From Candidatus Babeliales bacterium (GTDB lineage Bacteria; Babelota; Babeliae; Babelales; RVW-14), in contig JAIEPG010000005.1 of assembly GCA_019749895.1 (NCBI GenBank), forward strand, positions 6,884 to 70,883: DNA of 64,000 nucleotides, in the 5' to 3' direction. Below, one piece after another: positions 1 through 64,000 of the stretch. The notes under the pieces were generated by a model. That model worked only from the letters and a program-made list of their open reading frames with translations. It made no database searches and had not been told where the DNA came from. Numbering within the stretch: the first letter of the stretch is position 1; every line of letters starts with the position of its first letter. The position numbers and the translations under genes are program-made.

Positions 1-35
1 GTAAGAACTGTGGAAAGTAAACGTAAAAACTTCAT
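1..35 (-). CDS. 5' end (11 codons) of a leader-bearing gene that runs off the left edge
   Basis: Reverse strand reads GGAGGTTATC-ATG AAG TTT TTA CGT = MKFLRLLSTVL. Same RBS/start architecture (GGAGGTTAT-ATG, MKF...) as the genes starting at 4531 and 5806. Confidence 0.3.
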   Translation of the reverse strand, partial: MKFLRLLSTVL

Positions 36-348
36 GATAACCTCCTGCCGCGCCGTAGTTTTAACGGAAGCGGGTAACGTAGACGGGCGATTATTTTATA
101 ACTTTATAACCTCTTTTTGGCTTTATTGAGCCTTAGTTAATATTCTAACAGAATTTTAAAATATGTAAGATAAAGAAGGAAAATAATGGCTATTTTTAGC
201 GTTTTTTGAGGGTTTTCACCTAAACGGCCGTGCCCGCAAGCCTAGTCAAGCGGCCAACTCTTCTCGAAACTGCATTCTTGGTGTAGCCTAGACCGAGACT
301 GAAAGACCGCAAAATAGTCCCTTTTAACCCAAATTTAGGAGTTTTAAA

Positions 349-1098
349 ATGTCATTATTTTATTACTGCATTGCTATTGTCATTTTTGGCGCGGGAGTGC
401 TTTTTTACTTCCACCGAACGCAAGAAACCAGCATGCAAAAAACAGCTACACGGGCGGCCCGCACCTTTGTCGAGCAAAGGTATCCGTATTCATTGCCAGC
501 CCTGCCGTATGCCTACAACGCACTTGAGCCGCACATTGACGAAGCAACTATGAATATCCACCACACCAAACACCATCAAGCGTACATCAACAGCTTGAAC
601 GAAGCGCTTGAAAAGCACCCTGAATTTCAAAACAAATCACTAGTTGATTTGTTAGCACACTTTGAAAGCTTGCCAGACAGTTTAAAAAAAGCGGTTGAAA
701 ATCATGGTGGTGGGCATGCAAACCATTCAATGTTCTGGCTGATTATGTCTCCACAGGGCGGCGGACAACCAGACGGCAAACTGGCACAAGCAATTAACGA
801 CGCATTTGGTTCATTTGAAGATTTTAAAAAATTGTTTATTGAAGCCGCAAAGACACGTTTTGGGAGCGGTTGGGCATGGCTATGCGTTGACGGTAACAAC
901 AATTTGGTGGTCACTTCAAGCGCTAACCAAGACAACCCAATCATGGAAGGTTTAATTCCCGTGCTTGGCTTGGACGTGTGGGAACATGCGTATTATTTGA
1001 AATATCAAAATAAGCGCATAGACTACGTTAACACGTGGTGGAATGTGATCAACTGGCAACAAGTTGCTGAGTATTATGCAAAGGCAATGCAAAAGTAA
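349..1098 (+). CDS. sodA: Mn-type (Fe/Mn family) superoxide dismutase with extra N-terminal hydrophobic segment
   Basis: Motifs HHTKHHQAYINSLN, GGGHANHSMFW, SANQDNP, DVWEHAYYLKYQN. AGGAG lies 7 nt upstream of ATG 349. The first ~25 aa (LFYYCIAIVIFGAGVLFYF) are a hydrophobic helix preceding the usual LPALPY start of the SOD fold. Confidence 0.9.
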   Translation: MSLFYYCIAIVIFGAGVLFYFHRTQETSMQKTATRAARTFVEQRYPYSLPALPYAYNALEPHIDEATMNIHHTKHHQAYINSLNEALEKHPEFQNKSLVDLLAHFESLPDSLKKAVENHGGGHANHSMFWLIMSPQGGGQPDGKLAQAINDAFGSFEDFKKLFIEAAKTRFGSGWAWLCVDGNNNLVVTSSANQDNPIMEGLIPVLGLDVWEHAYYLKYQNKRIDYVNTWWNVINWQQVAEYYAKAMQK

Positions 1099-1993
1099 AG
1101 CACGTCACAAAATAACCGTGCGATCTTAAAGCAGTAGCAACGTTGTGTTGCTGCTGCTTATTTTTTGTCAGTGCAACTACCACACCACCAGCACCAGCGC
1201 CAGTAATTTTGGCACCAAGCGCGCCAGCGCCAAGTGTTAAAGAAATAATATTTTCAAGATGAGCATTAGAAACACCAAGCTGGCGTAAAAACTGTTGGTT
1301 CATATTCATGCACATGCCCAACGCAGTTAGATTGCCTTGCTGGCAGGCACGCAGACCAAGCGTAAAAAGCTTAGAATAATCACGACACAAACGCTCAAAA
1401 TTGTGTGGTTGCGTTGCGCGAAAATTTTGAACAGCTGCAACCACGGTGCTTGTTTGACTGCGCATGCCGCTGTCGATCAACACGCAGTGCAGCGTTGTAC
1501 CGGGCACCACACTCGTCCGCCCTTTTTCTTTTTCAAAAACAAAAGAGCCCCCAAACGTTGCCGCAGCATTATCAATACCGCTCGGGTTACCGTGTGCTAG
1601 TTTTTCAGCCTGCAGTGCCGCATTGTTAACGGCGCACTCGTCAAGATTAAGATTGAGTGTGTCATTAAGTGCACGCACCGTTGCCACAGCAGCAGCAGCG
1701 CTGGAGCCAACACCGCCCGACATAACCACTAAATCGCCAGAAAGCGTAACTTCAAGCTGGTAGGAAATTTTAAAAAAAGTAGTGAGTGCTGTTAAGAAAC
1801 GAGTGAGTTGCTCTGGCGAGCAGACAAGCGACGGGTGCGCAAACACGCGTTGGTCAACGACATATGAAGGTTGCGAAATAATTTTTGCATGCGCCCGCGT
1901 TTGTTGCGGTAGCGCAAACACCAGCGCCGGCAGGCCGTACACCACAAAGTGCTCGCCAAACACAATAATTTTACCGTACCCGCCTTGCGTCAT
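1049..1993 (-). CDS. mvk: mevalonate kinase (GHMP kinase)
   Basis: N-terminal GKIIVFGEHFVVYGLPAL, GHMP motif MSGGVGSSAAAAVATVRAL, KITGAGAGGVVVAL. ATGA overlap with the upstream DUF35 gene. Confidence 0.85.
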   Translation of the reverse strand: MTQGGYGKIIVFGEHFVVYGLPALVFALPQQTRAHAKIISQPSYVVDQRVFAHPSLVCSPEQLTRFLTALTTFFKISYQLEVTLSGDLVVMSGGVGSSAAAAVATVRALNDTLNLNLDECAVNNAALQAEKLAHGNPSGIDNAAATFGGSFVFEKEKGRTSVVPGTTLHCVLIDSGMRSQTSTVVAAVQNFRATQPHNFERLCRDYSKLFTLGLRACQQGNLTALGMCMNMNQQFLRQLGVSNAHLENIISLTLGAGALGAKITGAGAGGVVVALTKNKQQQHNVATALRSHGYFVTCFTFALPLHNTQQLVAS

Positions 1994-2394
1994 GCACGAG
2001 ACTCCGGCACAAATTTAAGGCCGTAATGAATAATCCCGTTGGCACCTGAAACATAATATTTGCGCAGCGCCGCAACCAAATTCATACCAACGGTTAACTC
2101 TTCAAAATCAACATCGGCCAGTTGCGTCATAATGCGTGGGCCGTCGACCAGCTGCACCAACCCAACGCAGTACGGCTCATACATTTTGTGCTCACGCGGT
2201 GCGTGCGTTACCTGCGTAAATGACAACAGCGTTGCTTGATGGCGCAAAAGGATTGGTTGAAACGTGATACTGCCGCACGGGCAAAGATATTTTTTTAAAT
2301 AAAATTTTTGACTGCACACCGTGCATTGCGTGCCTTCAAGGCGGTAGCGCTGTGGGTACAAGCGCCAATTAATAATTGGACTGTTGCTGAACAT
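1990..2394 (-). CDS. DUF35-type Zn-ribbon/OB-fold protein (thiolase/HMG-CoA synthase scaffold type)
   Basis: Cys cluster CTVCSQKFYLKKYLCPCGS followed by an OB-like segment YCVGLVQLVDGPRIMTQLADVDFEELTVGMNL. Start trimmed to ATG 2394 (MFSNSPI...) because the longer ORF runs into the GC-rich repeat. Confidence 0.7.
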   Translation of the reverse strand: MFSNSPIINWRLYPQRYRLEGTQCTVCSQKFYLKKYLCPCGSITFQPILLRHQATLLSFTQVTHAPREHKMYEPYCVGLVQLVDGPRIMTQLADVDFEELTVGMNLVAALRKYYVSGANGIIHYGLKFVPESRA

Positions 2395-2400
2395 GACAAG

Positions 2401-2655
2401 CCCTTTCGTGTTGACCCTTCGACCCTTCGAGACATCCGACTTCGCTCTTCGAGCTACGACGGATTCCTCAGGGAGAACGGGAAAAACCAACACTTTTACT
2501 CTTAACACAGAACTTATAGCAAAAAAAACGAGTCTCAAAAAAATAAAAAGATCTTACTCTCATCCGTTCGCCCTGAGGAGCCTGACGAAGCTTTCTTGTC
2601 CTTCGTAGCCACGTAGGGCGTAGAAGGATAGCGTAGACAGGCGTCTCGAAGGGCA
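2401..2655. repeat. Two inverted copies of the dispersed GC-rich repeat family, flanking an AT-rich spacer
   Basis: 2401-2484 (cccttcgagac...ttcgctcttcgagctacgacgg...cctcagggagaacgg) and 2561-2655 (ccgttcgccctgagg...gtctcgaaggg) can pair with each other. Related copies occur at 5816, 36601, 40451, 40611 and 61945. Confidence 0.6.
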
Positions 2656-2730
2656 AGTATACCACGCACACACAAAAAAAAGAGCCCATGAAATAATTCA
2701 TGAGCTCTTACAATAAACTAAAAAATTATA

Positions 2731-3183
2731 CTAAAAAAGTAAGCACGAAGAACCGTACGTTACTACGCCCTCTTCATCAGAATCATTGTAATTGATATCT
2801 GTCGTATCATAAAGAGGATGATTAGGATCTGAGCTAAGTTCATAGGGAACCCGATTTTTTCTTTCTTCTTGTTCTTTTCTTCGTTTTTCATGAAAATCAC
2901 GTTGTATTCGTCGTAAATTTGCAATATACGCACGATTCTTTTGTAAAAATTTCCAATGAGCTTCCAACTCAGCCAATTTCTTATCAAACAACTCTCCAGA
3001 CTTTTTTACGTCTTCGGCTGAAACAGGAAACTGTTCAGACTCTAACGATTCTTGTGAATCACAATCAGGAGAAGGCGTACGATCTTGATGACGTGAGATT
3101 GAACTACTCGCAGCAGCAAACAATGAAGTCGCTGATGCAACAAAACTAACCGAAAGTAAAAGTATCAATAAGTGCTTTTTCAT
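2731..3183 (-). CDS. secreted coiled-coil protein ending in CaaX-like CLLF
   Basis: GGAGGAATT RBS then leader MKKHLLILLLSVSFVASATSLFAAASSS. Charged helical middle (KKLAELEAHWKFLQKNRAYIANLRRIQRDFHEKRRKEQEERK). C-terminus is ...GSSCLLF-stop. The longer ORF to 3393 was rejected. Confidence 0.6.
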   Translation of the reverse strand: MKKHLLILLLSVSFVASATSLFAAASSSISRHQDRTPSPDCDSQESLESEQFPVSAEDVKKSGELFDKKLAELEAHWKFLQKNRAYIANLRRIQRDFHEKRRKEQEERKNRVPYELSSDPNHPLYDTTDINYNDSDEEGVVTYGSSCLLF

Positions 3184-3199
3184 AATTCCTCCAAAAATA

Positions 3200-4531
3200 T
3201 TATTCGCGATTACCGCGTTTACGCACAACTCGTAGATCTTTTGTTGCATCATCGCTATCGCTATCACTCTCAGGGCTTGCCTGAATAAATGGCGAAAGTA
3301 ATGGCGCACTTGTTGGCACCGATGGTAAAAGCATGGTAAATAAATCAAGACGAAAACTTTCTTCACTTTGCATATCAACACCATCATAAGCACAAGAGCG
3401 ATTACGCTTTGAAGTTGAAGACGAAGAACTTGACGAAGTCGGTAAACTTAAGGTTTCAGACTCAACCATGATAGTTTTTGGCTCATGATCTATATCACAG
3501 TGCCGCTTGATTAATGAGTCTGTGCTTTCTTGTCCACGCTTATTTTTACTTGAAAAAACAAGCTCATGCTCAACCGGAGCCCCTTCAACATAACCAACAT
3601 ACAAAGAAAGTCCCTTACACGTTTGCCGAATTGCCAAATGTAACTCATCAAAAACTTCTTTCCATGAATCATGCAATACCAACTCGGTCACTCCAGCTTG
3701 TAATGCCTGTTCAATCTTTATGCGCAGCACAAGATGCCTAAACGAAATATTTCTAGGAATTACAAGAGCAGATCCATCACCAAACCGAATAACAACCTCT
3801 CCTGTACAAGCATCTTCAAGAACACTTTGAGCACTTTTTGCGTGTGGAGCAGGAAATTCACGAACCAGGTCGCCACGTTTCGACCAAAAACTAATAACCT
3901 TGCCGTCTATTGCGATGGTGTAAACCCCCTCAGGACGACAAAGAATCTGATCTCTAATGTGACTGCTTGGTTTGATTGTTACAATTTCACCACCGTCTAA
4001 TGATATTTGCGTTGTTTTATCAGTAGCTCTTCCAATACTATAATTCTTACTTGGTAAAAAATTGGAGCAATAATACTCTTGAAAATAAGAATGGCTAAAC
4101 CTAGGATGCAATTTCACAAAACAAGACATGAGCGCGCCATGCATACGTTCTAATGCGTCAAAATTTTTATCCAACGATATTGATGAAACTATACATTCGG
4201 CAAATTTTTGCTTTTGCTCACCCGTCATGGTATTTATTTTTTTTCCTAAAAATATCATAACATCATGCAAACCAGGCTTTGTACTTGGAACTCTTTCTTG
4301 AAACATTTCTTGAAGAAAAGCAACAAGTCTCCCGGCAAATGCATCGTGCTCGCTTGGAATAAGAGTCAAGCAAGAAAACAATGATACAAAGTCATCGTTC
4401 TCATCATGCAACGATGAACGTGCGCTTGAGCTTGACGAACTTGAACTCGAAGAGCTTGAACTTGATGCACCAAAAAGTGGCGCACCAAAAGCAAGCGAAA
4501 GCAATAATAAGCTGTAATTAAAAAATTTCAT
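3200..4531 (-). CDS. secreted Ser-rich hypothetical protein (MKFFNY family)
   Basis: Leader MKFFNYSLLLLSLAFGAPLFGA followed by 14 consecutive Ser. A second poly-Ser tract lies near the C-terminus. Its C-terminal domain is related to the 6117-6665 product (LVLRIKIEQALQAGVTELVLHDSW vs LLILKLEQLKRENHTEVTLHETW). Confidence 0.7.
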   Translation of the reverse strand: MKFFNYSLLLLSLAFGAPLFGASSSSSSSSSSSSSSARSSLHDENDDFVSLFSCLTLIPSEHDAFAGRLVAFLQEMFQERVPSTKPGLHDVMIFLGKKINTMTGEQKQKFAECIVSSISLDKNFDALERMHGALMSCFVKLHPRFSHSYFQEYYCSNFLPSKNYSIGRATDKTTQISLDGGEIVTIKPSSHIRDQILCRPEGVYTIAIDGKVISFWSKRGDLVREFPAPHAKSAQSVLEDACTGEVVIRFGDGSALVIPRNISFRHLVLRIKIEQALQAGVTELVLHDSWKEVFDELHLAIRQTCKGLSLYVGYVEGAPVEHELVFSSKNKRGQESTDSLIKRHCDIDHEPKTIMVESETLSLPTSSSSSSSTSKRNRSCAYDGVDMQSEESFRLDLFTMLLPSVPTSAPLLSPFIQASPESDSDSDDATKDLRVVRKRGNRE

Positions 4532-4555
4532 AATAACCTCTTTTGATCAATTTTT

Positions 4556-5806
4556 TTATCTACGCGTTGTTCGCTTAGTTGATGAAGAGCTTGAGTTTCT
4601 TCCTGTAGAATCACTCGACTGTGTACGCTTTGCAACAGGAGTTGTTCTTGTTGTATCACTATCACTATTCTCATCATCACTACTTTCATAATCATAACTT
4701 CTTGACGCGTGTGAAGAAGATGATGATGACGAAGAAGAAGACGAAGAGAATGATGATGATTGTAAAACACTTGAAGAACTTGGACTCGACGTTTGCGGCT
4801 CATTTAGAAAACTCATGAAATCAGCAAATTCCTCTGGATAATCATGAACGGGTCTACGGCGTCGCTTTTCGTTTCCTTGTTCTTCTTCTCGCTCAAAAAG
4901 TACTTCATGCTTACGCTCAGAAGGTTCTGTTGGCGCATGAAAGGTAAGAACAGGAGTGTGCGGCCCAGATAAACCAAGAAATAATCTTTCTAAATGTTGA
5001 AAAACATTGCGACTGTATTCATCGCCACAATCGGCGTGTGATGTGCGGCTGTGATGCCGCTTAGTGCTGCTGTCTTGTTCAAGTCGTTTCTCGCCATACT
5101 CGCAGTCATGCACATCAAGACGCTTGCTCGTTTGAATTGTTGGCGAATATTTTGGCGAATACATAATAAGTGCGGTCGATGTTACTGATGGAATAATCTG
5201 AGCTCCATAACAAACATTGCGATATTTCAAAAGATTGGTTTGAGCACGCGAAGGTATCAAAACCCCATCTTGATAATGAGAAAATGTTTGATTTTTAAAA
5301 AATTGCGCTGCTACTTGAAAAATGTTTTCATGCGAATGATAACCCATAATCGCACCCAAAGCAGACTGTGGCACGGTAGCCACATCAATCTTCCTGGTAG
5401 CAATCTTACCGTCTGGTGCAATGCCATAACCGCAAAGAACTTTTGTATCCACATCAAGAACTAATACAGCAACAACATTATCGCGATCAGCTGCACACGA
5501 TTGAGCAACCTCATGGTAAGAACCGCTAAGAATACTGGCATCGCGAAAAATAACCACATAAATTTCACGACGCGCAACACTCAACGAACTTGATAACGAA
5601 GCTGAAACAGGCACTACTGGTGGCTGATACACAATGAGTTGGCGCGATGAAGAGTCAGACTGCTTTTCACTATCGTCCAAACAAAAAGCATCAAAAAACG
5701 TCGCTAATTCTTCAATTTCTCGATCTTTCGATGAACTTGCCGCACCAAAAAGTGATGCACTCAGCCCCAAAGAAAGTACTAATAAACCGTAGTTAAAAAA
5801 CTTCAT
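4556..5806 (-). CDS. secreted Ser-rich hypothetical protein (MKFFNY family)
   Basis: GGAGGTTATT-ATG, leader MKFFNYGLLVLSLGLSASLFGAASSS. Ser-rich C-terminal region (SSSFSSSSSSSSSSSS) ending in a basic tail. Confidence 0.7.
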   Translation of the reverse strand: MKFFNYGLLVLSLGLSASLFGAASSSKDREIEELATFFDAFCLDDSEKQSDSSSRQLIVYQPPVVPVSASLSSSLSVARREIYVVIFRDASILSGSYHEVAQSCAADRDNVVAVLVLDVDTKVLCGYGIAPDGKIATRKIDVATVPQSALGAIMGYHSHENIFQVAAQFFKNQTFSHYQDGVLIPSRAQTNLLKYRNVCYGAQIIPSVTSTALIMYSPKYSPTIQTSKRLDVHDCEYGEKRLEQDSSTKRHHSRTSHADCGDEYSRNVFQHLERLFLGLSGPHTPVLTFHAPTEPSERKHEVLFEREEEQGNEKRRRRPVHDYPEEFADFMSFLNEPQTSSPSSSSVLQSSSFSSSSSSSSSSSSHASRSYDYESSDDENSDSDTTRTTPVAKRTQSSDSTGRNSSSSSTKRTTRR

Positions 5807-5815
5807 AATAACCTC

Positions 5816-5900
5816 CATCCGCCTTCGCTCTGCAAGCTACGGCGCGATTATGCTTAAAAGGGTGGATGCCGCGTCAAAGTTGTTAACGTCGACGGGCATA
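5816..5900. repeat. copy of the dispersed GC-rich repeat family
   Basis: catccgccttcgctctgcaagctacggcgcg...aacgtcgacgggc resembles 2441-2465 and the segment at 41-100 (aacgtagacgggc). Confidence 0.45.
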
Positions 5901-6116
5901 ATCAATAATATATTTTCAGATATAAAATTAATTATACCGAAAAATTAAAAAATGGCAACCGCCATCCGCAAGGCTTATTTTGGCACTATTAACCAAAATT
6001 TCCGTCTTTTTATAGTAAAAAAACGGGTAAAAAGATGAATTATCGGCTTTTAAAAAATTATAATGGGCATACTTTTTTAAAATATGCTCATTTTTAGTGA
6101 ATAAAGCGCTATTTTT

Positions 6117-6665
6117 TTAAAGAATATGACAGAAACCACTATCAACTGTGGCACCACTGTCCAAGATATGTTCTTGGCCATAAGAAAACTTTATCTTAAT
6201 ATCATTAAAATAATTCTTCAATACAGCACTCAAGCGGCGATACGTAACAACCCAGGTTTCGTGCAACGTTACTTCAGTATGGTTCTCTCTCTTCAATTGC
6301 TCAAGCTTTAAAATAAGCAATGCTTCTTGAAAAGGCCGGCCGCTCAAGCAAATTTCATAGGTTTCAGATTCAGATAGTTGGATGGGAAGGTGGTAGGGAA
6401 CACCAACATCTTCGCCAAAATAGCCACAACCCTTCATGATATGATAGGGAAAAGGCCCTTGTTCGTCTTTTGCTATACACACCTGCTCACTCAATGCTTT
6501 GTCAACATCAAAGGCTAAAAGCTTTTGCATGTCTGGGTTATCTCTATGCGGACTCAAAAAAACAGGTCTAAGACCACGAATATGAGAATAATCATCTATC
6601 CCACCAAACACCGGCACGCTAAAAGCAAACGCAAATAAGACAAAAACAGACCTGAACAAGCTCAT
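6117..6665 (-). CDS. secreted hypothetical protein ending in CaaX-like CHIL
   Basis: Leader MSLFRSVFVLFAFAFSVPVFGG. Domain shared with the C-terminal half of the 3200-4531 product. C-terminus is ...DSGFCHIL-stop. Confidence 0.65.
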   Translation of the reverse strand: MSLFRSVFVLFAFAFSVPVFGGIDDYSHIRGLRPVFLSPHRDNPDMQKLLAFDVDKALSEQVCIAKDEQGPFPYHIMKGCGYFGEDVGVPYHLPIQLSESETYEICLSGRPFQEALLILKLEQLKRENHTEVTLHETWVVTYRRLSAVLKNYFNDIKIKFSYGQEHILDSGATVDSGFCHIL

Positions 6666-6769
6666 AAAAAACCCTCACCATAAAAAATAATTTTAAAAAA
6701 ACACCAAAATCGGTGGGATATATTATTGCGCTTTAAAAAAAAATGACAATAAAAAAAAGCAAAAAATTT

Positions 6770-7921
6770 TCAAACCGCAAGAATGTGCACAGCAACCGTT
6801 GAACCAATACCACCCATATTGTGTGCCAGAGCAGTGCGGGCATTGGCTACTTGGCGCTGAGCGGCCGCACCGCGTAGCTGCCGAACCAGCTCAATAACTT
6901 GTGCCAAACCAGTAGCCCCAACCGGATGTCCCTGGGCCTTAAGCCCGCCAGACATGTTGACCGGCAAAGCGCCGCCCAGCGTTGTTATGCCTTGCGCGGT
7001 AGCACGTGCAGCTTGGCCAGGCTGGAAAAAGCCCAAATCTTCAAGCGCCATAAGCTCGGCCATAGTAAAGGCATCGTGCACTTCAACAAGATTGATATCG
7101 CGCGGCCCCACGCCTGCTTGCTGGTACGCGCGCTGCGCGGCTGTTTTGGTAGCAGAAAAAGAAGTAAGTGCGGTTCGCTCGCCAAACAATAACGAATCAG
7201 TTGCCACACCAGAGCCAACAATAAAGACCGGCTTTATGCCAGCTCGCTGGGCAAATTCCGGCGTTGAAAGGATCAGCGATGCAGCGCCATCGGTAATGGG
7301 CGCACAGTCAAACAAACCCAACGGGTCGGCAACCATGGGCGCATTGAGCGCCGTTTCTAAGGTAATTTCTTTGGTAAAATGAGCGTTGGGGTTGAGTGCG
7401 CTATGCTTATGATTTTTAACGCTCACATGCGCAAGGTCGCTGCGCGTAATGCCATGCTCATTAAAATATAAGCGCGTAATCAGCGCAAAAAGACTGGGAA
7501 AGGTAAGACCCACAAAATGGTCGGCCTCTTGCAAGCTCGCACCAATCATGCTGGTTGCCAGCACGCCGGCATCAACGTCGGTCAACTTTTCTACACCGCT
7601 GACCAGCACCACTTCAGCTGTGCCCGCTTGAATAAGCGCCATGCCCTGCTGCAACGCCAGCGAACCGGAAGCACAGGCACCCTCAACGCGCACACTGGGC
7701 ACATTAAGATTTAACACGTGTGCGGCCAACGCACCAAGATGCAACTGCCCTGCGGCACTTTCGCCAGACATGTTGCCCACCACCAACGCATTAATTTGGT
7801 GTGCCGCTAAACCGGCATCGCTCAACGCTCCCAACTGACTATGTGCCAGCAAATCGCTGAGCGACTGGTGCCACAACTCACCAAATTTTGTTTGGCCAAT
7901 GCCAATAACGGCAACTTTCAT
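6770..7921 (-). CDS. acetyl-CoA acetyltransferase (thiolase, archaeal/SCP-x-like type)
   Basis: MKVAVIGIGQTKFGE N-terminus, active-site Cys context VEGACASGSLAL, C-terminal NMSGGLKAQGHPVGATG and AHNMGG. ATGA overlap with the HMG-CoA synthase gene. Confidence 0.85.
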   Translation of the reverse strand: MKVAVIGIGQTKFGELWHQSLSDLLAHSQLGALSDAGLAAHQINALVVGNMSGESAAGQLHLGALAAHVLNLNVPSVRVEGACASGSLALQQGMALIQAGTAEVVLVSGVEKLTDVDAGVLATSMIGASLQEADHFVGLTFPSLFALITRLYFNEHGITRSDLAHVSVKNHKHSALNPNAHFTKEITLETALNAPMVADPLGLFDCAPITDGAASLILSTPEFAQRAGIKPVFIVGSGVATDSLLFGERTALTSFSATKTAAQRAYQQAGVGPRDINLVEVHDAFTMAELMALEDLGFFQPGQAARATAQGITTLGGALPVNMSGGLKAQGHPVGATGLAQVIELVRQLRGAAAQRQVANARTALAHNMGGIGSTVAVHILAV

Positions 7922-8970
7922 GCATCACCGTGCAAAGCTTTGAGATGCTGCAAATACGTTGCATACGAAACATATTTTTTTTCGGCCAGATACGCACGCG
8001 TTTGACGCGCTTTGTTTTGTACCACCACCAACTGCTCAGTTGTTTTAATCACAAACGCATCACAACCACTACCGCTGCCATAACTTACTAGTACAATTGT
8101 TTGATGTGGCTTAGCACTGTCGAGCACCGCGGTCAAACCCAGTAATGAATTGGCACTGTACGAATTTCCCAGCGTTTCAACCAACAAGCCACTCGCCAGT
8201 TGCTCACGAGAAAAACCAAGTTGACGTCCAACCATGAGCGGGAACTTGCCGTTGGGCTGATGAAAAATAACATGATCAACGTCACGTGGTTGCAAATTGT
8301 GCTGGGCAAGTAAGGCTTGTGTTGCTGCGACAACGTGCGCAAAATAGGCAGGCTGCGCGGTAAAGCGCCCCTCGTGCTCGGGGTAAGCGGCCAACGAGCG
8401 TCGCCAAAAATCCGGGGTATCGGAACTGTACGAAAGCGTGCGCTCAACCACCGCACAGGCATTTGCTACATCGTGTGAAACAATAAATGCAGCAGCGCCG
8501 GCACCGGCAGCATATTCCAAAATATCGCCCGACTTTGCTTGTGCGGTATCACTACCCACTGCCAACGCACATGAGGCCATTCCGCTTTTCACCACGCCCA
8601 AGGCTGCTTGCAGCGCAGCGGTACCACCTTTGCAGGCAAATTCAAAATCGGCAGCCAGGTAGTTGTTACCAATCCCTAAAACTTCTCCCAAAATGGTTGC
8701 TGAGGGCTTAACGGCATACGGATGGCTCTCGCTACCCACATAAACTGCTTGCAATGCCGGCGCTAAACACGCCGCACGCGTTAACGCATTTTTTGACGCA
8801 ACAACCGCCATAGTTAGCGCATCTTCGTCTGGCCCTGGTAACGATTTTTCACTCAGGCCAAGAGATTCTGCAATGCGCACAGGATCATCGCCACACGCAC
8901 GGGCCAACTCTTGAACAGCAATGCGATAGCGCGGAATGTAGGCACCATAGCCAATAATACCAGCAATCAT
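7918..8970 (-). CDS. HMG-CoA synthase, short (~350 aa) archaeal-like form
   Basis: GIIGYGAYIPRYRI start typical of the short archaeal-type enzymes. Catalytic Cys context DFEFACKGGTAAL. HQPNGKFP and SYGSGSG motifs. Confidence 0.85.
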   Translation of the reverse strand: MIAGIIGYGAYIPRYRIAVQELARACGDDPVRIAESLGLSEKSLPGPDEDALTMAVVASKNALTRAACLAPALQAVYVGSESHPYAVKPSATILGEVLGIGNNYLAADFEFACKGGTAALQAALGVVKSGMASCALAVGSDTAQAKSGDILEYAAGAGAAAFIVSHDVANACAVVERTLSYSSDTPDFWRRSLAAYPEHEGRFTAQPAYFAHVVAATQALLAQHNLQPRDVDHVIFHQPNGKFPLMVGRQLGFSREQLASGLLVETLGNSYSANSLLGLTAVLDSAKPHQTIVLVSYGSGSGCDAFVIKTTEQLVVVQNKARQTRAYLAEKKYVSYATYLQHLKALHGDA

Positions 8971-10235
8971 TATTGAAACCCTTCCGCCAAGAGCGCACGC
9001 GCACGCGCAACTGAAATATTTTTTTCAAGCACCATACAACTGGCCACAGCCTCAATTGCAGCACCGGTGGCGCCGGCAGTGATAGCAATATTTTGACTGT
9101 GCAGCCGCATATGGCCGTACTGAATGCCTTCGGTTACCAGCGCTCGCAGCGCAGCAAAATTTTGTGCCAAGCCCACCGCACCCACAACACCTGCCAACTC
9201 TTGCGCCGTTGCAACGCCAAGTATTTTAAGTGCTAAGCAGGCAGTTGGATGACTTTTGGTAATTCCGCCAACGGTTGCCACTGCCAGAGGCATTTCAACA
9301 TGCCCCACCAAATCACCCGCTTCATTTTTTTCATACCAACTGAGCGGCTGATAACTGCCCGTGCGAGCGGCATAACTATGCACACCCGCTTCGGCAGCAC
9401 GAGTATCGTTACCGGTTGCCAAGCACACAGCAACAACGCCGTTCATAATACCTTTGTTGTGCGTTGCCGCACGATAACTGTCGGCCGCTGCAAAGGCACT
9501 GGCTTGTACCATGGCATCGATGGTTGGCTGACCCAGCATTTCTTGCTTCCAGGTTGCAGCAACACGCACCACGCGCTCGGGAGAAAAATTGGAAACTATG
9601 CACAACCGCACCTGCCCGCCACACATTTTTTGGATCAGCGGGGCTATACGCTCGGCCATGGTATTTACAATGTTGGCGCCCATGGCATTGCCCACATTTA
9701 CACTCAATTTGATTGAGAGGCACAATTCGTTATTGATCAAGAGCTCGTGACCCACCACATCTACCGCCCCTCCGCCATGCTCAAGCAAGACTGGGTCGGC
9801 TTGATTGGCGTAGCTTAAAAGTTCGTTTTTGTGCGCATTAAGAGCCTGCAAGGCTTTGTAACAGTCGGGCACGCTTGCCAACAAAATTTGGCCGGTCATA
9901 AGCGGAAAACCGCCATGCGCAGTAAAGCCTCCGGCAACACGAGCAAGCTTAGCGCCGTACGAAGCAGCCGCAACCACACTAGGCTCTTCGGTAACCATGG
10001 GAATAAGATAATCATTGCCATTAACCATAAAATTGGTCGCTATGCTCAAGGGAAATGACATGACCGAAACAACATTTTCACTCATTTTTTGGGCATGAGA
10101 GATGGCCAAAGAAGCGCCAGACTGCAAGGCCTGAACCTCTTGATTAGTAAGATCGGCAAAGGCTTGAACATGCTGCAAGCGCTCTTCAACTGATTTTTTA
10201 TAAAAAGCGGGAAATCTACTGCACCTGTTTTTCAT
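8970..10235 (-). CDS. mvaA: HMG-CoA reductase, class II
   Basis: ~420 aa soluble form. SENVVSVMSFPLSIATNF, MVTEEPSVVAAAS (class II signature), VGNAMGANIVNTMAE, ATVGGITKSHP. ATG at 10235 preferred over TTG at 10250. Confidence 0.9.
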   Translation of the reverse strand: MKNRCSRFPAFYKKSVEERLQHVQAFADLTNQEVQALQSGASLAISHAQKMSENVVSVMSFPLSIATNFMVNGNDYLIPMVTEEPSVVAAASYGAKLARVAGGFTAHGGFPLMTGQILLASVPDCYKALQALNAHKNELLSYANQADPVLLEHGGGAVDVVGHELLINNELCLSIKLSVNVGNAMGANIVNTMAERIAPLIQKMCGGQVRLCIVSNFSPERVVRVAATWKQEMLGQPTIDAMVQASAFAAADSYRAATHNKGIMNGVVAVCLATGNDTRAAEAGVHSYAARTGSYQPLSWYEKNEAGDLVGHVEMPLAVATVGGITKSHPTACLALKILGVATAQELAGVVGAVGLAQNFAALRALVTEGIQYGHMRLHSQNIAITAGATGAAIEAVASCMVLEKNISVARARALLAEGFQ

Positions 10236-10459
10236 GCAACCACCACGCAAGCAAGCTTTGTTAGCTTGTTTTATGCCATTTAAGAAAAAGAATATCGTGA
10301 AAGGTAATGGATATCTTGCGCTCTGTCAATTAGTTACTACTACCGATACAAACCAAGCAAACCACACGCTTTCAATTTCTTTTATCAAAATCATTGATAA
10401 TAATATTTACTATTTGATATTTTAATAAGTAGTAGTATTAAAATAAAGAGGAGAGGCCC

Positions 10460-12016
10460 ATGAAGTCATTATGCTCATTAGTCAAATCGGTTACAACGCT
10501 TTTTGCTGTTGTAGCTCTATTTGTTGGTTCTGCCTTGTCGGCAGCATCAACAAATCCGCTTAATATTCCTACCAACTTTGCAAGCCAAGCCAATATCGAC
10601 GACCTTGCCACTGGCTATTTTAAGCAAATCAGCGGCATGTCGACCGTCGAAAACAAAATTCAAGCGCTCTCAACATTAATCGACCGCTCAGATCGCGCAA
10701 CGTTTAACGCCTCCACCCAAACGGCTTTTGGCAAACTCGTTGAAGACGCTTACAAAATGGCCACTTCAGAAAGTAGCCAACTATTGCTCTTGCCAGTACT
10801 TTCACAAGCACAGTCAAGCACGTTATTGGCACCAGTACAACAGAATTATGTCGCACAAAATATGATTTTTGGCGTTCTAAAAAACTTAATTACTACCGCT
10901 GCTCAAAAATCGACCTATCAAGATCGCTTAAATAGCCTTTCTGCCATTACCAACCCAAACAATTTTGTAACCAGACGCGGCTTGCGCATAACCCTTACGC
11001 AAGGCGTTCGCGATCTTTACTACCGAACATTGGTACAGTTGTACGAACAACGCACCAACCAAAGCAACCAAGCACAAGCACAACTGCGCGATATCATGCG
11101 CACAGCACTCAAAGGCAGCGTTCCTTTGCTCGACAACCGCCGCCGCCAATACGTAAGCCAACAGCTGTTACCAAAATTAGACGCTTTTAAAGAATTTAAA
11201 AAAGAAAGCACAACCACCAGCACAAGCGGAGCAACGGGCACTGGAGCAACAACTGGCACAACCACCGGTGGAACAACCGCAGGTACTGACAGCTCTGGCG
11301 TTCAAACAGGAGCTGGAAGCGCTACTGGCACTGGCACCTCGGGCACCGGCACAACTGCTGGCAGCCAACTGAGTGCTGGCAATGTTGCAGGCACGGGTAG
11401 TACCGACAGCCAATCAGGAACAGGTAGTGTTTCAGTTCCTGGTATTCCAGATGCTGGCACCGGCACAACCACAGGCACAACTGCAAGCTCAGGTAGCAAA
11501 ACAACGCCAGGTACCGGCAGCCTTGACGCTCAATTAGCAACAGCAACAGGAACAGGTACCTCGACAGCCGATACCAGTAACACGGTATTTAATGACGACA
11601 GAATTAAACGCTTATTAGACAGTATTGGTAAACAACCGCTCATCGAAAATCGCTTACGCTTTATGTCCAAGCTAACTGCAAAATCAGGCTCCGGAACCTT
11701 TAAGCCAGAAACACAACAAGCATACGCCGATCTCTTGGTAGAAGTAGCAAAACAAAGCAGAGAAGTTGCTACGCTTGCTCAAGACCTGCTCAAAGCAGCA
11801 AGCACCTCACCGTTACTCTCAACCAAACAACAAAAGTACGTAACATCAACCATGATACCACAGCAAACTCAACCACTTGCAACAGTAGAAACAACAATAC
11901 CTGGAGCAAAAAAACAAAAGGTCGCCAAAGTAAGAAAAGAACGTCGCGTTCAAAAGAGCGGTAAGCGCCAAGGAATAAAAGCAGGCAAAACCAAAAGAGC
12001 TGCTCAAAATCAGTAA
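10460..12016 (+). CDS. secreted protein with three copies of a novel ~80-aa module, a Thr/Gly-rich linker and a basic tail
   Basis: GAGGAG RBS, leader MKSLCSLVKSVTTLFAVVALFVGSALSAAS. Modules end in LLAPVQQNYVAQNMI, LLDNRRRQYVSQQLLP and LLSTKQQKYVTSTMIP. The T/G linker is roughly nt 11207-11585. C-terminal tail is KKQKVAKVRKERRVQKSGKRQGIKAGKTKR. Confidence 0.7.
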   Translation: MKSLCSLVKSVTTLFAVVALFVGSALSAASTNPLNIPTNFASQANIDDLATGYFKQISGMSTVENKIQALSTLIDRSDRATFNASTQTAFGKLVEDAYKMATSESSQLLLLPVLSQAQSSTLLAPVQQNYVAQNMIFGVLKNLITTAAQKSTYQDRLNSLSAITNPNNFVTRRGLRITLTQGVRDLYYRTLVQLYEQRTNQSNQAQAQLRDIMRTALKGSVPLLDNRRRQYVSQQLLPKLDAFKEFKKESTTTSTSGATGTGATTGTTTGGTTAGTDSSGVQTGAGSATGTGTSGTGTTAGSQLSAGNVAGTGSTDSQSGTGSVSVPGIPDAGTGTTTGTTASSGSKTTPGTGSLDAQLATATGTGTSTADTSNTVFNDDRIKRLLDSIGKQPLIENRLRFMSKLTAKSGSGTFKPETQQAYADLLVEVAKQSREVATLAQDLLKAASTSPLLSTKQQKYVTSTMIPQQTQPLATVETTIPGAKKQKVAKVRKERRVQKSGKRQGIKAGKTKRAAQNQ

Positions 12017-12030
12017 ATAGCTATTTATAA

Positions 12031-12064
12031 AGCCCGCTGCAGTTACTAGCTGCAGCGGGCTTTG
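12031..12064 (+). terminator. rho-independent terminator
   Basis: Perfect stem agcccgctgcag / ctgcagcgggct around a 6-nt loop, followed by ttt. Confidence 0.7.
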
Positions 12065-12139
12065 TTCATTGTAACTCTCAAAAGACCACCACCCCAAAAA
12101 TCTCTCTTTTTAACTAAAATCACCATTATTTATATCAAA

Positions 12140-12167
12140 TTGACAAATTGGCAATATTTGTTACTAT
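12140..12167 (+). promoter_or_regulatory. candidate sigma70-type promoter for the first array-A gene
   Basis: TTGACA (12140-12145), 16-nt spacer, TACTAT (12162-12167), ~70 nt upstream of ATG 12240. Confidence 0.35.
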
Positions 12168-12239
12168 TGGTATAGAAAGAGCGAAAAAGCTTCTTTGACC
12201 GATTTTGCAGTTTTATGCATAAAAATGAAAGGTTATATC

Positions 12240-13325
12240 ATGAAAAAATTTATGAACGCATTTATTATTGCCCTCGCACTTACCGCCAACGCACTGCCAG
12301 CGGCAGAACCAACGCTTGACGAGCTGCATGCTGCAATAGAACATAACAATATTCCCGTTCTTGATACTTTGCTTCAACAAAATCCAAACATTTTTGAGCT
12401 AGACATTGAAAAAGGAACACCGCTGCACTACGCAGTTAAAAAAAATAATCAAGAAGCTGTGCAAGCACTGCTCAACTACGCCACCCAAAAAAATCTGCTC
12501 TTCCATATTCTTGATAGTAGGGACTGCGATAACCTGACTCCTCTTGAATTTGCAGACCGCCTTGGTCGTACGGGCTGCGCAACCCTCATGCGTAAGTACC
12601 AAAACATGATCGCCTTTGACTATGACGAAGCTGGCAACGCACACCCACTGCCAACAACACCTGTACGCCAACCAGCTTCAAGAGATAATCAGCTCATCGT
12701 GTCCTACAGCACTCTAAACAAACCAATTAAATTGCGCACGGCCATAATCACCAAAAACGTCACCCAAGCTGAGGATCTTTTGACAGAGAACAAAGACCTC
12801 CTTTTAGACCAAGATAGCAATAAAGATACGCTTCTTCATGGCGCTGTCCTTGTGGATAGTTTTGAGTGTGCACAAGTAATACTTGCTCATGCACAACAGC
12901 AAAATGTCTTGAATGCAATCCTCAATGCTCAAAATGCACAGGGACAAACAGCTCTGCATATGGCTGTTATGAAAAAAACAGTGATGTTGATTGCAGACGA
13001 CGAAACGGTCAAGCCAACGAGCCACATGATCGAAGATTCGCGCTTTGCCCAAGAAATTATTGATTATGCCCAAACAAGCGGCACGCTCTCTTTGATTATC
13101 AACATGAGCGATAACAAAAACGAAACGCCACTCCACCTGGCGGCAAAGGCAAAAAATGACGTGTGCATTCGGCTTCTTCTTAGCCAAGGAGCTGACACCC
13201 AAGCCCGTAACTCAATGGGACTGAGTCCCGTTGATCTTCTGCGCAAACGTGAAGATGCCGATCTGATAACCCTTTTCAAAACACAACAGAAAAAACAAAA
13301 ACAGGAAAAGTGCGTAATTTGCTAA
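12240..13325 (+). CDS. secreted ankyrin-repeat protein A1, polybasic + CaaX (CVIC) C-terminus
   Basis: Leader MKKFMNAFIIALALTANALPAA. ANK units GTPLHYAVKKNNQEAVQALL and ETPLHLAAKAKNDVCIRLLLSQGAD. Ends KKQKQEKCVIC-stop. Confidence 0.85.
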   Translation: MKKFMNAFIIALALTANALPAAEPTLDELHAAIEHNNIPVLDTLLQQNPNIFELDIEKGTPLHYAVKKNNQEAVQALLNYATQKNLLFHILDSRDCDNLTPLEFADRLGRTGCATLMRKYQNMIAFDYDEAGNAHPLPTTPVRQPASRDNQLIVSYSTLNKPIKLRTAIITKNVTQAEDLLTENKDLLLDQDSNKDTLLHGAVLVDSFECAQVILAHAQQQNVLNAILNAQNAQGQTALHMAVMKKTVMLIADDETVKPTSHMIEDSRFAQEIIDYAQTSGTLSLIINMSDNKNETPLHLAAKAKNDVCIRLLLSQGADTQARNSMGLSPVDLLRKREDADLITLFKTQQKKQKQEKCVIC

Positions 13326-13361
13326 AGAAAAATAAAAATTAAGAACCAAAAAGGTTATATC

Positions 13362-14276
13362 ATGAAAAAATTTATGAGCCCACTAATTATCGCCCTTGCT
13401 CTTAACGCCAACGCACTGCCTGCAGCATCTAGTTACGGAGAAATCCCTGAAGTAGAATTAAGCAGAGCAATAAAATTAAACGATTTAGCTTCAATAACCT
13501 TCTGGATAAAAACAGCAAACTTACGTACACAAGATAGTGATGGCAATACACCACTTCACCTTGCCATTATTCATAACAACAAACAAGCAACAGCTGGTAT
13601 TATTTTTTCAGCACAAGAACAAAATATTCTTCCTCAAATCTTAAACATAGAGAATAACAAGGGAACTACACCGCTACAACTCGCACAACGTTCTAGCAAT
13701 AAAGAGCACCTAAAATTTATAGCCTCTATTGCCCCCGAAGAAGCACAATTTGTAAAACCCAAACAAAAAACTTTTCTTTTATTCAGGACAATAGGAACGA
13801 ACAACATTGATGAACTGAAACAATTACTGAGACAAGACAACCTCAAGCCAGCACTTCATTTTGCAACCAACAACAACAAACCTGAGTGCTTACATACAAT
13901 CTTGAGCTATGCACAGGAAAAAAACATGCTCTTAGAAACGCTCAGAACAACCAACGAACGCGGCCAAACAGCACTACATGTAGCAGCAATAAATGGCTTT
14001 ACGTTATGTATGCAAGAAATAGTTATGTTAGTACATAGTGATCCTGCAATACTGAATCTACGTGATAATAAAAACCAAACACCTCTTCATTTAGCTGCAC
14101 AACATGATCACGAAGAATGTGTTCGCATACTACTCGCCGCAGGCGCTGATACTGAATTTTCAGACACTCATGGCAATACAGCAGCTCAATGTGCTCGACA
14201 AAATAGACATGAAGACATTGCTATGATCATTGAGAAAAACGAAAAAAACAAAAAAGAAAAATGCGTCATTTGTTAA
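13362..14276 (+). CDS. secreted ankyrin-repeat protein A2, polybasic + CaaX (CVIC)
   Basis: Leader MKKFMSPLIIALALNANALPAA. GNTPLHLAIIHNN, QTALHVAAINGF, QTPLHLAAQHDHEECVRILLAAGAD. Ends KNKKEKCVIC-stop. Confidence 0.85.
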   Translation: MKKFMSPLIIALALNANALPAASSYGEIPEVELSRAIKLNDLASITFWIKTANLRTQDSDGNTPLHLAIIHNNKQATAGIIFSAQEQNILPQILNIENNKGTTPLQLAQRSSNKEHLKFIASIAPEEAQFVKPKQKTFLLFRTIGTNNIDELKQLLRQDNLKPALHFATNNNKPECLHTILSYAQEKNMLLETLRTTNERGQTALHVAAINGFTLCMQEIVMLVHSDPAILNLRDNKNQTPLHLAAQHDHEECVRILLAAGADTEFSDTHGNTAAQCARQNRHEDIAMIIEKNEKNKKEKCVIC

Positions 14277-14305
14277 TGAACGTTTATTTAAAAATAGGTT
14301 ATATC

Positions 14306-14848
14306 ATGAAAAAATTTATGAGCCCACTAGTTATCGCCCTTACACTTAGCACTAACACACTGCCTGCAGCATCAAGCTCTGCGGCAAGCGTACAGCCAGT
14401 AGCTGAGAGATATAGTAAACGTCTCTTTCAAGCTGTCGCAAACAACCAAATGTTCGAAGTATCTAAACTCATCAAAAAGGGCGCCAATCTTCTCGCTCAA
14501 AACGAAGAAGGTTTTACTGTTCTTTATCTAGCAGTGCTTCATAACAACATCGAATGCTTAAACACCATTATTCTTTATGCTCGAGAAAAGAATATCCTTA
14601 ACGAAGTACTTAATGCCCAAACAAGAGAATGGCGCCAAACTCCTCTTCATGCCGCCGCAGCAATGGATCGTAAATCGTGTGTACGTGCGCTCCTTGAAGC
14701 TGGTGCTAACACAACGCTTAAAAATGGAATGGGAAGAACAGCAGCAGAACACGGTCGGCACAACGATTATACAGAACTTGCTATGATTATTGAAAATTAT
14801 GGAAAAGAACCGAAGCAAGAAAAAAACAAAAAATGTATCATTAGTTAA
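14306..14848 (+). CDS. secreted ankyrin-repeat protein A3, polybasic + CaaX (CIIS)
   Basis: Leader MKKFMSPLVIALTLSTNTLPAA. FTVLYLAVLHNNIECL, QTPLHAAAAMDRKSCVRALLEAGAN. Ends KQEKNKKCIIS-stop. Confidence 0.85.
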   Translation: MKKFMSPLVIALTLSTNTLPAASSSAASVQPVAERYSKRLFQAVANNQMFEVSKLIKKGANLLAQNEEGFTVLYLAVLHNNIECLNTIILYAREKNILNEVLNAQTREWRQTPLHAAAAMDRKSCVRALLEAGANTTLKNGMGRTAAEHGRHNDYTELAMIIENYGKEPKQEKNKKCIIS

Positions 14849-14876
14849 AGAGATCATTTTACTCGCTAATAAAAAA

Positions 14877-14905
14877 GGGGCAGGAAATTCCTGCTCCTTT
14901 TTCTT
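14877..14905 (+). terminator. rho-independent terminator after A3
   Basis: ggggcagg-aaattc-cctgctcc stem-loop (8 bp, one G-U) followed by tttttc. Confidence 0.65.
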
Positions 14906-14929
14906 TGTCTCAATTTTTGGCAAGCTGGG
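14903..14929 (+). promoter_or_regulatory. copy 1 of the array-A intergenic promoter-like cassette
   Basis: ctttgtctcaatttttggcaagctggg aligns with the consensus TTTGCATAAATTTTTGGCATGMTACA seen at 15469, 16086, 19043 and 21273. Confidence 0.3.
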
Positions 14930-14977
14930 AAAAAACATAACAGATTTTTTCATGTCAAAAATTTTAGGAAAAAGAAT

Positions 14978-15442
14978 ATGAACAAAAAAATTGTCACGCT
15001 ACTTGCCCTTGCCCTTTCGCTCACCACACACGCCATGCCGGCAGCAACGCCAAACTACCGCCACCTCCTACAAGCAGTTAGTAGCAAAGATGACAATGGC
15101 GACAAAGTACGAGAACTTCTGACCAAAGGTGGCAATGCCAATGGTACAAGCCCGTTGGGCATGCCACTTCTTTTTTTGGCTGCTCGTGGAGGTAAAACAG
15201 AAGTTATGGCAGCTCTCATTGAAAACGGCGCAGTCGTAGACGCTCCAGAGAAAACAACCGGCATAACGCCGTTGCATGTTGCCACAAGGTACGGCCATGT
15301 TGATGCAGTCAAACTACTTCTTGAAAAAAAAGCTAACGTCCACCTTAAAAACAACGAAGGACAAACCGCGCTGGATATCGCTACACAACACCAACTCTCA
15401 GAAATTGTTGAGCTCTTAGAAGCCGCAGACCCATTAGAATAA
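14978..15442 (+). CDS. secreted ankyrin-repeat protein A4
   Basis: Leader MNKKIVTLLALALSLTTHAMPAA. ITPLHVATRYGHVDAVKLLLEKKAN, QTALDIATQH. Confidence 0.85.
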   Translation: MNKKIVTLLALALSLTTHAMPAATPNYRHLLQAVSSKDDNGDKVRELLTKGGNANGTSPLGMPLLFLAARGGKTEVMAALIENGAVVDAPEKTTGITPLHVATRYGHVDAVKLLLEKKANVHLKNNEGQTALDIATQHQLSEIVELLEAADPLE

Positions 15443-15468
15443 CCTTTTCATTTTCAGCATTCTCTTTT

Positions 15469-15495
15469 CTTATGCAACCGTTTTTTGGCATACTG
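15469..15495 (+). promoter_or_regulatory. copy 2 of the promoter-like cassette
   Basis: cttatgcaaccgttttttggcatactg. Confidence 0.3.
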
Positions 15496-15552
15496 AAAAA
15501 AATTTTCTGATGTCAAAAAATAGTAGATAGTGATTTAATGGAGATAGTTATC

Positions 15553-16020
15553 ATGAATAAAAAAATTACTCGCTCATTATGCGCAGCTCTTGCACTTGCC
15601 AGCAACACCCCCGCTACTCATTTAGCCGCCAGCGCTTATGAACTGCGCGAAGTAGCAAGATTTGGACAATGTTTTAGATTGCAGCAACTCATTAGCGTTC
15701 AGATCCCGGTAAATGAAGCCGACATAACAGGCTTAACGGCCTTGCACTGGGCTGCCCAAAACGGCCACTGGCGTTGCGTAGAACTACTCATTCGCGTTGC
15801 TCACGTTGATGCTCTCGATTGGACTCAAGAAACGCCGTTGCACAAAGCCGCGTGGAGCGGCAGCTACAAATGCACACAACTACTACTTAATGCCGGCGCT
15901 AATCCAGCAGCGGTAAATGAATTCGGCCAAACACCACTCGACATTGCACGCGAAAAAGATTTTCAAGCAATTATTGATATCTTACTTGACGCTGCACAAG
16001 AAACTACCAACGAGTATTAA
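15553..16020 (+). CDS. secreted ankyrin-repeat protein A5
   Basis: Leader MNKKITRSLCAALALASNTPA. LTALHWAAQNGHWRCVELLI, ETPLHKAAWSGSYKCTQLLLNAGAN. Confidence 0.85.
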   Translation: MNKKITRSLCAALALASNTPATHLAASAYELREVARFGQCFRLQQLISVQIPVNEADITGLTALHWAAQNGHWRCVELLIRVAHVDALDWTQETPLHKAAWSGSYKCTQLLLNAGANPAAVNEFGQTPLDIAREKDFQAIIDILLDAAQETTNEY

Positions 16021-16085
16021 TTTTTTTGCTTTCTCTTTTTTTTGATCCCATCAATACACGCAATAGTTACTATGTGCTCTTTTTT

Positions 16086-16150
16086 GTTTGCATAATTTTT
16101 TGGCATGATACAATGTGTCACTAAATATCACTAAAAAATTGTTTTTTTAG
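16086..16150 (+). promoter_or_regulatory. copy 3 of the promoter-like cassette plus conserved leader box
   Basis: TTTGCA-16nt-TGATACAAT (extended -10 like) followed by cactaaaaaattgttttt, a box repeated at 19524 and 21306. Confidence 0.45.
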
Positions 16151-16183
16151 TTCTTAACAACCCAAACACCAGGAGAGTATGTC

Positions 16184-16915
16184 ATGATCAAAAAAATTAC
16201 CGGCTCATTATTTATTGCACTCACCATCGTTAACACTGCAATGCCTGCAGCATCATCATTTTCAGATGATTGGAAAGAACAAAAAAATAACGCTCTTTTG
16301 GCCGCCATTAAAAAGGGCGTTGCTGTCACTAGCATAAGAAAACTTCTTGCTGATGGCGCTAATCCTGGTGTCAAAGATGATCTGGGCCAAACACCCCTTC
16401 ATCACGCAGCATCAATGGGCCGCCGCGCATACGTGGAAGAACTTCTTACACACGACATTAGTACTGAAACTAAAGACCCTGCTGGCTGGACCGCCCTCCA
16501 TTTTGCAGCAAACAACGGAAAACTTGTCTGCTTAGAAGTACTTATTGCAAATGGCGCAAAAATTGATACCCAAGCTGAAAATGGTGAAACACCCCTGCAC
16601 CAAGCTGCGTGGATGGGACACCCATCATGCCTCAATGCACTTCTTCAAGCAGGCGCAACTATTGAGGCTAAAGACCGCCTTGGTAAAACCGCATTGCACA
16701 AAGCTGCCTTCAACAACCACTTCACCTGCGTACAAGCTCTTATTGTAGCTGGCGCTAGCGTTAACGCTCTGGACAATAACGACAACACACCGCTTCATTT
16801 TGCCATACTGCGAGGCAACCATGAGTGCGCACAAGCGCTTCTTAGAGCCAACGCCGACACTGATATCATCAACAAAAAGGGCAAAACACCTGCTATGATG
16901 ACACCACAAGAATAA
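16184..16915 (+). CDS. secreted ankyrin-repeat protein A6 (five clear ANK units)
   Basis: Leader MIKKITGSLFIALTIVNTAMPAA. QTPLHHAASMG, WTALHFAANNGKLVCLEVLI, ETPLHQAAWMGHPSCLNALL, KTALHKAAFNNHFTCVQALI, NTPLHFAILRGNHECAQALL. Confidence 0.9.
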   Translation: MIKKITGSLFIALTIVNTAMPAASSFSDDWKEQKNNALLAAIKKGVAVTSIRKLLADGANPGVKDDLGQTPLHHAASMGRRAYVEELLTHDISTETKDPAGWTALHFAANNGKLVCLEVLIANGAKIDTQAENGETPLHQAAWMGHPSCLNALLQAGATIEAKDRLGKTALHKAAFNNHFTCVQALIVAGASVNALDNNDNTPLHFAILRGNHECAQALLRANADTDIINKKGKTPAMMTPQE

Positions 16916-16960
16916 GTTATTTTCTAATAAATCTAGATTAGTAAACAACAGGAGTTACTC

Positions 16961-18319
16961 ATGATTAAAAAGTTCTTTAGTTTCTTTCTCTTAAGCCTTG
17001 CCCTCACCAGCACTGCCTTGCCCACAGCAAGCGAATATGCACACTGGGAAACACCAGAAGAAGCAGAAAAAAAAGTAGCTTACTACATGGCACAACACGA
17101 AGCCAGAAAAGCTTATGAACCAAAGATTGATCGATTTAAAATTGCTGGCCTTGTTCTTGAACACCATCCAAAAGAAACCCCAGAAGAAGCTGCCCAACGC
17201 GTAAAACAAAACCCACACCCAATCAGCGGGGCATCACACAGCGCATACAACCAAGCTCTGTACTACCAAACACTGAGCAGTAAAACTGCACCATCATCAG
17301 ATTATGATTATGATGCAGAAGTTGAACTCGTTGGTTTTATGCTTGAACATACTCAAATAAGCCAGGACGATGCTGCCGAAGAAAAAAGAATAGAACAACT
17401 GAGTCGCAAACTGCAAATGGCAATTGGCAAAGCATCGTGCCAAGAACTACAAGAGCTTATTGATGCGGGCGCTGATGTTAATTTTAGCAGTGGCTATCTG
17501 TTGCCACCGCTTCATCAAGCAGCAGGAGAAGGCCACGTAGATCATGTTAGGTTCCTCCTCAGAAATGGCGCTGACCCTAACAAATTTTTTTTCGAACGCG
17601 GTACACATTTTAGCCCACTCATGCTTGCCTTAGCCCAAAAACGTGCCCACTGCGCCCAACTCCTTATTCAAGCCGGCGCTCATGTTTTTGAAATAGTTGC
17701 GGGCGAAAACACAGCACTTCACATCACGCTTGCCATGACAAACATTCTCGACATTTTGAGTGTAAAACAAAACCAAAAAGAAACCTGGGAATGCTTGCAC
17801 ACCATTCTTGTTTCTATAACCCCTGAAGAACGTACAAAGCTCATTAACGCGCCCAACGCTCTGGGCCAAACCCCGCTACATTTGGCAGCAAAAAGACTTA
17901 ATCTTGAATGCGCGCAACTCTTAATGGACAACGGTGCTAACATTAACGCAGTCGACGGTGATGGCAACAACGCACTTCACTACGCAATTCAAGAGCGAAA
18001 AGAATTAGACAAAAATAATCAGAATCTTATGATGGCTGGCCTGTCACTTGAAGCAAAAGTTGATAACATGATCGGCTATCTTCTGTGGCCAGATTTTTCG
18101 ATAAACAATATTTTTAATCCAAAACCACGCAATCTCTACAAAAAAATCAACATTAATGCACAAAATAAAGCCGGCGAAACAGCTTTGCTACTGGCAAGCA
18201 AAGTTGGCTACTGGAAACCAACACAAACACTCATTAAAGCTGGCGCAAACAAAAGCATCAAAGACCATGCAGGCAACGCATTCCAACCAGTCAACCATCC
18301 AATGTGCATAATTTCATAA
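16961..18319 (+). CDS. secreted ankyrin-repeat protein A7, CaaX (CIIS)
   Basis: Leader MIKKFFSFFLLSLALTSTALPTA. Duplicated ETPEEA segment. PPLHQAAGEGHVDHVRFLLRNGAD, QTPLHLAAKRLNLECAQLLMDNGAN. Ends NHPMCIIS-stop. Confidence 0.85.
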   Translation: MIKKFFSFFLLSLALTSTALPTASEYAHWETPEEAEKKVAYYMAQHEARKAYEPKIDRFKIAGLVLEHHPKETPEEAAQRVKQNPHPISGASHSAYNQALYYQTLSSKTAPSSDYDYDAEVELVGFMLEHTQISQDDAAEEKRIEQLSRKLQMAIGKASCQELQELIDAGADVNFSSGYLLPPLHQAAGEGHVDHVRFLLRNGADPNKFFFERGTHFSPLMLALAQKRAHCAQLLIQAGAHVFEIVAGENTALHITLAMTNILDILSVKQNQKETWECLHTILVSITPEERTKLINAPNALGQTPLHLAAKRLNLECAQLLMDNGANINAVDGDGNNALHYAIQERKELDKNNQNLMMAGLSLEAKVDNMIGYLLWPDFSINNIFNPKPRNLYKKININAQNKAGETALLLASKVGYWKPTQTLIKAGANKSIKDHAGNAFQPVNHPMCIIS

Positions 18320-18356
18320 ATAAGAATTTAAACGATTAAACAACAGAAAGTTAATC

Positions 18357-19034
18357 ATGATTAAAAAATTTATGTTTTTGCTTTTTATTTCCCTCTCTCT
18401 GGCAAACACCGCGCTGCCTGCAGCAACAACATCACACAACGCACAACTGTCACTAAAACAAGACTCAATACTATCGCGCTTTCTTGATGCAGCAAAATAT
18501 AATGAAAGCAAAAAAATTAAAATCTATATTCAATTTCTAAAAGCAGAAAACATTAGCATTGACAGGCTGGGCAAGTTTGGCGAAAGCGCTCTGCACATAG
18601 CCGCAGAAAACGGTCACACTGAAATGGTAAAAATACTTTTAGATGCTGGCGCCAGCCCAGAAGCACTAACCAGAGAGGGCTTAACACCGCTCCACTACGC
18701 TGCCAATTGCGCAATTATGCAATTGTTGCTTGATCGCCACGTCAACATTGAAGCAGTAGACAAGCACGGCAAAACGCCCCTACATTGCGCCGCACTGCGC
18801 GGCCGTGTTGAGTGCTTACAGTTATTGCTCAATAATAATGCCAACCCCAATGTTTTAACCACATTACAACAAACGCCACTTCACTTTGCCGCCGCTCGCA
18901 AAGACGGCGCTGAATGTGTGACAAAACTTCTTGCAGCAGGAGCCGACAAAGATCTTCAAGATTTTTCAGGTAAAACCACTTTTGAAATTGCAGCCTGGCA
19001 CCAGCACAAGCTTGTTATGAGGGCTTTGCGCTAA
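18357..19034 (+). CDS. secreted ankyrin-repeat protein A8
   Basis: Leader MIKKFMFLLFISLSLANTALPAA. ESALHIAAENGHTEMVKILLDAGAS, KTPLHCAALRGRVECLQLLL, QTPLHFAAARKDGAECVTKLLAAGAD. Confidence 0.9.
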   Translation: MIKKFMFLLFISLSLANTALPAATTSHNAQLSLKQDSILSRFLDAAKYNESKKIKIYIQFLKAENISIDRLGKFGESALHIAAENGHTEMVKILLDAGASPEALTREGLTPLHYAANCAIMQLLLDRHVNIEAVDKHGKTPLHCAALRGRVECLQLLLNNNANPNVLTTLQQTPLHFAAARKDGAECVTKLLAAGADKDLQDFSGKTTFEIAAWHQHKLVMRALR

Positions 19035-19042
19035 GTATTTTT

Positions 19043-19070
19043 CTGTGCATAAATTTTTGGTGTGGTACAC
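19043..19070 (+). promoter_or_regulatory. copy 4 of the promoter-like cassette
   Basis: ctgtgcataaatttttggtgtggtacac. Confidence 0.35.
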
Positions 19071-19121
19071 TCCTCGCAAGAGAGTATTTTGAAAAAAAAT
19101 CTTAGATACCCGGAGAGTACC

Positions 19122-19529
19122 ATGATCCAAAAAATTATACGTACATTTTTTTTCACACTGGCACTGGCAAACACGGCATTGCCCACCGGTATACAACCTC
19201 TTGATGCTGCCGACCAAGAGGGCCTTACCGCACTTCACCACGCAGCAATCAACAATCATCAAAACGTTATTGAAGAGTTTGTTGCTGCAAGCGTTTCGCG
19301 TGACGCACAAGACAACCAAGGCTGGACAGCGCTGCACTGGGCCGCCCAGTACGGTCGTTCTGCTTTTGTAGCACAACTTCTTGCAGCGGGTGCCAATCCG
19401 TGCATTAAAAACAAGCAGGGCTGTGGTGCTGCAACCATTGCAGGCATCTACCGATACCGCAGACTCATGCGCCGCTTGCTTGAGGCAGAAGAAATGTGGG
19501 CATTGGCAGAAGAGCATATGTCTCACTAA
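19122..19529 (+). CDS. short ankyrin-repeat protein A9
   Basis: Leader-like MIQKIIRTFFFTLALANTALP. LTALHHAAINNHQNVIEEFV, WTALHWAAQYGRSAFVAQLLAAGAN. Confidence 0.8.
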   Translation: MIQKIIRTFFFTLALANTALPTGIQPLDAADQEGLTALHHAAINNHQNVIEEFVAASVSRDAQDNQGWTALHWAAQYGRSAFVAQLLAAGANPCIKNKQGCGAATIAGIYRYRRLMRRLLEAEEMWALAEEHMSH

Positions 19530-19573
19530 AAATTGTTTTTAGAAAACTATTACATAAGCACCGAAAGTTAATC

Positions 19574-20314
19574 ATGATAAAAAAATTAAGCTCATTTTTT
19601 TTTGCACTCGTTCTAACAAGTAATGCAATGCCAGCAGCATGTTCATCGTCAACACAACAACCATCTGCTGACGACTCAAGTAGTAGCCCCAGAATAGATA
19701 ACCGTACGCTTAACCTCGAATTTGTTAAAGCTTTCCATTCAAAAGCAAGCTGCGAAGAAATACTAGCACTTATTGCTGCCGGCGCCGATGTTAATTGTTA
19801 CTACAACGGAAGTACTTGCTTGCATTATGCAGCAAACAACGGCATGGCCGACCACCTCAGCTTGCTCTTAAGAAATAGGGCAAATCCTGAGCTACGAAGC
19901 GCTACTCTCTTACGAACCCCTCTTCATGAAGCAGTTTCCAGCCTTCACCTTGAATGCGTAAAAAGACTTGTTCAACACGGCGCAGACCTGAATGCACGTG
20001 AACACAGCGGCGGCACACCTCTCCACTTTGCCGTAATGTCCAGCTCTGTGGAACGGGAAAATCCTAAAATAGAACAACTGAAAATCAACATTATAAATAT
20101 GCTTATTTACAAACGGTTTAGCCAGTCAGTGGGAAGCAGCACTGATAGCATTACAGAAAAAAATAATATTAATCTGGATGCGCAAAATATGTTTGGACAC
20201 ACAGCGCTACATGTTGCTTACTTAAGTGGTTATAAAAATATTGCACAAGTTCTTCTGCAAGCCGGGGCCAATCCTAGAATCCCAGACATATTTGGCCAAA
20301 CAGTTGCCAGGTAA
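19574..20314 (+). CDS. secreted ankyrin-repeat protein A10
   Basis: Leader MIKKLSSFFFALVLTSNAMPAA. STCLHYAANNGMADHLSLLL, RTPLHEAVSSLHLECVKRLVQHGAD, HTALHVAYLSGYKNIAQVLLQAGAN. Confidence 0.85.
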   Translation: MIKKLSSFFFALVLTSNAMPAACSSSTQQPSADDSSSSPRIDNRTLNLEFVKAFHSKASCEEILALIAAGADVNCYYNGSTCLHYAANNGMADHLSLLLRNRANPELRSATLLRTPLHEAVSSLHLECVKRLVQHGADLNAREHSGGTPLHFAVMSSSVERENPKIEQLKINIINMLIYKRFSQSVGSSTDSITEKNNINLDAQNMFGHTALHVAYLSGYKNIAQVLLQAGANPRIPDIFGQTVAR

Positions 20315-20361
20315 GATCAAACATAAAAAAGTAATCATAATTTTTAACCCAAAACGTGATC

Positions 20362-21282
20362 ATGATTAAAAAAGTTATATGCTCATTTTTTATAACGCTT
20401 GCACTCGCAAGCACCGCAATGCCTGCTGCACTGCCAGAAAATGACCGACAACTTCTTGTTGCTGCCAAAGATGGCAACATCGAACGCTTACAAGAACTTA
20501 TTAGAGCTGGCGCCAACGTTAACGCAACTAATCAACAGGGCACTACCCCACTTCATGAGGCGACGCCACTTGGCAATACAACATGTGTAGAACTACTGCT
20601 TGCCGCAGGTGCTAACCCAAATGCACAAGATGCAAAAGGAAAAACACCGCTTGAATATGCCGCGCTAATTGGCCATGTCACCTGCGTACAACTGATGGCT
20701 TGGGCACCAACTACCACAATGAGCACTGCCTTAGCGGCCCTGCAATATGCTGCCATGAAAGGTTTTAGCACCTGCTTGCGCGTCCTCATTGCCGCAACGT
20801 CTAGAACTGGCAGGGCAAATAAACAAGGCAACTTCCCACTTCACTACGCAGCAGCGCGTGGCCATTCAACATGCGTACACGATTTGCTTCATCCAACGCA
20901 AGGAGTCCTTTCAAACGTTCACCTTCTCAGCCTTGCAAGTATGGCGCAACTAGTCATTGATCGAGAAAGTGTTAATGCACAAAATAAGTTTGGCAACACA
21001 CCGCTGCACTTGGCAGCCAAAAATGGGCATGTTGCCTGCGTGCGCGAACTTCTTGCTGCGAGTGCCAATCCGTGCATTCGTAATCATGTTGAAAAAAAAC
21101 CTTGCGACCTTGCCACTCACTACGGCGTGATTTACATTTTGGAAAAAGCTGAGCAAATGTGGGCAGAAACGCATGAAGAAGTTTACGACGATCATGATGA
21201 TCTTCAAAGCGTTGAAAAAATGATGTTATATTATTTGGTGTTAAAATCTGCTGAGAATACCTGCTCCTTTTTCTTTGCGTAA
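20362..21282 (+). CDS. secreted ankyrin-repeat protein A11
   Basis: Leader MIKKVICSFFITLALASTAMPAA. TTPLHEATPLGNTTCVELLLAAGAN, KTPLEYAALIGHVTCVQLM, NTPLHLAAKNGHVACVRELLAASAN. Confidence 0.85.
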   Translation: MIKKVICSFFITLALASTAMPAALPENDRQLLVAAKDGNIERLQELIRAGANVNATNQQGTTPLHEATPLGNTTCVELLLAAGANPNAQDAKGKTPLEYAALIGHVTCVQLMAWAPTTTMSTALAALQYAAMKGFSTCLRVLIAATSRTGRANKQGNFPLHYAAARGHSTCVHDLLHPTQGVLSNVHLLSLASMAQLVIDRESVNAQNKFGNTPLHLAAKNGHVACVRELLAASANPCIRNHVEKKPCDLATHYGVIYILEKAEQMWAETHEEVYDDHDDLQSVEKMMLYYLVLKSAENTCSFFFA

Positions 21283-21329
21283 ATTTTTGGCATGCTACAC
21301 GATGTCACTAAAAAATTGTTTTTAGAAAA
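21273..21329 (+). promoter_or_regulatory. copy 5 of the promoter-like cassette plus leader box
   Basis: ctttgcgtaaatttttggcatgctacacgatgtcactaaaaaattgtttttagaaaa. The preceding cctgctcctttttc is the right half of the terminator seen at 14891. Confidence 0.4.
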
Positions 21330-21363
21330 TCATCACCATTACAACATCACACGGAGTTAATTA

Positions 21364-21807
21364 ATGATCAAAAAATTGAGTGCTCTTTTTATTACACTTG
21401 CACTGGCAACCACTGCCCAGCCAGCAGGAGAGGCTCCTGAAGAAAATCCCCAAGCACCTTTACTTTTTGCGGCAGTAGAAACAAGTAATTTACCTTGGCT
21501 CAAGCAACTCATTGCCACGGGAGCCCCCACTAAAGGACTAGGTTTATTACCATTTGCCGCTTCACGCCGTCACACTGCAGTTATTTCTTACTTGCTCGAG
21601 GAAAAAAAAGTTGATGTTAACGAACAAGATGAATTAGGACGAACAGCAGCACACTTGGCCGCGCGCATAGGCGCTACCGAGATTGTTAAAACGCTCACCC
21701 AACACGACGCAGACATCACCATAGCCGACCAGTTTGGCCGCGTTCCACGAGAATATGATGCCGGGCAAGATGCACAACTTACCAGACTTTTAACGCCGGA
21801 AGATTAA
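21364..21807 (+). CDS. short ankyrin-repeat protein A12
   Basis: Leader MIKKLSALFITLALATTAQPA. RTAAHLAARIGATEIVKTLTQHDAD. Confidence 0.75.
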   Translation: MIKKLSALFITLALATTAQPAGEAPEENPQAPLLFAAVETSNLPWLKQLIATGAPTKGLGLLPFAASRRHTAVISYLLEEKKVDVNEQDELGRTAAHLAARIGATEIVKTLTQHDADITIADQFGRVPREYDAGQDAQLTRLLTPED

Positions 21808-21840
21808 CAATTTAGCAAAAACAATAATGTGGAGATTTTT

Positions 21841-22512
21841 ATGAAGAAAATTTTTTTTTGCGCGTTAACCGCTAGTTGGCTCTTTGCAAGTGTTCATGCT
21901 TCGGTTGATGAAAAAATAGCCACGCTGCAGACACTCAACTTCAACGAAAAAATTGCCACGCTCACCCAACTCATTCAAACAACCGGCCAGCGAACACTGA
22001 GCAAAGAAGACCAAGAAACATGCGCAAGTTTCTTGATGGGCCTTTTTCATGAAGTTGCGCTGCACGGCGAGCCAGAGCGCATCGCTTTTAAAAATCTGCT
22101 TCACAGCCTGCTAGCCAGCACCCTGCTCACGCACGAGCAACGCGAATACATCACCAAACTCATGCTGCCTTTTGTTGATCCTGCAAGCCAAGCGGCAACA
22201 CCAACTATCCAACGCTCTCCTGCAACCGAACCAGAAAACGCTCACGCCAACAATCGTGTGTTTCATGATACGCAACAGATCACCGTCCCAATTATTACCA
22301 AAGAGTGGGTACCCGGAGAGAGTGGCAAGCTTGAGCAAAAAACTGAGATTAGTTTTAAAACGGTAAAACCACACACTACTTCCAACACTCAACAAAAACA
22401 TGTTACCGAAAAAGAAAGACAACTAACAAGATCTGTTACAGAAGAAACCACCAGCAAAGGCAGCGGGCGCAGACCGCGCTGTAGAAAAGCAGGAATTTAT
22501 CGAAGCGCATAA
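21841..22512 (+). CDS. secreted protein carrying one copy of the module found in the 10460-12016 product
   Basis: GGAG RBS. Leader MKKIFFCALTASWLFASVHAS. EKIATLTQLIQTTGQRTLSKEDQETCASFL...LLTHEQREYITKLMLP matches ENKIQALSTLIDRSDRATFNASTQTAFGKL...LLAPVQQNYVAQNMI. Basic C-terminus. Confidence 0.65.
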   Translation: MKKIFFCALTASWLFASVHASVDEKIATLQTLNFNEKIATLTQLIQTTGQRTLSKEDQETCASFLMGLFHEVALHGEPERIAFKNLLHSLLASTLLTHEQREYITKLMLPFVDPASQAATPTIQRSPATEPENAHANNRVFHDTQQITVPIITKEWVPGESGKLEQKTEISFKTVKPHTTSNTQQKHVTEKERQLTRSVTEETTSKGSGRRPRCRKAGIYRSA

Positions 22513-22532
22513 AAACTAAGAAAGAATAAATC

Positions 22533-22919
22533 ATGAGCAATGACGCAACAACAACATTTAAAGAACTGAACGATCTTTTGCGCGTGTATCTCCAAGAGCG
22601 GGGATGGGAAAAGTTTCATAATCCCAAAGATATTGCAGCCAGCTTGAGCGTTGAAGCAAACGAATTATTAGAACTTTTTTTATGGCGAACGCCAGAAGAG
22701 CTTTATGCAGAATTAGAAAATAATCCAAAATTTAGAACGCAAGTGCAAGACGAGCTGGGTGATATTATTTTGTGTTGCCTCAACTTTGCGCACAATGCCA
22801 AAATTGATATTTCTCAAGCGTTTAAAGAGAAATTAAAAAAGCAGGCACTTAAATACCCTGCAGATCAGGTACAAGGAAGCGTTGAGCGCTATTTTGAATT
22901 GAAGTACAAAAACAAATAA
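22533..22919 (+). CDS. MazG-like nucleotide pyrophosphohydrolase (small, dCTPase-like)
   Basis: 128 aa. FHNPKDIAASLSVEANELLELFLW and DELGDIILCCLNFA match the EExxE/D helix pattern of the MazG/all-alpha NTP-PPase fold. Confidence 0.7.
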   Translation: MSNDATTTFKELNDLLRVYLQERGWEKFHNPKDIAASLSVEANELLELFLWRTPEELYAELENNPKFRTQVQDELGDIILCCLNFAHNAKIDISQAFKEKLKKQALKYPADQVQGSVERYFELKYKNK

Positions 22920-22935
22920 GCACACAGGTTTTTTA

Positions 22936-23385
22936 TCTTTTTCTTTTTCTTACAATCTCTGCTCTATTCATTAGATAATTTTTGCGTTTTGTAGGAGGTG
23001 TACATGCTGACACCTCCTACCACCTCCCGCACTTGGGCTGGTCGCCCAAGACCCACTGACGCACCGAATCGCTGCAACCGCGCTTACGCGCTCTGTGCGC
23101 TCACGGTACTTATACAGAGCCATTAATTACACTTTTCCGGATGCTCGTTGTTGTTTTTGGTTCAACATTTTGCAAGTCAAAAATCGATTAATGGCTCCAA
23201 ATAAGCACCATCAAGCGAACAGAGCGCGCTAGCGCGGTTGTCGGGCGTTGGTGCGTCAGAGATTCCAAAGATACTTCTTTGGTGCGCCCATTCCAAAGGG
23301 GGTCGCAATACCCCCTTTGGAAAAAACGAAATGCTTTAAAATTAGATAAGACAGAGATTGTAAGAAGATGAAAAAAGAAAAAAAG
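22936..23385. repeat. ~450-bp nested imperfect palindrome filling the gap between convergent genes
   Basis: Outer arms cttacaatctctg (22949-22961) / cagagattgtaag (23352-23364). Inner ~72-nt arms 23056-23127 / 23187-23259. Local perfect hairpins at 22991-23020 and 23293-23320. All share a symmetry centre near 23157. Confidence 0.75.
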
Positions 23386-23390
23386 AATGG

Positions 23391-25274
23391 TTAAAATGTT
23401 AAATCGTGCACAATACTTTGTAACTGACTATACGCCAGTTTAGCTTCTTCCAACGAAGCTCCATCTTCAAGCGTGCTAATATCACCAATTGCAGAACCTT
23501 CAACTACCGCCTTAAGCAAGCGCCTCATAATTTTACCAGACCGCGTTTTAGGCAACCGATCAACAAAATAAACACCACGCAACACAACAAACGCGCCAAT
23601 GTGCTCACGGACTACTTTAATAATTTGTTGTTTAATCTCGTGCTCGTGCCCAACGCCACTATTTTTCAGAATGGCAAACAGCACAATCGACTCGCCCTTA
23701 ATGTCGTCATGCACGCCAATTGCTGCTGACTCTGCAACCATTGAAAGCGTTACCGCAGCACTTTCAATTTCTGCCGTGCCAATACGATGCCCCGCAACAT
23801 TAACTACTTCGTCTGCGCGACCAAGCAACCAAAAATAACCATCATCATCAACACGTGCATAATCACCGGTATAGTACATGCCTTTAAAGCGACTCCAATA
23901 AACTTCTTTAAAACGTTCTGGGTCGTTATAAATACCAATGTTCATGCCTGGCCATGGTTTTTTAATGACCAAATATCCCTTGGTACCAGCAGGCACTGCC
24001 ATACCCTGCGCATCAACAACTTCAGCTTCAATTGTTGGCAGCGGCAACGTTGCAGAACCTGGTTTAAGTAATACCAAATCTAGCCCTGCTGTTGGCGCAA
24101 TCAAAAAACCGCCCGTTTCAGTTTGCCACCAGGTATCAATAATTGGGCACTGATTAGCACCAATGCGCTCGTGGTACCAACGCCACACTTCTGGGTTAAT
24201 TGCCTCACCCACCGTTCCCAGTATTTTTAAACTTGAAAGATCAAATTTTGCCGGCCATTCATCGCCATATTTTATGCACATGCGAATGGCGGTTGGCGAG
24301 GTGTAAAAAATGGAAACGCGATATTTTTCAATCAAGCGCCACCAGCTACTTGGGTCTGGAAAATCTGGCGCACCTTCATACATAACCGAAGTAAGCCCCA
24401 GCAATAGCGGCGCATAAATAACGTACGAATGTCCGGTAACCCAGCCAATGTCTGCCGTGCACCAATAAACTGAATCACTTTTTGTATTAAACGCCCACTG
24501 CATAGTTGCACGCACGTACGTTAGGTAGCCACCAGTCGAGTGCATTAAGCCTTTGGGCTTGCCCGTAGTTCCCGACGTGTACAAAATGTAGAGCGGATGA
24601 TTAGACTCAACAGCAACCGGTTCTACAAAAACATTCTTTTCTAAATGCTCCTGCGCTATGATATCGCGCCCTTCGTGCAGCACAAGCTCGTGCTGGGAGC
24701 GTTTGATAATAATAACTTTTTCAATTGATGGGCAGTCACTAACTGCTTGATCAACAATTTTTTTAAGTTCAATTGTTTTGCCGCGGCGTATGCCAATGTC
24801 GGCTGTTATCACAAACTTTGCCTGCGTATCGTGAATGCGATCTTTAAGCGCATGGCTGCTAAAGCCAGAAAAAACTACCGAGTGCGTAGCCCCAAGGCGC
24901 GCGATTGCCAAAATGGCCGCTGCTGCCTGTGGGATCATGGGCAGGTAAACCATAACAATGTCATTTTTTTTCACGCCAAGTTTTTGCAACAAATGAGCGT
25001 ACTGATTAACCTGCTGGTACAACTCAGCATAAGTCCAAGTTATCACACTGCCCTGCTCATCTTCCCAATGAAAAGCAACTTTGTTACCAAGACCATTTTT
25101 TATGTGCACGTCAACGCACAAGTACGACGCATTAAGCTGGCCACCTTTAAACCAATGAGCATACGGCTCATGCCATTCTAAAGTTTTGTCCCAACGCTTA
25201 AACCACGCAAGTTTTTCCGCTTGTTGTTCCCAAAAATGTTCTGAATTCAAACGAGTATCAAGAGCAGGCATCAT
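23391..25274 (-). CDS. acs: acetyl-CoA synthetase (AMP-forming)
   Basis: 627 aa. YTSGTTGKPKG AMP-binding motif, WWQTETGG, YYTGDYARVDDDGYFWLLGRADEV, PKTRSGKIMRR. Confidence 0.9.
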   Translation of the reverse strand: MMPALDTRLNSEHFWEQQAEKLAWFKRWDKTLEWHEPYAHWFKGGQLNASYLCVDVHIKNGLGNKVAFHWEDEQGSVITWTYAELYQQVNQYAHLLQKLGVKKNDIVMVYLPMIPQAAAAILAIARLGATHSVVFSGFSSHALKDRIHDTQAKFVITADIGIRRGKTIELKKIVDQAVSDCPSIEKVIIIKRSQHELVLHEGRDIIAQEHLEKNVFVEPVAVESNHPLYILYTSGTTGKPKGLMHSTGGYLTYVRATMQWAFNTKSDSVYWCTADIGWVTGHSYVIYAPLLLGLTSVMYEGAPDFPDPSSWWRLIEKYRVSIFYTSPTAIRMCIKYGDEWPAKFDLSSLKILGTVGEAINPEVWRWYHERIGANQCPIIDTWWQTETGGFLIAPTAGLDLVLLKPGSATLPLPTIEAEVVDAQGMAVPAGTKGYLVIKKPWPGMNIGIYNDPERFKEVYWSRFKGMYYTGDYARVDDDGYFWLLGRADEVVNVAGHRIGTAEIESAAVTLSMVAESAAIGVHDDIKGESIVLFAILKNSGVGHEHEIKQQIIKVVREHIGAFVVLRGVYFVDRLPKTRSGKIMRRLLKAVVEGSAIGDISTLEDGASLEEAKLAYSQLQSIVHDLTF

Positions 25275-25448
25275 AACTCCAATCCTTTCCCAGCACGTTC
25301 ATGCAAAAACTTTTTTCTCGATACTGCAATGTACCTAAAAAAAAATTCTTGATCAAACAACAGTTTTTCTCGACAGTCCCCTGCCATCGGCTATAAAATG
25401 GCGCAATGTAATGATTAGTAAAAAAATTTATAAAAAGGTGATTTTTTT

Positions 25449-26315
25449 ATGAAGAAAACAAGCTTATTATTATGCGCAATATTCACCCTTTCTGCATCAG
25501 CTCACGGCGCAGCAAGCTCCAATGCATTCGATCCAACAAATATGATGGCTCGGCATACATTTTGCCGTCAAGACAATGTAGAAGTCCTCAAACAGTGGCT
25601 TATCGCAAAAAACGAATATGAATTAAATGACTACACCTACGCAGTGCTCAGTGATTGTGCCGTTTTTGCCAGCGTTGAATGTATCAGATTTTTTCTTGCA
25701 AACAGCCCTAACCTTGACATAGAATTGGAACAGCGAAATGACAACCTTGCGCTTATGCTACTCAGCAGGCTCTTGTTCCATGGCAGACCGCACACACCAC
25801 GACACTGCACGTGCGTCAAAATGATTCTGAATGCAATTCCAACTCCTGAAATTCTGGAAAAGGATGCTGGCCTGCCGTTGATCCACCGAGCCTGCAGTGT
25901 TGGCTGCCCTACCTGTGTCCAAGCAGTATGCGATACGGGCGTTAATCTTAGAAAACGCGATAGTTACGACAAAAACCTTCCCACTGAAGAAGCAAAGAGT
26001 ATGCTCAACAAAAAATTGACCAAGCATATTGGCAGCTCTGAAAAACCACTCGATCAAGAAGCTCGTCAAGAAATGATTGCCAAGTACGAAGCTTGTGTAC
26101 GTTTGTTAAACGAGCGAATAGCACTATTGCCACCAGAAATACATGATGACCAAGACTATACAGACAGCTACTATTCAGACGGTTATGAAAATGGCGACGC
26201 AGATGGCTCTCAAGACTATAACTCAGACAATGCTGGCCAAGATGGCCCAGGTAGCCCAGACTATAATTTTGGCAGTCTTTTTGATGATTCAGACGACTCG
26301 GAGATTGAACAGTAG
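25449..26315 (+). CDS. secreted divergent two-ankyrin protein B1 with acidic tail
   Basis: Leader MKKTSLLLCAIFTLSASAHGA. HTPRHCTCVKMIL...LPLIHRACSVGCPTCVQAVCDTGVN. Asp/Ser/Tyr-rich C-terminus. Confidence 0.7.
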   Translation: MKKTSLLLCAIFTLSASAHGAASSNAFDPTNMMARHTFCRQDNVEVLKQWLIAKNEYELNDYTYAVLSDCAVFASVECIRFFLANSPNLDIELEQRNDNLALMLLSRLLFHGRPHTPRHCTCVKMILNAIPTPEILEKDAGLPLIHRACSVGCPTCVQAVCDTGVNLRKRDSYDKNLPTEEAKSMLNKKLTKHIGSSEKPLDQEARQEMIAKYEACVRLLNERIALLPPEIHDDQDYTDSYYSDGYENGDADGSQDYNSDNAGQDGPGSPDYNFGSLFDDSDDSEIEQ

Positions 26316-26346
26316 TAATTTAAGCAGTGAAAAGAAGGAGAATAGT

Positions 26347-26892
26347 ATGAAGAAAATAAGCTTATTTATGTTCACCACACTGATTACTTTTTTATCGGCA
26401 CATGGTGTTGTCACACGAGCACACGCAACACCTGGTAGCCTCTACAAAGAATATTGCGCGTTGCTGCATCACCATGCAGCACAAGGCAACGCTAATTGTC
26501 TAAAAATTATTCTTCAAAACCCACAAGCACAGCAAGCACTTGAATCGCGTTCGCAACATCTCAAACTCACCCCACTTCTTCAAGCACTCTTTTGGCCACA
26601 CCATACAAAAAAACACTGTGCTTGCGTTAAAACACTGTTGGCAGCTGGTGCCAGCACAACAGCAACAACACAAAATCGTAAAAGTACCGCCATACACCTT
26701 GCCAGCAGAGCCGGTTGTCTCACCTGCATTGAAGCATTATGCAAATACGACTCAAAAACTTGGCAAAAAGATCGCGATGGCAACACACCCGCTGGCGTTG
26801 CTCAAAAATACGCTGAATTTTACACAGACAAAGAAAACCAAGAAAAATTTAATCTGTGTTTAACCTTTTTAAATTCATTAAAAATTTGTTAG
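26347..26892 (+). CDS. secreted divergent two-ankyrin protein B2
   Basis: AAGGAG RBS. Leader MKKISLFMFTTLITFLSAHG. KKHCACVKTLLAAGAS...TAIHLASRAGCLTCIEALC...DGNTPAGVA. The longer ORF from 26143 was rejected. Confidence 0.75.
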   Translation: MKKISLFMFTTLITFLSAHGVVTRAHATPGSLYKEYCALLHHHAAQGNANCLKIILQNPQAQQALESRSQHLKLTPLLQALFWPHHTKKHCACVKTLLAAGASTTATTQNRKSTAIHLASRAGCLTCIEALCKYDSKTWQKDRDGNTPAGVAQKYAEFYTDKENQEKFNLCLTFLNSLKIC

Positions 26893-26904
26893 ACTCCAAC
26901 GACT

Positions 26905-27303
26905 ATGAAAAAAACAATCTTACTAGCGTGCGCATTATTGCTGCCATGCGCCCCTATTTATACAGCAGCAGAACACATATCTTTAGTAGATTTCATGAAA
27001 ACTGGCGGTCTGCACACGCCAGAAAAATGTGCTCGTGTCACAGAAATGATTAATACTGGCGTACTGGTCAACCAATCCGACTCTAGCGGGAATACAGCAC
27101 TGCACATTGCCTGCTGCCAAGTTTGCACACTCTGCATTCAAGAACTTCTTGCACACGGCGCGGACAGAACCATAAAAAATAATTATAACGAAACACCGCT
27201 GGAATTAGTTACCAGAAGATTAAAAGAAAGCTCTCGCTTTCGTAGACCGGTAACACCAGAACAACTTGAAGCGTGCAAGATATTGTTAGAATCGTTATCT
27301 TAA
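26905..27303 (+). CDS. secreted divergent two-ankyrin protein B3
   Basis: Leader MKKTILLACALLLPCAPIYTA. GNTALHIACCQVCTLCIQELLAHGAD...NETPLELV. Confidence 0.75.
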   Translation: MKKTILLACALLLPCAPIYTAAEHISLVDFMKTGGLHTPEKCARVTEMINTGVLVNQSDSSGNTALHIACCQVCTLCIQELLAHGADRTIKNNYNETPLELVTRRLKESSRFRRPVTPEQLEACKILLESLS

Positions 27304-27333
27304 AACAACACCCCACACCACGATTGGACAACT

Positions 27334-28107
27334 ATGAAAAGAATATGCTTACTGCTTTTTTCACTTTCATTACTTTGGCTACCAGCCCACAGCGCGGCCA
27401 CATCAAAACTTTTAGATGACTCGTACTCATCTTCAGATGAAGAAAATCCAGACGACGTCCTACCACAAACATATAAAGAGCTGTGCGAAGAGGTGGAACA
27501 TGATAGAATCGAAATCTTGCAATTATTACATAAGAAAGATGTTCTTAATTCTTTTCTTTGCGAACAAAAAAAATATGAAAACCTCTTAAGTATTGCTACG
27601 GAAAACATAAGTTTAGATTGCTTAAAATTTTTACTCACACACGATTACAAAGAAAATCTTAAACCAGGTTTTCTTGCTTCTTTGCTACTTACCATACTCA
27701 AAACACACTGGCTGCATGGACAATTTAACGAAAAAAGCGGTAAATTTATAGCTTCAAAAAAATGTCTCTGTGTTAAAGCTTTGCTGAGAGCCGGCGCCCA
27801 ACCAAATATACTCAGTCACACAACAACGCCACTTCATTTGGCGTGCTTTCAAGGCTGTCCACTTTGTGTTAATGTACTACTGATACACAACGCAGACCCA
27901 GCTGCTCACGATAAGCAAGGAAAAACGCCGCTCAAAGAAGCGCAAGAGCTCTTGGGTAAATGCAAGCCGCCTCATGCTGTTCCAGGATGCCGTGAAATTT
28001 TTTTTGAAGGCAGCTCGATGCCGTACAACAAAATGTCAAACCCTGCTTATACATACAAGCATTTTGCTACCTGCGTAACGCTTTTAGAAACGAGGACCTT
28101 TCAATAA
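27334..28107 (+). CDS. secreted divergent two-ankyrin protein B4
   Basis: Leader MKRICLLLFSLSLLWLPAHSA. KKCLCVKALLRAGAQ...TTPLHLACFQGCPLCVNVLLIHNAD...GKTPLKEA. Confidence 0.75.
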   Translation: MKRICLLLFSLSLLWLPAHSAATSKLLDDSYSSSDEENPDDVLPQTYKELCEEVEHDRIEILQLLHKKDVLNSFLCEQKKYENLLSIATENISLDCLKFLLTHDYKENLKPGFLASLLLTILKTHWLHGQFNEKSGKFIASKKCLCVKALLRAGAQPNILSHTTTPLHLACFQGCPLCVNVLLIHNADPAAHDKQGKTPLKEAQELLGKCKPPHAVPGCREIFFEGSSMPYNKMSNPAYTYKHFATCVTLLETRTFQ

Positions 28108-28131
28108 TTCATAACGCTCAAAAGGGAGAGT

Positions 28132-28896
28132 ATGATAGAGAAAGTAAGTTTATTTCTAATCTCAATGCTACTCAGTATGCCACTTAACGCCGTCAAGACA
28201 CGGTCGCAAAGCCTCAAACCTCTCAACTTTGAAAAACTTACAAAAATTTGCACGACAAACAACAAAAAGCTTCTTGAACTGTTGTTTGAAGCCAACATTG
28301 GCGCTCGTGAGTTTTTTTATGAACTCGTTGACCATTGCATCGAAAATGGCAACATGAAATGCTTGCGCTATCTTCTTGCACACACACCAGTACCACTCAC
28401 ACATTGCCCAGAACTTCTCATCGATTGGTCTACTCATACGCCCAACCACTGTACCGCCTTAAAAATCCTTCTAGAAAAAAGAACTAACTGGACAGCCCTT
28501 GCACCCGATGGCCTGGTGCTTCACGAGGCCGCACAAGTTCCCTGTGTATCATGCATTCAAAATTTATTGCTGTACGGAGCAGACCCTTGCTGGGTAGACC
28601 GCAAAGGTAAAACGGCACAGGGAGTCGCAAACGAAAGCATGATGTGGACACAATACCAAAGCAGACTTGATGCAAGCACTCGCACAGACCTTAAAGAAAA
28701 ATATTTGCTTTGCATAATGCTCCTACAGAACAACACAGAAGAATTAGACCAGTCAGACGCTGATGAATTTTCAAGCAACACTGACTCTGAAGAAAATGAA
28801 AGCTCTTCAAGAGATACCAACTACAGCGCAACCGAAGATGAAGATGAAGATGAAGAATCAAGCTCAAGCGATTATGCTTCAGGAGAACTTTCATGA
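28132..28896 (+). CDS. secreted divergent two-ankyrin protein B5 with acidic tail
   Basis: Leader MIEKVSLFLISMLLSMPLNAVKTRSQS. NHCTALKILLEK...LVLHEAAQVPCVSCIQNLLLYGAD. Glu/Asp/Ser-rich tail. Confidence 0.7.
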   Translation: MIEKVSLFLISMLLSMPLNAVKTRSQSLKPLNFEKLTKICTTNNKKLLELLFEANIGAREFFYELVDHCIENGNMKCLRYLLAHTPVPLTHCPELLIDWSTHTPNHCTALKILLEKRTNWTALAPDGLVLHEAAQVPCVSCIQNLLLYGADPCWVDRKGKTAQGVANESMMWTQYQSRLDASTRTDLKEKYLLCIMLLQNNTEELDQSDADEFSSNTDSEENESSSRDTNYSATEDEDEDEESSSSDYASGELS

Positions 28897-29570
28897 AAAA
28901 AGCACTCTTATTTTTTTGTTTCATAACGCTCTTTAAACTCCCGCTCAATGCCGTTGTAACACGTTCACAAAGCCCAGAAGCGCTCGATATTGCCGCACTT
29001 AAACAGGCTTGCTCAAACAACCACAAAGAGCCTCTTGAGCTTTTGTTTGCAGCAAAGAACGAAGAACTGAACGAAAATTATTACACACTCCTGCGCCACT
29101 GCGTGGAGCAAGGCAGCCTCAAATGTCTTAATACTCTTCTCAATCATGCACCAGAGCCATTGGAAGAATCTGATGAGTTACTGGTTCCCTGGTCGGTATG
29201 GGTAGTGCACAATTCAAAACATTGTCTGTGCATCAACGCTTTGCTGAAAAAGCAAGCCAATTTCTCAGCATTGGCAGAAAACGAACTACCACTTCACATG
29301 GCCGCAGGGGCCGGATGCCTGACCTGCGTTGAAAACTTATGCCACTACCTCCTACATACTTTATCTATCAATCACGTGTGGCCTCACTTACTCCAAAAAG
29401 ACAGCGATGGCTTTACTGCACTTGCGCGAGCAAGAGCATCTTTCAATCTTTTTCGGCACGACCAAGCACGTCAAGCAGGCTTTGATTCTTGCGAACAATT
29501 TTTGTTCAGAACTAAACTTGAGCTATCAAATCAACTCACGAGAGATTTATTGCTAGGCTGTAATCTGTGA
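28893..29570 (+). CDS. secreted divergent two-ankyrin protein B6
   Basis: ATGA overlap with B5. Leader MKKALLFFCFITLFKLPLNAVVTRSQS. KHCLCINALLKKQAN...LPLHMAAGAGCLTCVENLC. Confidence 0.7.
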   Translation: MKKALLFFCFITLFKLPLNAVVTRSQSPEALDIAALKQACSNNHKEPLELLFAAKNEELNENYYTLLRHCVEQGSLKCLNTLLNHAPEPLEESDELLVPWSVWVVHNSKHCLCINALLKKQANFSALAENELPLHMAAGAGCLTCVENLCHYLLHTLSINHVWPHLLQKDSDGFTALARARASFNLFRHDQARQAGFDSCEQFLFRTKLELSNQLTRDLLLGCNL

Positions 29571-30220
29571 TAAAAAAAATTATCTTGTTACTAACTACAC
29601 TCGCACTCTCCAGCCAGGCACACGGTCGTGCCATCATTATGCTCGACCCTGCAGGCGATGCTCATGAGCTGGGCCGCAAACTGGCGCAAGGTTATGAGCG
29701 CGGCGCAACGCTGACGTTGGCCGAAAAGCTGCAGCAAGAACTGGCACAAGAACCAGAAATCTACCCACTTTTAAGCCGCCAACCTGGCGAACAATGCCTA
29801 CCCCTCCAGGCAGCTTCGTTTGCCAACCGGCTCAACGTCAACCTGTTTGTACGACTGCACTGCTACCACGAGCTGACCGCCAAGCCCCGCATTTATCTGT
29901 ATCATCAACTGCGCAACCCGCTAACCGACCTTGCCACGCGCACATTCAATCAGCTCAGCTTTACCCCTCTTTCACAAGCTCACCTACCCAACCTACGCAC
30001 CACACTCAAACGAATAGAAAGCATAAAAGAAACACTAATAACGCCGCAGTACCAGCAGTTTTTCGACTGCTTTGGCCCTTTTGGCTTACCACTCAAACCA
30101 CTAGCCGGTGTGCAGCCTGCAGGACTTATCATTGAAATTGGCTTGAGTAGCTCAACCAAACTAGAAAGCCTGATTCAGCCAATCAAACAGGCTTTAGTTA
30201 ACGCATGTCTCATTTCCTAG
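29567..30220 (+). CDS. secreted Amidase_3-like (N-acetylmuramoyl-L-alanine amidase fold) protein, divergent
   Basis: GTG start overlapping the B6 stop. Leader MIKKIILLLTTLALSSQAHG. IIMLDPAGDAHELGR...ERGATLTLAEKLQQEL...NLFVRLHCY parallels the IDPGHGG...E..L.LA..L...DLFVSIHAN layout, but the GHGG His is absent. Confidence 0.4.
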   Translation: MIKKIILLLTTLALSSQAHGRAIIMLDPAGDAHELGRKLAQGYERGATLTLAEKLQQELAQEPEIYPLLSRQPGEQCLPLQAASFANRLNVNLFVRLHCYHELTAKPRIYLYHQLRNPLTDLATRTFNQLSFTPLSQAHLPNLRTTLKRIESIKETLITPQYQQFFDCFGPFGLPLKPLAGVQPAGLIIEIGLSSSTKLESLIQPIKQALVNACLIS

Positions 30221-30262
30221 AAAAGAATTGTATTGAATTCTCCGCATTTTTCTGGCTATTTT

Positions 30263-30301
30263 TACTAACTGTGTTATTCTTTTTTTAGTTAGTATTTTTT
30301 C
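30263..30301 (+). terminator. possible AT-rich terminator
   Basis: tactaact / agttagta 8-bp stem, 16-nt loop, then tttttt. Confidence 0.3.
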
Positions 30302-30327
30302 CCTTTCAAGCGCAGAAAAGAGCCGCT

Positions 30328-30837
30328 ATGAAGACCTTTTTCGATTCTCTTCCAAATTTCTTGGAACAACACGTTTACCAACCATTGTCCGTCCTTGCCA
30401 CTCCCGATGCGTTATTGAGCTTGGCTTGGTTTGCACTCGGCATAGTTGTGCTCGTTATTGAAATTAATATGCCCGGGCTTTTTTATTTTATTTCGTTGGC
30501 ATTTGGTTGCTTTGCTGCATCACTATTAGCGCTACTTTCGTACTCGTTATTTACGCAGTGCGTTGTTGCACTGAGCGTAGCGGTACTTTCATTTGAATGC
30601 ATGCGCCGCTTTTTAAGCGCGCCAGCACGCCCAGCACTGCGCACCAACATTGAAGCATTGCACAACGAACAAGGTATAGTAATTCACACCATTGAAGCAA
30701 CCAAAACAGGTCGCGTAAAAGTTAACGGTGAAGAGTGGGCAGCGGTGGCACACAATCACCATACTATTTTGCAAAAAGGTACCCCGGTACGTATTATTGG
30801 TACCAAAGGTAACAAAGTTATTGTTAAAGCAGACTAA
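30328..30837 (+). CDS. NfeD-family membrane protein
   Basis: Three or four hydrophobic helices then a C-terminal OB-like GRVKVNGEEWAAVAHN...GTPVRIIGTKGNKVIVK. Sits directly upstream of an SPFH gene (the classic NfeD-stomatin pair). Confidence 0.8.
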   Translation: MKTFFDSLPNFLEQHVYQPLSVLATPDALLSLAWFALGIVVLVIEINMPGLFYFISLAFGCFAASLLALLSYSLFTQCVVALSVAVLSFECMRRFLSAPARPALRTNIEALHNEQGIVIHTIEATKTGRVKVNGEEWAAVAHNHHTILQKGTPVRIIGTKGNKVIVKAD

Positions 30838-30860
30838 CAAGTATTTTTTTAGGATTTCTC

Positions 30861-31844
30861 ATGATTTTTCTCATTTTCTTTTGTATCGTATTTTTGTTTT
30901 TCGCTTTTTTGCTTGCCAAAGCTACGTACGTAGTTAAACAAGCAGAAGTAATTGTTATTGAACGCTTTGGTAGTTTTCACAGCGTTTTAAAACCTGGCCT
31001 TAATTTTGTCATGCCCTTTGCCGACAAACCACGCCAAGTTTTGTGGACTTTTATTCAAGAAGAAGCACGCAGTGGCAAAATGTATCGCTTCTCTCGCTAT
31101 ATTGATCGCATTGATTTGCGTGAAAGTGTGTACGATTTCCCAAAACAAAACGTTATTACCAAAGACAACGTAACTATGGAAATTAACGCCCTGCTCTATT
31201 TCCAAATTACTGACCCAATAGCCGCCACCTACGAAATTGACAACTTACCACAAGGTATTGAAAAACTAACACAAACAACGCTACGTAACATTATTGGCTC
31301 ATTGGATTTGGACGAGTCACTAACCTCACGCGACATGATTAATGAAAAGCTCACGGCAATTCTTGACGAAGCAACCGACAAATGGGGCGTTAAGGTAAAT
31401 CGCGTTGAGCTACAAGAAGTTAACCCACCACGTGATATCCGCGATGCTATGGAAAAGCAAATGCGTGCAGAACGTGACCGTCGTGCTCATATCTTGGAAG
31501 CTGAAGGCTTAAAAACTGCAGCAGTTTTGGAAGCTGAAGGTAAAAAGAGTGCAGCAATTTTAGAGGCTGAAGGCGTTAAAATGTCGCAAGTTATGCGCGC
31601 ACAAGGTGAGTCTGATGCTCGTCGCTTGCTGGCACAGGGTGAATCTGATGCTATTAAAGTAGTTCGCGATGCAGTGCCAGGTCAAGACCCACTGCCCTAC
31701 ATGACCGCCCTAACCTACATTAAAGCATTGCCAGAAATGACAAAAGACAAAAATGGCAAACTTATCTTGGTTCCGTATGAAGCTAGTGCTATCATGGGCT
31801 CGTTGAGTAGTATTAAAACACTGTTCAAAGATCTTGAAAAGTAG
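30861..31844 (+). CDS. SPFH/band-7 (stomatin/prohibitin-like) membrane protein
   Basis: N-terminal TM helix. VVKQAEVIVIERFGSF, FPKQNVITKDNVTMEINALLYFQITDP, Ala/Glu-rich EAEG repeat region. Confidence 0.9.
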   Translation: MIFLIFFCIVFLFFAFLLAKATYVVKQAEVIVIERFGSFHSVLKPGLNFVMPFADKPRQVLWTFIQEEARSGKMYRFSRYIDRIDLRESVYDFPKQNVITKDNVTMEINALLYFQITDPIAATYEIDNLPQGIEKLTQTTLRNIIGSLDLDESLTSRDMINEKLTAILDEATDKWGVKVNRVELQEVNPPRDIRDAMEKQMRAERDRRAHILEAEGLKTAAVLEAEGKKSAAILEAEGVKMSQVMRAQGESDARRLLAQGESDAIKVVRDAVPGQDPLPYMTALTYIKALPEMTKDKNGKLILVPYEASAIMGSLSSIKTLFKDLEK

Positions 31845-31856
31845 GAGATAGTAAGA

Positions 31857-32207
31857 ATGGTCAGACGGATTAGACTGTCGGTTATTTTGTTAGGCGCTTT
31901 GCTCTTTTTTTGGTGGGCATTTTTGCTGTTTGCGCGTCATAGCACCGCAGACTCACACTTTTATAGCCGCAACGCTTACAACCAAGACACCTGCAGAATT
32001 TATTGCGATCTAGGCCTACTAGCACAAAGCCGTAACGATTATAAACAGGCAGTTAGATATTATAAAATAGCATTAAGTTTTAGACCCAACAGCAGAAAGG
32101 TTTGCAACCAACTTAATATCTGCTATCAACTGCGCAATAAGCCAGTTAAAGCAGCTCTCGCACTGCAAGGAAAGCTGATAAAAAAGAACCAAACAAGAGC
32201 AGTTTAA
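31857..32207 (+). CDS. small membrane-anchored TPR-like protein
   Basis: TM helix LSVILLGALLFFWWAFLLFA. TPR-like YCDLGLLAQSRNDYKQAVRYYKIALSFRPN. Confidence 0.5.
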   Translation: MVRRIRLSVILLGALLFFWWAFLLFARHSTADSHFYSRNAYNQDTCRIYCDLGLLAQSRNDYKQAVRYYKIALSFRPNSRKVCNQLNICYQLRNKPVKAALALQGKLIKKNQTRAV

Positions 32208-32215
32208 AAAACATG

Positions 32216-32252
32216 AAAAGGCACTCTGTTTTAGAACAAAGTGCCTTTTTTA
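32216..32252 (+). terminator. rho-independent terminator
   Basis: aaaggcac...gtgccttttttag stem-loop directly after the 31857-32207 gene. Confidence 0.6.
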
Positions 32253-32319
32253 GCATAAAAAATTAGTAAAAGTAGCATTTCGAAAAAACATTCATAAATT
32301 TATAACAAAGGAAAAAGCT

Positions 32320-32751
32320 ATGCATGCACACAAACTGTTTTTGATCATTTCTTTCTTGAGTATCAGTATTTCTACCAATCTTTTTTCTGCCAGCTCATCA
32401 CAAGCTCCTCAAACCGTTTCCTTCACCAAAAAAGAAATAACTATCCCCCTCAACCAAGCCTGCAAGATTATTGGACTTTTAAACCGGTTGCACAAGGATG
32501 CTCCCCTTAAATTTCAGCAATTATGCCAATTGTGCCAAAGTGATGGAGACTCTCAACTAACACCTTCAGATACCATGTTTTTAGCAGAGTACAAATTCAC
32601 AACACTTCTTTTTACCAACCTACAAAACTCAACAAAATACTGGATCATTGACCCTGCAGGCAAATTAAGCCCCACAAGTAAGAATCTTTTTCTAGGACTT
32701 ATTACACATAAAGATGCCATACTAACAGCAAAAGAATCGCTTTCTCTCTAA
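32320..32751 (+). CDS. small secreted hypothetical protein (family E)
   Basis: Leader MHAHKLFLIISFLSISISTNLFSASSS. Shares ...LC...L(T/S)...IIDPAGKL-type segments with the next three genes. Confidence 0.6.
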   Translation: MHAHKLFLIISFLSISISTNLFSASSSQAPQTVSFTKKEITIPLNQACKIIGLLNRLHKDAPLKFQQLCQLCQSDGDSQLTPSDTMFLAEYKFTTLLFTNLQNSTKYWIIDPAGKLSPTSKNLFLGLITHKDAILTAKESLSL

Positions 32752-32931
32752 GCTGACAAACCCAGCCTCTTTTTAAAAAACTGACAACAAGACTCCTCTC
32801 ATCACTGCGCACTTTTTATCCAAATATAAAATATTATTTACTTATCGCCCTTGATTCGGTTATTGTAAAAATATAAAAATAATACTTTTTGCTGGAGACA
32901 CAAAACTGTTCATTAGCGGGGGAGAGGGATC

Positions 32932-33639
32932 ATGAAGAAAAAATTAATTGTTGGGCTCGTGCTACTCACTTTTAGCACATTTAATCTGCATGGCGCAGCA
33001 ACATCAACGCCTTCATCGCGACCAAGAAAGCTTCAGGGCATCGATGTTAGAAAAAAAATTGTTGTGCTTAACCTTACCGAACCTAAAATTAAAATAAATT
33101 ATCTCATTTTTGAAAATCTCCATCAAAGCCTTGTTAAACTCTGCGAAGATCTAGAGCGATTTAAAAAATTAAAGATAGAGGACGCCATTCATAATCAATC
33201 ACGTCTTCTCAATACCCTGATTGAGTATGAACAAGGAACTCAAGTTTCAAAGGAAATTTTTGAAATTGCAGAATTCAATCATCTAACAGAGACAGCCCCT
33301 AACAAAGATTTGGACAACTTTTATCTCTTAATGGCAAGTGGCAAAATTCCAGATTTTTTGGATGAGTGCATAAAAATAATACTGACAAGATCAGAAACCG
33401 GCTTTATATGGTACTATTTGATTTCTGAGTTAGAAATTGTCACAGATCGAGCAACTAAGCAAAAAGTAATAGAAATAATAGACACTCAAAAACCAAAACC
33501 AGCACGAAGCAAATCACTATTGCACATGCCAAAATTTGGCAAACACAAACATGACCCCATCGGTATAGCCATAACTGAGTTGCCTTCAGACAGCCCTCGC
33601 AGCGATGCAGAAACGGACGGAGCAGGCCATGAAGAGTAA
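32932..33639 (+). CDS. secreted hypothetical protein (family E)
   Basis: GGGGGAGAGGG RBS region. Leader MKKKLIVGLVLLTFSTFNLHGA. Confidence 0.6.
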   Translation: MKKKLIVGLVLLTFSTFNLHGAATSTPSSRPRKLQGIDVRKKIVVLNLTEPKIKINYLIFENLHQSLVKLCEDLERFKKLKIEDAIHNQSRLLNTLIEYEQGTQVSKEIFEIAEFNHLTETAPNKDLDNFYLLMASGKIPDFLDECIKIILTRSETGFIWYYLISELEIVTDRATKQKVIEIIDTQKPKPARSKSLLHMPKFGKHKHDPIGIAITELPSDSPRSDAETDGAGHEE

Positions 33640-34351
33640 AACGTCCACATTGCTAGCAAGCCTGTACACACTCTGGCTGATTACCTGCAACACATGCTCT
33701 GCAGCTGCAAACAACGACTTTGAAGGAGATCGCTCACAAGACTCATTTGCAACGTACTCAGATACAGAAAGTATTGATGCTGCACATGCAGCAGACGATT
33801 TTCTTGATGCTCTCTATAACTCTGATGAAATACCAGATGAAATACCAAACGAAGAACAAATAGCAAGGCCCGCTAGAAAAAAAGAAAACAAGCACAAGCA
33901 ACGAAAAAGAAGTAATAGCCTGAGGCAACTAAGCTTAAGGCATATCTTTAGTAAAAGTTTTTTTGATATTACTATGTACGAAGAAGTATTAATGGGCAAA
34001 GCAGAAGCCGAAACTCTCGAGAAAAAACTAAGAGAATTATCACTAAGCAATCCTGAAATAATCAATGATTTAATTACTGTCTGCTCTGAGCCCTTGGCAG
34101 CACTTGAACATGAAACCCTTACCACCCTACAACAACTCGGCTTTTGTACCAAAATACCAGGAACGCCTTTTTCAATTATTGACCCTGCAAACAGCACTTT
34201 CACCCTGCCAGGCAAAATGATCATGACAGCATTTGCTCAACAAACTTATAGCTCTGATGGCCAACCTAAAATCACCATCAGAACTCTAGCAGAGTTAATT
34301 GAAAAAGGCATAGCGATCGTAACAAAAAGACCACATTCGGGAAGTTTCTAG
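33629..34351 (+). CDS. secreted hypothetical protein (family E)
   Basis: Leader MKSKTSTLLASLYTLWLITCNTCSA. LEKKLRELSLSNPEIINDLITVCSEPLAALEHETLTTLQQLGFCTKIPG is paralogous to the next gene. Basic tract RKKENKHKQRKRS. Confidence 0.6.
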   Translation: MKSKTSTLLASLYTLWLITCNTCSAAANNDFEGDRSQDSFATYSDTESIDAAHAADDFLDALYNSDEIPDEIPNEEQIARPARKKENKHKQRKRSNSLRQLSLRHIFSKSFFDITMYEEVLMGKAEAETLEKKLRELSLSNPEIINDLITVCSEPLAALEHETLTTLQQLGFCTKIPGTPFSIIDPANSTFTLPGKMIMTAFAQQTYSSDGQPKITIRTLAELIEKGIAIVTKRPHSGSF

Positions 34352-34431
34352 AAAATAGCTTGTGCTCCAAGCTACACTTTATTAAATTTAGTACAGCTAT
34401 TTTCAAAGTCAAAAAACCAATGGAGATTCTT

Positions 34432-34989
34432 ATGAAGCACAAAACAGTTACTTTTCTTATTACTTTTAGCTTTTTAACCTTAGCAACCTTTAACACCAGC
34501 TACACAGCAGCAAATTCAGAATCAGATTCGCAAGACACTGAATACGAACTTGCCCCAGGGTCTGAAGATGATGACAAAGCAGTATACTCAAGCAGCGAAG
34601 ATGCTCAAATAACCAAAACAATAAGAGAAATAGATGGCGAAGATGAAGAAGGAAGACACCTGCGCATTGCGGTTCAACAACTAGAATTAAATGAAAAAGC
34701 ACTTAACGAAATAGAAAAAAAACTCAAAAAATTCAAGGATAATCAGCTCATACTTGATGATTTACGAGCTGTGTGCGTTAACGAACGGGAAGCTCTTTCA
34801 CCGCTTACCATACGCTCACTCACCACTGCCGGTTTTTTCAAAAAACTTCCAGGAGAAGATTTTCCGCTCATCAATAGCGATGGCACCATAGAACCTGGCA
34901 TGAAAGCAGTAATCGCACGTTTTCTGAAACAAACGCCACGCAATCTTTTGCGAGGCGGCCGCGCTCGCATTAGAATTGCCAGAAACTAA
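34432..34989 (+). CDS. secreted hypothetical protein (family E)
   Basis: GGAG RBS. Leader MKHKTVTFLITFSFLTLATFNTSYTA. IEKKLKKFKDNQLILDDLRAVCVNEREALSPLTIRSLTTAGFFKKLPG. Confidence 0.6.
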   Translation: MKHKTVTFLITFSFLTLATFNTSYTAANSESDSQDTEYELAPGSEDDDKAVYSSSEDAQITKTIREIDGEDEEGRHLRIAVQQLELNEKALNEIEKKLKKFKDNQLILDDLRAVCVNEREALSPLTIRSLTTAGFFKKLPGEDFPLINSDGTIEPGMKAVIARFLKQTPRNLLRGGRARIRIARN

Positions 34990-53840: not shown

Positions 53841-54965
53841 ATGGGAATTCAAGCTGGCCTTGTTGGGCTACCCAATGTTGGCAAATCCACACTCTTTAAC
53901 GCTCTGACCAAATCAAGCATTCCGGCGGCAAATTACCCGTTTTGCACCGTTGATCCGCACGTTGCTATAACGTACGTCCCAGACCCACGTTTGGACGATC
54001 TGGCAAAGGTATTTAAGTCTGAAAAAAAAATTCCGACCATGGTCAAGTTTGTAGACATTGCCGGCCTGGTAAAAGGTGCAGCTGAAGGCGAAGGCCTGGG
54101 TAACCAGTTTTTAGGCACCATCATGGAAGTTGACTTGGTACTACACGTGCTCCGCTGCTTTGAAGACGGCGAAATTACGCACGTTCAAGGCACCGTTGAT
54201 CCCGTTAACGACTTTGAAATCATTTGCGCTGAACTCATGCTCAAAGATCTTGATTCGTTAAACAAACGCGAAGAGCGTTTAAACTCAATGATCAAAAAGA
54301 AACAAGCCGCTAACCCTCAACAAGCAAAAGAGTGGGAAGCTGAAAAAGAATATATCCCATTGCTCCGAGATGCTTTGAACAAATTTGACTTGGCACAAGT
54401 GCAAGCACTATTTCGCAAAGCTAAGGCAGAAAAGTTGCCCTTGCAACCACTACTTTCTGGCAAAAATTATTTGCTTATTGCTAACGTTTCTGAAGATGAT
54501 TATGCTGGCACCAATTACGAAAACAACCGCCATTATCAAGCACTTGTTGCAAAGTTTGGCAAAGACAACGTTATTCCCGTTTCAGCAAAAATTGAATCTG
54601 AATTGGCTCAAATGGACGATGCTGACGCCAAAGAAATGATGCAAGATCTTGGCATTACGCACAAAGGTCTTGATGACATTATTGCACGCGCGTACAAAGA
54701 ACTTGGCTTAATTACTTTCTTTACCTGCGGACCCAAAGAAGCTCATGCGTGGAGTTTGCGTAAAGACACTAAAGTGCCGCAAGCAGCTGGTGAAATTCAC
54801 TCAGACCTTGAACGTGGTTTTATTTGTGCTGAAGTGTATAACCACCGCGATCTTATGCAAGCTGGTAGTGAGCAAAAGCTTAAAGAAACAGGCAAGATGC
54901 GCACTGAAGGCAAAGAGTATATTGTGCAAGATGGCGACCTCTTGAATATTCGCTTTAACGTTTAG
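53841..54965 (+). CDS. ychF: ribosome-binding ATPase YchF (Obg-like)
   Basis: GLVGLPNVGKSTLFNALT G1 motif, DIAGLVKGAAEGEGLGNQFL, C-terminal TGS-like EGKEYIVQDGDLLNIRFNV. Confidence 0.9.
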   Translation: MGIQAGLVGLPNVGKSTLFNALTKSSIPAANYPFCTVDPHVAITYVPDPRLDDLAKVFKSEKKIPTMVKFVDIAGLVKGAAEGEGLGNQFLGTIMEVDLVLHVLRCFEDGEITHVQGTVDPVNDFEIICAELMLKDLDSLNKREERLNSMIKKKQAANPQQAKEWEAEKEYIPLLRDALNKFDLAQVQALFRKAKAEKLPLQPLLSGKNYLLIANVSEDDYAGTNYENNRHYQALVAKFGKDNVIPVSAKIESELAQMDDADAKEMMQDLGITHKGLDDIIARAYKELGLITFFTCGPKEAHAWSLRKDTKVPQAAGEIHSDLERGFICAEVYNHRDLMQAGSEQKLKETGKMRTEGKEYIVQDGDLLNIRFNV

Positions 54966-54978
54966 AATTATATAAATT

Positions 54979-55022
54979 AAAAAAGAGGCCACAGTAAGTT
55001 ATTTACTGTGGCCTCTTTTTTA
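54979..55022. terminator. bidirectional terminator between convergent ychF and C17
   Basis: aaaaaagaggccacagtaa-gtta-tttactgtggcctctttttt: a long perfect stem flanked by A-run and T-run. Confidence 0.75.
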
Positions 55023-55034
55023 ATTTTAAATTGG

Positions 55035-56258
55035 CTACTCAGTACCGCCAAGTGCTTCAAGTAGAGATTTTAACTCTGGAGACGACGCAAGCCCGTAGGC
55101 TGTTTTTTCATTTTTATCGCGCACATTAATATCAGTCCAATTGCCTTGCTCCAAAATGAGCCCAAGAACTTCAATAAAATTGTTTTTTGCTGCCACGTGC
55201 AACGGCGTTTGTCCTTCTTTATTTACAACATTGCAAGGTGCATTATACTCAAGAAGTAACTGAACAAGAGCTTTGTCCCCACGCGAAGCTGCCAAATGAA
55301 GTGGCGTTTGTCCTTCGGCATCGCACACATTAACATTAAAACCATTTGCAAGCATCCGCCACAAAGCTTCTCGGTTGCCACGCACCAATGCTGCTTTAAA
55401 TGCACCAAAGCCGGTTACTTGCGGCGCAATTGAAAGATCTGCAAGACTGGTAGCAAGAGAAGCAATATCGTCGCATCTTTCAACTCTTTTAATAGCTCCA
55501 ACATCATAAAGCGCTTGACTACGTCCAGCTGGCTGCCGCGTAAGCGCATCAAGGACATCTTGATTGCCCTTGGAGTACGCCAACTCAAAAGCACTTTTGT
55601 GACCAATAACTTTTTCATGCGGATCTGCACCACAGCGACGCAATGCTCTAATCATGTCGGGATTGTAGACATCAACCGCATGATGCAACAGCGTAAAACC
55701 TTCTTCGTCAAACACGTTTACAAGACCAGGGTTTTTCTGCAACAACGTTTGCAAATCAGCTAGCTTATCATTCGCAATACAAATACAAGCTTGTTCAAAA
55801 ACAGGACTTGGCACTCCTGGAGATGATGACCTGATTGGTGATCTTTGTATCCCCAACTTATAACCAGAACTATCGTCAAAATAGGCTAAAAACGGATCCG
55901 ATGTAGCGGACCCTTCAGGCTCACTTTGCATTGCCTCCAAAAGAACGGGAACAAGAACTTGGCGAACCATTTCATTATCACATTCCAACGCAAGATCAAG
56001 AGCCGTTTGTCCACGACTGTCAGGCTCAGACAAGCCATGGCCAAATTCAATTAACTGCCACGCACGCTCATGGTTACCCTGTAAAATGGCATAATGCAAA
56101 GGAGTTCCAAAATATGAAGCATCTCTTGATGATGAAGAACTAGAACTTGAAGAAGAAGAACCATCTCTAGTACCATCTGAAGAATAAGAACATGATGCAC
56201 CAAAAATAGATGACGTTAAACTTACAGCACATATAAATGCAAAAATAGTTCGTTTCAT
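55035..56258 (-). CDS. secreted ankyrin-repeat protein C17 with poly-Ser tract
   Basis: Leader MKRTIFAFICAVSLTSSIFGA, then a run of 11 Ser. GTPLHYAILQGNHERAWQLI, FTLLHHAVDVYNPDMIRALRRCGAD, QTPLHLAASRGDKALVQLLLEYNAP, QTPLHVAAKNNFIEVLGLIL. Confidence 0.9.
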   Translation of the reverse strand: MKRTIFAFICAVSLTSSIFGASCSYSSDGTRDGSSSSSSSSSSSRDASYFGTPLHYAILQGNHERAWQLIEFGHGLSEPDSRGQTALDLALECDNEMVRQVLVPVLLEAMQSEPEGSATSDPFLAYFDDSSGYKLGIQRSPIRSSSPGVPSPVFEQACICIANDKLADLQTLLQKNPGLVNVFDEEGFTLLHHAVDVYNPDMIRALRRCGADPHEKVIGHKSAFELAYSKGNQDVLDALTRQPAGRSQALYDVGAIKRVERCDDIASLATSLADLSIAPQVTGFGAFKAALVRGNREALWRMLANGFNVNVCDAEGQTPLHLAASRGDKALVQLLLEYNAPCNVVNKEGQTPLHVAAKNNFIEVLGLILEQGNWTDINVRDKNEKTAYGLASSPELKSLLEALGGTE

Positions 56259-56309
56259 AAAATTTCTCAGGTATAAATCTTGTCACAAAATAAGTTATCA
56301 GTAAGTTTT

Positions 56310-56738
56310 TTAGCAAGACTGAGATCGAGGACGCTCGAACGGTACTTCGTCACGATCAAAAGCATCAAGAAGATCTTCGTAAAAACGAACTATCTGCATT
56401 GCTTCACGGTTATTGCACTCAAAAGCATATTGATACAACGTATACCAACATGAAGCATATCCATAACTGATAGACATGCGAACGAGATGGAAGTTCTCAC
56501 GTAAGATACTGTCCAACTCATTGTTAAAACCATTATAAATAAACTTAAAAGCCAACAGCATGCTATAGTTATCCGCAGCTGCCTTGCTTCGATCTGCTAC
56601 ATTAGCAACTGCGGGGCTTGGGCATATGCCTTTAAACGCTGAATTTTCATATTCAGGATCTAAACCCAAAGCAAAACCAGCAGCAAAAACGTTACCAGAA
56701 CACAGCAAAAATAAAGTAACTATAGCTAGACGTTTCAT
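56310..56738 (-). CDS. small secreted hypothetical protein D1
   Basis: Leader MKRLAIVTLFLLCSGNVFAAG. Start overlaps the D2 stop by 1 nt (TAATG). Confidence 0.6.
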   Translation of the reverse strand: MKRLAIVTLFLLCSGNVFAAGFALGLDPEYENSAFKGICPSPAVANVADRSKAAADNYSMLLAFKFIYNGFNNELDSILRENFHLVRMSISYGYASCWYTLYQYAFECNNREAMQIVRFYEDLLDAFDRDEVPFERPRSQSC

Positions 56739-57103
56739 TAAAATGACCCCCTGCGACCGCACTCTGCAAAAACACCCTTTTCTACTTCTGCTTGAACAGA
56801 GGCTATAATGCTTAACGCTTCTTGATCGTTGACACCTTGAGCAAGTTGCTGCAATGTTTTATCATCAAAACTCTTCATATTTAAAAGCCCTGGAAACTGC
56901 CACAAAGCACCTTCAAAACTATCGTAATTACCCATTGCCAAATCGTTTATTGCGCAGGCAAAAGAACTATTCAGCTGAGTAGCTCTCGGCCTAATAGAAC
57001 AGCTTTTTTTTAATTGACGGAGCTTACAACTACCAGCAGCTGGAAAGGCAGAGCCAACACATACTACCAATACACACACAAGTGCAAAAATAATTCTTTT
57101 CAC
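56738..57103 (-). CDS. small secreted hypothetical protein D2
   Basis: GTG start. Leader (M)KRIIFALVCVLVVCVGSAFPAAG. FACAINDLAMGNYDSFEGALWQFPGLLN is paralogous to D3. Confidence 0.6.
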   Translation of the reverse strand: MKRIIFALVCVLVVCVGSAFPAAGSCKLRQLKKSCSIRPRATQLNSSFACAINDLAMGNYDSFEGALWQFPGLLNMKSFDDKTLQQLAQGVNDQEALSIIASVQAEVEKGVFAECGRRGSF

Positions 57104-57162
57104 AAAAACCTCATGGTAAAAAAATAAAAGCGAATTTTTCAGATTAGAACAAACCAGAGAAC

Positions 57163-57567
57163 TTAATTCCCACATTGCGAAAAACTTTGACATCCCAAAT
57201 CGCCCTCCAAAGAATACCTGCCACGCACCTCACGGATAAGAGTAATAGCAGTCCCATCATTACTTTCTTCAGCAAGCTCCTCTAACGTTTTTCCATCTGC
57301 CAAAGCTTGTTCGTTAACAAGTTGAGGATACTGCAAAAGAATCTCCTCAAACTTTACATAATTCTTTAGAGCTAAAAAAGTGGTTGCACAAGCAAAAGCA
57401 ACCATAACTCGCGTAGGATCTGAAAGCGTGTGACGGGAATGTTGCAACCTTGGAGGCATCGACTTGGAACGTCGTCCCCTCTTGCTCCCCTTCTCATACC
57501 CAGCCGCAGCAGAAACAGAACCAACACTCAACAATAATGCACACACAAAAACAAACATACGTTTCAT
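57163..57567 (-). CDS. small secreted hypothetical protein D3
   Basis: Leader MKRMFVFVCALLLSVGSVSAAAG. FACATTFLALKNYVKFEEILLQYPQLVN. Confidence 0.65.
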   Translation of the reverse strand: MKRMFVFVCALLLSVGSVSAAAGYEKGSKRGRRSKSMPPRLQHSRHTLSDPTRVMVAFACATTFLALKNYVKFEEILLQYPQLVNEQALADGKTLEELAEESNDGTAITLIREVRGRYSLEGDLGCQSFSQCGN

Positions 57568-57611
57568 AATTACTCCTAAATTACGATTTCTTATAAAATT
57601 ATGACGTAAAC

Positions 57612-57962
57612 TTATACCTCAAGGATGTTATCTTTTTCTCGAGCATCTTGCTCATGTGACTTACCAACATCTTCAAAATTCATAAGACACTCCGCAACTC
57701 GCCAGTTACCTGCCTCATTTGCATAGTCAAAAAGCAGCCAGCCGTTATCGTCCCCCATTGTTACTAATTCGCGATGAACACACAAAATTTTATTTGCTTC
57801 ATCAGTGGCTTCGTTACTTTCATCTTTGATCAGGTCAACTACTCGAGCAAATAACGTAGACAGGTCAGGAGTCTGAGACAAATTGTTAGGCTGAGCAGCG
57901 GCGGCAAAAGCAGAGCCAACACTCAACAAAAATGCACAAAAAACAAAAAAATTACGTTTCAT
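57612..57962 (-). CDS. small secreted hypothetical protein D4
   Basis: Leader MKRNFFVFCAFLLSVGSAFAAAA. Confidence 0.65.
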   Translation of the reverse strand: MKRNFFVFCAFLLSVGSAFAAAAQPNNLSQTPDLSTLFARVVDLIKDESNEATDEANKILCVHRELVTMGDDNGWLLFDYANEAGNWRVAECLMNFEDVGKSHEQDAREKDNILEV

Positions 57963-58009
57963 GATTACTCCTAAAAAAAATGAATAACTATCGGGGAGTA
58001 GATTATAGC

Positions 58010-58070
58010 CTAACTGCGCATGCTATACAAATAGAATTGTCAGCAGAATACGGTATAAACAGCATTGGCC
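58010..58070 (-). pseudogene. decayed duplicate of the last ~20 codons of the PQ-loop gene
   Basis: 57991-58070 aligns at roughly 80 percent identity (by eye) with 58549-58627. The relic reads FC*QFYLYSMRS* where the intact gene reads FCLQFYLYRTRV*. Confidence 0.7.
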
Positions 58071-58110
58071 CATTACCAGCACCAAGAATTTTATGAAAGA
58101 GACAGGAAAA

Positions 58111-58518
58111 CTAGATCGATTTTCTACGCATTCTCGCTGCTTCTGAACTTGGGTAAACTCTTTCAATTTCATCTACCACTTGCCCAAGAATATCAAGGCC
58201 TTGATCACTGCCACACACTGAAGCAATTTTGCTAAGCTTCACGCCGCTAAAATAGATGTCCAATACGATAAGAAGACTGTGAAGCCTGCCCCAGTTTCTC
58301 TGTACAGCAAAGATTATAGCCTCGGCACACGTCATCTCCATGAGCTGCTTTTTTTCATCATAACTTCCACGCATAATCGGGCCTGATTTGGGCGCGCATG
58401 CAGGAGGATACCCCATGAGAGGATGAAGCCTCTTCAAAGGACGACGCCCACCAGCTGCAGCAGACAAGGAACCAAAACTCAATACCAGTACACACGTAAA
58501 AAAAATAACTCGCTTCAT
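58111..58518 (-). CDS. small secreted hypothetical protein D5
   Basis: Leader MKRVIFFTCVLVLSFGSLSAAAGG. Confidence 0.65.
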   Translation of the reverse strand: MKRVIFFTCVLVLSFGSLSAAAGGRRPLKRLHPLMGYPPACAPKSGPIMRGSYDEKKQLMEMTCAEAIIFAVQRNWGRLHSLLIVLDIYFSGVKLSKIASVCGSDQGLDILGQVVDEIERVYPSSEAARMRRKSI

Positions 58519-58567
58519 AACTACCCCTTCAAAAACAAAACAGACATTTCTGGGGTCAGATTATAAC

Positions 58568-59185
58568 TTAAACGCGCGTACGATACAAATAGAATTGTAG
58601 ACAGAATATGATATAAAACGCAAGGCCACGAATTGCCATAAATTGCGTTGGAACTGGTAACGGCTTGGCAAATGAAACGACCAGCTCAAGAATGGTTCCC
58701 AAGCCAATAATGGAGACAAAAAGAAAGCTAAAGCCATGCACACTTTTTTGCCGAAATATTTTGAGCACTTGTGGAATTTGATACGTTAAGAAAAAGATTG
58801 ATGAAATCCATCCACACGTCATACCAAATTCAAGTGGCCACCACATACCAAGAGGAAAGCTGGCAAGGCCAACAAACGAAAGCGCACCAACAATAGCAAA
58901 AAATCTTTTGTGCTGAGCAAACCCCTCATAAGCAAAGCGTTGCCCAATAATAATAAAAAGGCCTAACAATTCGAGCGGCACAAAAACTTTATAGGCAGCC
59001 AACAAATCGCAATGAAATACATAATAAATACAGGTAATGTAGGCGGTAAGATACGAAAGCAAATAGACATTGCTCAGCCCTATGGTAGTTTTAAGGCGAT
59101 AATTTTTTACAATTTGCGGCAAAAAACTTACGGCAAAAGACAAGAGCGATATCCATGCTAAAATACTGATAATAAACGGATCCAT
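58568..59185 (-). CDS. seven-helix PQ-loop repeat membrane protein
   Basis: Two PQ-loop motifs, LPQIVKNYRLKTTIGLS and IPQVLKIFRQKSVHGFS, each opening a three-helix bundle. ~205 aa in total. Confidence 0.75.
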   Translation of the reverse strand: MDPFIISILAWISLLSFAVSFLPQIVKNYRLKTTIGLSNVYLLSYLTAYITCIYYVFHCDLLAAYKVFVPLELLGLFIIIGQRFAYEGFAQHKRFFAIVGALSFVGLASFPLGMWWPLEFGMTCGWISSIFFLTYQIPQVLKIFRQKSVHGFSFLFVSIIGLGTILELVVSFAKPLPVPTQFMAIRGLAFYIIFCLQFYLYRTRV

Positions 59186-59203
59186 AATAAATTCTTTTCA
59201 TGA

Positions 59204-61090
59204 TTACTTAGCTGGTTGGATTTGCTCCCACTCGGCATAAGCAATCTTTAAATCTTTCTTAATTTGGTCAACCAAGTCAGCGTTTTTGTCAAACTCCTTG
59301 GTGCCATACTCAAGAATGGCAAACTTTTCACCACATTCTGTGAGTTGTTTTTCAAGCTTTTCAATATGACGCTCAAGCTTAGCTAGCTTTTTAGCCGCAT
59401 CATACTGCTGCTTATCTTTTTGCTCAGCGCGAGCCACATCGTCTTCAGGCTCGTCAGCAATTGGGCTGTTTTGAGCAACAAGCGCTTCACGCGCTTCTTT
59501 TTGGTACAAGTACGAGCTATAATCACCACTGTAGCTAATAATACCGGTTGAGGTCAGTTCAAAAATACGGTTTGGCAGTGCGTCCAAAAAGGTTCTATCA
59601 TGCGATACAAACAAGATAGTACCGGGATACTCTTGCAGCGCTTTGAGCAAGATTTCTTTAGATTCAATGTCCAAATGGTTAGTCGGTTCGTCCAAGATTA
59701 AAAAGTTGGATGATTGCAAAAGAACTTTTACCATTGCCACCCGGTTCTTTTCACCACCGCTTAACACACCAATTTTTTTGTACACATCATTGCCAGGGAA
59801 CAAGAAGGCGCCCAACAGAGCACGCATGCGCGCGCGTTGCTCACTTGTTTTGCAAGCATCTTCAACGTCCTGCAAAATTTCTTTGTTTTTGTTGAGTAGC
59901 TTGTCTTGATCTTGCTCAAACATAGACCACAAAACGTTATACCCAAATTCAACCGTACCACCATCTGGCTTACAAAGCCCAGAAATCGCGCTAAGCAAGG
60001 TTGTTTTACCTTTCCCGTTTGCCGCTACAATAGCCGCTTTGTCACCGCGATTAAGCTCGAACGAAACGTTATTAAAAATTGGGCGTCCGTCATAACTCTT
60101 GGACAAATTTTCAACCTTGAGCACCACGTTACCAGCACGCACTACATCAGGAAAGTTAAACCGTACCGTCCTGCTCTTTCTTGTTGGCTCAAGTACTTCC
60201 ATTTTTTCAAGCGACTTCATCATACTTTGTGCCATTTTTGCTTTAGAAACTTTGGCACGGAAGCGTTCAATGGTCTCTTTCTTTTCTTTTATTTCTTTTT
60301 GCTGGCGAACATAAGCCGCTTCATGAGCCGCTTCTTCATCTTCTTTTTGTCTGAGATAATGAGAATAGTTACCATAAAATAGGCGTCCCTTACCACGATC
60401 AAGTTCAAAAATATGATCTACGGCATGGTCAAGAAAGTAACGATCGTGAGACACCAGCAAAAAGCCAGCCGAACAATTTTTTAAAAAGCCCAAGAACCAA
60501 TCTTTTGCAACAACGTCCAAATGGTTAGTAGGTTCGTCGAACAAGAAGAAGTCTGGCTCTTGCAACAAAAGCTTGGCCAAAACCAAGCGCATACGCCAGC
60601 CAACACTCAACTGATCAACGGTTTTGTTCATATGCTCTTCACTAAAACCAAGGCCTTCTAAAACATTACGCGCTTTCATCACTTGTTGATCAAAATTTAC
60701 TTCAGCAAAGGCAGCTTGTACGTGGGCATAGCGCTCAATTTTATCTTCAGCAAAGTCAGTAATTCCGGAATGAAAGTAAGCATCCAACTCTTCAAGTTCT
60801 TTTTTCAACGACGTCAGATCGGCAAAAACCGTTAACGCTTCTTCAAGAACCGGCAAGTTGGAAGACAAAACAACTTCTTGAGGCAGGTAGCCAACTTTCT
60901 TTTTCTTTTCGTACGAAATGGTTCCACGATCTAAGCCAATGTGGCCAGACAAAACTTTAAGTAACGTAGATTTACCGGCACCGTTTGAACCAACAACGCC
61001 AATCTTTTGGTCATCTTGAAAACAAAAAGAGATGTCATCAAAAATAAGCTTAGGACCCAATTCTAAGAAAATATCATCTGCTATAAACAT
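59204..61090 (-). CDS. ABC-F family ATPase (two ABC cassettes, no TMD; Uup/YheS-like)
   Basis: Walker A GSNGAGKST and ANGKGKTT. Signatures LSVGWRMR and LSGGEKNR. Charged inter-domain linker and C-terminal coiled coil. Confidence 0.85.
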   Translation of the reverse strand: MFIADDIFLELGPKLIFDDISFCFQDDQKIGVVGSNGAGKSTLLKVLSGHIGLDRGTISYEKKKKVGYLPQEVVLSSNLPVLEEALTVFADLTSLKKELEELDAYFHSGITDFAEDKIERYAHVQAAFAEVNFDQQVMKARNVLEGLGFSEEHMNKTVDQLSVGWRMRLVLAKLLLQEPDFFLFDEPTNHLDVVAKDWFLGFLKNCSAGFLLVSHDRYFLDHAVDHIFELDRGKGRLFYGNYSHYLRQKEDEEAAHEAAYVRQQKEIKEKKETIERFRAKVSKAKMAQSMMKSLEKMEVLEPTRKSRTVRFNFPDVVRAGNVVLKVENLSKSYDGRPIFNNVSFELNRGDKAAIVAANGKGKTTLLSAISGLCKPDGGTVEFGYNVLWSMFEQDQDKLLNKNKEILQDVEDACKTSEQRARMRALLGAFLFPGNDVYKKIGVLSGGEKNRVAMVKVLLQSSNFLILDEPTNHLDIESKEILLKALQEYPGTILFVSHDRTFLDALPNRIFELTSTGIISYSGDYSSYLYQKEAREALVAQNSPIADEPEDDVARAEQKDKQQYDAAKKLAKLERHIEKLEKQLTECGEKFAILEYGTKEFDKNADLVDQIKKDLKIAYAEWEQIQPAK

Positions 61091-61277
61091 GCTTTAGCGC
61101 CTCAACTGCTTTAATCAAAAATAAAAACCCTTACGGGAATAACCTTGTTTAGGAGAAAAAACCGAATGGCTCTCAAGAAAAATTGTAGATACAAACCTCA
61201 CAATTACGACATTCTATCGAATTTCACGGCCTACCCAAAGAATAACAAAAAAACGCCTTTTTCACAAGAAAGACACG

Positions 61278-62444
61278 TTATATCCCAATTCCACGCTTTT
61301 TTATACTCTTTTGAGAGGCAAAAACCTGCTTATTACGCTCTATGCCCACCTTGCGGATGAGGCTAAAAAAGAACTCGCGGTCGGCCCCTTTTACCACCGC
61401 CTGCTCATGAGCCTCGGCCAAGGCAACGGGGTACCCCTGCCCTTTGGTTGCTTGATCGATCAACACTTTACAAACAAAATCAATCATCTTGGGGTCTTTA
61501 ACCATCCAGCCGGGAAGCTCAACACGCACTATTTCCTTTTCAACATTTAAGTAAAAAAAGCAGGGTTTTAAAAAGCGGGGGTAGTGCTCGGTAATGCTCG
61601 AGCGACTACAAAAGATGGTAGTGCGATGAAAAGGCGGTAAGAAGTTTTGCAACAACTGCGTGTCTACCAACAACTCAAACTGTTTGCACGGACACTTGGC
61701 AACCTTGCCCTGACAAAAAACAAAGGTCTCTTTTTTGTGCTCGCACGCCCGCAAACGAATCATGTTTACCAACTCTTTGCTTTTGGGCATGCTAATGTAA
61801 CCGGCAATTGGCAACTGCTGTTGATAAAAACGGTCCAGGTACATAAGATATTTTTGCAAAAACATATCCCGAATCTCTTCAGGCTTACTTTCTAAATGCC
61901 AAAAAATGAGACTCCCATCGAAGAGCGTAAGCAACTGCCCTTTAACCCCGCCCATCCTGAGCCTGTCGAAGGATCGCTGATAGGCAATCTCAAACTCTAA
62001 CTCTTCACGCTTTAAGTCAACCAAGTCAACCGAGAATGAAAGTTCACTGGTAGTTGGCACAATGTGCTCCGGAAGAAACAATCGTGGCTCAGAAAAGAAA
62101 TTTGCACTACTAGAATCGGCATACGAAAGCAAGATGCCCCCGCAGTTGATCAGAAAACAATTAACCCCGGCAATGTGCCGGTCTGGATAAATTTGGGAAC
62201 CATCAACAGCCAAAACATCGTAGCGCTTAAGATCGTTAACTACAGCAACGCGCTCGCTCAGCTCGTTCATCCAAACAGGCAGGCCGCCAGCTCCACGAGC
62301 TTGAACCAAACGTTCAACAAACGCTTCATCTTTTAACAAATTTTTCCACGCCTGCTGGCCCAAAGCACTTTGCGGCGTGTTGAGTAAAAAGAGTTTGTCT
62401 GCCAACCCTGAAACTTCTTGAGCTAATTTTTCGTGCTTAAGCAT
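61278..62444 (-). CDS. NurA-domain nuclease-like protein
   Basis: VLAVDGSQIYPDRH, LFDGSLIFWHLE and GYPVALAEAHEQAVV resemble the conserved Asp/His blocks of the NurA family. No HerA-like ATPase is adjacent. Confidence 0.5.
   Translation of the reverse strand: MLKHEKLAQEVSGLADKLFLLNTPQSALGQQAWKNLLKDEAFVERLVQARGAGGLPVWMNELSERVAVVNDLKRYDVLAVDGSQIYPDRHIAGVNCFLINCGGILLSYADSSSANFFSEPRLFLPEHIVPTTSELSFSVDLVDLKREELEFEIAYQRSFDRLRMGGVKGQLLTLFDGSLIFWHLESKPEEIRDMFLQKYLMYLDRFYQQQLPIAGYISMPKSKELVNMIRLRACEHKKETFVFCQGKVAKCPCKQFELLVDTQLLQNFLPPFHRTTIFCSRSSITEHYPRFLKPCFFYLNVEKEIVRVELPGWMVKDPKMIDFVCKVLIDQATKGQGYPVALAEAHEQAVVKGADREFFFSLIRKVGIERNKQVFASQKSIKKRGIGI
61945..61978. repeat. GC-rich repeat core embedded in-frame in the NurA-like CDS
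   Basis: cctgagcctgtcgaagg (61956-61972) is identical to 36692-36708. It is translated on the minus strand as SFDRLRMGG. Confidence 0.6.
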
Positions 62445-62478
62445 GGCTGTTTACTATCGCAAAATTGTTAAAAAATTT

Positions 62479-62904
62479 TTACTCGTCGTCAGACAATCCT
62501 GTGTAACTTTGGTCAGACAACTCGCCATCTTCTTCAGAAGATTCGGGCTCAAATTCCTCAGCGTCATCAGACCATCCACCATTACACACCATCTCTTGCC
62601 ACGCGAACATCAAACGCTCTTGGTCAGCAATACGCGCAACAAGCCCCAACCACATCTGCTGATAAGCAGCTAACGCCATAGACGCGGCAAGATATGGGCC
62701 GTGCACGAGCGTTTGAACATCACACATCTTTTGAAAAGCCTGCAAATTAGCAAGCAAAACAGGAAGCGCGCGTGGATAAGGCCAAAGCGCACAAATATAA
62801 TCTGCAGGATCTATCTTCAACGCAACAGGAGCCGCACCAGAAGGAGAGGCGGCAGATGAATAACTCAACAACAATAACGTTACCATTACGCGTAGAAATA
62901 CCAT
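62479..62904 (-). CDS. secreted hypothetical protein with acidic tail
   Basis: Leader MVFLRVMVTLLLLSYSSAAS. C-terminus DDAEEFEPESSEEDGELSDQSYTGLSDDE. Confidence 0.55.
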   Translation of the reverse strand: MVFLRVMVTLLLLSYSSAASPSGAAPVALKIDPADYICALWPYPRALPVLLANLQAFQKMCDVQTLVHGPYLAASMALAAYQQMWLGLVARIADQERLMFAWQEMVCNGGWSDDAEEFEPESSEEDGELSDQSYTGLSDDE

Positions 62905-62935
62905 ACTGCCTCCTCGCAAAAACTAAATTAAAAGC

Positions 62936-64000
62936 TTAACGACCACAACAAGCCTTATATTTTTTGCCTGACCCACAAGAACACGCATCGTTTCTGCCTA
63001 CTTTTGGACTTTCACGACGCACGGTTGCGGCATCCGCCTTGCCCGTTTCGTCACCAGTCATTTGCAACTCAGAAAGTTCTTTTTCTTTCTTGCGCTCAAT
63101 TTCATGAATTTGCGCAACGCTAAACTCGTCTGGCTTCATTTTGAAAATGCGATACACAATGTCCCAGGTAATCTGGCCCATCATCTTTTCAAATTCAGTA
63201 AACGCTTCTTTTTTGTACTCAGTAAGCGGGTTCTTTTGCCCGTAACCGCGCAAACCAATACCTTCCTTCAAGTGATCAATGTTTTGTAAATGAATCTTCC
63301 AGGCTTGATCAACCGTTTCAAGCAATACCCATTTTTCAGCTTCATCAATAATATCTTGAGAAATTGAGCTGCGATATTGTTCATACTGGTAGCATAAAAA
63401 TTCAGTAATGCTGTGCTGCATTGAAGCCTCACCAGCTTTTGCAGAATACGCTTGCGTAAAGTGGCGCCCTTCAATGCCGGTCAAACGCTCAAGAGAATGC
63501 AAAATTTCTTGCAAACCTTGCTCGTCACACACACCTTGTGGGCAGTGAATAGCAAACAAATGATGCACCACGTCGGCAATCATATCACGCACCAAGCTCT
63601 TGATTTGGTCGGCACCTTCAAGAATTTCGCGACGGTACTGGTAAATTACTGAACGTTGATTGTTAAGCACGTCATCGTATTCAAGCAAATGCTTACGAAT
63701 ATCAAAGTTATGCTTCTCAACTTTTTCTTGCGCCTTTTCAATGCTGCGGGTCACCATGCGATGCTCAATGCTTTCGCCAGCCTTCATACCAATGCGCTCC
63801 ATGTTGCGCTTCAGCTTGTCGCCCGCAAAAATTCTCATCAAATCATCGTCCAACGACAGGTAAAATTTAGAAGAACCTGGGTCACCTTGACGCCCTGCTC
63901 GACCTCGCAACTGATTGTCGATACGTCTGCTTTCATGACGCTCAGTACCAATAATGCGTAGTCCGCCAACTTCGCGCACCCCTTCACCAAGCTTAATGTC
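62936..64000 (-). CDS. secA: preprotein translocase ATPase SecA, C-terminal part (continues beyond the right edge)
   Basis: GGLRIIGTERHESRRIDNQLRGRAGRQGDPGSSKFYLSLDDDLMRIF and C-terminal zinc-binding CSCGSGKKYKACCG. The frame stays open to nt 64000. Confidence 0.9.
   Translation of the reverse strand, partial: DIKLGEGVREVGGLRIIGTERHESRRIDNQLRGRAGRQGDPGSSKFYLSLDDDLMRIFAGDKLKRNMERIGMKAGESIEHRMVTRSIEKAQEKVEKHNFDIRKHLLEYDDVLNNQRSVIYQYRREILEGADQIKSLVRDMIADVVHHLFAIHCPQGVCDEQGLQEILHSLERLTGIEGRHFTQAYSAKAGEASMQHSITEFLCYQYEQYRSSISQDIIDEAEKWVLLETVDQAWKIHLQNIDHLKEGIGLRGYGQKNPLTEYKKEAFTEFEKMMGQITWDIVYRIFKMKPDEFSVAQIHEIERKKEKELSELQMTGDETGKADAATVRRESPKVGRNDACSCGSGKKYKACCGR

Follow-up and report, generated by a model that had tools for sequence, protein, structure and literature searches.

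A probable upper mevalonate pathway locus with archaeal-type enzymes and an interrupted gene order in a Babeliales bacterium

On the minus strand at 1049-10250 of the window (the whole 64-kb stretch of DNA analysed), genes for HMG-CoA reductase (HMGR), HMG-CoA synthase (HMGS), thiolase, four unrelated proteins, a DUF35 protein and mevalonate kinase (MVK) follow one another, and the locus as a whole is very probably the upper mevalonate pathway of a Babeliales (Dependentiae/TM6) bacterium. The host genome is bacterial, that of an intracellular member of the phylum Dependentiae, order Babeliales; a Babeliales MAG is collinear with the window (84.7% at the nucleotide level, 11.3 kb), which besides the operon holds NurA, numerous ankyrin genes and numerous signal-peptide ORFs. 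The locus is unusual only in being split by four genes for orphan secreted proteins, of which two have CaaX-like ends; such a division of an ancestral operon is new but modest.

Identity of the mevalonate genes

The five genes lie where the initial annotation had placed them (Table 1), and in HMM searches all five proteins scored above curated cut-offs. HMGS, described earlier as a short enzyme of ~350 aa beginning MIAGIIGYGAYIPRYRI, reached 421 bits with the archaeal model TIGR00748 (cut-off 353) and only 124 bits with the bacterial model TIGR01835 (cut-off 360); its E81, C113, H237 and N269 are invariant among 20 homologues. The thiolase was indeed SCP-x-like (NF004720, 457 bits vs. a cut-off of 420; PF22691, 160 bits), with the motifs C83-A-S, H282-D-A-F and G331-H-P (CxS/HDxF/GHx) intact. 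In HMGR the EEPSVVAA motif on which the class II call had been based was present, TIGR00532 gave 410 bits (cut-off 260) and PF00368 322 bits, 1QAX was matched at 1e-109, and equivalents of E83, K267, D283 and H381 were kept; within the DAMGAN motif the conserved Asp (D183) was replaced by Asn in the window and its relative L001 only. MVK, likewise called correctly, has GHMP N and C domains and a GSSAA motif.

Table 1. Features of the mevalonate locus and its surroundings in the window
Feature	Coordinates	Strand	Remarks
MVK, 314 aa	1049..1993	-	TIGR00549 207 bits vs. cut-off 163
DUF35 protein (putative scaffold), 134 aa, Zn ribbon (C-x2-C...C-x-C) and OB fold	1990..2394	-	ATGA overlap with MVK
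GC-rich intergenic leader upstream of DUF35	2395..2679	-	nested imperfect inverted repeats I1, I2
Terminator-like hairpin, 13-bp stem, 4-nt loop, then T8	2680..2709	-	directly 3' of insert gene 4
Insert gene 4, 150-aa orphan, signal-peptide-like N-terminus, ends ...SSCLLF (CaaX-like)	2731..3183	-	
Insert gene 3, 443-aa orphan, signal-peptide-like N-terminus then poly-Ser run	3200..4531	-	GC3 0.286
Insert gene 2, 416-aa orphan, signal-peptide-like N-terminus MKFFNY..., Ser-rich tail	4556..5806	-	GC3 0.285
Insert gene 1, 182-aa orphan, signal-peptide-like N-terminus, ends ...FCHIL (CaaX-like)	6117..6665	-	GC3 0.377
SCP2-type acetoacetyl-CoA thiolase, 383 aa	6770..7921	-	ATGA overlap with HMGS
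Archaeal-type short HMGS, 350 aa	7918..8970	-	1-nt overlap with HMGR stop (TAATG)
Class II HMGR, 421 aa from ATG at 10235	8970..10235	-	ORF reaches TTG at 10250
AT-rich divergent promoter region (putative), HMGR / 518-aa secreted-protein gene	10236..10459	.	promoter-like sites 10425-10397, 10496-10468
AMP-forming acetyl-CoA synthetase	23391..25274	-	PF16177, PF00501, PF13193

The DUF35 ORF of 182 aa overstates the length of the protein, orthologues being 134 aa. Its assignment stood on PF01796 (54 bits, cut-off 27.1) but fell short on the Zn-ribbon model PF12172 (14.9 bits, below the cut-off of 23.2); a structure model (pLDDT 80) found its best fold match in the DUF35 chains of 6ESQ (TM 0.77-0.80). 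All three subunits of the trio matched chains of 6ESQ/6ET9, the solved thiolase/HMGS/DUF35 complex of Methanothermococcus thermolithotrophicus (Vogeli et al. 2018 PNAS, as cited in PMC12960953), best or near-best in the PDB: chain A for the thiolase (7e-85; 7YVY, 1e-90), chain I for HMGS (2e-106) and, over its full length, chain E for DUF35 (7e-19). Curated HMMs, chain matches and the DUF35 model thus uphold the archaeal type of the trio.

As the catalytic motifs are intact, a channelling complex of the three proteins is a reasonable inference. The probable source of acetyl-CoA would be an acetyl-CoA synthetase whose gene lies at a distance of 13 kb in the window and adjoins the operon in the relatives L004, L087 and L090. 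The thiolase would turn it into acetoacetyl-CoA, which HMGS would use up at once; since the DUF35 Zn-ribbon/OB protein would hold both enzymes together, the second reaction could draw the unfavourable first one forward, as happens in the archaeal complex. HMGR would then make mevalonate and MVK phosphorylate it, presumably for isoprenoid synthesis. Phosphomevalonate kinase (PMK) and diphosphomevalonate decarboxylase (MDD), previously noted as missing from the window, were not found in its 64 kb by tblastn with a relative's PMK and MDD, and would be encoded elsewhere in the genome: both adjoin the operon in L004, L087 and the P0005 contig, and in L090 a PMK-like kinase alone lies beside it.

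The divided operon and the DUF35 protein

All three stop/start overlaps reported earlier were read in the sequence and are consistent with translational coupling. In L087 (GCA_043822925.1), L090 and the P0005 contig, HMGR-HMGS-thiolase-DUF35-MVK runs uninterrupted, and the first four of these genes are contiguous in L085, L086 and L088. The three intact operons have orthologous genes, order and overlapping junctions the same as in the window, and the backbone neighbours are shared as well (acetyl-CoA synthetase; UvrC in L087 and L090), while Band7/NfeD and TPR genes vary. On the other hand, the window, L001 and L004 (the last with an additional inversion) have lineage-specific genes between thiolase and DUF35. 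Since L087 is sister to the window, L001 and L004 (97% bootstrap), the split is derived. The ancestral state would be a single translationally coupled operon, which four fast-evolving orphan signal-peptide genes probably entered in the window's lineage, leaving DUF35-MVK as a putative separate unit behind a strong terminator.

Insert genes 1, 2 and 3 gave no Pfam hit. The sole orthologue of gene 1 is in L001 (83% aa) and likewise ends in CHIL; genes 2 and 4 also have orthologues in L001 only (71% and 81%, the latter ending CSLL), and for gene 3 a search of 5.8 billion proteins yielded the L001 orthologue and no other homologue. The terminator-like hairpin is conserved in L001, the DUF35 leader in part only. 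This leader (fold z = -4.2), to which no Rfam family was matched, must carry the putative DUF35-MVK promoter.

Stoichiometric assembly with DUF35 is not guaranteed, because its gene would no longer be co-transcribed with those of its partners. It is quite unlikely, however, that after the split DUF35 ceased to scaffold thiolase and HMGS, leaving the enzymes without channelling and DUF35 perhaps heading for loss or another partner. Its gene does stand apart, with 4.4 kb and a terminator between it and its partners, PF12172 is under the cut-off, and among the GTDB matches listed at least seven loci have HMGS-thiolase with DUF35 not detected nearby; yet the protein is as conserved as the enzymes (89% identity to L001, 81% to L004), its four Cys and C-terminal IHYGLKF motif are invariant, and its ATGA coupling to MVK is retained in four genomes. 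Even harder to credit, and already disfavoured, is a trio repurposed as an acyltransferase of the PhlABC/MucABC kind, or as a thiolase-DUF35 module for PHA, fatty-acid or steroid side-chain chemistry. The Friedel-Crafts acyltransferases PhlABC (Pseudomonas) and MucABC (Streptococcus) share a homologous HMGS-like, thiolase-like and DUF35 architecture (5M3K, 9VBO; PMC12960953), PhlA, PhlB and PhlC were the next-best PDB matches behind 6ESQ, and DUF35 proteins pair with several thiolase kinds (PMC12960953, PMC12329534). But the HMGS E-C-H-N tetrad and thiolase HDxF, which are required for HMG-CoA synthesis and lost in those acyltransferases, which make no HMG-CoA (PMC12960953), are intact in the window; 6ESQ outscored Phl by 359 to 190 bits for HMGS and by 288 to 111-127 bits for the thiolase; and the trio shares an operon with HMGR and MVK, where PhlABC and MucABC have PKS or NRPS genes as neighbours.

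Base composition and ancestry

The contrast in base composition noted at the outset was confirmed, with GC of 0.49-0.55 in the enzyme genes against 0.34-0.43 at 2.5-6.7 kb (window mean 0.434). Its earlier reading, a recent lateral transfer of the five genes from an archaeon with high GC as donor signature, is highly improbable and already contradicted. The archaeal type of the trio and the excess of the enzyme genes over the window mean (5-11 GC points) would fit it, but in a comparison of nine genomes of 28-43% GC, with three archaeal MAGs and Dependentiae relatives among them, the GC of HMGR, HMGS and thiolase lay 2-11 points above that of their flanks, thiolase GC was highest or joint highest, and GC3 followed the host genome. 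In the window, other housekeeping genes have GC3 values (0.41-0.52) that overlap those of these three genes (0.44-0.53); what stands out as low in GC is the insert (GC3 0.29-0.38), to which the contrast is mostly due. Moreover, at least eight relatives carry orthologues in this genomic backbone, with HMGS identity falling to 53-58%, and together these form a clade with 100% bootstrap in neighbour-joining trees (simple distances, limited sampling). The gene set thus appears to be vertically inherited within this Babeliales-like clade, its archaeal affinity would be ancient rather than recent, and any inter-domain transfer would be older than the radiation of the clade. As the initial annotation had anticipated, the genes lie outside the MvaS/MvaE-type bacterial clades, so that on these points only the PF12172 score speaks against it.

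The functional explanation would equally hold if the ancestor of the Babeliales-like clade and a DPANN-like archaeal lineage had anciently exchanged the operon, in either direction, and we regard such an exchange as a substantial possibility that we stop short of favouring; the alternative, proposed by Hoshino and Gaucher, is that the genes descended vertically from a bacterial or CPR ancestor. Several lines of evidence point to exchange: i) the sister group of the clade consists of the DPANN-like archaeal MAGs L005 and L017 (96% in the concatenated tree; 76, 85 and 60% in single-gene trees); ii) in the HMGR tree a group with 92% bootstrap takes in L005 and L080 together with the clade; iii) L017 and L080 have the order HMGS-thiolase-DUF35-MVK as in the clade, followed by MDD-PMK; iv) L005 is truly archaeal, with AcnX, UbiD and a class III signal peptide next door; v) the second Zn knuckle of DUF35 is C-x-C (one residue deleted relative to C-x-x-C) in six of six clade members displayed and also in L005 and L017, whereas the six other loci displayed all lack the deletion; vi) in a 201-sequence HMGS tree the nearest labelled neighbours were Woesearchaeota and Diapherotrites. 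Against this, the trees are neighbour-joining only with weak deeper nodes (bootstrap 24 or less), L005, L017 and L080 are labelled only 'archaeon', and the GTDB matches listed hold no Babeliales and one CPR genome, which limits how well they can speak to the CPR sistership reported in PMC6107057.

Comparison with known systems

Archaeal-type first steps are not novel for the phylum: in Dependentiae MEP is absent and MVA the sole route, with AACT and HMGS in the archaeal/CPR rather than the bacterial/eukaryotic clade (Hoshino and Gaucher 2018, PMC6107057). That survey does not mention DUF35 or operon structure; here the window's lineage has a split operon, and the nearest labelled neighbours are DPANN-like archaea, not CPR, with one CPR genome sampled. 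Not every member of the phylum has the pathway, since Babela massiliensis and TM6SC1 were reported unable to make isoprenoids (Pagnier et al. 2015, PMC4378268). Nor is the arrangement as rare in bacteria as was supposed: bacteria of at least nine phyla account for 34 of the 80 best GTDB loci, and a 2026 paper counted 1,030 bacterial HMGS/ACAT/DUF35 loci (PMC12960953).

The MvaS/MvaE type of Firmicutes and other cultured bacteria (TIGR01835) carries out the same reactions and has class II HMGR in common with the window, whose HMGS belongs to a different family, whose thiolase is SCP2-type rather than thiolase II, and which has a DUF35 subunit and no thiolase-reductase fusion. MvaS had been called unrelated to the archaeal-type HMGS; the two types are in fact homologous. 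With the M. thermolithotrophicus complex (6ESQ/6ET9) the locus shares the three protein families, catalytic motifs, DUF35 fold and pathway context. It differs in its bacterial host, its class II partner reductase, the C-x-C form of the second Zn knuckle, the classical PMK/MDD lower route in the window's relatives, and a DUF35 gene parted from HMGS-thiolase by four foreign genes and coupled to MVK.

Genes of the mevalonate locus and their genome setting

Nine minus-strand genes occupy positions 1049-10250, in the transcription order HMG-CoA reductase (HMGR), HMG-CoA synthase (HMGS), thiolase, four open reading frames (ORFs), DUF35 protein and mevalonate kinase (MVK). The five mevalonate genes that the initial annotation had placed here were all confirmed by family HMMs, and the TAATG, ATGA and ATGA junctions it had listed read exactly so in the sequence. 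HMGS remained below the cut-off of the bacterial MvaS-type model TIGR01835 (124 bits, cut-off 360), and its best match, at 91%, was a protein annotated as Candidatus Babeliales bacterium. For the DUF35 protein, of the two domains by which it was to be recognized, PF01796 passed, but the zinc ribbon PF12172 stayed below its cut-off (14.9 bits versus 23.2; 27.3 bits in the 89%-identical orthologue P0124); residues C23, C26, C37 and C39 are invariant in homologues, and the second knuckle is C-x-C. The downstream genes for phosphomevalonate kinase (PMK) and diphosphomevalonate decarboxylase (MDD), reported as absent from the window, were indeed found nowhere in the 64 kb by tblastn with the PMK and MDD of a relative. 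At the other end of the locus, the superoxide dismutase (SOD) and MVK genes converge with a 50-nt overlap of their 3' ends, also present in L001 (Babeliales MAG GCA_019746485.1) and L004 (CP064957.1).

Features of the mevalonate locus and its surroundings (window coordinates)
Feature	Position	Strand	Evidence or remark
Class II HMGR	8970-10235	-	TIGR00532, 410 bits (cut-off 260)
Short HMGS (~350 aa)	7918-8970	-	TIGR00748 archaeal equivalog, 421 bits (cut-off 353); NF003274, 471 bits
SCP2-type thiolase	6770-7921	-	NF004720, 457 bits
Four ORFs without Pfam family (insert)	6117-6665, 4556-5806, 3200-4531, 2731-3183	-	zero matches
Leader before DUF35	2395-2679		285 nt
DUF35 protein	1990-2394	-	PF01796 OB-fold domain, 54.4 bits (cut-off 27.1)
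MVK (GHMP)	1049-1993	-	TIGR00549, 207 bits (cut-off 163); GSSAA motif
SOD	349-1098	+	
SOD/MVK 3' overlap	1049-1098		50 nt
Codon of HMGR residue 183	9687-9689		
Tract identical to L001	10174-11184		1,011 bp
Signal-peptide and ankyrin gene arrays	12000-34400, 42400-58500		
Intergenic region with recurrent leader motifs	40450-40700		beside two tRNA genes
Six genes with CaaX-like ends	12195-13325, 13362-14276, 14261-14848, 16961-18319, 29567-30220, 2731-3183	+, +, +, +, +, -	
Looser CaaX matches	6117-6665, 43598-44419	-, -	

The contig of L001 is collinear with the window over 104-11380 at 84.7% nucleotide identity, the four insert genes included, and L004, a closed 1.45-Mb genome, is the next relative (78%). 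The possibility that the "archaeal" genes stem from a chimera made in assembly or binning was rejected, the same arrangement being found in four independent assemblies including that closed genome. The window also encodes the nuclease NurA, listed as characteristic of Dependentiae (Pagnier et al., PMC4378268); with NurA, many ankyrin proteins and signal-peptide-like N-termini, the rest of the window therefore fits Dependentiae. Its backbone of UvrC, NfeD/Band7, AMP-forming acetyl-CoA synthetase (ACS), MiaB, YchF and SecA is compact in the relatives L087 (GCA_043822925.1) and L090; here UvrC, Band7/NfeD, ACS and the mevalonate genes occur as in L087, with interspersed ankyrin/signal-peptide gene arrays filling the backbone. 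A signal-peptide-like N-terminus of the form M-[IKL]-KK-hydrophobic-...-AA is present in about 45 of the 72 predicted ORFs, which lie together with ankyrin proteins in tandem arrays of small paralogue-like genes.

One tract of 1,011 bp is 100% identical to L001, within 11 kb of flanking sequence at ~85% identity in which no other identical run exceeds 71 bp. It spans the first 20 HMGR codons counted from ATG 10235 (25 from TTG 10250), the divergent promoter region and 725 nt at the start of a gene for a 518-aa secreted protein, and reflects either recent recombination or gene conversion between the two lineages or a cross-assembly chimera.

The detached DUF35 gene, the insert and the CaaX-like ends

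In L087, L090 and the P0005 contig of a further relative, HMGR-HMGS-thiolase-DUF35-MVK run uninterrupted with overlapping junctions. The operon is neighboured by PMK and MDD in L087, the P0005 contig and L004, by a PMK-like kinase in L090, and by ACS in L087 and L090. HMGS, thiolase and DUF35 are contiguous in 54 of 70 evaluable GTDB loci (among the best 80 of the matches listed), and among the relatives DUF35 is detached from thiolase only in the window, L001 and L004: in the window it lies 4.4 kb downstream, on the same strand and in the same locus, behind four unrelated genes and a terminator-like hairpin. Since L087, with its intact operon, is sister to these three loci (97% bootstrap), the split operon is the derived state. 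L004 additionally has the SOD-MVK-DUF35 block in inverted orientation, and its gap between thiolase and DUF35 holds different genes.

Orthologues of the four insert genes were found in L001 alone, at 71-83% identity versus 86-95% for the enzymes, and for one of these genes a search of 5.8 billion proteins gave exactly one homologue. The conservation of DUF35 itself matches that of the enzymes (89% identity to L001 and 81% to L004). Behind the last insert gene stands a 13-bp hairpin with a T8 run after it, conserved in L001, and the GC-rich leader before DUF35 has nested imperfect inverted repeats and an RNA fold z of -4.2; on the strength of the terminator-like hairpin and the structured leader, DUF35-MVK most likely forms a transcription unit of its own. 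The leader is only partly conserved in L001, and an Rfam scan of the whole window returned two tRNAs only and no family for the leader. Copies of its motifs CTCGAAGGGTYGAAGG and CCGTTCTCCCTG also occur in intergenic sequence beside two tRNA genes; this GC-rich sequence may be a regulatory leader or belong to a small family of REP-like elements.

Among 73 predicted proteins, six have a C-terminal Cys-aliphatic-aliphatic-X (CVIC, CVIC, CIIS, CIIS, CLIS and CLLF), against 0.17 expected (binomial P about 3e-8). In three of them the Cys follows a polybasic run, most have signal-peptide-like N-termini, and four are encoded in the ankyrin cluster (a Pfam ankyrin match was checked for three); counting the looser matches, two CaaX-ending genes lie inside the mevalonate operon. 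All L001 orthologues found retain the Cys at -4, with variation at the other positions (CAIC, CIIC, CLIS, CSLL, CHIL). Legionella effectors such as AnkB use eukaryotic CaaX prenylation boxes (PMC2916131), and by their sequence the ends in the window look like such boxes. If so, prenyltransferases of the protist host would lipidate secreted ankyrin and orphan proteins with conserved CaaX boxes. No paper in the literature library searched links CaaX and Dependentiae, and an exhaustive HMMER search that took the 304-aa ankyrin protein with a CaaX end as query gave one orthologue (P0133) among matches dominated by giant multi-ankyrin proteins, which do not inform on the prevalence of CaaX ends.

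Phylogeny, base composition and origin

In a 65-locus neighbour-joining tree built on the concatenated HMGS, thiolase and DUF35 sequences, the window and its relatives L001, L004, L087, L085 and L086 form a clade with 100% bootstrap support, the sister of which is a pair of archaeal MAGs, L005 and L017 (96%; 76, 85 and 60% in the single-gene trees), while the FCB/Acidobacteriota and Chloroflexota versions split off from the clade with 86-100% support. The HMGR tree places the clade in one group with L005 and a further archaeal MAG, L080 (92% bootstrap). In a 201-sequence HMGS tree the window falls in a 71-member metagenome cluster that includes a labelled Babeliales protein, the nearest labelled outsiders being Woesearchaeota and Diapherotrites. 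L005 is truly archaeal, as AcnX, UbiD and a class III signal peptide adjoin. Placement in ordinary bacterial clades, which would speak against the lateral origin proposed in the initial annotation, is thus not what the trees gave. The grouping is supported by an independent character: all six clade members, L005 and L017 have C-x-C as the second DUF35 zinc knuckle, against C-x-x-C in the six other loci of the alignment excerpt. A word-indexed search with DUF35 returned seven proteins, too few for mapping this variant, and a GTDB scan based on the HMGS alignment contained zero Babeliales genomes and one CPR genome among the matches listed. From these sequence comparisons, an archaeal connection is plausible that predates the radiation of the clade and may reflect transfer in either direction, a CPR relationship being the alternative.

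L005, L017 and L080 themselves carry archaeal-type HMGS, thiolase, DUF35 and MVK, with class II HMGR in L005 and L080. Classical MDD and PMK stand in one cluster in L017 and L080, and L005 has, at a distance of 3 kb, AcnX and UbiD, which mark the archaeal anhydromevalonate route.

Base composition had been read as a second sign of lateral origin. The GC contrast is real (0.49-0.55 in the enzyme genes versus 0.34-0.43 in the insert), but that reading of it did not hold across genomes: i) HMGR, HMGS and thiolase lie 2-11 GC points above their flanks in nine genomes of 28-43% GC, thiolase being highest or joint highest in each; ii) GC3 tracks the host genome, down to 0.15-0.18 for the enzyme genes of a 28% GC genome; iii) in the window, GC3 of the enzymes (0.44-0.53) overlaps that of UvrC, MiaB, NurA and SecA (0.41-0.52), and GC3 of the insert genes is 0.29-0.38. 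Therefore, the contrast is explained by a composition intrinsic to the enzyme genes together with a low-GC insert.

A broader scenario is that the five-gene operon passed in one piece between a DPANN-like archaeal lineage and the ancestor of the Babeliales-like Dependentiae, with the shared one-residue deletion in the DUF35 knuckle as its mark, and was in this lineage later invaded by host-directed orphan genes, two of them with CaaX-like ends, which would belong to a wider set of host-prenylated secreted ankyrin and orphan proteins; taken jointly, these steps make a speculative and rather unlikely whole.

Catalytic motifs and comparison with known systems

HMGS retains E81, C113, H237 and N269, invariant across 20 homologues and aligned with E82/C114/H238/N270 of the archaeal enzyme (PMC12960953), and thiolase has intact CxS, HDxF and GHx motifs (C83-A-S, H282-D-A-F, G331-H-P). 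The Glu-Cys-His-Asn tetrad and HDxF are needed for HMG-CoA synthesis and are lost in the repurposed acyltransferases PhlABC and MucABC (PMC12960953); since both are intact here, and the neighbours are HMGR and MVK rather than PKS/NRPS genes, an acyltransferase of that type was ruled out. A catabolic role, suggested by the word "degradative" in the name of TIGR00532, was likewise rejected: the label spans class II enzymes generally and the neighbours are biosynthetic. Aligned with 1QAX, HMGR has equivalents of Glu83, Lys267, Asp283 and His381 (P. mevalonii numbering). At residue 183 (counted from ATG 10235), the DAMGAN Asp that corresponds to D183 in P. mevalonii, it has Asn in the window and L001 and Asp in all 16 other HMGRs compared.

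In the pathway we propose, thiolase would condense acetate-derived acetyl-CoA, and HMGS would use the product immediately in a DUF35-bridged heteromeric complex, the putative fused CoA site of which would channel acetoacetyl-CoA. Class II HMGR would then form mevalonate for phosphorylation by MVK, and PMK and MDD, presumably encoded elsewhere, would finish the route to IPP, the end use of which is probably undecaprenyl phosphate because cell-wall enzymes are encoded in the window.

The initial annotation implied that such a gene set is unusual for a bacterium, a claim that has to be scaled down: bacteria account for 34 of the 80 best loci in a scan with one genome per GTDB species (Aminicenantes, WOR-3, Saccharimonadales, Chloroflexota, Bacteroidota/Ignavibacteria, Calditrichota, Acidobacteriota and Gemmatimonadota), and 1,030 bacterial loci carry the three genes together (PMC12960953). 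Dependentiae have been described as the only bacterial phylum that lacks MEP genes and relies on the mevalonate pathway alone, and their thiolase and HMGS sit in the archaeal/CPR clade (Hoshino and Gaucher 2018, PMC6107057). With mevalonate as the sole isoprenoid route of this obligately intracellular phylum per this literature, the genes are probably essential, e.g., for the undecaprenyl carrier lipid. The locus bears on the debate over an ancestral or archaeal origin of bacterial mevalonate genes. It adds a clear reconstruction of the ancestral operon, the C-x-C knuckle as a rare-change character that ties the clade to one particular archaeal group, and a case in which effector-like orphan genes have split a presumably essential operon with its parts retained. 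These new points are modest, and knowledge of the pathway itself is unchanged.

Among solved structures, the closest counterpart is the Methanothermococcus thiolase/HMGS/DUF35 complex: PDB searches matched HMGS to 6ESQ chain I (2e-106), thiolase to 6ESQ chain A (7e-85) and DUF35, over its full length, to a chain of 6ESQ/6ET9 (7e-19), and the AlphaFold model of DUF35 (pLDDT 80) had the 6ESQ DUF35 chains as top fold match (TM 0.77-0.80). The window thus shares with that complex its three families, the HMGS tetrad, the thiolase motifs and the DUF35 OB fold, and departs from the usual layout of its genes in that DUF35 is not adjacent to HMGS and thiolase and is probably not co-transcribed with them. 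The split arrangement of this lineage is derived, and the pathway is otherwise of a known type.

Follow-up and report, generated by a model that had tools for sequence, protein, structure and literature searches.

The DNA analysed here, a stretch of 64,000 nucleotides from a Candidatus Babeliales bacterium (the window), carries near its left end five genes of the mevalonate (MVA) pathway in two minus-strand blocks, HMGR-HMGCS-thiolase (10235..6770) and DUF35-MVK (2394..1049; both in ORF coordinates), with four orphan genes between them. Babeliales are parasites of protists, and the DUF35 protein is the scaffold subunit of the thiolase/HMGCS complex. The genes, in their order of reading, are:

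8970..10235, minus strand: HMG-CoA reductase (HMGR), first gene of the MVA cluster (Pfam PF00368, E 6e-96)
7918..8970, minus strand: HMG-CoA synthase (HMGCS), archaeal type (NCBIfam TIGR00748, 421 bits; cutoff 353)
6770..7921, minus strand: acetoacetyl-CoA thiolase, archaeal type (PF22691, Thiolase_C_1, E 5e-47; PF00108, Thiolase_N, E 2e-28)
6117..6665, minus strand: ORF182, orphan of 182 aa, signal-peptide-like N-terminus, CaaX-like C-terminus CHIL, no family match
4556..5806, minus strand: ORF416, orphan of 416 aa, Ser-rich, signal-peptide-like N-terminus MKFFNY..., no family match
3200..4531, minus strand: ORF443, orphan of 443 aa, signal-peptide-like N-terminus, orthologue in L003 only
2731..3183, minus strand: ORF150, orphan of 150 aa, signal-peptide-like N-terminus, CaaX-like C-terminus CLLF, no family match
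1990..2394, minus strand: DUF35 protein, OB-fold and zinc-ribbon (Pfam PF01796, E 1e-14)
1049..1993, minus strand: mevalonate kinase (MVK), GHMP kinase N and C domains

Coupling within the two blocks is as tight as the initial annotation had it: HMGR and HMGCS share base 8970, and there are 4-nt overlaps between HMGCS and thiolase (7918-7921) and between DUF35 and MVK (1990-1993). The 3' end of MVK overlaps a convergent SOD gene (349..1098, plus strand). The HMGR start at 10235 (MKNRCSRF) agrees with that of the orthologue in the sister MAG L003, the two enzymes being 95% identical; HMGCS also matches PRK04262 with 471 bits, and DUF35 has the four Cys of its CxxC...CxC ribbon. Thiolase, HMGCS and DUF35 are under strong purifying selection (dN/dS 0.12 for DUF35, 0.05-0.13 over the MVA genes). 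Homologues of the thiolase come from DPANN and methanogen archaea and from Babeliales, the closest two being from Candidatus Babeliales (92% and 81% identity). The genome is bacterial (Candidatus Babeliales, Dependentiae), not archaeal, with an operon of archaeal/DPANN type. Dependentiae have no isoprenoid route other than the MVA pathway (PMC6107057). Archaeal-type thiolase, HMG-CoA synthase and DUF35 make up one channeling complex, as cited in PMC12960953 (its ref. 14). As in operons of that type, all three subunits are present here and HMGCS, thiolase and DUF35 follow each other in this order, while the five-gene order HMGR-HMGCS-thiolase-DUF35-MVK is that of Iainarchaeum and of other Babeliales. 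Unlike in those operons, where the usual gap is 3-100 nt, DUF35 does not directly follow thiolase but lies 4.4 kb away, beyond a strong terminator.

The distance from thiolase to DUF35 is 4,375 nt, and the four ORFs inside it (6665..6117, 5806..4556, 4531..3200 and 3183..2731) are, as first annotated, all on the operon strand and all leader-bearing, at least by a crude hydrophobicity rule for signal peptides; of 50 ORFs tested across the window, 30 pass it too. This frequency is in line with the 44% of coding sequences that carry signal peptides in the Babeliales bacterium Chromulinavorax destructans (PMC6561590). The low GC content ascribed to the insert was confirmed, as it is the lowest of any 4.4-kb stretch (39.4% vs 43.4% for the window), and the 0.8% of sliding windows that are as GC-poor all overlap it. 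The proposed composition profile shows a sharp step: no equally long stretch of the window exceeds the adjoining HMGR-thiolase block in GC (52.1%), and GC3 is 0.25, 0.29, 0.28 and 0.38 in the four insert genes against 0.43-0.53 in the MVA genes (window mean 0.40, sd 0.06). GC3 is similarly low in the accessory genes of a further relative, L004, and low also in other native accessory genes of this genome. The conserved enzymes, with their high GC, contribute no less to the step than the insert does. Since contigs from three sequencing runs match window positions 9603-4685 at 100% identity, the insert is not an assembly artefact.

The statement that DUF35 usually adjoins thiolase was borne out: in about 65 of 80 loci from archaea and bacteria the DUF35 start lies less than 100 nt from thiolase; gaps comparable to the insert (3-4.7 kb) are found in only two of the 80, both Micrarchaeota (L037 and L067). 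The identical five-gene order occurs in the Iainarchaeum loci L017 and L087. Among Babeliales-like sequences, the comparison of synteny that had been suggested found HMGR-HMGCS-thiolase-DUF35(-MVK) contiguous in five more distant contig sets (L005/L006, L007/L008, L089, L090 and L091), with 3-80 nt between thiolase and DUF35. All five MVA genes lose identity in parallel over the relatives, which fits a single inherited operon. The four genes recur at the identical position in L003 (thiolase 92% identical). Such an interrupted order with orthologues in a relative had been named as speaking against an insertion, and L003 formally presents it; as a sister species, however, L003 dates the event instead of refuting insertion. 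L004 (thiolase 81% identical) is without the four genes. In that genome the segment thiolase-HMGCS-HMGR-518-family is inverted, a breakpoint falling precisely between thiolase and DUF35, and the outer frame of SOD...232-aa gene, MazG and acetyl-CoA synthetase is retained; with the inversion undone, thiolase directly adjoins DUF35. These gene orders indicate that the thiolase|DUF35 interruption is derived. L004 is the one genome that stands between the two carriers of the insert and the more distant relatives, and the block may alternatively have been lost there.

Pfam, NCBIfam and PHROG gave no family above threshold for any of the four insert proteins, and no paralogues of the four gene bodies were detected. 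The search of protein collections for homologues covered ORF182 and ORF443: among 5.8 billion proteins, ORF182 matched only itself and its L003 orthologue, and ORF443 gave its L003 orthologue only. The four genes are under relaxed purifying selection, with dN/dS against the L003 orthologues of 0.25-0.52 (ORF182 0.52, ORF416 0.39, ORF150 0.25), well over the range of the MVA genes, and ORF416 is 74% identical to its orthologue. At synonymous sites the insert has diverged less than HMGR-HMGCS-thiolase (dS 0.18-0.49 vs 0.65-0.81), so that the block could have been exchanged more recently between the window and L003 lineages. ORF416 and ORF443 have in common their first 27 residues and the ribosome-binding site (repeat family D15); an alpha/beta module about 50 residues long is common to ORF443 and ORF182 (hhalign with the ORF182 family, E 9e-5). 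The core of ORF443 bears a weak likeness to WD40-type repeats (HMMER, E 6e-6 to 1e-4), and its AF2 model has a pLDDT of 39. In all four proteins the h-region ends with LFG/A or LFA/A.

The C-terminus CHIL of ORF182 is the same in the window and L003, and the CLLF of ORF150 corresponds to CSLL in the L003 orthologue; ORF416 and ORF443 have no CaaX motif. Two CaaX-like ends in the insert are unremarkable, because 8 of 63 window ORFs have them (Cys at -4 is found in 9 of 63, SecA among the nine), and the His at the first 'a' position of CHIL is atypical for CaaX. Legionella effectors with a C-terminal CaaX (AnkB, PelC/PelE) are prenylated by the host (PMC2916131, PMC13081727). The proteins described here resemble them in the Cys at -4 followed by mostly aliphatic residues, kept between orthologues, and neighbouring ankyrin proteins often have a polybasic stretch before the motif; they differ in carrying Sec-type signal peptides, not type IV secretion signals, and in the His of CHIL. 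The literature searched contained no description of CaaX motifs in Dependentiae. The repertoires of C. destructans and Babela massiliensis (PMC6561590, PMC4776705) likewise contain signal-peptide ORFans and ankyrin proteins, in tandem arrays and enriched in the secreted set, but the genes described here lie within a conserved metabolic operon, and ORF182 and ORF443 are without relatives beyond two genomes. The four insert proteins are most likely secreted, host-directed effectors, of which ORF182 and ORF150, to judge by their C-termini, would be lipidated by host prenyltransferases.

The initial annotation considered the insert as possibly co-transcribed with the operon. The following transcription signals bear on this:

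6666..6769, minus strand: thiolase-ORF182 spacer, with promoter-like site, weak hairpin plus T-run and ribosome-binding site GGTGAGGG
6749..6722, minus strand: promoter-like site TTGTCA-16-AATAAT (consensus scan)
6715..6702, minus strand: weak hairpin and T-run within the spacer (scan)
6051..6092, minus strand: terminator-like hairpin and U-run 3' of ORF182 (fold energy -12.7 kcal/mol, z -3.2)
6026..6002, minus strand: second hairpin 3' of ORF182 (scan)
5931..5958, minus strand: promoter-like site TTGCCA-16-TATAAT, for ORF416-ORF443-ORF150 (11 of 12 matches)
2672..2709, minus strand: strong intrinsic terminator ending the ORF416-ORF443-ORF150 unit (13-bp stem, then eight T)
2656..2664, minus strand: candidate extended -10 box TGGTATACT for DUF35-MVK, read by eye and not called by the promoter scan

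Several of these signals are conserved in L003. The thiolase-ORF182 spacer is 97% identical, far over the synonymous-site identity of the flanking genes, and the terminator-like stem of ORF182 is kept (GGGCATAT/ATATGCCC). The site TTGCCA-16-TATAAT is the best promoter-like match within positions 1-10600, and the sequence 3' of it is about 96% identical. The terminator at 2709..2672 (fold energy -18.7 kcal/mol, z -5.4) is also kept, its single change retaining pairing as a G-U wobble. The candidate -10 TGGTATACT is kept in L003 as TGTTATACT, and TATACT is also found 3' of the upstream terminator in L004. On the strength of these signals the insert appears to consist of two autonomous transcription units, and co-transcription from thiolase to MVK is unlikely because of the promoter-like sites at 6749..6722 and 5958..5931, the hairpin 3' of ORF182, and the strong terminator (2709..2680 plus T-run) before DUF35.

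GC-rich repeats had been taken to bound the insert, and a related gene start with the same repeat had been noted at the left edge. The features concerned are:

5816..5900, minus strand: GC-rich repeat copy, 54% GC, in the ORF416 5' leader (repeat family D10), ending at the GGAGG ribosome-binding site
2405..2655, no strand: composite GC-rich element, two inverted repeat units flanking an AT-rich centre (nested inverted repeats I1 and I6)
1..95, minus strand: first part of the gene for a large secreted protein, MKFLRLL..., ATG at 34, its leader carrying the same repeat modules (family D3)

The left-edge gene start is indeed there, with leader modules in common; its L003 orthologue exceeds 1,100 aa, and ORF416 shares both promoter and leader modules with it. 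The repeats too are real and beyond chance: a 25-nt degenerate pattern matches 2433-2457 and 5816-5840 with 0 expected, and GCCYGTCKACGYTA occurs at 75-88, 2629-2642 and 5884-5897, plus a probably chance match at 57852 (4 vs 0.08 expected). What did not stand is their role as borders. The copy at 5816-5900 sits between ORF182 and ORF416, about 870 nt from the thiolase stop and so inside the insert, and the family is dispersed, with copies at 40-95, 2405-2655 (the two inverted units), 5816-5900, 36610-36715, 40450-40530 and 40615-40700 and with its core CTCAGGGNGAACGG also present in both close relatives, L003 and L004. No defined termini with a target-site duplication are recognisable in the copies, which differ by large indels. 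This distribution indicates that the GC-rich repeat is a dispersed leader/intergenic repeat of this clade and not an insertion border. The REP/BIME- or MITE-like repeats of bacteria are dispersed intergenic palindromic repeats, and the units found here are likewise short, GC-rich, intergenic and partly palindromic, with several copies per 64 kb and a family confined to close relatives; unlike them, the copies show neither target-site duplication nor defined termini, are very heterogeneous, and lie mostly in 5' leaders. The two inverted copies of the element at 2405..2655 fold as a long hairpin (RNA fold z -6.1) that probably forms the DUF35-MVK 5' leader; L003 has a rearranged version and L004 none at the same site. 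Rfam covariance models run against positions 1-12000 found no family, with one sub-threshold chance match (SNORD20, E 0.69).

Taken together, we consider it probable that lineage-specific accessory genes split the ancestral MVA cluster, the block coming from the genome's own secreted-protein pool and not being mobile. The case is real but fairly ordinary, one of accessory genes eroding an operon. Of the earlier proposal of an accessory cassette inserted into the operon, the derived accessory block stands; the repeats as borders do not. Arrival as a foreign low-GC four-gene cassette, delimited by the GC-rich repeats and inserted by site-specific or repeat-mediated recombination, is quite unlikely. 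It would agree with the sharp step in GC and GC3 at both ends, with a block known from two genomes only and a dS below that of the flanking MVA genes, and with a 29-nt direct repeat (86% identical, 5816-5844 and 2433-2461) that brackets ORF416-ORF150, three of the four genes. Against it, no integrase, transposase, recombinase or phage family was found among the four ORFs (Pfam, NCBIfam and PHROG, above threshold), nor any tRNA in positions 1-12000; no target-site duplication was seen, the insert ends sharing only A/T-rich low-complexity similarity, and the repeats, absent from one border, recur in unrelated intergenic regions and in L004. ORF182 and ORF443 have no homologue in any other organism, the low GC3 is common to other accessory genes, and signal peptides, CaaX ends and leader modules are like those of neighbouring native genes.

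The thiolase|DUF35 junction is broken in both lineages, window/L003 and L004, so that an insertion model has to assume either that the two breaks coincided by chance or that the junction is fragile. Both arrangements would follow from one ancestral break if the L004-type inversion were ancestral to all three genomes and a second inversion in the window/L003 lineage, with slightly shifted ends, had turned the segment back and left local minus-strand accessory genes stranded between thiolase and DUF35. The L004 breakpoint exactly at this junction favours such a history, as does the fact that stranded genes would automatically lie on the operon strand, as seen, and in each of the three genomes a terminator and then TATACT lie before DUF35 in a similar arrangement. 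We nevertheless regard it as unlikely: what lies between DUF35 and HMGR in L004, namely 518-family paralogues and an ankyrin gene, has no homology to the four insert genes, order and orientation in the window are ancestral throughout (acetyl-CoA synthetase...HMGR-HMGCS-thiolase...DUF35-MVK; L090 and L091 agree), and the terminator similarity is weak. A functional integration of the block, in which the four genes would be co-regulated with the MVA genes via read-through or a shared GC-rich leader and their products tied to isoprenoid metabolism, for instance as prenylated effectors, seems very improbable. The common strand and a position kept in two species, the CaaX-like box ending two products, the related repeat modules in the ORF416 and DUF35 leaders, and the 96-97% conservation of the thiolase-ORF182 spacer and ORF416 leader are what speaks for it. 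Two CaaX-like ends in this block, however, are unremarkable given their number in the window, and known CaaX effectors are lipidated by host enzymes using host isoprenoids (PMC2916131); between the block and DUF35 stands a strong terminator, the ORF416 leader folds no better than shuffled controls (z -1.4), and L004 does without the block.

In the split by native accessory genes that we favour, an ancestral, vertically inherited cluster (acetyl-CoA synthetase)-HMGR-HMGCS-thiolase-DUF35-MVK would have been pried apart by a fast-turnover accessory pool. About 4.4 kb of secreted-protein genes would have entered the thiolase-DUF35 spacer, otherwise 3-80 nt, in the ancestor that the window species shares with its sister MAG, once this line had separated from that of CP064957.1. 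The block would be partly of local make, as suggested by the duplicated ribosome-binding-site and signal-peptide module of ORF416/ORF443 and by the promoter and leader modules that ORF416 has in common with the gene for the large secreted protein, some 5.8 kb away. One predicted unit would hold ORF182 alone, from the promoter-like site at 6749..6722 to the terminator-like hairpin near 6092..6051, and the other ORF416-ORF443-ORF150, from the site at 5958..5931 through the repeat-bearing leader to the terminator at 2709..2672. Transcription of HMGR-HMGCS-thiolase would begin in the divergent region 5' of HMGR, and that of DUF35-MVK at a new start just past the terminator, at the candidate -10 TGGTATACT (2664..2656), with a structured transcript leader of about 250 nt provided by the two inverted repeat copies. 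Run as two separate units, the MVA operon would have its DUF35 scaffold transcriptionally uncoupled from thiolase/HMGCS.

A second accessory block, of 13 kb (10460..23390, plus strand), comprises a 518-aa secreted protein, an ankyrin array, a 227-aa ORF and MazG, and separates HMGR from acetyl-CoA synthetase (23391..25274, minus strand); in L090 and L091 acetyl-CoA synthetase lies immediately before HMGR.

The window carries five mevalonate (MVA) genes (HMGR, HMGCS, thiolase, DUF35 and MVK), whose identities are all backed by Pfam and NCBIfam. Overlaps between HMGR and HMGCS, HMGCS and thiolase, and DUF35 and MVK confirm their tight coupling. The initial annotation described this operon as split by four genes of the same strand, and the order of open reading frames bears this out:

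10235..8970, minus strand, HMGR (Pfam/NCBIfam identity)
8970..7918, minus strand, HMGCS (reaches the archaeal-type equivalog model TIGR00748)
7921..6770, minus strand, thiolase (Pfam/NCBIfam identity)
6665..6117, minus strand, ORF182 (ORF call)
5806..4556, minus strand, ORF416 (ORF call)
4531..3200, minus strand, ORF443 (ORF call)
3183..2731, minus strand, ORF150 (ORF call)
2394..1990, minus strand, DUF35 (Pfam/NCBIfam identity)
1993..1049, minus strand, MVK (Pfam/NCBIfam identity)

As a check against artefacts, we compared this region with Logan contigs from three sequencing runs, which match window positions 9603-6278, 7993-6735 and 6776-4685 at 100% identity; the ORF150-DUF35 junction is independently supported by a sister genome (L003, below). 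The 3' end of MVK (minus) overlaps convergently with that of a Fe/Mn superoxide dismutase (SOD) gene (plus) by 50 nt (1049-1098), an arrangement kept in both nearest relatives.

The closest thiolases belong to Candidatus Babeliales: one lies on a 44-kb contig of GCA_019746485.1 (L003; 92% identity) and one on the 1.45-Mb CP064957.1 (L004; 81%). Among the remaining matches, at 59% or less, Babeliales/Dependentiae occur alongside DPANN and other archaea. ORF182 is identical to NCBI protein K2W90_04460 of a Candidatus Babeliales bacterium. The window contains tandem ankyrin gene arrays, and 30 of the 50 ORFs tested have signal-peptide-like N-termini, a content that fits the Babeliales assignment. 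In C. destructans, also of the Babeliales, signal peptides occur on 44% of coding sequences, and ORFans are overrepresented among the secreted proteins (PMC6561590).

We then compared gene order across relatives. HMGR-HMGCS-thiolase-DUF35-MVK is contiguous in four of the more distant Babeliales-like loci (L005/L006, L089, L090 and L091) and HMGR-HMGCS-thiolase-DUF35 is present in a fifth (L007/L008), with a thiolase-DUF35 spacer of 3-80 nt in all of them. A wider sample came from a thiolase-alignment scan of genome contigs, which gave 80 loci of GTDB species representatives; the matches listed were archaeal or from other phyla, none of them above 51% identity and none from Babeliales. In some 65 of the 80, no more than about 100 nt separate the start of DUF35 from thiolase, as had been stated for archaea, and kilobase gaps between the two occur only in two Micrarchaeota loci. 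The operon is thus contiguous in distant relatives, and its interruption is derived and lineage-specific. The five-gene order of Babeliales is also that of Iainarchaeum (DPANN; L017, JAOAJD010000001.1, 7701-12317, and L087, 1683-8118), which would fit either transfer of the whole operon or a shared origin. Identity falls in parallel for all five window genes across relatives, as would be expected of one inherited operon.

In L003 the operon is interrupted in the same way, and each of the four genes has an orthologue there (74-81% amino-acid identity). L004 (433870-455027) is without them; its outer frame is that of the window, with SOD(+), MVK(-) and DUF35(-) at one end and a 232-aa gene(+), MazG(+) and acetyl-CoA synthetase(-) at the other. 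Relative to window positions 1-25300, L004 carries an inversion of thiolase-HMGCS-HMGR-(518-aa family)-Ank, with one breakpoint exactly in the thiolase-DUF35 spacer and the other within the ankyrin array. The genes that part DUF35 from HMGR in L004 show no homology to the four insert genes, and when the inversion is undone thiolase lies directly beside DUF35, giving the window order minus the insert. The junction was thus disrupted independently in the sister lineage. It is possible that two inversions shaped it; the most economical history would be insertion, or growth in place, in the common ancestor of the window and L003, and a separate inversion in the L004 lineage. In L090 (3466-6891) and L091 (1812-5084) acetyl-CoA synthetase lies immediately upstream of HMGR, an order and orientation that the minus strand of the window retains, interrupted by two accessory wedges. 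The first, of about 13 kb, parts acetyl-CoA synthetase from HMGR (10460-23390; opposite-strand genes for a 518-aa secreted protein, about ten ankyrin proteins, a 227-aa ORF and MazG); the second is the 4.4-kb wedge between thiolase and DUF35.

Dependentiae have no MEP pathway and rely on MVA alone (PMC6107057). Thiolase, HMGCS and DUF35 act in a physical complex (PMC12960953), which makes their gene order among the most stable known, in archaea and several bacterial phyla. At this locus the thiolase-DUF35 order proves breakable, with the genes still retained under purifying selection. Within one small clade this happened on two occasions, through a gene block in one case and an inversion in the other, which provides a natural test of the weight of co-transcription in the assembly of the complex. 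The understanding of operon evolution is unchanged by this locus, which is a clean, datable case of a known process.

The profiling of GC and codon usage that the initial annotation had proposed found a discontinuity. The 4,375-nt insert has 39.4% GC, the lowest of all window stretches of equal length, while the adjoining HMGR-thiolase block, at 52.1%, is the window maximum (average 43.4%). GC3 is 0.25-0.38 in the four insert ORFs against 0.43-0.53 in the MVA genes (mean 0.40, sd 0.06, 63 ORFs). In every Babeliales-like locus examined the MVA genes track local GC at a few points higher (for example, 29-35% inside a locus of 29%), which rules out these GC-rich genes as the foreign part; accessory genes of L004 have a GC3 of 0.26-0.30. 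On both grounds the step marks the boundary between conserved enzymes and accessory genes: the discontinuity is real and two-sided, and carries no foreign signature in itself.

None of the four proteins reached a Pfam, NCBIfam or PHROG family above threshold, and ORF443 and ORF182 have no homologue except their L003 orthologues among 5.8 billion proteins. A HMMER search of the ORF443 core against 1.84 billion representatives gave only weak WD40-type repeat matches and one spurious repeat protein, which allow no assignment of function. ORF182 and ORF443 share an alpha/beta module of about 50 residues (hhalign E 9e-5), whose secondary-structure elements come in equal order in AlphaFold2 models of low confidence (mean pLDDT 47.5 and 39, respectively, from two-sequence alignments; too low for a fold search). 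ORF416 and ORF443 have in common only the ribosome-binding site and the first 27 residues (hhalign E 7e-8), corresponding to an 84-nt 5' repeat at 79% identity (family D15). Between the window and L003, dN/dS is 0.25-0.52 in the four genes and 0.05-0.13 in the MVA genes; the four are real genes under relaxed constraint. The dS of the four is the lower (0.18-0.49, against 0.47-0.81 in the MVA genes); over window 1049-12016 it is 0.65-0.81 in HMGR, HMGCS, thiolase and MVK, and 0.23 in the 518-aa gene. AT-biased mutation acting on the GC-richer genes, or later exchange of the block between lineages, may explain the difference.

Ankyrin and secreted-protein genes arranged in tandem (12226-20435, plus; 42940-53655, minus) have conserved 5' modules of 60-85 nt (families D1, D2 and D9) and diverged gene bodies. 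These modules consist of a ribosome-binding site and signal peptide, the pattern also found in ORF416/ORF443. The likely effector repertoire of these parasites can here be seen to grow through duplicated 5' modules (promoter, leader, signal peptide), wedged even into core operons.

The insert had also been taken to be bounded by GC-rich repeats. The copy at 2433-2461 has 86% identity to the one at 5816-5844, and the motif GCCYGTCKACGYTA occurs at 2629-2642, 5884-5897 and, in agreement with the initial annotation, at the left edge (75-88). A match to this 14-nt motif at 57852-57865, within a coding region and with one mismatch, was treated as chance. The stretch 2405-2655 consists of two inverted repeat units flanking an AT-rich centre (fold z -6.1 against shuffled sequences). 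Related units lie elsewhere:

36610-36715, related repeat unit
40450-40530, related repeat unit
40615-40700, related repeat unit

In the stretch 40450-40900, two copies fall between a HU-like gene (~40045-40320, minus) and putative tRNA genes (~40700-40880, minus). The core CTCAGGGNGAACGG is present in L003 and L004 and absent from the more distant Babeliales loci and the 80 other loci; L004 has no copy on either side of its inversion breakpoint. Rfam gave nothing at threshold on 1-12000, and a literature search for peptide strings resembling translations of the repeats returned nothing relevant. The repeats are a clade-specific, dispersed intergenic family, mostly in 5' leaders, and they do not delimit the insert, since the copy at 5816-5900 is internal to it. 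A repeat-bounded mobile cassette is not borne out: the genes in between are of the fast-evolving, putatively secreted, effector-like kind native to this bacterium.

Transcription signals were judged from consensus matches and conservation, which are not proof. The thiolase-ORF182 spacer, at 97% identity to L003, contains TTGTCA-16-AATAAT together with a short hairpin; transcription may run on from thiolase into ORF182. ORF182 is followed by a hairpin and U-run (z -3.2) whose stem is retained in L003. Ahead of ORF416 lies the region's top promoter-like site, TTGCCA-16-TATAAT (5958..5931). The stretch between this site and the start codon is about 96% identical to L003, and the sequence upstream of the site is far less conserved. 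After ORF150 comes a terminator, retained in L003, with a 13-bp stem and T8 (-18.7 kcal/mol, z -5.4), and directly after it a conserved TG-n-TATACT (2664..2656), a candidate promoter for DUF35-MVK. The block thus appears to form two self-contained transcription units, and with this terminator and candidate promoter its co-transcription with DUF35-MVK, as had been proposed, is unlikely. Of the accessory cassette in the operon, then, a derived, lineage-specific interruption stands; repeat-bounded mobility does not, nor, probably, does co-transcription with DUF35-MVK. A terminator hairpin starting with GAGCT, a T-run and TATACT 12-13 nt on precede DUF35 in the window (2672-2664 region), L003 (15170-15195) and L004 (2600-2650); the genes upstream are unrelated among the three, and the arrangement may be either homologous or convergent.

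The ORF416 leader (5807-5935) and thiolase-ORF182 spacer (6666-6769), both minus strand, are 96-97% identical to their L003 counterparts (~11990-12114 and 11153-11257), while synonymous sites of neighbouring genes are ~50-84% identical, that is, 16-50% different, which indicates constraint on both non-coding stretches. The fold of the ORF416 leader is no more stable than that of shuffled sequences (z -1.4). The leaders of DUF35-MVK, of ORF416 and of the large secreted-protein gene at the left edge carry the repeat modules, which might be a clade-specific cis-regulatory RNA element. It would jointly control the latter half of the parasite's sole isoprenoid pathway and effectors directed at the host, some with a CaaX tag for prenylation there; the insert would then be selected regulatory rewiring and not neutral operon erosion. 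We consider this very improbable; the leader and spacer conservation is compatible with it.

The locus also brought up a set of putatively secreted proteins with CaaX-like ends, maybe lipidated by the host. ORF182 ends in CHIL in both the window and L003, and ORF150 in CLLF (CSLL in its L003 orthologue). Chance would put a Cys at position -4 in 1.2 of the 63 window ORFs; nine have it (P = 2e-6). SecA is among them, with an end that is no CaaX box, and the remaining eight carry CaaX-like C-termini (CVIC, CIIS, CLIS, CSLQ, CHIL, CLLF). Most of the eight are ankyrin proteins with signal-peptide-like N-termini, and several have a polybasic stretch before the Cys. Their resemblance to Legionella effectors whose CaaX ends are prenylated by the host (PMC2916131, PMC13081727) suggests that they may be modified in the same way; a literature search found no paper treating CaaX and Dependentiae together. 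The motif is retained in the L003 orthologues. The ORFs and related positions are:

2731..3183, minus strand, Cys -4/CaaX-like ORF
6117..6665, minus strand, Cys -4/CaaX-like ORF
43598..44419, minus strand, Cys -4/CaaX-like ORF
12195..13325, plus strand, Cys -4/CaaX-like ORF
13362..14276, plus strand, Cys -4/CaaX-like ORF
14261..14848, plus strand, Cys -4/CaaX-like ORF
16961..18319, plus strand, Cys -4/CaaX-like ORF
29567..30220, plus strand, Cys -4/CaaX-like ORF
994..5745 of L003, CaaX-related position
11255..11896 of L004, CaaX-related position

Follow-up and report, generated by a model that had tools for sequence, protein, structure and literature searches.

The closest described systems are those of Babela massiliensis (PMC4378268) and Chromulinavorax destructans (PMC6561590), which belong to the same phylum and order as the source of the DNA analysed here. 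Both encode dozens of ankyrin-repeat proteins, most of them with Sec signal peptides, in islands of ankyrin and secreted orphan genes where tandem duplications are common; in C. destructans, signal peptides occur on 44% of coding sequences and on 78% of the 98 ankyrin proteins (PMC6561590). Neither has a T3SS, T4SS or T6SS, and their proteins have been proposed to reach the host cytoplasm via Sec together with a T2SS (and vesicles). T2SS parts and two copies of gspD are core to TM6 genomes (PMC4776705). We analysed a stretch of 64,000 nucleotides (the window) from an uncultured Candidatus Babeliales (Dependentiae/TM6) bacterium and found the same pattern. A preliminary description had presented this Sec-first ankyrin arsenal as unusual; because it has already been published for Dependentiae (PMC4378268, PMC6561590), we regard the core interpretation, Sec-tagged proteins that act in the host, as plausible but not new. 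Two details look unreported, namely host-type lipidation tags (CaaX boxes) and leaders swapped between neighbouring genes; neither is mentioned in the Babela and Chromulinavorax papers.

The ychF gene and its flanking DNA were about 86% identical to the Babeliales metagenome-assembled genome GCA_019746485.1 (the sister genome), and the next relatives were all Babeliales, Dependentiae or TM6. Members of the phylum Dependentiae live as obligate intracellular parasites in protists; unlike Babela (27% G+C), the lineage studied here is uncultured and has a G+C content of around 43%. Two thirds of the window consist of fast-evolving ankyrin-repeat and orphan protein genes with export signals. Curation yielded 54 genes whose products combine a positively charged n-region with a hydrophobic core. 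Of these, 53 fall within 2731-58518, where they cover 37,182 of 55,788 bases (67%), in line with earlier estimates of about 50 genes with a K-rich n-region and over half of the sequence. These genes, and those related to secretion, are as follows.

2731-3183, minus strand: orphan signal-bearing protein (150 aa, internal ATG start MKKHLLILLL), no Pfam match, ending in the CaaX box CLLF (CSLL in the sister orthologue)
3200-4531, minus strand: orphan poly-Ser protein (443 aa), leader type A (MKFFNY...LFGA-SSS); the sister orthologue (78%) is its only relative among 1.84 billion representatives
4556-5806, minus strand: orphan poly-Ser protein (416 aa), leader type A, mature part unrelated to that of 3200-4531
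6117-6665, minus strand: signal-bearing protein (182 aa) ending CHIL, which is kept in the orthologue (81% identical)
10460-12016, plus strand: signal-bearing protein (518 aa), no known domain, basic C-terminus, 82.5% identical to its sister orthologue (BLASTP)
12240-21807, plus strand: array B, 12 tandem ankyrin genes (Pfam Ank families), leader M[IKN]KK...LAL..TA[LM]PAA; four end in CaaX (CVIC, CVIC, CIIS, CIIS), three of these after a polybasic tract
12240-13325, 13362-14276, 14306-14848, 14978-15442, 15553-16020, 16184-16915, plus strand: array B genes 1-6
16961-18319, 18357-19034, 19122-19529, 19574-20314, 20362-21282, 21364-21807, plus strand: array B genes 7-12
21841-22512, plus strand: signal-bearing protein (223 aa), no domain, basic C-terminus
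25449-30220, plus strand: array C, seven genes, leaders MKK...SAHG or LPLNAV
25449-26315, 26347-26892, 26905-27303, 27334-28107, 28132-28896, 28893-29570, plus strand: array C genes with weak-to-moderate ankyrin matches
29567-30220, plus strand: array C gene with a weak Amidase_3 match, ending CLIS
31857-32207, plus strand: TPR protein whose 20-residue hydrophobic N-terminus looks more like a membrane anchor than like a leader that is cleaved
32320-32751, 32932-33639, 33629-34351, 34432-34989, plus strand: four domain-less signal-bearing proteins, the last two paralogues
36796-38007, plus strand: M23 peptidase, N-terminal hydrophobic segment without a (-3,-1) site, probably a housekeeping enzyme of the envelope and not an effector
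38135-39385, minus strand: short (416 aa) GspE/PilB-family secretion ATPase without the N-terminal domain (PF00437 at 1e-128)
39408-39806: FUN14 gene, preceding the ATPase
40040-40318: HU gene, preceding the ATPase
42417-53654, minus strand: array D, 16 tandem genes, leader mostly M[LFI]KKIM...VG.SVHGA
42417-43001, 43018-43560, 43598-44419 (ends CSLQ), 44486-45340, 45357-45935, minus strand: array D genes 1-5
45956-46675, 46703-47413, 47444-48154, 48180-48641, 48670-49428, 49464-50006, minus strand: array D genes 6-11
50105-50854, 50890-51516, 51537-52013, 52010-52864, 52896-53654, minus strand: array D genes 12-16
55035-58518, minus strand: array E, leader MKR...LLSVGS.SAAA
55035-56258, minus strand: array E ankyrin and poly-Ser gene
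56310-56738, 56738-57103, 57163-57567, 57612-57962, 58111-58518, minus strand: five small array E proteins with a common core of about 60 residues
62479-62904, minus strand: acidic orphan signal-bearing protein, beyond the range of the preliminary description
62936-63979, minus strand: C-terminal part of SecA (SecA_SW, P-loop_SecA and SEC-C domains), running off the window

Ankyrin repeats were backed by Pfam in at least 33 genes, including 14 of the 16 in array D. The five leader motifs of the preliminary description are each present as written, but its division into at least five separate paralogue families does not hold, as 32 genes from arrays B, C, D and E are joined by their mature parts into a single network of ankyrin similarity. 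The other features it listed (CaaX boxes, poly-Ser, basic and acidic tracts) were all found among the signal-bearing proteins, and relatives of the specific families are confined to this genome and the sister genome. Arrays D and E are insertions into a housekeeping backbone whose genes are contiguous in other Dependentiae: array D separates the MiaB-like gene from ychF, and array E lies between ychF and the PQ-loop gene, while one other locus (L086) has PQ-loop, NurA, ABC-F, NIF3, YchF, MiaB, HU, FUN14 and the ATPase in contiguous order and MiaB lies <3 kb from YchF in 26 of 34 other loci. Those 34 Dependentiae loci contained a single ankyrin-motif ORF and no CaaX box, and with one strict heuristic 39 of their 177 ORFs scored as signal-bearing, compared with 42 of 70 in the window. 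Relative to the sister genome, array members have been gained, lost and reordered. Ankyrin-repeat genes and lineage-specific orphans would have expanded in tandem inside this conserved backbone.

The leaders had been described as near-invariant within families and conserved together with some 15 nt upstream. Mean pairwise nucleotide identity is only 0.59-0.74 within families compared with 0.55 between families (an excess of 0.04-0.19) and 0.49 for shuffles, and values of 0.8-0.9 are seen only in sub-clusters of 2-4 genes. Upstream conservation is restricted to a ribosome-binding region of about 10-14 nt in the high-identity sub-clusters, the 30 nt upstream being otherwise at baseline (0.48-0.56). 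The nucleotide motif quoted as an example is real (four matches at ≤3 mismatches, none expected), but it codes for leaders in the minus-strand array (42-48 kb) and is not upstream DNA. A contrast of leader and mature part, as proposed in the preliminary description and made here against the sister genome, showed that leaders diverge as fast as mature parts: pooled dN/dS was 0.32 for leaders (range 0.22-0.56) and 0.36 for mature parts (0.35-0.37 in signal-bearing genes), and silent changes (pS) were 0.40 in both. Housekeeping genes had a dN/dS of 0.05 (YchF, 0.01), and non-synonymous evolution of the signal-bearing genes was about sevenfold that of housekeeping genes. We therefore rejected selectively frozen leader cassettes on the dN/dS values, and consider it quite improbable that selection keeps the leaders identical as modules, for instance to serve as a sorting code that directs each family to a different second-step exporter. 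Such a code would account for the c-region motifs A[LM]PAA, SVHGA and SAAA, which are family-typical and statistically over-represented, and for neighbours in which the leader is the only common part; these motifs are nevertheless ordinary predicted signal-peptidase-I sites, and no leader had a Pfam match to a known signal family.

The likeness of leaders within the genome has a better explanation in tandem ancestry, combined with local gene conversion and a compositional bias between strands. For 13362 and 14306 with their orthologues, informative sites in nt 1-69 supported the paralogue over the orthologue pairing by five to one and those in nt 70-540 by one to 155 (Fisher P=4e-8), which shows gene conversion restricted to the leader; the statistics come from this one quartet with its six informative leader sites, and the other two cases are qualitative. 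For the neighbours 3200 and 4556, a profile comparison found similarity in residues 1-27 only (70% identical), although their mature parts match their respective orthologues at 74-77% identity; sister gene x6342 joins the leader of 57612 (0.88) to the body of 57163 (0.85). Third-position GC skew was -0.33 in plus-strand and +0.31 in minus-strand signal-bearing genes, and leader amino-acid composition shifts accordingly, so that much of the leader difference between strands follows strand composition. Neighbouring genes would have arisen by tandem duplication, short-tract gene conversion would homogenise the ribosome-binding site and leader of adjacent genes, signal-peptide function would restrict composition, and a strong strand-specific mutation bias would push leaders towards Ala/Thr/Pro on the plus strand and towards Val/Gly/Phe/Cys on the minus strand.

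Of the features that suggest a function inside a eukaryotic cell, the CaaX boxes are the clearest. Cysteine occupies position -4 in 8 of the 54 signal-bearing proteins, 1.1 being expected (P=1.6e-5; three of the eight are close paralogues), and the excess spikes at this position only. All six CaaX proteins with an orthologue in the sister genome keep the box there (CSLL, CHIL, CVIC, CAIC, CIIC, CLIS) despite 19-35% protein divergence, which argues for action of these proteins in the host cytosol. A literature search found no pairing of Dependentiae with prenylation.

We consider it likely that the window comprises secretome islands of a Babeliales genome whose Sec-exported products act in the host, with leaders that are not frozen cassettes. 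Judging from sequence features, an ordinary Sec signal peptide would direct export through SecA/SecYEG and be cut by signal peptidase I; literature on relatives suggests that the proteins could then cross the outer membrane via the phylum's T2SS and/or outer-membrane vesicles. Motif enrichment and conservation are consistent with subsequent action in the host cell, where a host farnesyl- or geranylgeranyl-transferase may lipidate the C-terminus of the eight CaaX proteins and so target them to host membranes. Uncleaved signal anchors that display the proteins on the inner membrane are highly unlikely: the two anchor-like members (31857 and 36796) contrast with a set whose n-region charge is ≥+1 in 51 of 54 and whose median hydrophobic core, at 11 residues, is too short for a membrane span, followed in 49 of 54 by a polar stretch with small -3/-1 residues (AHG, VHG, AAA, PAA), cleavage being predicted here by a home-made heuristic rather than a trained predictor.

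Somewhat less improbable, though still unlikely, is that most proteins stay in the periplasm or outer membrane, with ankyrin domains serving as chaperones, inhibitors or self-protection factors. Precedents for a periplasmic location are Rickettsia parkeri RARP-1, Pseudomonas aeruginosa AnkB and an ankyrin protein of Bdellovibrio (PMC9553169), some signal-bearing genes encode envelope enzymes (for example the M23 peptidase and the product weakly matching an amidase), and the window contains no outer-membrane secretion component. As first described, it also contains no T3SS, T4SS or T6SS gene, only the SecA part and the GspE/PilB-like ATPase, which falls below both equivalog cut-offs (TIGR02533 GspE, 513 bits against 630; PilB, 474 against 676) and is not accompanied by gspD/F/G genes; conservation of the HU-FUN14-ATPase triad in other Dependentiae (L085 and L086) shows that this gene, first described as an orphan, is not a remnant. 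Against a periplasmic destination, at least 33 ankyrin genes in 56 kb with a dN/dS near 0.36 and rapid gain and loss are unlike envelope housekeeping, the same backbone exists in other Dependentiae without the arrays, and no periplasmic role is known for sister-conserved CaaX boxes, three of which follow polybasic tracts. A dense block of Sec-tagged, ankyrin-rich, fast-evolving proteins, with features suggestive of host-cell action, is supported as first described.

In the phytoplasma SVM signal family and the cone-snail toxin superfamilies, a conserved signal peptide precedes a divergent mature part. The window resembles them in that the leader is the most recognisable common segment of proteins with divergent or unrelated mature parts, but its leaders are not slow-evolving between genomes, and the resemblance among them is local and results at least in part from gene conversion. 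Legionella pneumophila AnkB is reportedly an ankyrin protein with a C-terminal CaaX box that is farnesylated by the host and anchored in host membranes; ankyrin repeats and a CaaX box are combined here at the level of sequence. Legionella CaaX effectors lack a cleavable Sec leader and reach the host through the Dot/Icm type IV system, whereas the window proteins carry N-terminal Sec leaders and the window no T4SS. The corresponding contrast with Rickettsiales drawn in the preliminary description is not absolute, since RARP-1 is a Sec-signal ankyrin protein (PMC9553169). Unlike the arrays, RARP-1 is a single conserved gene without CaaX, periplasmic in R. parkeri; like the window proteins, it combines ankyrin repeats with a Sec signal at the N-terminus and belongs to an obligate intracellular diderm bacterium, and a two-step Sec-TolC route has been proposed for it in R. 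typhi (PMC9553169).

Homology searches with the YchF protein (53841-54965) returned best relatives confined to metagenome-assembled genomes of Candidatus Babeliales, Dependentiae and TM6, with 99% protein identity to the closest relative, ~74% to the next and at most 49% to those of other phyla, and the organism is a member of the Dependentiae/Babeliales. The closest genome by DNA, GCA_019746485.1, is ~85-86% identical to the window across two syntenic stretches, L082 (orthologous to window 2.6-22.9 kb) and L002 (window 50.4-57.9 kb). Since both stretches show this same level of identity, we treat GCA_019746485.1 as a sister genome from another organism, and for the same reason ruled out that L082 belongs to the window's own assembly as a further syntenic contig (which would mean a mixed bin). 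The window sequence itself was matched at 100% in two Logan runs; look-ups of exact proteins, aimed at reaching past the ends of the window, gave short Logan contigs or no match.

Extraction of open reading frames (ORFs) and curation of their start codons gave 54 genes whose products start with an n-region containing Lys/Arg and then a hydrophobic core; 53 of these genes lie inside 2731-58518, where they cover 67% of the span. This bears out the preliminary description, which had counted about 50 genes with Sec leaders, and every one of the five leader motifs that it quoted was present. The groups of signal-bearing genes referred to below are:

3200 and 4556 (start coordinates): family A, two adjacent genes
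12240-21807: array B, tandem signal-bearing genes
25449-30220: array C, tandem signal-bearing genes
42417-53654: array D, tandem signal-bearing genes
55035-58518: array E, tandem signal-bearing genes

The n-region preceding the core carried a net charge of at least +1 in 51 of the 54 proteins, the median core was 11 residues long (against a criterion of ~7-15, below a membrane span), and a heuristic search placed a candidate cleavage site, with small residues at -3 and -1, in 49. Together, these features mark the proteins as predicted substrates of Sec and signal peptidase I; lipoprotein, Tat and prepilin leaders were rejected on inspection. Cores of at least 18 residues were seen in four proteins, three of which take in an Ala-rich c-region, the fourth (31857) being anchor-like. 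The N-termini of this TPR protein and of the M23 peptidase 36796 look like anchors more than cleaved leaders. With a strict heuristic, 42 of 70 ORFs in the window were signal-positive, compared with 39 of 177 in 34 other Dependentiae YchF loci, a real enrichment even by the standard of this phylum. Outside the arrays, an Fe/Mn superoxide dismutase (349-1098) has an N-terminal extension of ~45 residues with a hydrophobic start and no positive n-region, and may be membrane-anchored or exported.

Pfam models Ank, Ank_2, Ank_3, Ank_4 or Ank_5 matched the products of 33 genes above the gathering score (45956 fell below the ankyrin threshold and 46703 had no Pfam ankyrin match). All 33 proteins begin with a hydrophobic N-terminus, and a positive n-region is absent from only three (28132, 51537 and 52010), so that the majority are predicted to carry a signal peptide, as in a Dependentiae-type secretome. 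All-against-all BLAST placed 32 genes, drawn from arrays B, C, D and E, in a single ankyrin network. Beyond the window and its sister, relatives were scarce: a search with an array-B ankyrin protein retrieved as close matches only itself, one window paralogue and two sister-type orthologues, the rest being generic ankyrin proteins, and an exhaustive search with a family-A protein found its sister orthologue as the sole match. NCBIfam gave no match for nine signal-bearing proteins, eight of which were also without a Pfam match, and metagenome scans with nucleotide patterns of the array-D and array-B leaders gave none. The leaders also differ from the conserved signal family of phytoplasmas, whose Pfam model (SVM signal) had no match in any scan of the window proteins. 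The small proteins of array E (56310-58518; L002 5477-7052) have a common core of ~60 residues (..IL...P.LV.M....GKTL.QLA.E.ND..A..II..); profile comparison aligned it with an ankyrin repeat in the expected register, but without statistical support for reading these proteins as degenerate single ankyrin repeats (E=0.39). Two long ORFs run opposite to real ankyrin genes, 18966-19526 (-) over 19122-19529 (+) and 49593-50369 (+) over 49464-50006 and 50105-50854 (-). Both are almost certainly spurious, and naive longest-ORF annotation can call them in place of the true genes.

We then compared the leaders with one another using position-matched 66-nt segments. Mean identity was 0.59-0.74 within families, 0.55 between families and 0.49 for shuffles, and fell to baseline in the following three 66-nt segments and in the 30 nt upstream. 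The proposed near-invariance of the family leaders is therefore overstated; identities of 0.8-0.9, together with a common ribosome-binding region of 10-14 nt, were limited to four sub-clusters (12240/13362/14306, four array-D genes, 57163/57612 and 3200/4556). The proposed conservation of the ~15 nt upstream of the leader holds for the ribosome-binding region of these sub-clusters and not for the upstream DNA otherwise. The nucleotide example offered is matched by four genes with at most three mismatches, when none are expected, but proved to be leader-coding sequence of array D rather than upstream DNA.

One reason why leaders resemble each other within the genome emerged from a quartet in which the neighbouring paralogues 13362 and 14306 were set against their sister orthologues. 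Over nt 1-69, informative sites favoured grouping of the same-genome paralogues by 5:1, whereas over nt 70-540 they favoured the orthologue grouping by 155:1 (Fisher P=4e-8 for the contrast). The phylogenetic signal thus flips at the boundary between leader and mature part, which indicates gene conversion restricted to the leader. Similarly, profile-profile comparison of the adjacent genes 3200 and 4556 found only residues 1-27 in common (70% identity), and each of their mature parts is 74-77% identical to its own sister orthologue. The sister gene x6342 is a mosaic, with a leader nearest to that of 57612 (0.88); its body is an orthologue of the 57163 body (0.85) and bears no relation to that of 57612 (24%). 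Leader gene conversion in these genes is a small but clean case of export signals being kept or spread within effector arrays. Base composition contributes as well. The top strand is C-rich over the whole window, independently of gene orientation; third-position GC skew is -0.33 in plus-strand and +0.31 in minus-strand signal-bearing genes, and the leaders are richer in Thr/Pro on the plus strand and in Val/Gly on the minus strand. Strand composition shifts the amino acids of the leaders, so mutation accounts for some of what looks typical of a family.

Comparison with the sister genome showed that the signal-bearing genes evolve rapidly, with a non-synonymous rate about seven times that of housekeeping genes.

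Divergence of window genes from their sister-genome orthologues (protein identity; dN/dS)
Housekeeping orthologues: 91-99%; 0.05 (YchF 0.01)
Signal-bearing genes, mature part: 41-83% (BLASTP); 0.35-0.37
Signal-bearing genes, leader: 38-100%; 0.22 or 0.56, depending on the gene set

When pooled, leaders had a dN/dS of 0.32 and mature parts one of 0.36, silent divergence being equal in the two, so that neither the protein nor the nucleotide sequence of the leaders is under special constraint, contrary to the picture of conserved leaders on strongly diverged mature parts. The arrays have also changed in gene order and have gained and lost genes. Between window 12240-14848 and L082 10001-12576, the orthologue of 12240-13325 lies in the sister after those of 13362 and 14306; 14978-15442 is without a sister orthologue, and the sister genes L082 15561-15950 and 19150-19659 are without a window orthologue.

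The arrays are set in a conserved backbone. In L086, the YchF region of another Babeliales genome, genes for PQ-loop, NurA, ABC-F, NIF3, YchF, MiaB-like, HU, FUN14 and T2SSE ATPase proteins are contiguous, and MiaB is found at most 3 kb from YchF in 26 of 34 other loci. In the window, the MiaB-like gene and YchF are 11.5 kb apart (42343-53840), the gap being filled by 16 array-D genes, and array E is placed between YchF and the PQ-loop gene. Several other genomes have one unrelated signal-bearing ORF in the MiaB-YchF gap (L004, L006, L007, L009, L010, L011, L021 and L036), so variable, lineage-specific genes for signal-bearing proteins have occupied this slot repeatedly across Dependentiae.

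Besides poly-Ser, basic and acidic tracts, the signal-bearing proteins show an excess of Cys at position -4 (8 of 54 against 1.1 expected, P=1.6e-5), and neighbouring positions had no comparable excess. The eight tails (CLLF, CHIL, CVIC, CVIC, CIIS, CIIS, CLIS and CSLQ) were assessed as CaaX boxes, that is, Cys at -4, two mostly aliphatic residues and a last residue fitting FTase (S, C, Q) or GGTase-I (L, F). Three are preceded by a polybasic tract (for example, KKQKQEKCVIC). Cys at -4 is kept in all six sister-genome orthologues (CSLL, CHIL, CVIC, CAIC, CIIC and CLIS) and in a third related sequence, P0004. On the strength of motif and orthologue conservation, the tails are thus candidate prenylation sites. 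Among 120 ankyrin homologues, which are generic ankyrin proteins, signal peptide and CaaX box occur together in this lineage only, and the searched literature held no paper pairing Dependentiae with prenylation. The known CaaX effectors of Legionella are substrates of type IV secretion. Conserved CaaX tails on Sec-tagged proteins would be a concrete marker of action in the host cytosol, testable without culturing the bacterium. One of the eight endings deserves caution. The signal-bearing gene 29567-30220, with a GTG start and a weak, sub-threshold match to Amidase_3, ends in CLIS; if its product is a periplasmic amidase, this ending is coincidental, and not every C-terminal Cys-x-x-x should be read as a prenylation site. 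Directly adjoining CaaX-tagged genes is a mevalonate-pathway cluster (1049-2538 and 6770-10250) encoding a GHMP kinase, an OB-fold ChsH2/DUF35-like protein, a thiolase, an HMG-CoA synthase-like protein and an HMG-CoA reductase; its combination of thiolase, synthase and OB-fold protein presumably resembles the archaeal-type complex.

Secretion genes in the window amount to the C-terminal part of SecA and one 416-residue ATPase of the GspE/PilB family (PF00437, 1e-128), and no T1SS, T3SS, T4SS or T6SS gene was found within the 64 kb, as the preliminary description had it for the last three. The ATPase is short: it scored 513 bits against TIGR02533 (GspE; cut-off 630) and 474 against PilB (cut-off 676), with the match beginning at model position 97 and the N-terminal domain missing. 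It is conserved across Dependentiae (52-63% identity), and in the window, L085 and L086 it lies among genes for an M23 peptidase, FUN14 and HU, with no gspD, gspF, gspG or related genes beside it. The HU-FUN14-ATPase triad is kept in all three genomes (window 38135-40318; L085 9073-11233; L086 9113-11236), standing apart from other secretion genes in L085 and L086. Only a few bases separate the end of the FUN14 gene from the ATPase gene that follows; a FUN14-family partner for a secretion ATPase is not known to have been described. The export mechanism past the inner membrane is something that we infer.

We consider it possible, if a little short of probable, that in this diderm intracellular parasite, presumably lacking T3SS, T4SS and T6SS, Sec-processed ankyrin proteins reach the host cytosol, where a subset would be prenylated by the host at conserved polybasic-CaaX tails, and that ribosome-binding site and leader spread as a module among neighbours by short-tract conversion, giving new or unrelated bodies export competence. 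The main rival reading, that the proteins stay in the periplasm, is defined by signal-bearing ankyrin proteins in other bacteria. Rickettsia RARP-1, for which a Sec-TolC route was proposed in R. typhi, is periplasmic in R. parkeri, and periplasmic ankyrin proteins occur in P. aeruginosa and Bdellovibrio (PMC9553169). Against this reading stand the conserved CaaX tails, for which no periplasmic role is known. If host delivery is true, the pairing of Sec leader and CaaX box would be direct sequence evidence of a two-step route into the host cytosol and a ready experimental handle.

Dependentiae are widespread protist parasites, and the field's basis for host manipulation by them is the inference of secreted, Sec-tagged ankyrin proteins. 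In Babela massiliensis, whose genome shows 37 tandem duplications and islands enriched in ankyrin proteins and secreted proteins, a T2SS was the sole secretion system detected (PMC4378268), and gspD copies and other T2SS parts have been reported to belong to the core of the phylum (PMC4776705). Chromulinavorax destructans has signal peptides on 44% of its coding sequences and on 78% of its 98 ankyrin proteins, uses the Sec system and was seen with outer-membrane vesicles (PMC6561590). Given these precedents, the central proposal of the preliminary description is a standing hypothesis for Dependentiae, and the Sec-first route that it regarded as unusual is not without precedent, with signal-bearing ankyrin proteins also found elsewhere. 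The ankyrin effectors of Legionella, Coxiella, Anaplasma and Orientia, delivered by T4SS or T1SS, differ in having no cleavable Sec leader, whereas the window ankyrin genes all bear leaders. Two details, conserved CaaX boxes on Sec-tagged proteins and leader-restricted gene conversion between neighbours, are supported here and absent from the searched literature. The window also adds a lineage in which setting the islands against those of a sister genome yields rates, insertion sites in a conserved backbone and the CaaX marker. None of these findings overturns current views, and the window is a genuine case, of unusual density, of an already known type of system.

Follow-up and report, generated by a model that had tools for sequence, protein, structure and literature searches.

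Host-lipidated effectors and candidate counterparts in the Dependentiae

[quoted passage not shown] The ankyrin effector AnkB (LegAU13/Ceg27) of the amoeba-infecting Legionella pneumophila is host-farnesylated at its tail CVLC (PMC2916131), and this box anchors the protein on host or vacuole membranes (PMC2916131, PMC4322725). Legionella Pel/CMP and Salmonella SifA and GtgE resemble the set described here in being unrelated CaaX-ending effectors within one genome; they are of both farnesyltransferase (FTase) and GGTase-I types, and the Cys is required for their membrane localisation (PMC4322725, PMC13081727, PMC13423502). They are injected via T4SS or T3SS, whereas the carriers described here are Sec-leader proteins of another phylum. 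All experimentally shown host-prenylated bacterial effectors found in the literature searched are T3SS or T4SS substrates. CaaX boxes number about 7-11 per Legionella genome, compared with 7-8 in the 64 kb analysed here.

The Dependentiae (TM6) are a phylum of obligate parasites whose hosts are protists. We analysed a stretch of 64,000 nucleotides (the window) from a Candidatus Babeliales MAG of this phylum; YchF and the genes around it match MAGs of Babeliales/Dependentiae, and A2 is listed at NCBI as a protein of "Candidatus Babeliales bacterium". Chromulinavorax destructans and Babela massiliensis, of the same phylum, also combine Sec signal peptides with ankyrin repeats. In the Dependentiae isolate Chromulinavorax, 78% of the ankyrin proteins have signal peptides, compared with 44% of CDS overall, and the presence of such peptides on most Dependentiae ankyrin proteins has already been published (PMC6561590). 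These leader-bearing ankyrin proteins form large paralogous families of presumed secreted effectors (PMC6561590, PMC4776705), and the TM6 core genes include T2SS components (PMC4776705). In the literature searched, a C-terminal host-lipidation motif was unreported for the Chromulinavorax and Babela ankyrin proteins. A leader joined to a CaaX box had been called undescribed in an earlier, sequence-only reading of this DNA. We likewise found no paper joining "Dependentiae" and "CaaX", but Helicobacter pylori HP0953 has been predicted to carry a CaaX box (CALR) as well as a signal peptide (PMC9367236), the box being a lone PROSITE pattern match with an atypical X (R) in an extracellular bacterium. 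The new aspect is therefore candidate host-lipidation mimicry of the Legionella/Salmonella kind joined to an ordinary export leader, and placed in a little-known phylum.

Architecture of the C-terminal tails

Sec-type N-terminal leaders are present on about 45 of roughly 69 window proteins, including 31 ankyrin-repeat proteins spread over three tandem arrays. The leaders have a basic n-region, an h-region of 12-14 residues and small residues around positions 16-24; those of array 1 are all of one type (M[IKN]KK, h-region, mostly [LM]P[AT]A). Judged from these sequences, seven leader-bearing proteins end in a CaaX box of eukaryotic type that they have evolved or kept (Table 1), and they represent five independent families: A1/A2/A3, A7, the CSLQ ankyrin protein, the CHIL orphan and the CLLF orphan. 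All seven tails reported by the sequence-only reading proved real, each immediately before the stop codon, although an eighth (CLIS) had been missed. Six gene calls (the A1, A3, A7, CSLQ, CLLF and CLIS proteins) are NCBI PGAP proteins, and NCBI entries 100% identical to A2 and to the CHIL protein exist. The CLLF protein in fact begins with MKKHLL, which gives the interval in the table.

Table 1. Positions of the CaaX-tailed proteins and associated features in the window; tails run to the stop codon.
Feature	Position	Strand	Description
A1	12240-13325	+	361 aa, leader, Pfam ankyrin, MBY0353593.1, tail ..KTQQKKQKQEK-CVIC
A1 leader	12240-12305	+	MKKFMNAFIIALALTANALPAA
A1 Lys-rich linker	13278-13310	+	KTQQKKQKQEK
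A1 CaaX box	13311-13322	+	CVIC; stop 13323-13325
A2	13362-14276	+	304 aa, leader, Pfam ankyrin, tail ..EKNEKNKKEK-CVIC
A2 leader	13362-13427	+	
A2 linker	14232-14261	+	EKNEKNKKEK
A2 CaaX box	14262-14273	+	CVIC
A3	14306-14848	+	180 aa, leader, Pfam ankyrin, MBY0353595.1, tail ..GKEPKQEKNKK-CIIS
A3 leader	14306-14371	+	
A3 linker	14801-14833	+	GKEPKQEKNKK
A3 CaaX box	14834-14845	+	CIIS
A4-A6	14978-16915	+	array 1, ankyrin repeats and leader, without CaaX box
A7	16961-18319	+	452 aa, leader, Pfam ankyrin, MBY0353599.1, tail ..FQPVNHPM-CIIS
A7 CaaX box	18305-18316	+	CIIS, without basic tract
A8-A12	18357-21807	+	array 1, ankyrin repeats and leader, without CaaX box
CLLF protein	2731-3183	-	150-aa orphan, leader, MBY0353585.1, K2W90_04445
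CLLF box	2734-2745	-	tail ..YGSS-CLLF
CHIL protein	6117-6665	-	182-aa orphan, leader, K2W90_04460
CHIL box	6120-6131	-	X = L, GGTase-I type
CLIS protein	29567-30220	+	217 aa, leader, amidase_3-like, MBY0353614.1
CLIS box	30206-30217	+	tail ..NA-CLIS
Secretion ATPase, T2SS/T4P-type	38135..39385	-	Pfam T2SSE, E 1e-128
CSLQ protein	43598-44419	-	273 aa, leader, Pfam ankyrin, third array, MBY0353630.1
CSLQ box	43601-43612	-	tail ..EERKKSQT-CSLQ

The linkers of A1-A3 hold five Lys per 10-11 residues with Glu and Gln in between, and both linker and box are still present in all three proteins although A1 and A2 are only 31% identical (BLASTP). K-Ras4B combines a polybasic tract with CVIM in a two-signal logic, and in A1-A3 the box is likewise preceded by a flexible, Lys-rich linker. 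To describe these tracts as K-Ras-like, however, was an overstatement: the net charge is +2 to +4 over the 15 residues preceding the Cys, there is no run of at least six Lys, and A1-A3 differ from the Ras family in their weaker basic tract and in the absence of a GTPase domain. AnkB is like the window proteins in its ankyrin repeats and in a CaaX box with Cys as X (CVLC; CVIC or CAIC here), but AnkB has an F-box, lacks a Sec leader and is translocated by the Dot/Icm type IV system, whereas A1-A3 have a cleavable-type N-terminal leader, a Lys-rich linker and no F-box by Pfam; homology is limited to generic ankyrin repeats. In the AlphaFold model of A3 the ankyrin core has pLDDT >90 and the final 17 residues are mostly <50, which suggests that the box is accessible at the terminus of a disordered basic tail of this length past the last ankyrin helix. 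The linkers of the other four carriers are neutral or acidic, that of the CLLF protein being acidic, and the N-terminal part of A7 (~150 aa) is non-ankyrin.

Enrichment, conservation and alternative explanations

Cys at position -4 was observed nine times among 69 curated proteins (1.8% Cys) versus 1.25 expected (P 4.6e-6); other positions within -1 to -15 held 0-3 Cys each. The strict CaaX pattern (C[AVILM][AVILMF]X$) was found in six window proteins, compared with 0.17 expected (P 2e-8) and with 1/897 control ORFs drawn from other Dependentiae loci, metagenome loci and viral contigs. The 462 ORFs of other Dependentiae, from loci without effector arrays, showed no enrichment. Within the window alone, an underpowered comparison, Cys-4 occurred in 8/47 leader-bearing and 1/22 non-leader proteins (P 0.25).

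It is conceivable, though unlikely, that chance and paralogy produced the set, with an ancestral tail copied in A1-A3, a few unrelated Cys-4 tails and none of them functional. A1-A3 are tandem paralogues and were therefore counted as a single event, the CLIS tail appears accidental, and the sister genome also has a non-conserved CVQQ tail. Nevertheless, with A1-A3 collapsed the strict pattern still occurs four times against 0.17 expected (P 2.5e-5), and with CLIS also removed in 3/66 proteins versus 1/897 controls (P 1e-3). Counted by independent family, Cys-4 occurs in five to seven where 1.2 are expected (P 0.008 to 2e-4). In addition, residue a2 (-2) is I or L in 8/8 leader-bearing Cys-4 tails against a background of 17% (P 2e-5 when counted as six independent families).

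The effector families are confined to two sister genomes, and Cys-4 is retained in 6/6 orthologue pairs at 67-81% amino acid identity. Against a background identity of 74% this gives P of about 0.16 for the two genomes compared, so that retention is consistent with the proposal below while not significant by itself, a point on the side of chance. Between the orthologues there are synonymous codon substitutions, and 1-aa indels further upstream leave the Cys in register. Thus the A1 orthologue (..KKQKEKCVIC) has an upstream 1-aa deletion and keeps Cys at -4, the A2 orthologue (P0002, 77% identity) ends in CAIC, that of A3 in CIIC, and that of A7 in ..NHPMCLIS, where codons of the box also differ synonymously. 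The CHIL protein, whose family has only two members among 5.8 billion proteins, is about 95% identical in its core but matches at 6/15 of the pre-box residues and 4/4 of CHIL, so that in this comparison the box is invariant beside a hypervariable linker. The CLLF protein has the tail ..HGSS-CSLL in its sister orthologue and in a Logan strain variant (P0314); the tail differs, the Cys remains at -4 and X remains L or F. The class of X is in fact the same in every effector orthologue pair, which also speaks against chance.

Several of the boxes match tested substrates. CIIS, the box of both A3 and A7, is identical to the native box of yeast Ras2, and CVIC, CAIC, CSLQ, CLIS and CVLC belong to an experimentally derived yeast FTase-positive set, CSLQ being in both the prenylation-positive and the cleavage-positive sets; CHIL, CLLF, CSLL and CIIC are in neither the positive nor the negative yeast list (PMC9231725). 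We regard the tails as genuine, enriched and in line with eukaryotic CaaX substrate rules.

We consider it quite unlikely that the C-terminal Cys instead serves the bacterium itself, whether by disulfide tethering, by binding metal or as the target of a bacterial system for lipidation or processing, in the periplasm, on the cell surface or in vesicles. The Sec leaders make the oxidising periplasm the first destination of the carriers, where a free Cys is reactive, and CVIC, CAIC and CIIC can also be read as C-x-x-C; moreover, a mevalonate gene module adjoins array 1. Nevertheless, the final Cys is dispensable, CIIC of the sister corresponding to CIIS in the window, and the residues after Cys-4 obey the rules of eukaryotic FTase and GGTase-I and equal tested substrates. 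We know of no bacterial sorting system that reads a Cys three residues from the terminus. Cys-containing sorting signals such as MYXO-CTERM differ in having a transmembrane segment downstream of the Cys, and none of the window proteins that we scanned showed a prenyltransferase, CPBP or ICMT domain.

Bacterial ankyrin repeats are often attributed to eukaryote-derived transfer, and Cys-4 is present in 9/116 unrelated ankyrin matches to A2, several of them eukaryotic, including ANKDD1A-like proteins, with tails CSIC, CILS or CAIL. That the boxes are leftovers of genes taken from a eukaryote or giant virus is nevertheless highly improbable, given that the top non-family matches to A2 are generic (24-35% identity only), that Cys-4 occurs in 0/36 ankyrin-like ORFs of viral contigs and 0/20 leader-bearing bacterial ankyrin matches, that boxes are also found on the non-ankyrin CHIL and CLLF orphans, that paralogue tails outlast 65-70% sequence divergence, and that most paralogues of the same arrays, including the eight flanking A7 in array 1, have no box, so that it is gained or retained selectively.

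Proposed route to host membranes

It is rather likely that the carriers are Sec-exported effector candidates, with lipidation by host FTase or GGTase-I predicted. Exported ankyrin and orphan proteins with a host-type CaaX tail would therefore probably be lipid-anchored by the host, and the seven proteins with the mechanism below would thus represent host-lipidation mimicry as in AnkB, Pel, SifA and GtgE. The sequence-only reading had also proposed host prenylation; the motif rules and tested boxes fit, lipidation being predicted from them and delivery to the cytosol being a proposed step. Sec export and leader cleavage, suggested by the leader features, would be followed by release into the host cytosol, across the outer membrane and, where there is a vacuole, across its membrane too, perhaps by a T2SS or in vesicles. 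The T2SSE ATPase is a candidate for the outer-membrane export step, and its tie to the CaaX proteins is putative. Host enzymes would then attach a prenyl group to Cys-4 via a thioether, farnesyltransferase acting on tails whose X is C, S or Q and GGTase-I on those ending in L or F, with trimming of aaX and methylation as the probable sequel. The effector would finally be anchored in host membranes; the Lys-rich linkers of A1-A3 may favour acidic membranes such as the plasma membrane, and the other carriers may reach endomembranes.

The CLIS tail is a doubtful member, being probably a chance or lineage-specific feature of an amidase-like cell-wall enzyme. Among the 150 best homologues (of 464 at E up to 0.001) Cys-4 is present in one only, the sister orthologue, which is 89% identical and ends in ..NTCLIF, the class of X changing from S to F. 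A CaaX tail on a probable periplasmic housekeeping enzyme indicates that chance tails do arise. The SecA tail CCGR is a zinc-finger tail, unrelated to the CaaX set.

CaaX tails and their enrichment over chance

The CaaX tails of the window are confirmed and are statistically real. A sequence-only reading had claimed seven of them, on four leader-bearing ankyrin proteins of tandem array 1 (A1, A2, A3 and A7), on an ankyrin protein of the third array (the CSLQ protein) and on two orphan proteins (the CHIL and CLLF proteins), and all were recovered in place, each with a stop codon directly after it. We also found a further leader-bearing protein with such a tail, an amidase_3-like protein ending in CLIS, which that reading had not listed. 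Our gene calls were identical to the PGAP proteins for the six looked up (A1, A3, A7 and the CSLQ, CLLF and CLIS proteins), and NCBI holds entries 100%-identical to A2 and the CHIL protein. The SecA tail CCGR was rejected as a CaaX box since it is a zinc-finger tail common to other Dependentiae SecA proteins.

Among 69 curated window proteins (1.8% Cys), a Cys four residues from the C-terminus (Cys-4) occurs 9 times versus 1.25 expected (P = 4.6e-6), in line with the excess supposed by the sequence-only reading, and the other positions among -1 to -15 hold 0-3 Cys each. The strict ending C-[AVILM]-[AVILMF]-X is carried by six window proteins versus 0.17 expected (P = 2e-8), an expectation that is the same by composition and by internal frequency of the same 4-mer; with A1-A3 counted once, there are 4 against 0.17 (P = 2.5e-5). 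In control ORFs, drawn from other Dependentiae (462), metagenome loci (262) and viral contigs (173), the strict ending is found in 1/897, giving a Fisher P of 7e-7 for the window against the controls, 1e-4 when paralogues are collapsed and 1e-3 when CLIS is also dropped. The position that matters most to prenyltransferases is a2, the last but one of the box, and it is I or L in 8/8 leader-bearing Cys-4 tails against a background of 17% (P = 2e-5, six independent families). Pure chance plus paralogy, by which accidental endings would have been copied among related genes, is a less likely explanation of the tails than lipidation by the host. Within the window, Cys-4 was found in 8/47 leader-bearing and 1/22 leaderless proteins, a weak test whose result is not significant (P = 0.25).

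No CaaX ending was present in the 29 control metagenome loci around HMG-CoA reductases with ~50% identity to that of the window, where Cys-4 occurs in 2/262 ORFs and no ankyrin genes were found. Likewise, Cys-4 was seen in 0 of 36 ankyrin-like ORFs on viral contigs (18 control loci from an A1-A3 alignment search). No effector arrays were present in the 34 YchF loci of other Dependentiae, which are thus uninformative on the CaaX of effectors elsewhere in the phylum.

Of the real genes in the window, about 69 in number, some 45 start with a Sec-type leader. Leader-bearing ankyrin proteins, called where Pfam Ank or Ank_2 to Ank_5 scored above the gathering score, number 31 and take up nearly half of the window; A1, A2, A3, A7 and the CSLQ protein pass this threshold, and no Pfam family was found for the CHIL and CLLF orphans. 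A T2SSE-family ATPase is also encoded within the window. The YchF gene has 60-74% identity to about thirty other Dependentiae/TM6 genomes and 99% to a Candidatus Babeliales MAG, and the NCBI entry matching A2 is assigned to 'Candidatus Babeliales bacterium'.

Features of the window and C-terminal tails. The stop codon lies directly after every box; ankyrin calls are from Pfam.
Feature	Coordinates	Strand	Tail in window	Sister box	Remark
Ankyrin array 1	12240-21807	+			12 leaders
Ankyrin array 2	25449-29570	+
Ankyrin array 3	42417-53654	-
Single ankyrin gene outside arrays	55035-56258	-			serine run
A1			..KTQQKKQKQEK-CVIC	CVIC
A2			..EKNEKNKKEK-CVIC	CAIC
A3			..GKEPKQEKNKK-CIIS	CIIC
A7			..NHPM-CIIS	CLIS
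CSLQ protein	43598-44419	-	..KKSQT-CSLQ
CHIL orphan	6117-6665	-	..SGF-CHIL	CHIL
CLLF orphan	2731-3183	-	..GSS-CLLF	CSLL
CLIS protein	29567-30220	+	..NA-CLIS		amidase_3-like
Presumed counterpart of sister CVQQ protein	19574-20314		..GQTVAR
Sister CVQQ protein, locus L081	16938-17624
518-aa protein	10460-12016	+			just upstream of A1
Serine-run proteins	3200-4531, 4556-5818	-
Mevalonate module	1049-2538, 6770-10235	-			adjoins array 1
FUN14, PQ-loop transporter, NurA nuclease domain	39408-39806, 58568-59185, 61278-62444	-
YchF	53841-54965
tRNA-Leu(TAA), tRNA-Cys(GCA)	40711-40881	-

Retention of the boxes among relatives

In the sister species (GCA_019746485.1), locus L081 is syntenic with the window at a nucleotide identity of 68-88%. 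Cys-4 is kept in 6/6 of the orthologue pairs compared (67-81% identity), together with stop and register, although against a background identity of 74% this retention is not significant taken alone (P about 0.16). Inside the boxes the sisters differ by synonymous changes (TGC/TGT, GTA/GTC, TCA/TCG, CTT/CTC), one-residue indels just upstream of the box, in A1 and the CLLF protein, do not disturb the register, and the class of the last residue, X, is constant in all six pairs (C or S in four of them and L or F in the other two). The CHIL protein has a core of about 95% identity between the sisters, 6 matches among the 15 residues before the box and 4/4 in the box itself, a variable linker with an invariant box that resembles the hypervariable linker of Ras-like proteins. 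A stronger argument than the six pairs is the retention across A1-A3 of a Lys-rich linker together with the box, in proteins with 31% identity between A1 and A2 (BLASTP) and 34-52% between A3 and A1 or A2 (alignment).

The CaaX families are confined to the two sister genomes, with the CHIL protein having two members in 5.8 billion proteins, and no relatives of A7 were found in JGI metagenomes. A Logan assembly contains P0314, a variant of the CLLF protein from another strain, which is identical over 138 residues and has the sister-species tail (..GETHGSSCSLL), again with Cys-4. This swapped tail suggests that tails are exchanged or fast-evolving between strains while Cys-4 stays.

At an E-value cut-off of 0.001 the amidase-like CLIS protein has 464 homologues, a large family, and among the best 150 of these Cys-4 is present only in the 89%-identical sister orthologue (..NTCLIF), with X changing class from S to F. 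Judged by these homologues, the CLIS tail is regarded as chance or very recent, and the case indicates that accidental CaaX endings do occur. A leader-bearing ankyrin protein of the sister ends in ..PPGCVQQ at a place where its presumed window counterpart has no Cys; this Cys-4, non-conserved and non-canonical, is probably due to chance.

Bacterial use of the terminal Cys is a less likely reading than host lipidation. A C-terminal sorting domain of PEP-CTERM/MYXO-CTERM type was rejected because merely three residues follow the Cys, and a C-x-x-C redox or metal motif because the last Cys swaps with Ser between orthologues.

Substrate fit, linkers and leaders

The CaaX rules call for an aliphatic a2 (I/L/V/M/F), with X being S, C, Q, M or A for the eukaryotic prenyltransferase FTase and L or F for GGTase-I. 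In CVIC (twice), CIIS (twice), CSLQ, CHIL and CLLF the Cys stands exactly four from the free C-terminus and the a2 and X rules are obeyed, X being C, S or Q in five tails and L or F in the other two. CIIS, the box of A3 and A7, is the native yeast Ras2 box, with a prenylation score of 0.997 and predicted cleavage; CVIC, CAIC, CSLQ, CLIS, CLIF and CVLC all belong to an experimentally derived yeast FTase-positive training set and none to the negative set, and CHIL, CLLF, CSLL and CIIC are absent from both lists (PMC9231725). By the established rules, X = L or F in CHIL, CLLF and CSLL indicates the GGTase-I type.

In a CaaX substrate, about 10 flexible and exposed residues should precede the box as a linker. 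In the AlphaFold model of A3, whose mean pLDDT is 82, the ankyrin core is confident over residues 31-165, the last helix ends at 164 and the final 17 residues, NYGKEPKQEKNKKCIIS, are mostly below pLDDT 50; as modelled, the A3 tail is predicted to be a flexible, exposed linker of the kind that a CaaX box requires. For the other CaaX proteins, we infer an exposed linker from the Pfam domain ends and, for CHIL, also from the hypervariable linker, the AlphaFold model of this orphan (mean pLDDT 47) being unusable.

A K-Ras4B-type signal is a dense, strongly positive run of about six or more Lys/Arg directly before the box. The likeness of A1-A3 to K-Ras, as first proposed, stands only in its two-signal logic. 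The tracts have five Lys in 10-11 residues, broken by E/Q/N, and are basic yet far weaker than that of K-Ras4B. The 15 residues that precede the Cys carry a net charge of +4 in A1 and +2 in both A2 and A3; in A7 (0) and the CSLQ (-1), CHIL (-3) and CLLF (-4) proteins they are neutral or acidic. The linkers of the A1-A3 orthologues resemble those of the window, as judged by eye.

Sec signal peptides have a basic n-region, an h-region of 10-15 residues, small residues at -1/-3 and a cleavage site near residues 16-25. By heuristic only, the leaders of the CaaX proteins start with MKK or MIKK, have an h-region of 12-14 residues with a mean Kyte-Doolittle hydropathy >2 and contain candidate peptidase sites at residues 16-24; on this heuristic they fit the Sec (signal peptidase I) type and would be cleaved. 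A lipoprotein signal was rejected because the lipobox Cys is absent from these leaders, and an N-terminal transmembrane anchor because the h-region has only 12-14 residues. Leader flavour differs from array to array: most of the 12 leaders of array 1 have [LM]P[AT]A directly after the h-region, and many of array 3 begin M[LFI]KK with an h-region ending in S.(H/Y)GA. The conserved LPAA, with Pro near -3, is an unusual c-region, and in array 1 it might have a role beyond the peptidase site.

Proposed host lipidation and its alternatives

CaaX prenyltransferases are cytosolic eukaryotic enzymes, and thus, from sequence alone, a CaaX box kept by selection on a protein with a Sec leader points to the host cytosol and host membranes as its destination. 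Lipidation of the CaaX tails by the host is plausible and partly supported. Potentially, the proteins would be exported by Sec with cleavage of the leader and would then pass into the host cytosol, with type II secretion or vesicles as candidate routes, as proposed for Chromulinavorax. Host enzymes would farnesylate those with X = C, S or Q and geranylgeranylate those with X = L or F, and membrane anchoring may follow, the basic linker of A1-A3 perhaps favouring acidic membranes. The boxes would be a sequence-level sign that Sec-exported proteins of Dependentiae enter the host cytosol without a T3SS or T4SS.

The principle of host-prenylation mimicry is not new, having been known since 2010. 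Among bacterial CaaX effectors, AnkB and the Pel proteins of Legionella and SifA and GtgE of Salmonella are well-established cases of prenylation by the host (PMC2916131, PMC4322725, PMC13081727, PMC13423502), AnkB being a host-farnesylated ankyrin effector with the terminal box CVLC (PMC2916131). As with these effectors, the CaaX Cys is kept among orthologues of the window proteins (6/6 pairs), and the producing bacteria live inside eukaryotic cells, as do the cultured members of the phylum of this genome; AnkB, Pel, SifA and GtgE are T3SS or T4SS substrates, whereas the window proteins carry Sec-type leaders instead. Legionella has 7-11 CaaX effectors per genome, compared with 7-8 in 64 kb here. 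The earlier statement that a leader combined with CaaX is undescribed holds for experimentally supported Sec-leader cases, none of which we found in the literature, but not for predictions: the sole literature match is H. pylori HP0953, for which the combination was predicted at PROSITE level (PMC9367236). No literature linking Dependentiae with CaaX was found. The lipidation mimicry is the same as that already known; what is new is the phylum, the leader-plus-CaaX architecture and the high density.

Dependentiae are widespread protist parasites, of which very few have been cultured, and they encode leader-bearing ankyrin and orphan proteins in very large numbers. Every member of Dependentiae/Babeliales in culture is a parasite that lives inside protists (PMC6561590, PMC4776705), the core genes of TM6 include those for type II secretion (PMC4776705), and Chromulinavorax has signal peptides on 44% of CDS and on 78% of its 98 ankyrin proteins (PMC6561590). 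The many leader-bearing ankyrin genes of the window agree with this published picture. If confirmed, the host-prenylation trick would no longer be limited to Proteobacteria that have injection systems but would extend to Sec-exported proteins and to a distant phylum, would give a short list of effectors testable in yeast or amoebae without culture of the parasite, and would sharpen the question of how Dependentiae effectors are delivered. The main value lies in a testable handle on where these effectors go.

Vestigial tails from captured eukaryotic genes are also less likely than host lipidation, although some eukaryotic ankyrin/death-domain proteins among the A2 matches do end in CaaX. Ankyrin matches P0008, P0036, P0055 and P0087 end in CSIC, CILS, CAIL and CRLL, several being animal death-domain (ANKDD1A-like) proteins, and these ends may mean that there are prenylated ankyrin proteins in eukaryotes too. 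It is very improbable that the bacterium itself prenylates its Sec-exported proteins, drawing on its archaeal-type mevalonate pathway for farnesyl or geranylgeranyl diphosphate, so that boxes which the host does not read would anchor them by the C-terminus to the outer membrane or shed vesicles; if true, this would amount to C-terminal protein lipidation by a bacterial system.

We also noted several other features of the window. Three genes belong to eukaryote- or archaea-type families, among them FUN14, a mitochondrial outer-membrane family; FUN14 orthologues of other Dependentiae end in ..GCKLG, with a Cys at -4 unrelated to CaaX. The 518-aa leader-bearing protein, which has no Pfam family, is also conserved in the sister; its long low-complexity core is rich in Thr, Gly and Ser, and its C-terminal tail is strongly basic and free of Cys, with a net charge of +6 over the 15 residues that precede the last four. 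Serine homopolymer runs (up to about 16 Ser) lie at or soon after the leader in three proteins, two of which have basic C-terminal ends (..KRGNRE, ..KRTTRR). Simple ORF calling gives spurious ORFs at the two adjoining tRNA genes. The archaeal-type mevalonate module is syntenic in the sister genome and comprises a GHMP (mevalonate) kinase, a DUF35/OB_ChsH2_C protein, a thiolase, an HMG-CoA-synthase-like protein and an HMG-CoA reductase whose nearest JGI metagenome relatives are only about 50% identical.

Follow-up and report, generated by a model that had tools for sequence, protein, structure and literature searches.

Genetic organization of the ankyrin array

Twelve ankyrin-repeat genes (A01–A12; array A) are arranged head to tail on the + strand between positions 12240 and 21807 of the window (the whole 64-kb stretch of DNA analyzed), with spacers of 29–163 nt. 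This layout agrees with that given in an earlier note on this DNA, as does the variable number of repeats, of which one to five per gene were scored by Pfam. Matches to Pfam Ank families exceed the cut-offs by a wide margin in all 12 proteins.

The first three genes, A01 (12240..13325; 361 aa; leader MKKFMNAFIIALALTANALPAA; Pfam Ank_2, 1.2e-24), A02 (13362..14276; 304 aa; leader MKKFMSPLIIALALNANALPAA) and A03 (14306..14848; 180 aa; leader MKKFMSPLVIALTLSTNTLPAA), encode proteins in which a polybasic stretch precedes a C-terminal CaaX box. Such a box also terminates A07 (16961..18319; 452 aa; leader MIKKFFSFFLLSLALTSTALPTA), which has an N-terminal non-ANK region of about 150 aa. Orthologues of A01–A03 (R01–R03; 67%, 77% and 73% identity, respectively) are encoded by a sister MAG (L008), and a single orthologue of A07 was found among 5.8 billion proteins (P0002; 76% identity). 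The CaaX box is kept between species, with its a-a-X residues changing: CVIC/CVIC (A01/R01), CVIC/CAIC (A02/R02), CIIS/CIIC (A03/R03) and CIIS/CLIS (A07/P0002).

A terminator-like hairpin identified 3′ of A03 by a terminator scan (14872..14902, + strand; 14-bp stem and T run) belongs to a repeated intergenic element with further copies near positions 16056, 19038 and 21243 (repeat families D10 and D12). It is followed by A04 (14978..15442; 154 aa; leader MNKKIVTLLALALSLTTHAMPAA; NCBI MBY0353596.1), for which no counterpart was found in the retrieved part of the L008 array, and by A05 (15553..16020; 155 aa), whose deviant leader (MNKKITRSLCAALALASNTPATHLAASA) has an ordinary A-S-A downstream. 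The orthologous leader of R05 reads NTTATHLAASA in an intact ORF; its Pro has therefore been lost. A06 (16184..16915; 243 aa; leader MIKKITGSLFIALTIVNTAMPAA) has five scored ANK repeats, and an identical protein is encoded on Logan contigs of SRR15085118-129.

The distal genes are A08 (18357..19034; 225 aa; leader MIKKFMFLLFISLSLANTALPAA; orthologue R08, 68% identity), A09 (19122..19529; 135 aa; leader MIQKIIRTFFFTLALANTALPTG), A10 (19574..20314; 246 aa; leader MIKKLSSFFFALVLTSNAMPAA, then CSS), A11 (20362..21282; 306 aa; leader MIKKVICSFFITLALASTAMPAA) and A12 (21364..21807; 147 aa; leader MIKKLSALFITLALATTAQPAG). The leader of R09, the orthologue of A09, reads ...LALANTAETLTLD in an intact ORF, i.e. 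the motif considered below has been lost. R10, the orthologue of A10, reads AMPACSS, and the A11 orthologue P0143 (MBX9831028.1) reads TAQPAA.

The best sigma-70-like promoter match lies 5′ of A01 (12140..12167, + strand; TTGACA-16-TACTAT with TG); it is a consensus match only, and the count of such sites in the region is not above that in shuffled sequences. The array is flanked by two genes encoding secreted proteins with no Pfam family: (i) an upstream gene (10460..12016, + strand; 518 aa), whose array-adjacent position is kept in the sister MAG and which has a homologue in CP064957.1, and (ii) a downstream gene (21841..22512, + strand; 223 aa), whose product is weakly homologous to the upstream one (BLASTP E = 2e-5). 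The HMG-CoA reductase adjoining array A shares 95% identity with its counterpart from a 'Candidatus Babeliales bacterium' MAG, and proteins of the window itself are listed by NCBI under Babeliales. The bacterium carrying the array is an uncultured member of the Babeliales (phylum Dependentiae), an intracellular parasite of protists. Both a T2SS-E ATPase gene and secA are present in the window.

Conservation of the leaders

All 12 leaders begin with M-[IKN]-KK and continue with about 11 uncharged residues, after which comes a c-region with the consensus [STAN]-x-A-[LM]-P-A-A. A leader ending in A[LM]PAA had been ascribed to every gene; the leader itself is indeed common to all, but the strict A-[LM]-P-A-A is found in eight genes, the other four carrying ALPTA (A07), ALPTG (A09), AQPAG (A12) or the deviant NTPATHLAASA (A05). 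Pro is the sole residue of the motif that is invariant across the array. No direct-repeat family of the region is larger than that formed by the leader DNA, which begins a few bases 5′ of ATG and ends on its 3′ side at the GCAGCA encoding P-A-A; leader conservation ends directly after these residues.

Contrary to the earlier description, the leaders are not near-identical at the DNA level: measured across 19 right-anchored codons, their mean identity is 0.56 (range 0.26–0.88), and only A01–A03 reach 0.75–0.88. The DNA consensus quoted with that description fits A08 and A09. A DNA pattern for the leader has 6 matches in the window, compared to 0 in 100 shuffles.

Leader similarity could nonetheless arise mainly at the DNA level, if recent duplication and recurrent conversion homogenised the 5′ ends (perhaps along with the ribosome-binding region) and the peptide motif itself were under no particular selection. 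The start of the repeat family 5′ of ATG is consistent with this explanation, as is the similarity of the A01–A03 leaders when set against their mature parts, which are about 50% identical. Codons at identical residues are also shared more often than expected from codon usage (213 observed vs 140 expected), so some of the leader similarity reflects residual ancestry at the DNA level, or conversion, rather than selection. The proposed check for gene conversion detected it in one pair, A02/A03: within nt 1–66 of the quartet A02/A03/R02/R03, five informative leader sites support grouping by genome and none by orthology, and over the mature parts it is the orthologues that pair (0.86 and 0.83 vs about 0.53). 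Gene conversion in A02/A03 is limited to the leader.

As the main source of leader similarity, however, duplication and conversion are improbable. Leaders outside A01–A03 are just 26–70% identical, and even within A01–A03 the 30 nt upstream are merely 43–73% identical. Synonymous sites in the leaders are largely randomised, all four Pro codons (CCT, CCA, CCC and CCG) are used, and the A08 and R08 leaders are closer to each other than either is to any paralogue. The motif, moreover, has survived between genomes that differ by a dS of about 0.6 or more: eight of the ten syntenic leaders in the sister MAG retain it, as do genes located by adjacency alone and the more distant genome CP064957.1 (SOD 83% identical). 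Absence of the motif from homologous arrays in relatives had been named as evidence that would count against a dedicated signal; since it is present there, that objection fails. The use of four Pro codons, the equal dS of leader and mature parts and the retention in relatives support the conclusion that the Pro-centred motif is kept by amino acid-level selection and not by DNA identity.

The constraint on the leader is ordinary. In nine pooled orthologue pairs, dN, dS and dN/dS were 0.163, 0.62 and 0.26 for the leader, and 0.225, 0.635 and 0.35 for the mature part.

The Pro-centred motif as a candidate sorting signal

The earlier note suggested that A-[LM]-P-A-A may be a dedicated sorting or processing signal. 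Such a signal would act in a second step, once signal peptidase I has cut at the [AST]-x-A directly in front of it, and mark one class of ankyrin effectors. A specific factor (the type II system, a special peptidase or a step of translocation into the host) would recognise the exposed [LM]-P-A-A or, alternatively, the X-Pro N-terminus would protect the effector by resisting aminopeptidases. The invariance of Pro in the 12 genes despite its four codons, the end of conservation directly after P-A-A and the persistence of the motif in CP064957.1 are all compatible with this role.

Potential cleavage sites were scored with a position matrix derived from verified Gram-negative sites, which recovered 4/4 E. 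coli controls. The array A leaders obtained modest scores, and the best site differs between members. None of the registers is fully canonical; neither a Met at P1′ nor a Pro at P3 occurs in any of the 307 training sequences. In A01, A02, A07, A12, R01 and R02 the best-scoring site is [AST]-x-A directly before [LM]-P, which speaks for a second-step signal: if the proteins are cut there, [LM]-P-A-A would form a conserved mature N-terminus unexplained by the requirements of signal peptidase. Pro is present in the 307 verified signal peptides at frequencies of 16.6% at P4, 10.8% at P2′ and 0–0.3% from P3 to P1′; the array A Pro thus occupies a normally Pro-enriched position, P4 or P2′.

A search with a leader-only profile identified 27 proteins (E <= 1e-3) among 1.84 billion, 19 of them from outside the window, and every match falls at residues 1 to about 30. 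All 27 leaders are joined to ankyrin cargo. The 19 non-window proteins were recognised as ankyrin proteins by Pfam (ten, including P0138) or by ankyrin consensus repeats in their sequences (nine), and the traced matches originate from three Babeliales genomes or short metagenome contigs. A cargo-class signal would predict this linkage, but so would common descent, and similar leader ends occur on two proteins without ankyrin repeats. The string itself is commonplace in unrelated bacterial signal peptides: a metagenome scan for A[LM]PAA yielded 103 in-frame matches, none of them ankyrin proteins, among which were dozens of unrelated signal peptides with an ordinary A-x-A after the string (e.g. 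...ALPAAFA, cut before the next A).

The window contains a second array (B) of 16 genes, in which a conserved leader ending in SVHGA is likewise followed by a diverged mature part. Identity is 0.50 in the leader and 0.32 in the mature part for array A, and 0.53 and 0.27, respectively, for the MxKKI subgroup of array B; over the first 20 residues it is 0.43 within array A vs 0.23 between arrays A and B. The pattern of conserved leader and diverged mature part is therefore general and not bound to the motif. Arrays B and C encode equally likely effectors (one with a CaaX box) that lack the motif, and [LM]-P is also seen at the h/c boundary of other leaders in the window that are unrelated (WLPAHSA, SMPLNA and KLPLNA).

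A dedicated signal is further disfavoured by (i) the loss of the Pro with intact ORFs in two orthologues, R05 and R09, (ii) the variants tolerated in the family (QPAG, KPAA, LPTG, TPAA and MPMT), (iii) a dN/dS that is only a little lower in the leader than in the mature part, (iv) the lack of a linked peptidase or sorting gene among the Pfam-scanned proteins of the 64-kb window and (v) the gene conversion in the A02/A03 leaders. Taken with the different end of the array B leaders and the commonness of the string, these results make the proposed signal unlikely. Least probable is an envelope-bound fate, in which the leader stays uncut as a signal anchor or acts as a lipoprotein signal and the ankyrin domains are not released from the bacterium: a loosely lipobox-like Cys follows the motif in A10 and its orthologue (PAACSS, PACSS) and cleavage-site scores are modest, but 11 of the 12 leaders have no Cys near their end, h-regions of about 11 residues lack the length for stable membrane anchoring, and the conserved CaaX boxes and one RING finger make sense only in a eukaryotic cytosol.

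Proposed origin of the array and comparison with known systems

Array A probably arose by tandem expansion, specific to this lineage, of genes for secreted ankyrin-repeat effectors with an inherited Sec leader, in an uncultured Babeliales parasite. All 12 genes would descend from one ancestral gene whose Sec-type signal peptide they have retained, in line with the higher leader identity within array A than between arrays A and B, the leader repeat family and the matches of the leader-only profile; purifying selection, plus gene conversion in at least the A02/A03 pair, would hold the leader, with the ankyrin parts diverging fast and array members being gained, lost and reordered. The invariant Pro may act as a helix-breaking residue at the boundary of the h-region and the cleavage region, lying at P2′ if the cut falls between [AST]-x-A and [LM]-P, or at about P4 if it follows P-A-A-x.

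We infer that the proteins pass through SecA/SecYEG into the periplasm, are cleaved by signal peptidase I and are released, by the type II secretion system or in outer-membrane vesicles, to reach the host cytosol, where the ankyrin domains would bind host proteins. Delivery to the host cytosol is implied by the conserved CaaX boxes of A01, A02, A03 and A07, which may be farnesylated by the host and so anchor these proteins to host membranes. A RING finger in one leader-family protein of the sister genome points to the same destination.

A conserved signal peptide combined with a variable mature part is characteristic of phytoplasma SVM proteins (Pfam SVM_signal), conotoxin superfamilies and mycoplasma variable lipoproteins. 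As in arrays A and B, the leader of these families is the best-conserved segment and the mature part diversifies, but their sequences are unrelated to those of the arrays (SVM_signal had no match in the Pfam scans) and the mature parts of the arrays keep a common repeat fold.

The kind of system envisaged in the earlier note is exemplified by Bacillus subtilis SipW with TasA/TapA, a dedicated peptidase for a special site poorly handled by the housekeeping enzyme (PMC10269814). SipW, however, is encoded in the operon of its substrates, whereas no candidate peptidase was found among the Pfam-scanned window proteins; S24/S26 peptidases had no match in array A, both flanks and most other long ORFs of the window.

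The CaaX-containing members resemble Legionella pneumophila AnkB, a bacterial ankyrin-repeat protein that likewise ends in a CaaX box; CaaX effectors of this type are reported to be lipidated by host farnesyltransferase in the host cytosol (PMC2916131). AnkB differs in having an F-box (no Pfam match in array A proteins); it also lacks a Sec signal peptide and is injected through Dot/Icm, a type IV system, whereas the array A proteins have cleavable-type Sec leaders and their prenylation is predicted from sequence.

The closest parallel is provided by the ankyrin islands of other Dependentiae of the same order, Babela massiliensis and Chromulinavorax destructans, whose many ankyrin genes are clustered, tandemly duplicated and mostly predicted to encode Sec signal peptides (PMC4378268, PMC6561590). 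The B. massiliensis report describes 126 ankyrin proteins (79 with signal peptides), ankyrin islands with tandem duplications, and type II as the sole secretion system (PMC4378268); in Chromulinavorax, 78% of the 98 ankyrin proteins have a signal peptide (PMC6561590). Release into the host through Sec and the type II system or vesicles is presumed in both (PMC4378268, PMC6561590). The passages of these papers that were searched make no mention of a conserved leader specific to the family, an A[LM]PAA end or CaaX boxes, and array A belongs to a different uncultured lineage (GC content of the window 42–45% vs 27% in Babela). Tandem islands of signal-peptide ankyrin proteins that use Sec and type II secretion for export are thus already known for the phylum from these reports, and array A is a usual effector-gene island of the Dependentiae/Babeliales, for which a special sorting signal is not required.

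Array A genes and their common leader

ORF listing and translation of array A (positions 12240–21807, + strand) confirmed the arrangement described in the earlier note: twelve head-to-tail ankyrin genes (A01–A12) separated by short gaps of 29–163 nt. Each ATG is preceded, at a distance of 8–12 nt, by an SD-like GGAG or AGG sequence. All twelve proteins matched ankyrin Pfam families (PF00023, PF12796 and relatives) well over the curated cut-offs, with Ank_2 E-values of 6.7e-12 to 3.2e-40. Between one and five repeats were scored by Pfam in every protein. A04 corresponds to MBY0353596.1, which carries the NCBI label “Candidatus Babeliales bacterium”, as do the window proteins in general; proteins identical to those of the window were found on short Logan contigs (runs SRR15085118-129). 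A search with full-length A07 retrieved, besides the query, a single orthologue and then ankyrin proteins of a generic type. Rfam and tRNA scans detected only two tRNAs, both far from array A.

Each of the twelve proteins starts with M-[IKN]-KK, followed by approximately 11 uncharged residues and a Pro-centred motif; all of the leaders thus have the charged n-region and uncharged h-region (~7–15 residues) of Sec-type signal peptides. The strict form of the motif, A-[LM]-P-A-A, is present in 8/12 members. The other ends are ALPTA (A07), ALPTG (A09), AQPAG (A12) and the deviant NTPATHLAASA (A05). The Pro residue is invariant across the array, and the next best conserved positions are L(-8), L(-6), A(-2), A(+1) and A(+2). 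Three other types of signal were rejected: a lipoprotein signal (lipobox L-[AS]-[GA]-C), since Cys follows the motif in A10 only (PAAC) and in none of the remaining 11 proteins; a Tat signal, since the M-x-KK n-regions contain no RR; and the phytoplasma SVM signal, for which there was no Pfam match.

At the DNA level, no direct-repeat family in the region is larger than the one formed by the leader, which runs from a few bases upstream of the ATG to the GCAGCA of P-A-A. A degenerate leader DNA pattern matched the window six times, compared to no matches in 100 shuffles. The description of the array in the earlier note was largely right, but the near-identity of the leaders was overstated: their mean nucleotide identity over 19 right-anchored codons is 0.56 (range 0.26–0.88), and only the leaders of A01–A03 are close to each other (0.75–0.88). 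With a mean of 56%, near-identical DNA is ruled out as the cause of the common leader.

An intergenic element (…CTGCTCCTTTTTCTTTG.…AATTTTTGGCATG.TACA…) is repeated at positions 14873–14930, 16056–16113, 19038–19070 and 21243–21300, that is 3′ of A03, A08 and A11 and 5′ of A06. It includes a strong terminator-like hairpin (14872–14902) and a promoter-like sequence, TTTGCA-16-TACAAT (16087–16114), and may divide array A into transcription units. With the exception of one strong hairpin, predicted promoters and terminators were not more numerous than in shuffled sequences.

Array A is flanked upstream by a gene for a secreted 518-aa protein (10460–12016) and downstream by another gene for a secreted protein (21841–22512). 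Neither product matches a Pfam family, and the two have in common a helical domain of weak similarity (BLASTP E = 2e-5). The 1049–10250 region (- strand) contains an archaeal-style mevalonate-pathway cluster encoding a GHMP kinase, an OB-fold (DUF35-like) protein, a thiolase, an HMG-CoA synthase-like protein and an HMG-CoA reductase. The best non-Babeliales matches of the reductase in the genome collection are from Bathyarchaeota (~51% identity), which suggests an old transfer from archaea. GC skew is negative over the whole 64 kb whatever the gene orientation (cumulative -4.3), so that the + strand probably serves as the template of the lagging strand along the entire window.

Relatives of the array and evolution of the leader

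A homologous array is present at the same place in a sister Babeliales MAG (locus L008, JAIERW010000016.1), adjoining the same 518-aa secreted protein, a 598-aa homologue of which is encoded in the complete genome CP064957.1. The gene order has changed: the A01 orthologue follows that of A03, and the A06 orthologue follows that of A09. No counterpart of A04 was detected in the retrieved part of the sister array. The ankyrin orthologues of the two genomes are 46–80% identical, compared to 95% for the HMG-CoA reductase encoded 2 kb upstream of array A, indicating that the array evolves fast. Absence of the motif from homologous arrays had been named in the earlier note as evidence against a dedicated signal; the motif is present there, [LMTQ]-P-A-[AC] being kept in 8/10 sister-array leaders. 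Variants tolerated within the family include QPAG, LPTG, TPAA, KPAA and MPMT.

The N-terminal 40 residues of the eleven motif-bearing window members (A05 excluded) were used to build a leader profile, which was compared with 1.84 billion representative proteins. At E ≤ 1e-3 it matched 27 proteins, always at residues 1 to ~30, and in all 27 the whole leader is carried on ankyrin cargo. Nineteen of them come from outside the window and all 19 are ankyrin proteins, as judged by Pfam for ten (including P0138) and by their own sequence for the rest. These originate from other loci of the same genome (P0128; P0137, adjoining P0146), other contigs of the sister MAG (P0136, P0139, P0143), the complete genome CP064957.1 (P0130, P0138) and unassigned metagenome contigs. 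The 40-aa leader-only profile had no match at E ≤ 10 in a word-indexed database of 5.8 billion proteins. CP064957.1 is more distant, with identities of 83% for SOD and 68% for mevalonate kinase, and its family members are single genes, not part of an array, which indicates that the leader predates the array. The motif also occurs in genes found by adjacency, without ascertainment on the motif, at a further sister locus (L022, JAIERW010000001.1; TTKAIPAA and TTSVMPAA). Being compact and specific among 1.84 billion proteins, the profile could serve to catalogue this effector class.

Two PAA-like leader ends were observed in proteins with neither ankyrin repeats nor any other Pfam match: MKKLATALLVCLGANSMVLPAAKK at another locus (L021, 1666–3276, - strand) and …ALALATTAQPGN, close to the A12 leader, at L008 (20173–21269, + strand). 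They represent either re-use of the leader on other cargo or a lineage-typical cleavage region.

Substitution rates pooled over nine orthologue pairs revealed purifying selection on the leader (dS 0.62, dN 0.163) that is only slightly stronger than that on the mature part (dS 0.635, dN 0.225). Among the array A paralogues, identity is 0.50 in the leader vs 0.32 in the mature part. The same contrast is found in array B (42417–53783, - strand), comprising sixteen head-to-tail secreted ankyrin-type genes with the common leader M[LF]KKIM..LVL.VG.SVHGA: its MxKKI subgroup shows 0.53 vs 0.27, with a leader end completely different from that of array A. A conserved leader on divergent cargo is therefore a trait of these expanding effector families and not of A[LM]PAA. 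The leaders of array C (25449–29570, + strand; five secreted proteins whose ankyrin repeats are weak or single) end in SAHGA, IYTAA, LPAHSA, MPLNA and LPLNA, and those of other secreted window proteins in strings such as SAHG↓A, SALSA↓A and LNA↓V (arrows here and below mark putative cleavage sites). The PAA-type end is thus not a rule for the organism or for its ankyrin proteins, but belongs to one paralogue family.

The Pro codons of array A are CCT (5), CCA (3), CCC (3) and CCG (1). Among 478 comparisons of identical residues, 213 shared a codon where codon usage predicts 140, so some residual DNA ancestry exists among the leaders, which are far from homogenised. The earlier note had called for gene-conversion tests across the 5′ ends, and conversion was detected in one pair, A02/A03. 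The leaders of A01–A03 are 79–92% identical across both genomes, while the mature parts cluster by orthology (0.75–0.86 vs ~0.5). In the quartet formed by A02, A03 and their sister-array orthologues R02 and R03, the first 66 nt (window 13362–13427 and 14306–14371 for A02 and A03, respectively; L008 8009–8074 and 7065–7130) contain five informative sites grouping the sequences by genome and none grouping them by orthology: A02 and A03 share five derived states, R02 and R03 share the alternative ones, and the remainder of the genes follows orthology. The first sites supporting orthology, nt 69 and 72, lie just 3′ of the motif. Although the number of sites is small, this pattern indicates gene conversion confined to the 66-nt leader. 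Taken together, the data show a paralogous ankyrin family with an inherited Sec-type leader and fast array turnover, in which the leader peptide is under selection and local conversion has affected one pair.

Cleavage register and specificity of the motif

In the matrix of 307 verified Gram-negative cleavage sites, Pro is frequent at P4 (16.6%) and P2′ (10.8%), rare at P2 (0.33%) and absent from P3, P1 and P1′ (0%). A log-odds cleavage scorer derived from this matrix found the known sites in 4/4 E. coli controls (OmpA, PhoA, MalE and Bla). The best-scoring site was [AST]-x-A↓[LM]-P in A01, A02, A07, A12 and the sister-array proteins R01 and R02, and lay within the h-region or downstream of the motif in the remaining array A leaders; scores were modest in both groups. 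It was never located directly after P-A-A, and cleavage at that point is excluded because Pro would occupy position -3. Met was found at P1′ in 0/307 sites of the training set. By these scores, the motif would either provide the first four mature residues, or a weak site following P-A-A-x would put its Pro at approximately P4. Under both registers, the predicted position of Pro is one where this residue is normally enriched. In addition, [LM]-P is present at the h/c boundary of unrelated window leaders (WLPAHSA, SMPLNA, KLPLNA).

The motif had been proposed to act as a dedicated sorting or processing signal. Such a signal is neither needed nor supported by the present results. The string itself is generic, as it is frequent in unrelated signal peptides: a metagenome scan with the degenerate leader DNA pattern gave at least 103 in-frame matches, in dozens of unrelated signal peptides. 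Two abundant human-gut genes dominate, and the matches listed include no ankyrin proteins and no Babeliales loci. In these signal peptides, an ordinary A-x-A comes after A[LM]PAA (for example ALPAAFA↓A, AMPAAA↓ and ALPAASA↓L). The motif is also dispensable, since two sister-array proteins, R09 (…LALANTAETLTLD; ANTAETLT) and R05 (…NTTATHLAASA), have lost the Pro with their ORFs intact, and array B provides the contrast of a family with a different leader end. Finally, no S24/S26 or other candidate peptidase or sorting gene was detected by Pfam among the window proteins scanned, the array flanks included; the families identified were mevalonate-pathway enzymes, acetyl-CoA synthetase, MazG, M23 peptidase, T2SS-E, SecA and others.

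A dedicated signal keeps a small chance through the ambiguity of the cleavage register. In one form of it, which we consider very improbable, signal peptidase I would cut at [AST]-x-A before the motif, and [LM]-P-A-A would be both a conserved mature N-terminus and an additional address label marking one class of ankyrin effectors in Babeliales. By a bacterial counterpart of the PEXEL logic known from Plasmodium, such a label might guide the effectors across the outer membrane or into the cytosol of the host, or make them more stable in that compartment. A dedicated sorting motif would be of far greater importance, yet the evidence does not support it.

CaaX boxes, proposed host destination and comparison with known systems

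Four array A proteins end in a CaaX box, which occupies their last four residues (+ strand): CVIC in A01 (13314–13325) and A02 (14265–14276), and CIIS in A03 (14837–14848) and A07 (18308–18319). The box is absent from the other 8/12 members, and in A01–A03 it is preceded by a polybasic stretch. Comparison with the orthologues (window/orthologue: CVIC/CVIC, CVIC/CAIC, CIIS/CIIC and CIIS/CLIS) showed that the box is kept while its a-a-X residues vary. Elsewhere in the window, CaaX boxes terminate array B gene B03 (CSLQ; 43598–43612, - strand), the protein encoded at 29567–30220 (CLIS; 30206–30220, + strand) and the one encoded at 2731–3393 (CLLF; 2731–2745, - strand; CSLL in the sister MAG). All seven of these CaaX-ending proteins carry Sec signal peptides. 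In P0136 of the sister genome (L022, 10001–11581; leader …LALTANAQPAA), a RING finger accompanies seven ankyrin repeats, a predicted architecture of a eukaryote-like E3 ligase behind a Sec leader.

CaaX boxes and a RING finger make sense only in a eukaryotic cell, and their presence lends indirect support to action in the host cytosol. The array A precursors would be exported by Sec, cleaved by signal peptidase I and released via the type II system or vesicles, and would then act in the cytosol of the host. A T2SS-E ATPase gene (38135–39385) and the 3′ part of secA lie within the window. Judging from the sequences, CaaX boxes on proteins with Sec leaders would imply that Sec/type II-exported proteins arrive in the cytosol of the host and exploit its farnesylation. 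No report linking Dependentiae with CaaX boxes or prenylation was found in the literature searched.

Dependentiae are widespread and almost entirely uncultured protist parasites, and their large sets of ankyrin proteins with signal peptides are regarded as their principal means of manipulating the host. The locus cleanly illustrates the evolution of such an arsenal: genes are born in tandem, lost and reordered, their cargo diverges fast, and the leader is maintained by selection, with gene conversion contributing on occasion.

Among known systems, those of the SipW/TasA, sortase, exosortase and PEXEL/plasmepsin V type differ from array A, which has no linked processing gene among the scanned window proteins. 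Legionella AnkB is similar in its CaaX box, shared by A01, A02, A03 and A07. However, AnkB contains an F-box and is injected by a type IV system, whereas the array A proteins have no F-box match (Pfam) and carry Sec leaders; membership of the AnkB family is thus ruled out, and the array is analogous to AnkB. Phytoplasma SVM proteins and conotoxins likewise combine a conserved leader with variable cargo, a pattern to which array A is similar with no sequence relationship. The closest counterparts are the secreted ankyrin islands of other Dependentiae. For Babela massiliensis, 126 ankyrin proteins are described, of which 79 carry signal peptides, together with ankyrin-rich islands, many tandem duplications, and type II as the sole secretion system reported (PMC4378268). 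The type II system is also included in the TM6 core genome (PMC4776705). Chromulinavorax has 98 ankyrin proteins, signal peptides being present in 78%, and vesicles are named as a possible second route (PMC6561590). With its tandem ankyrin genes and Sec-type leaders in a Babeliales genome, the array A locus belongs to these secreted ankyrin effector islands of Dependentiae.
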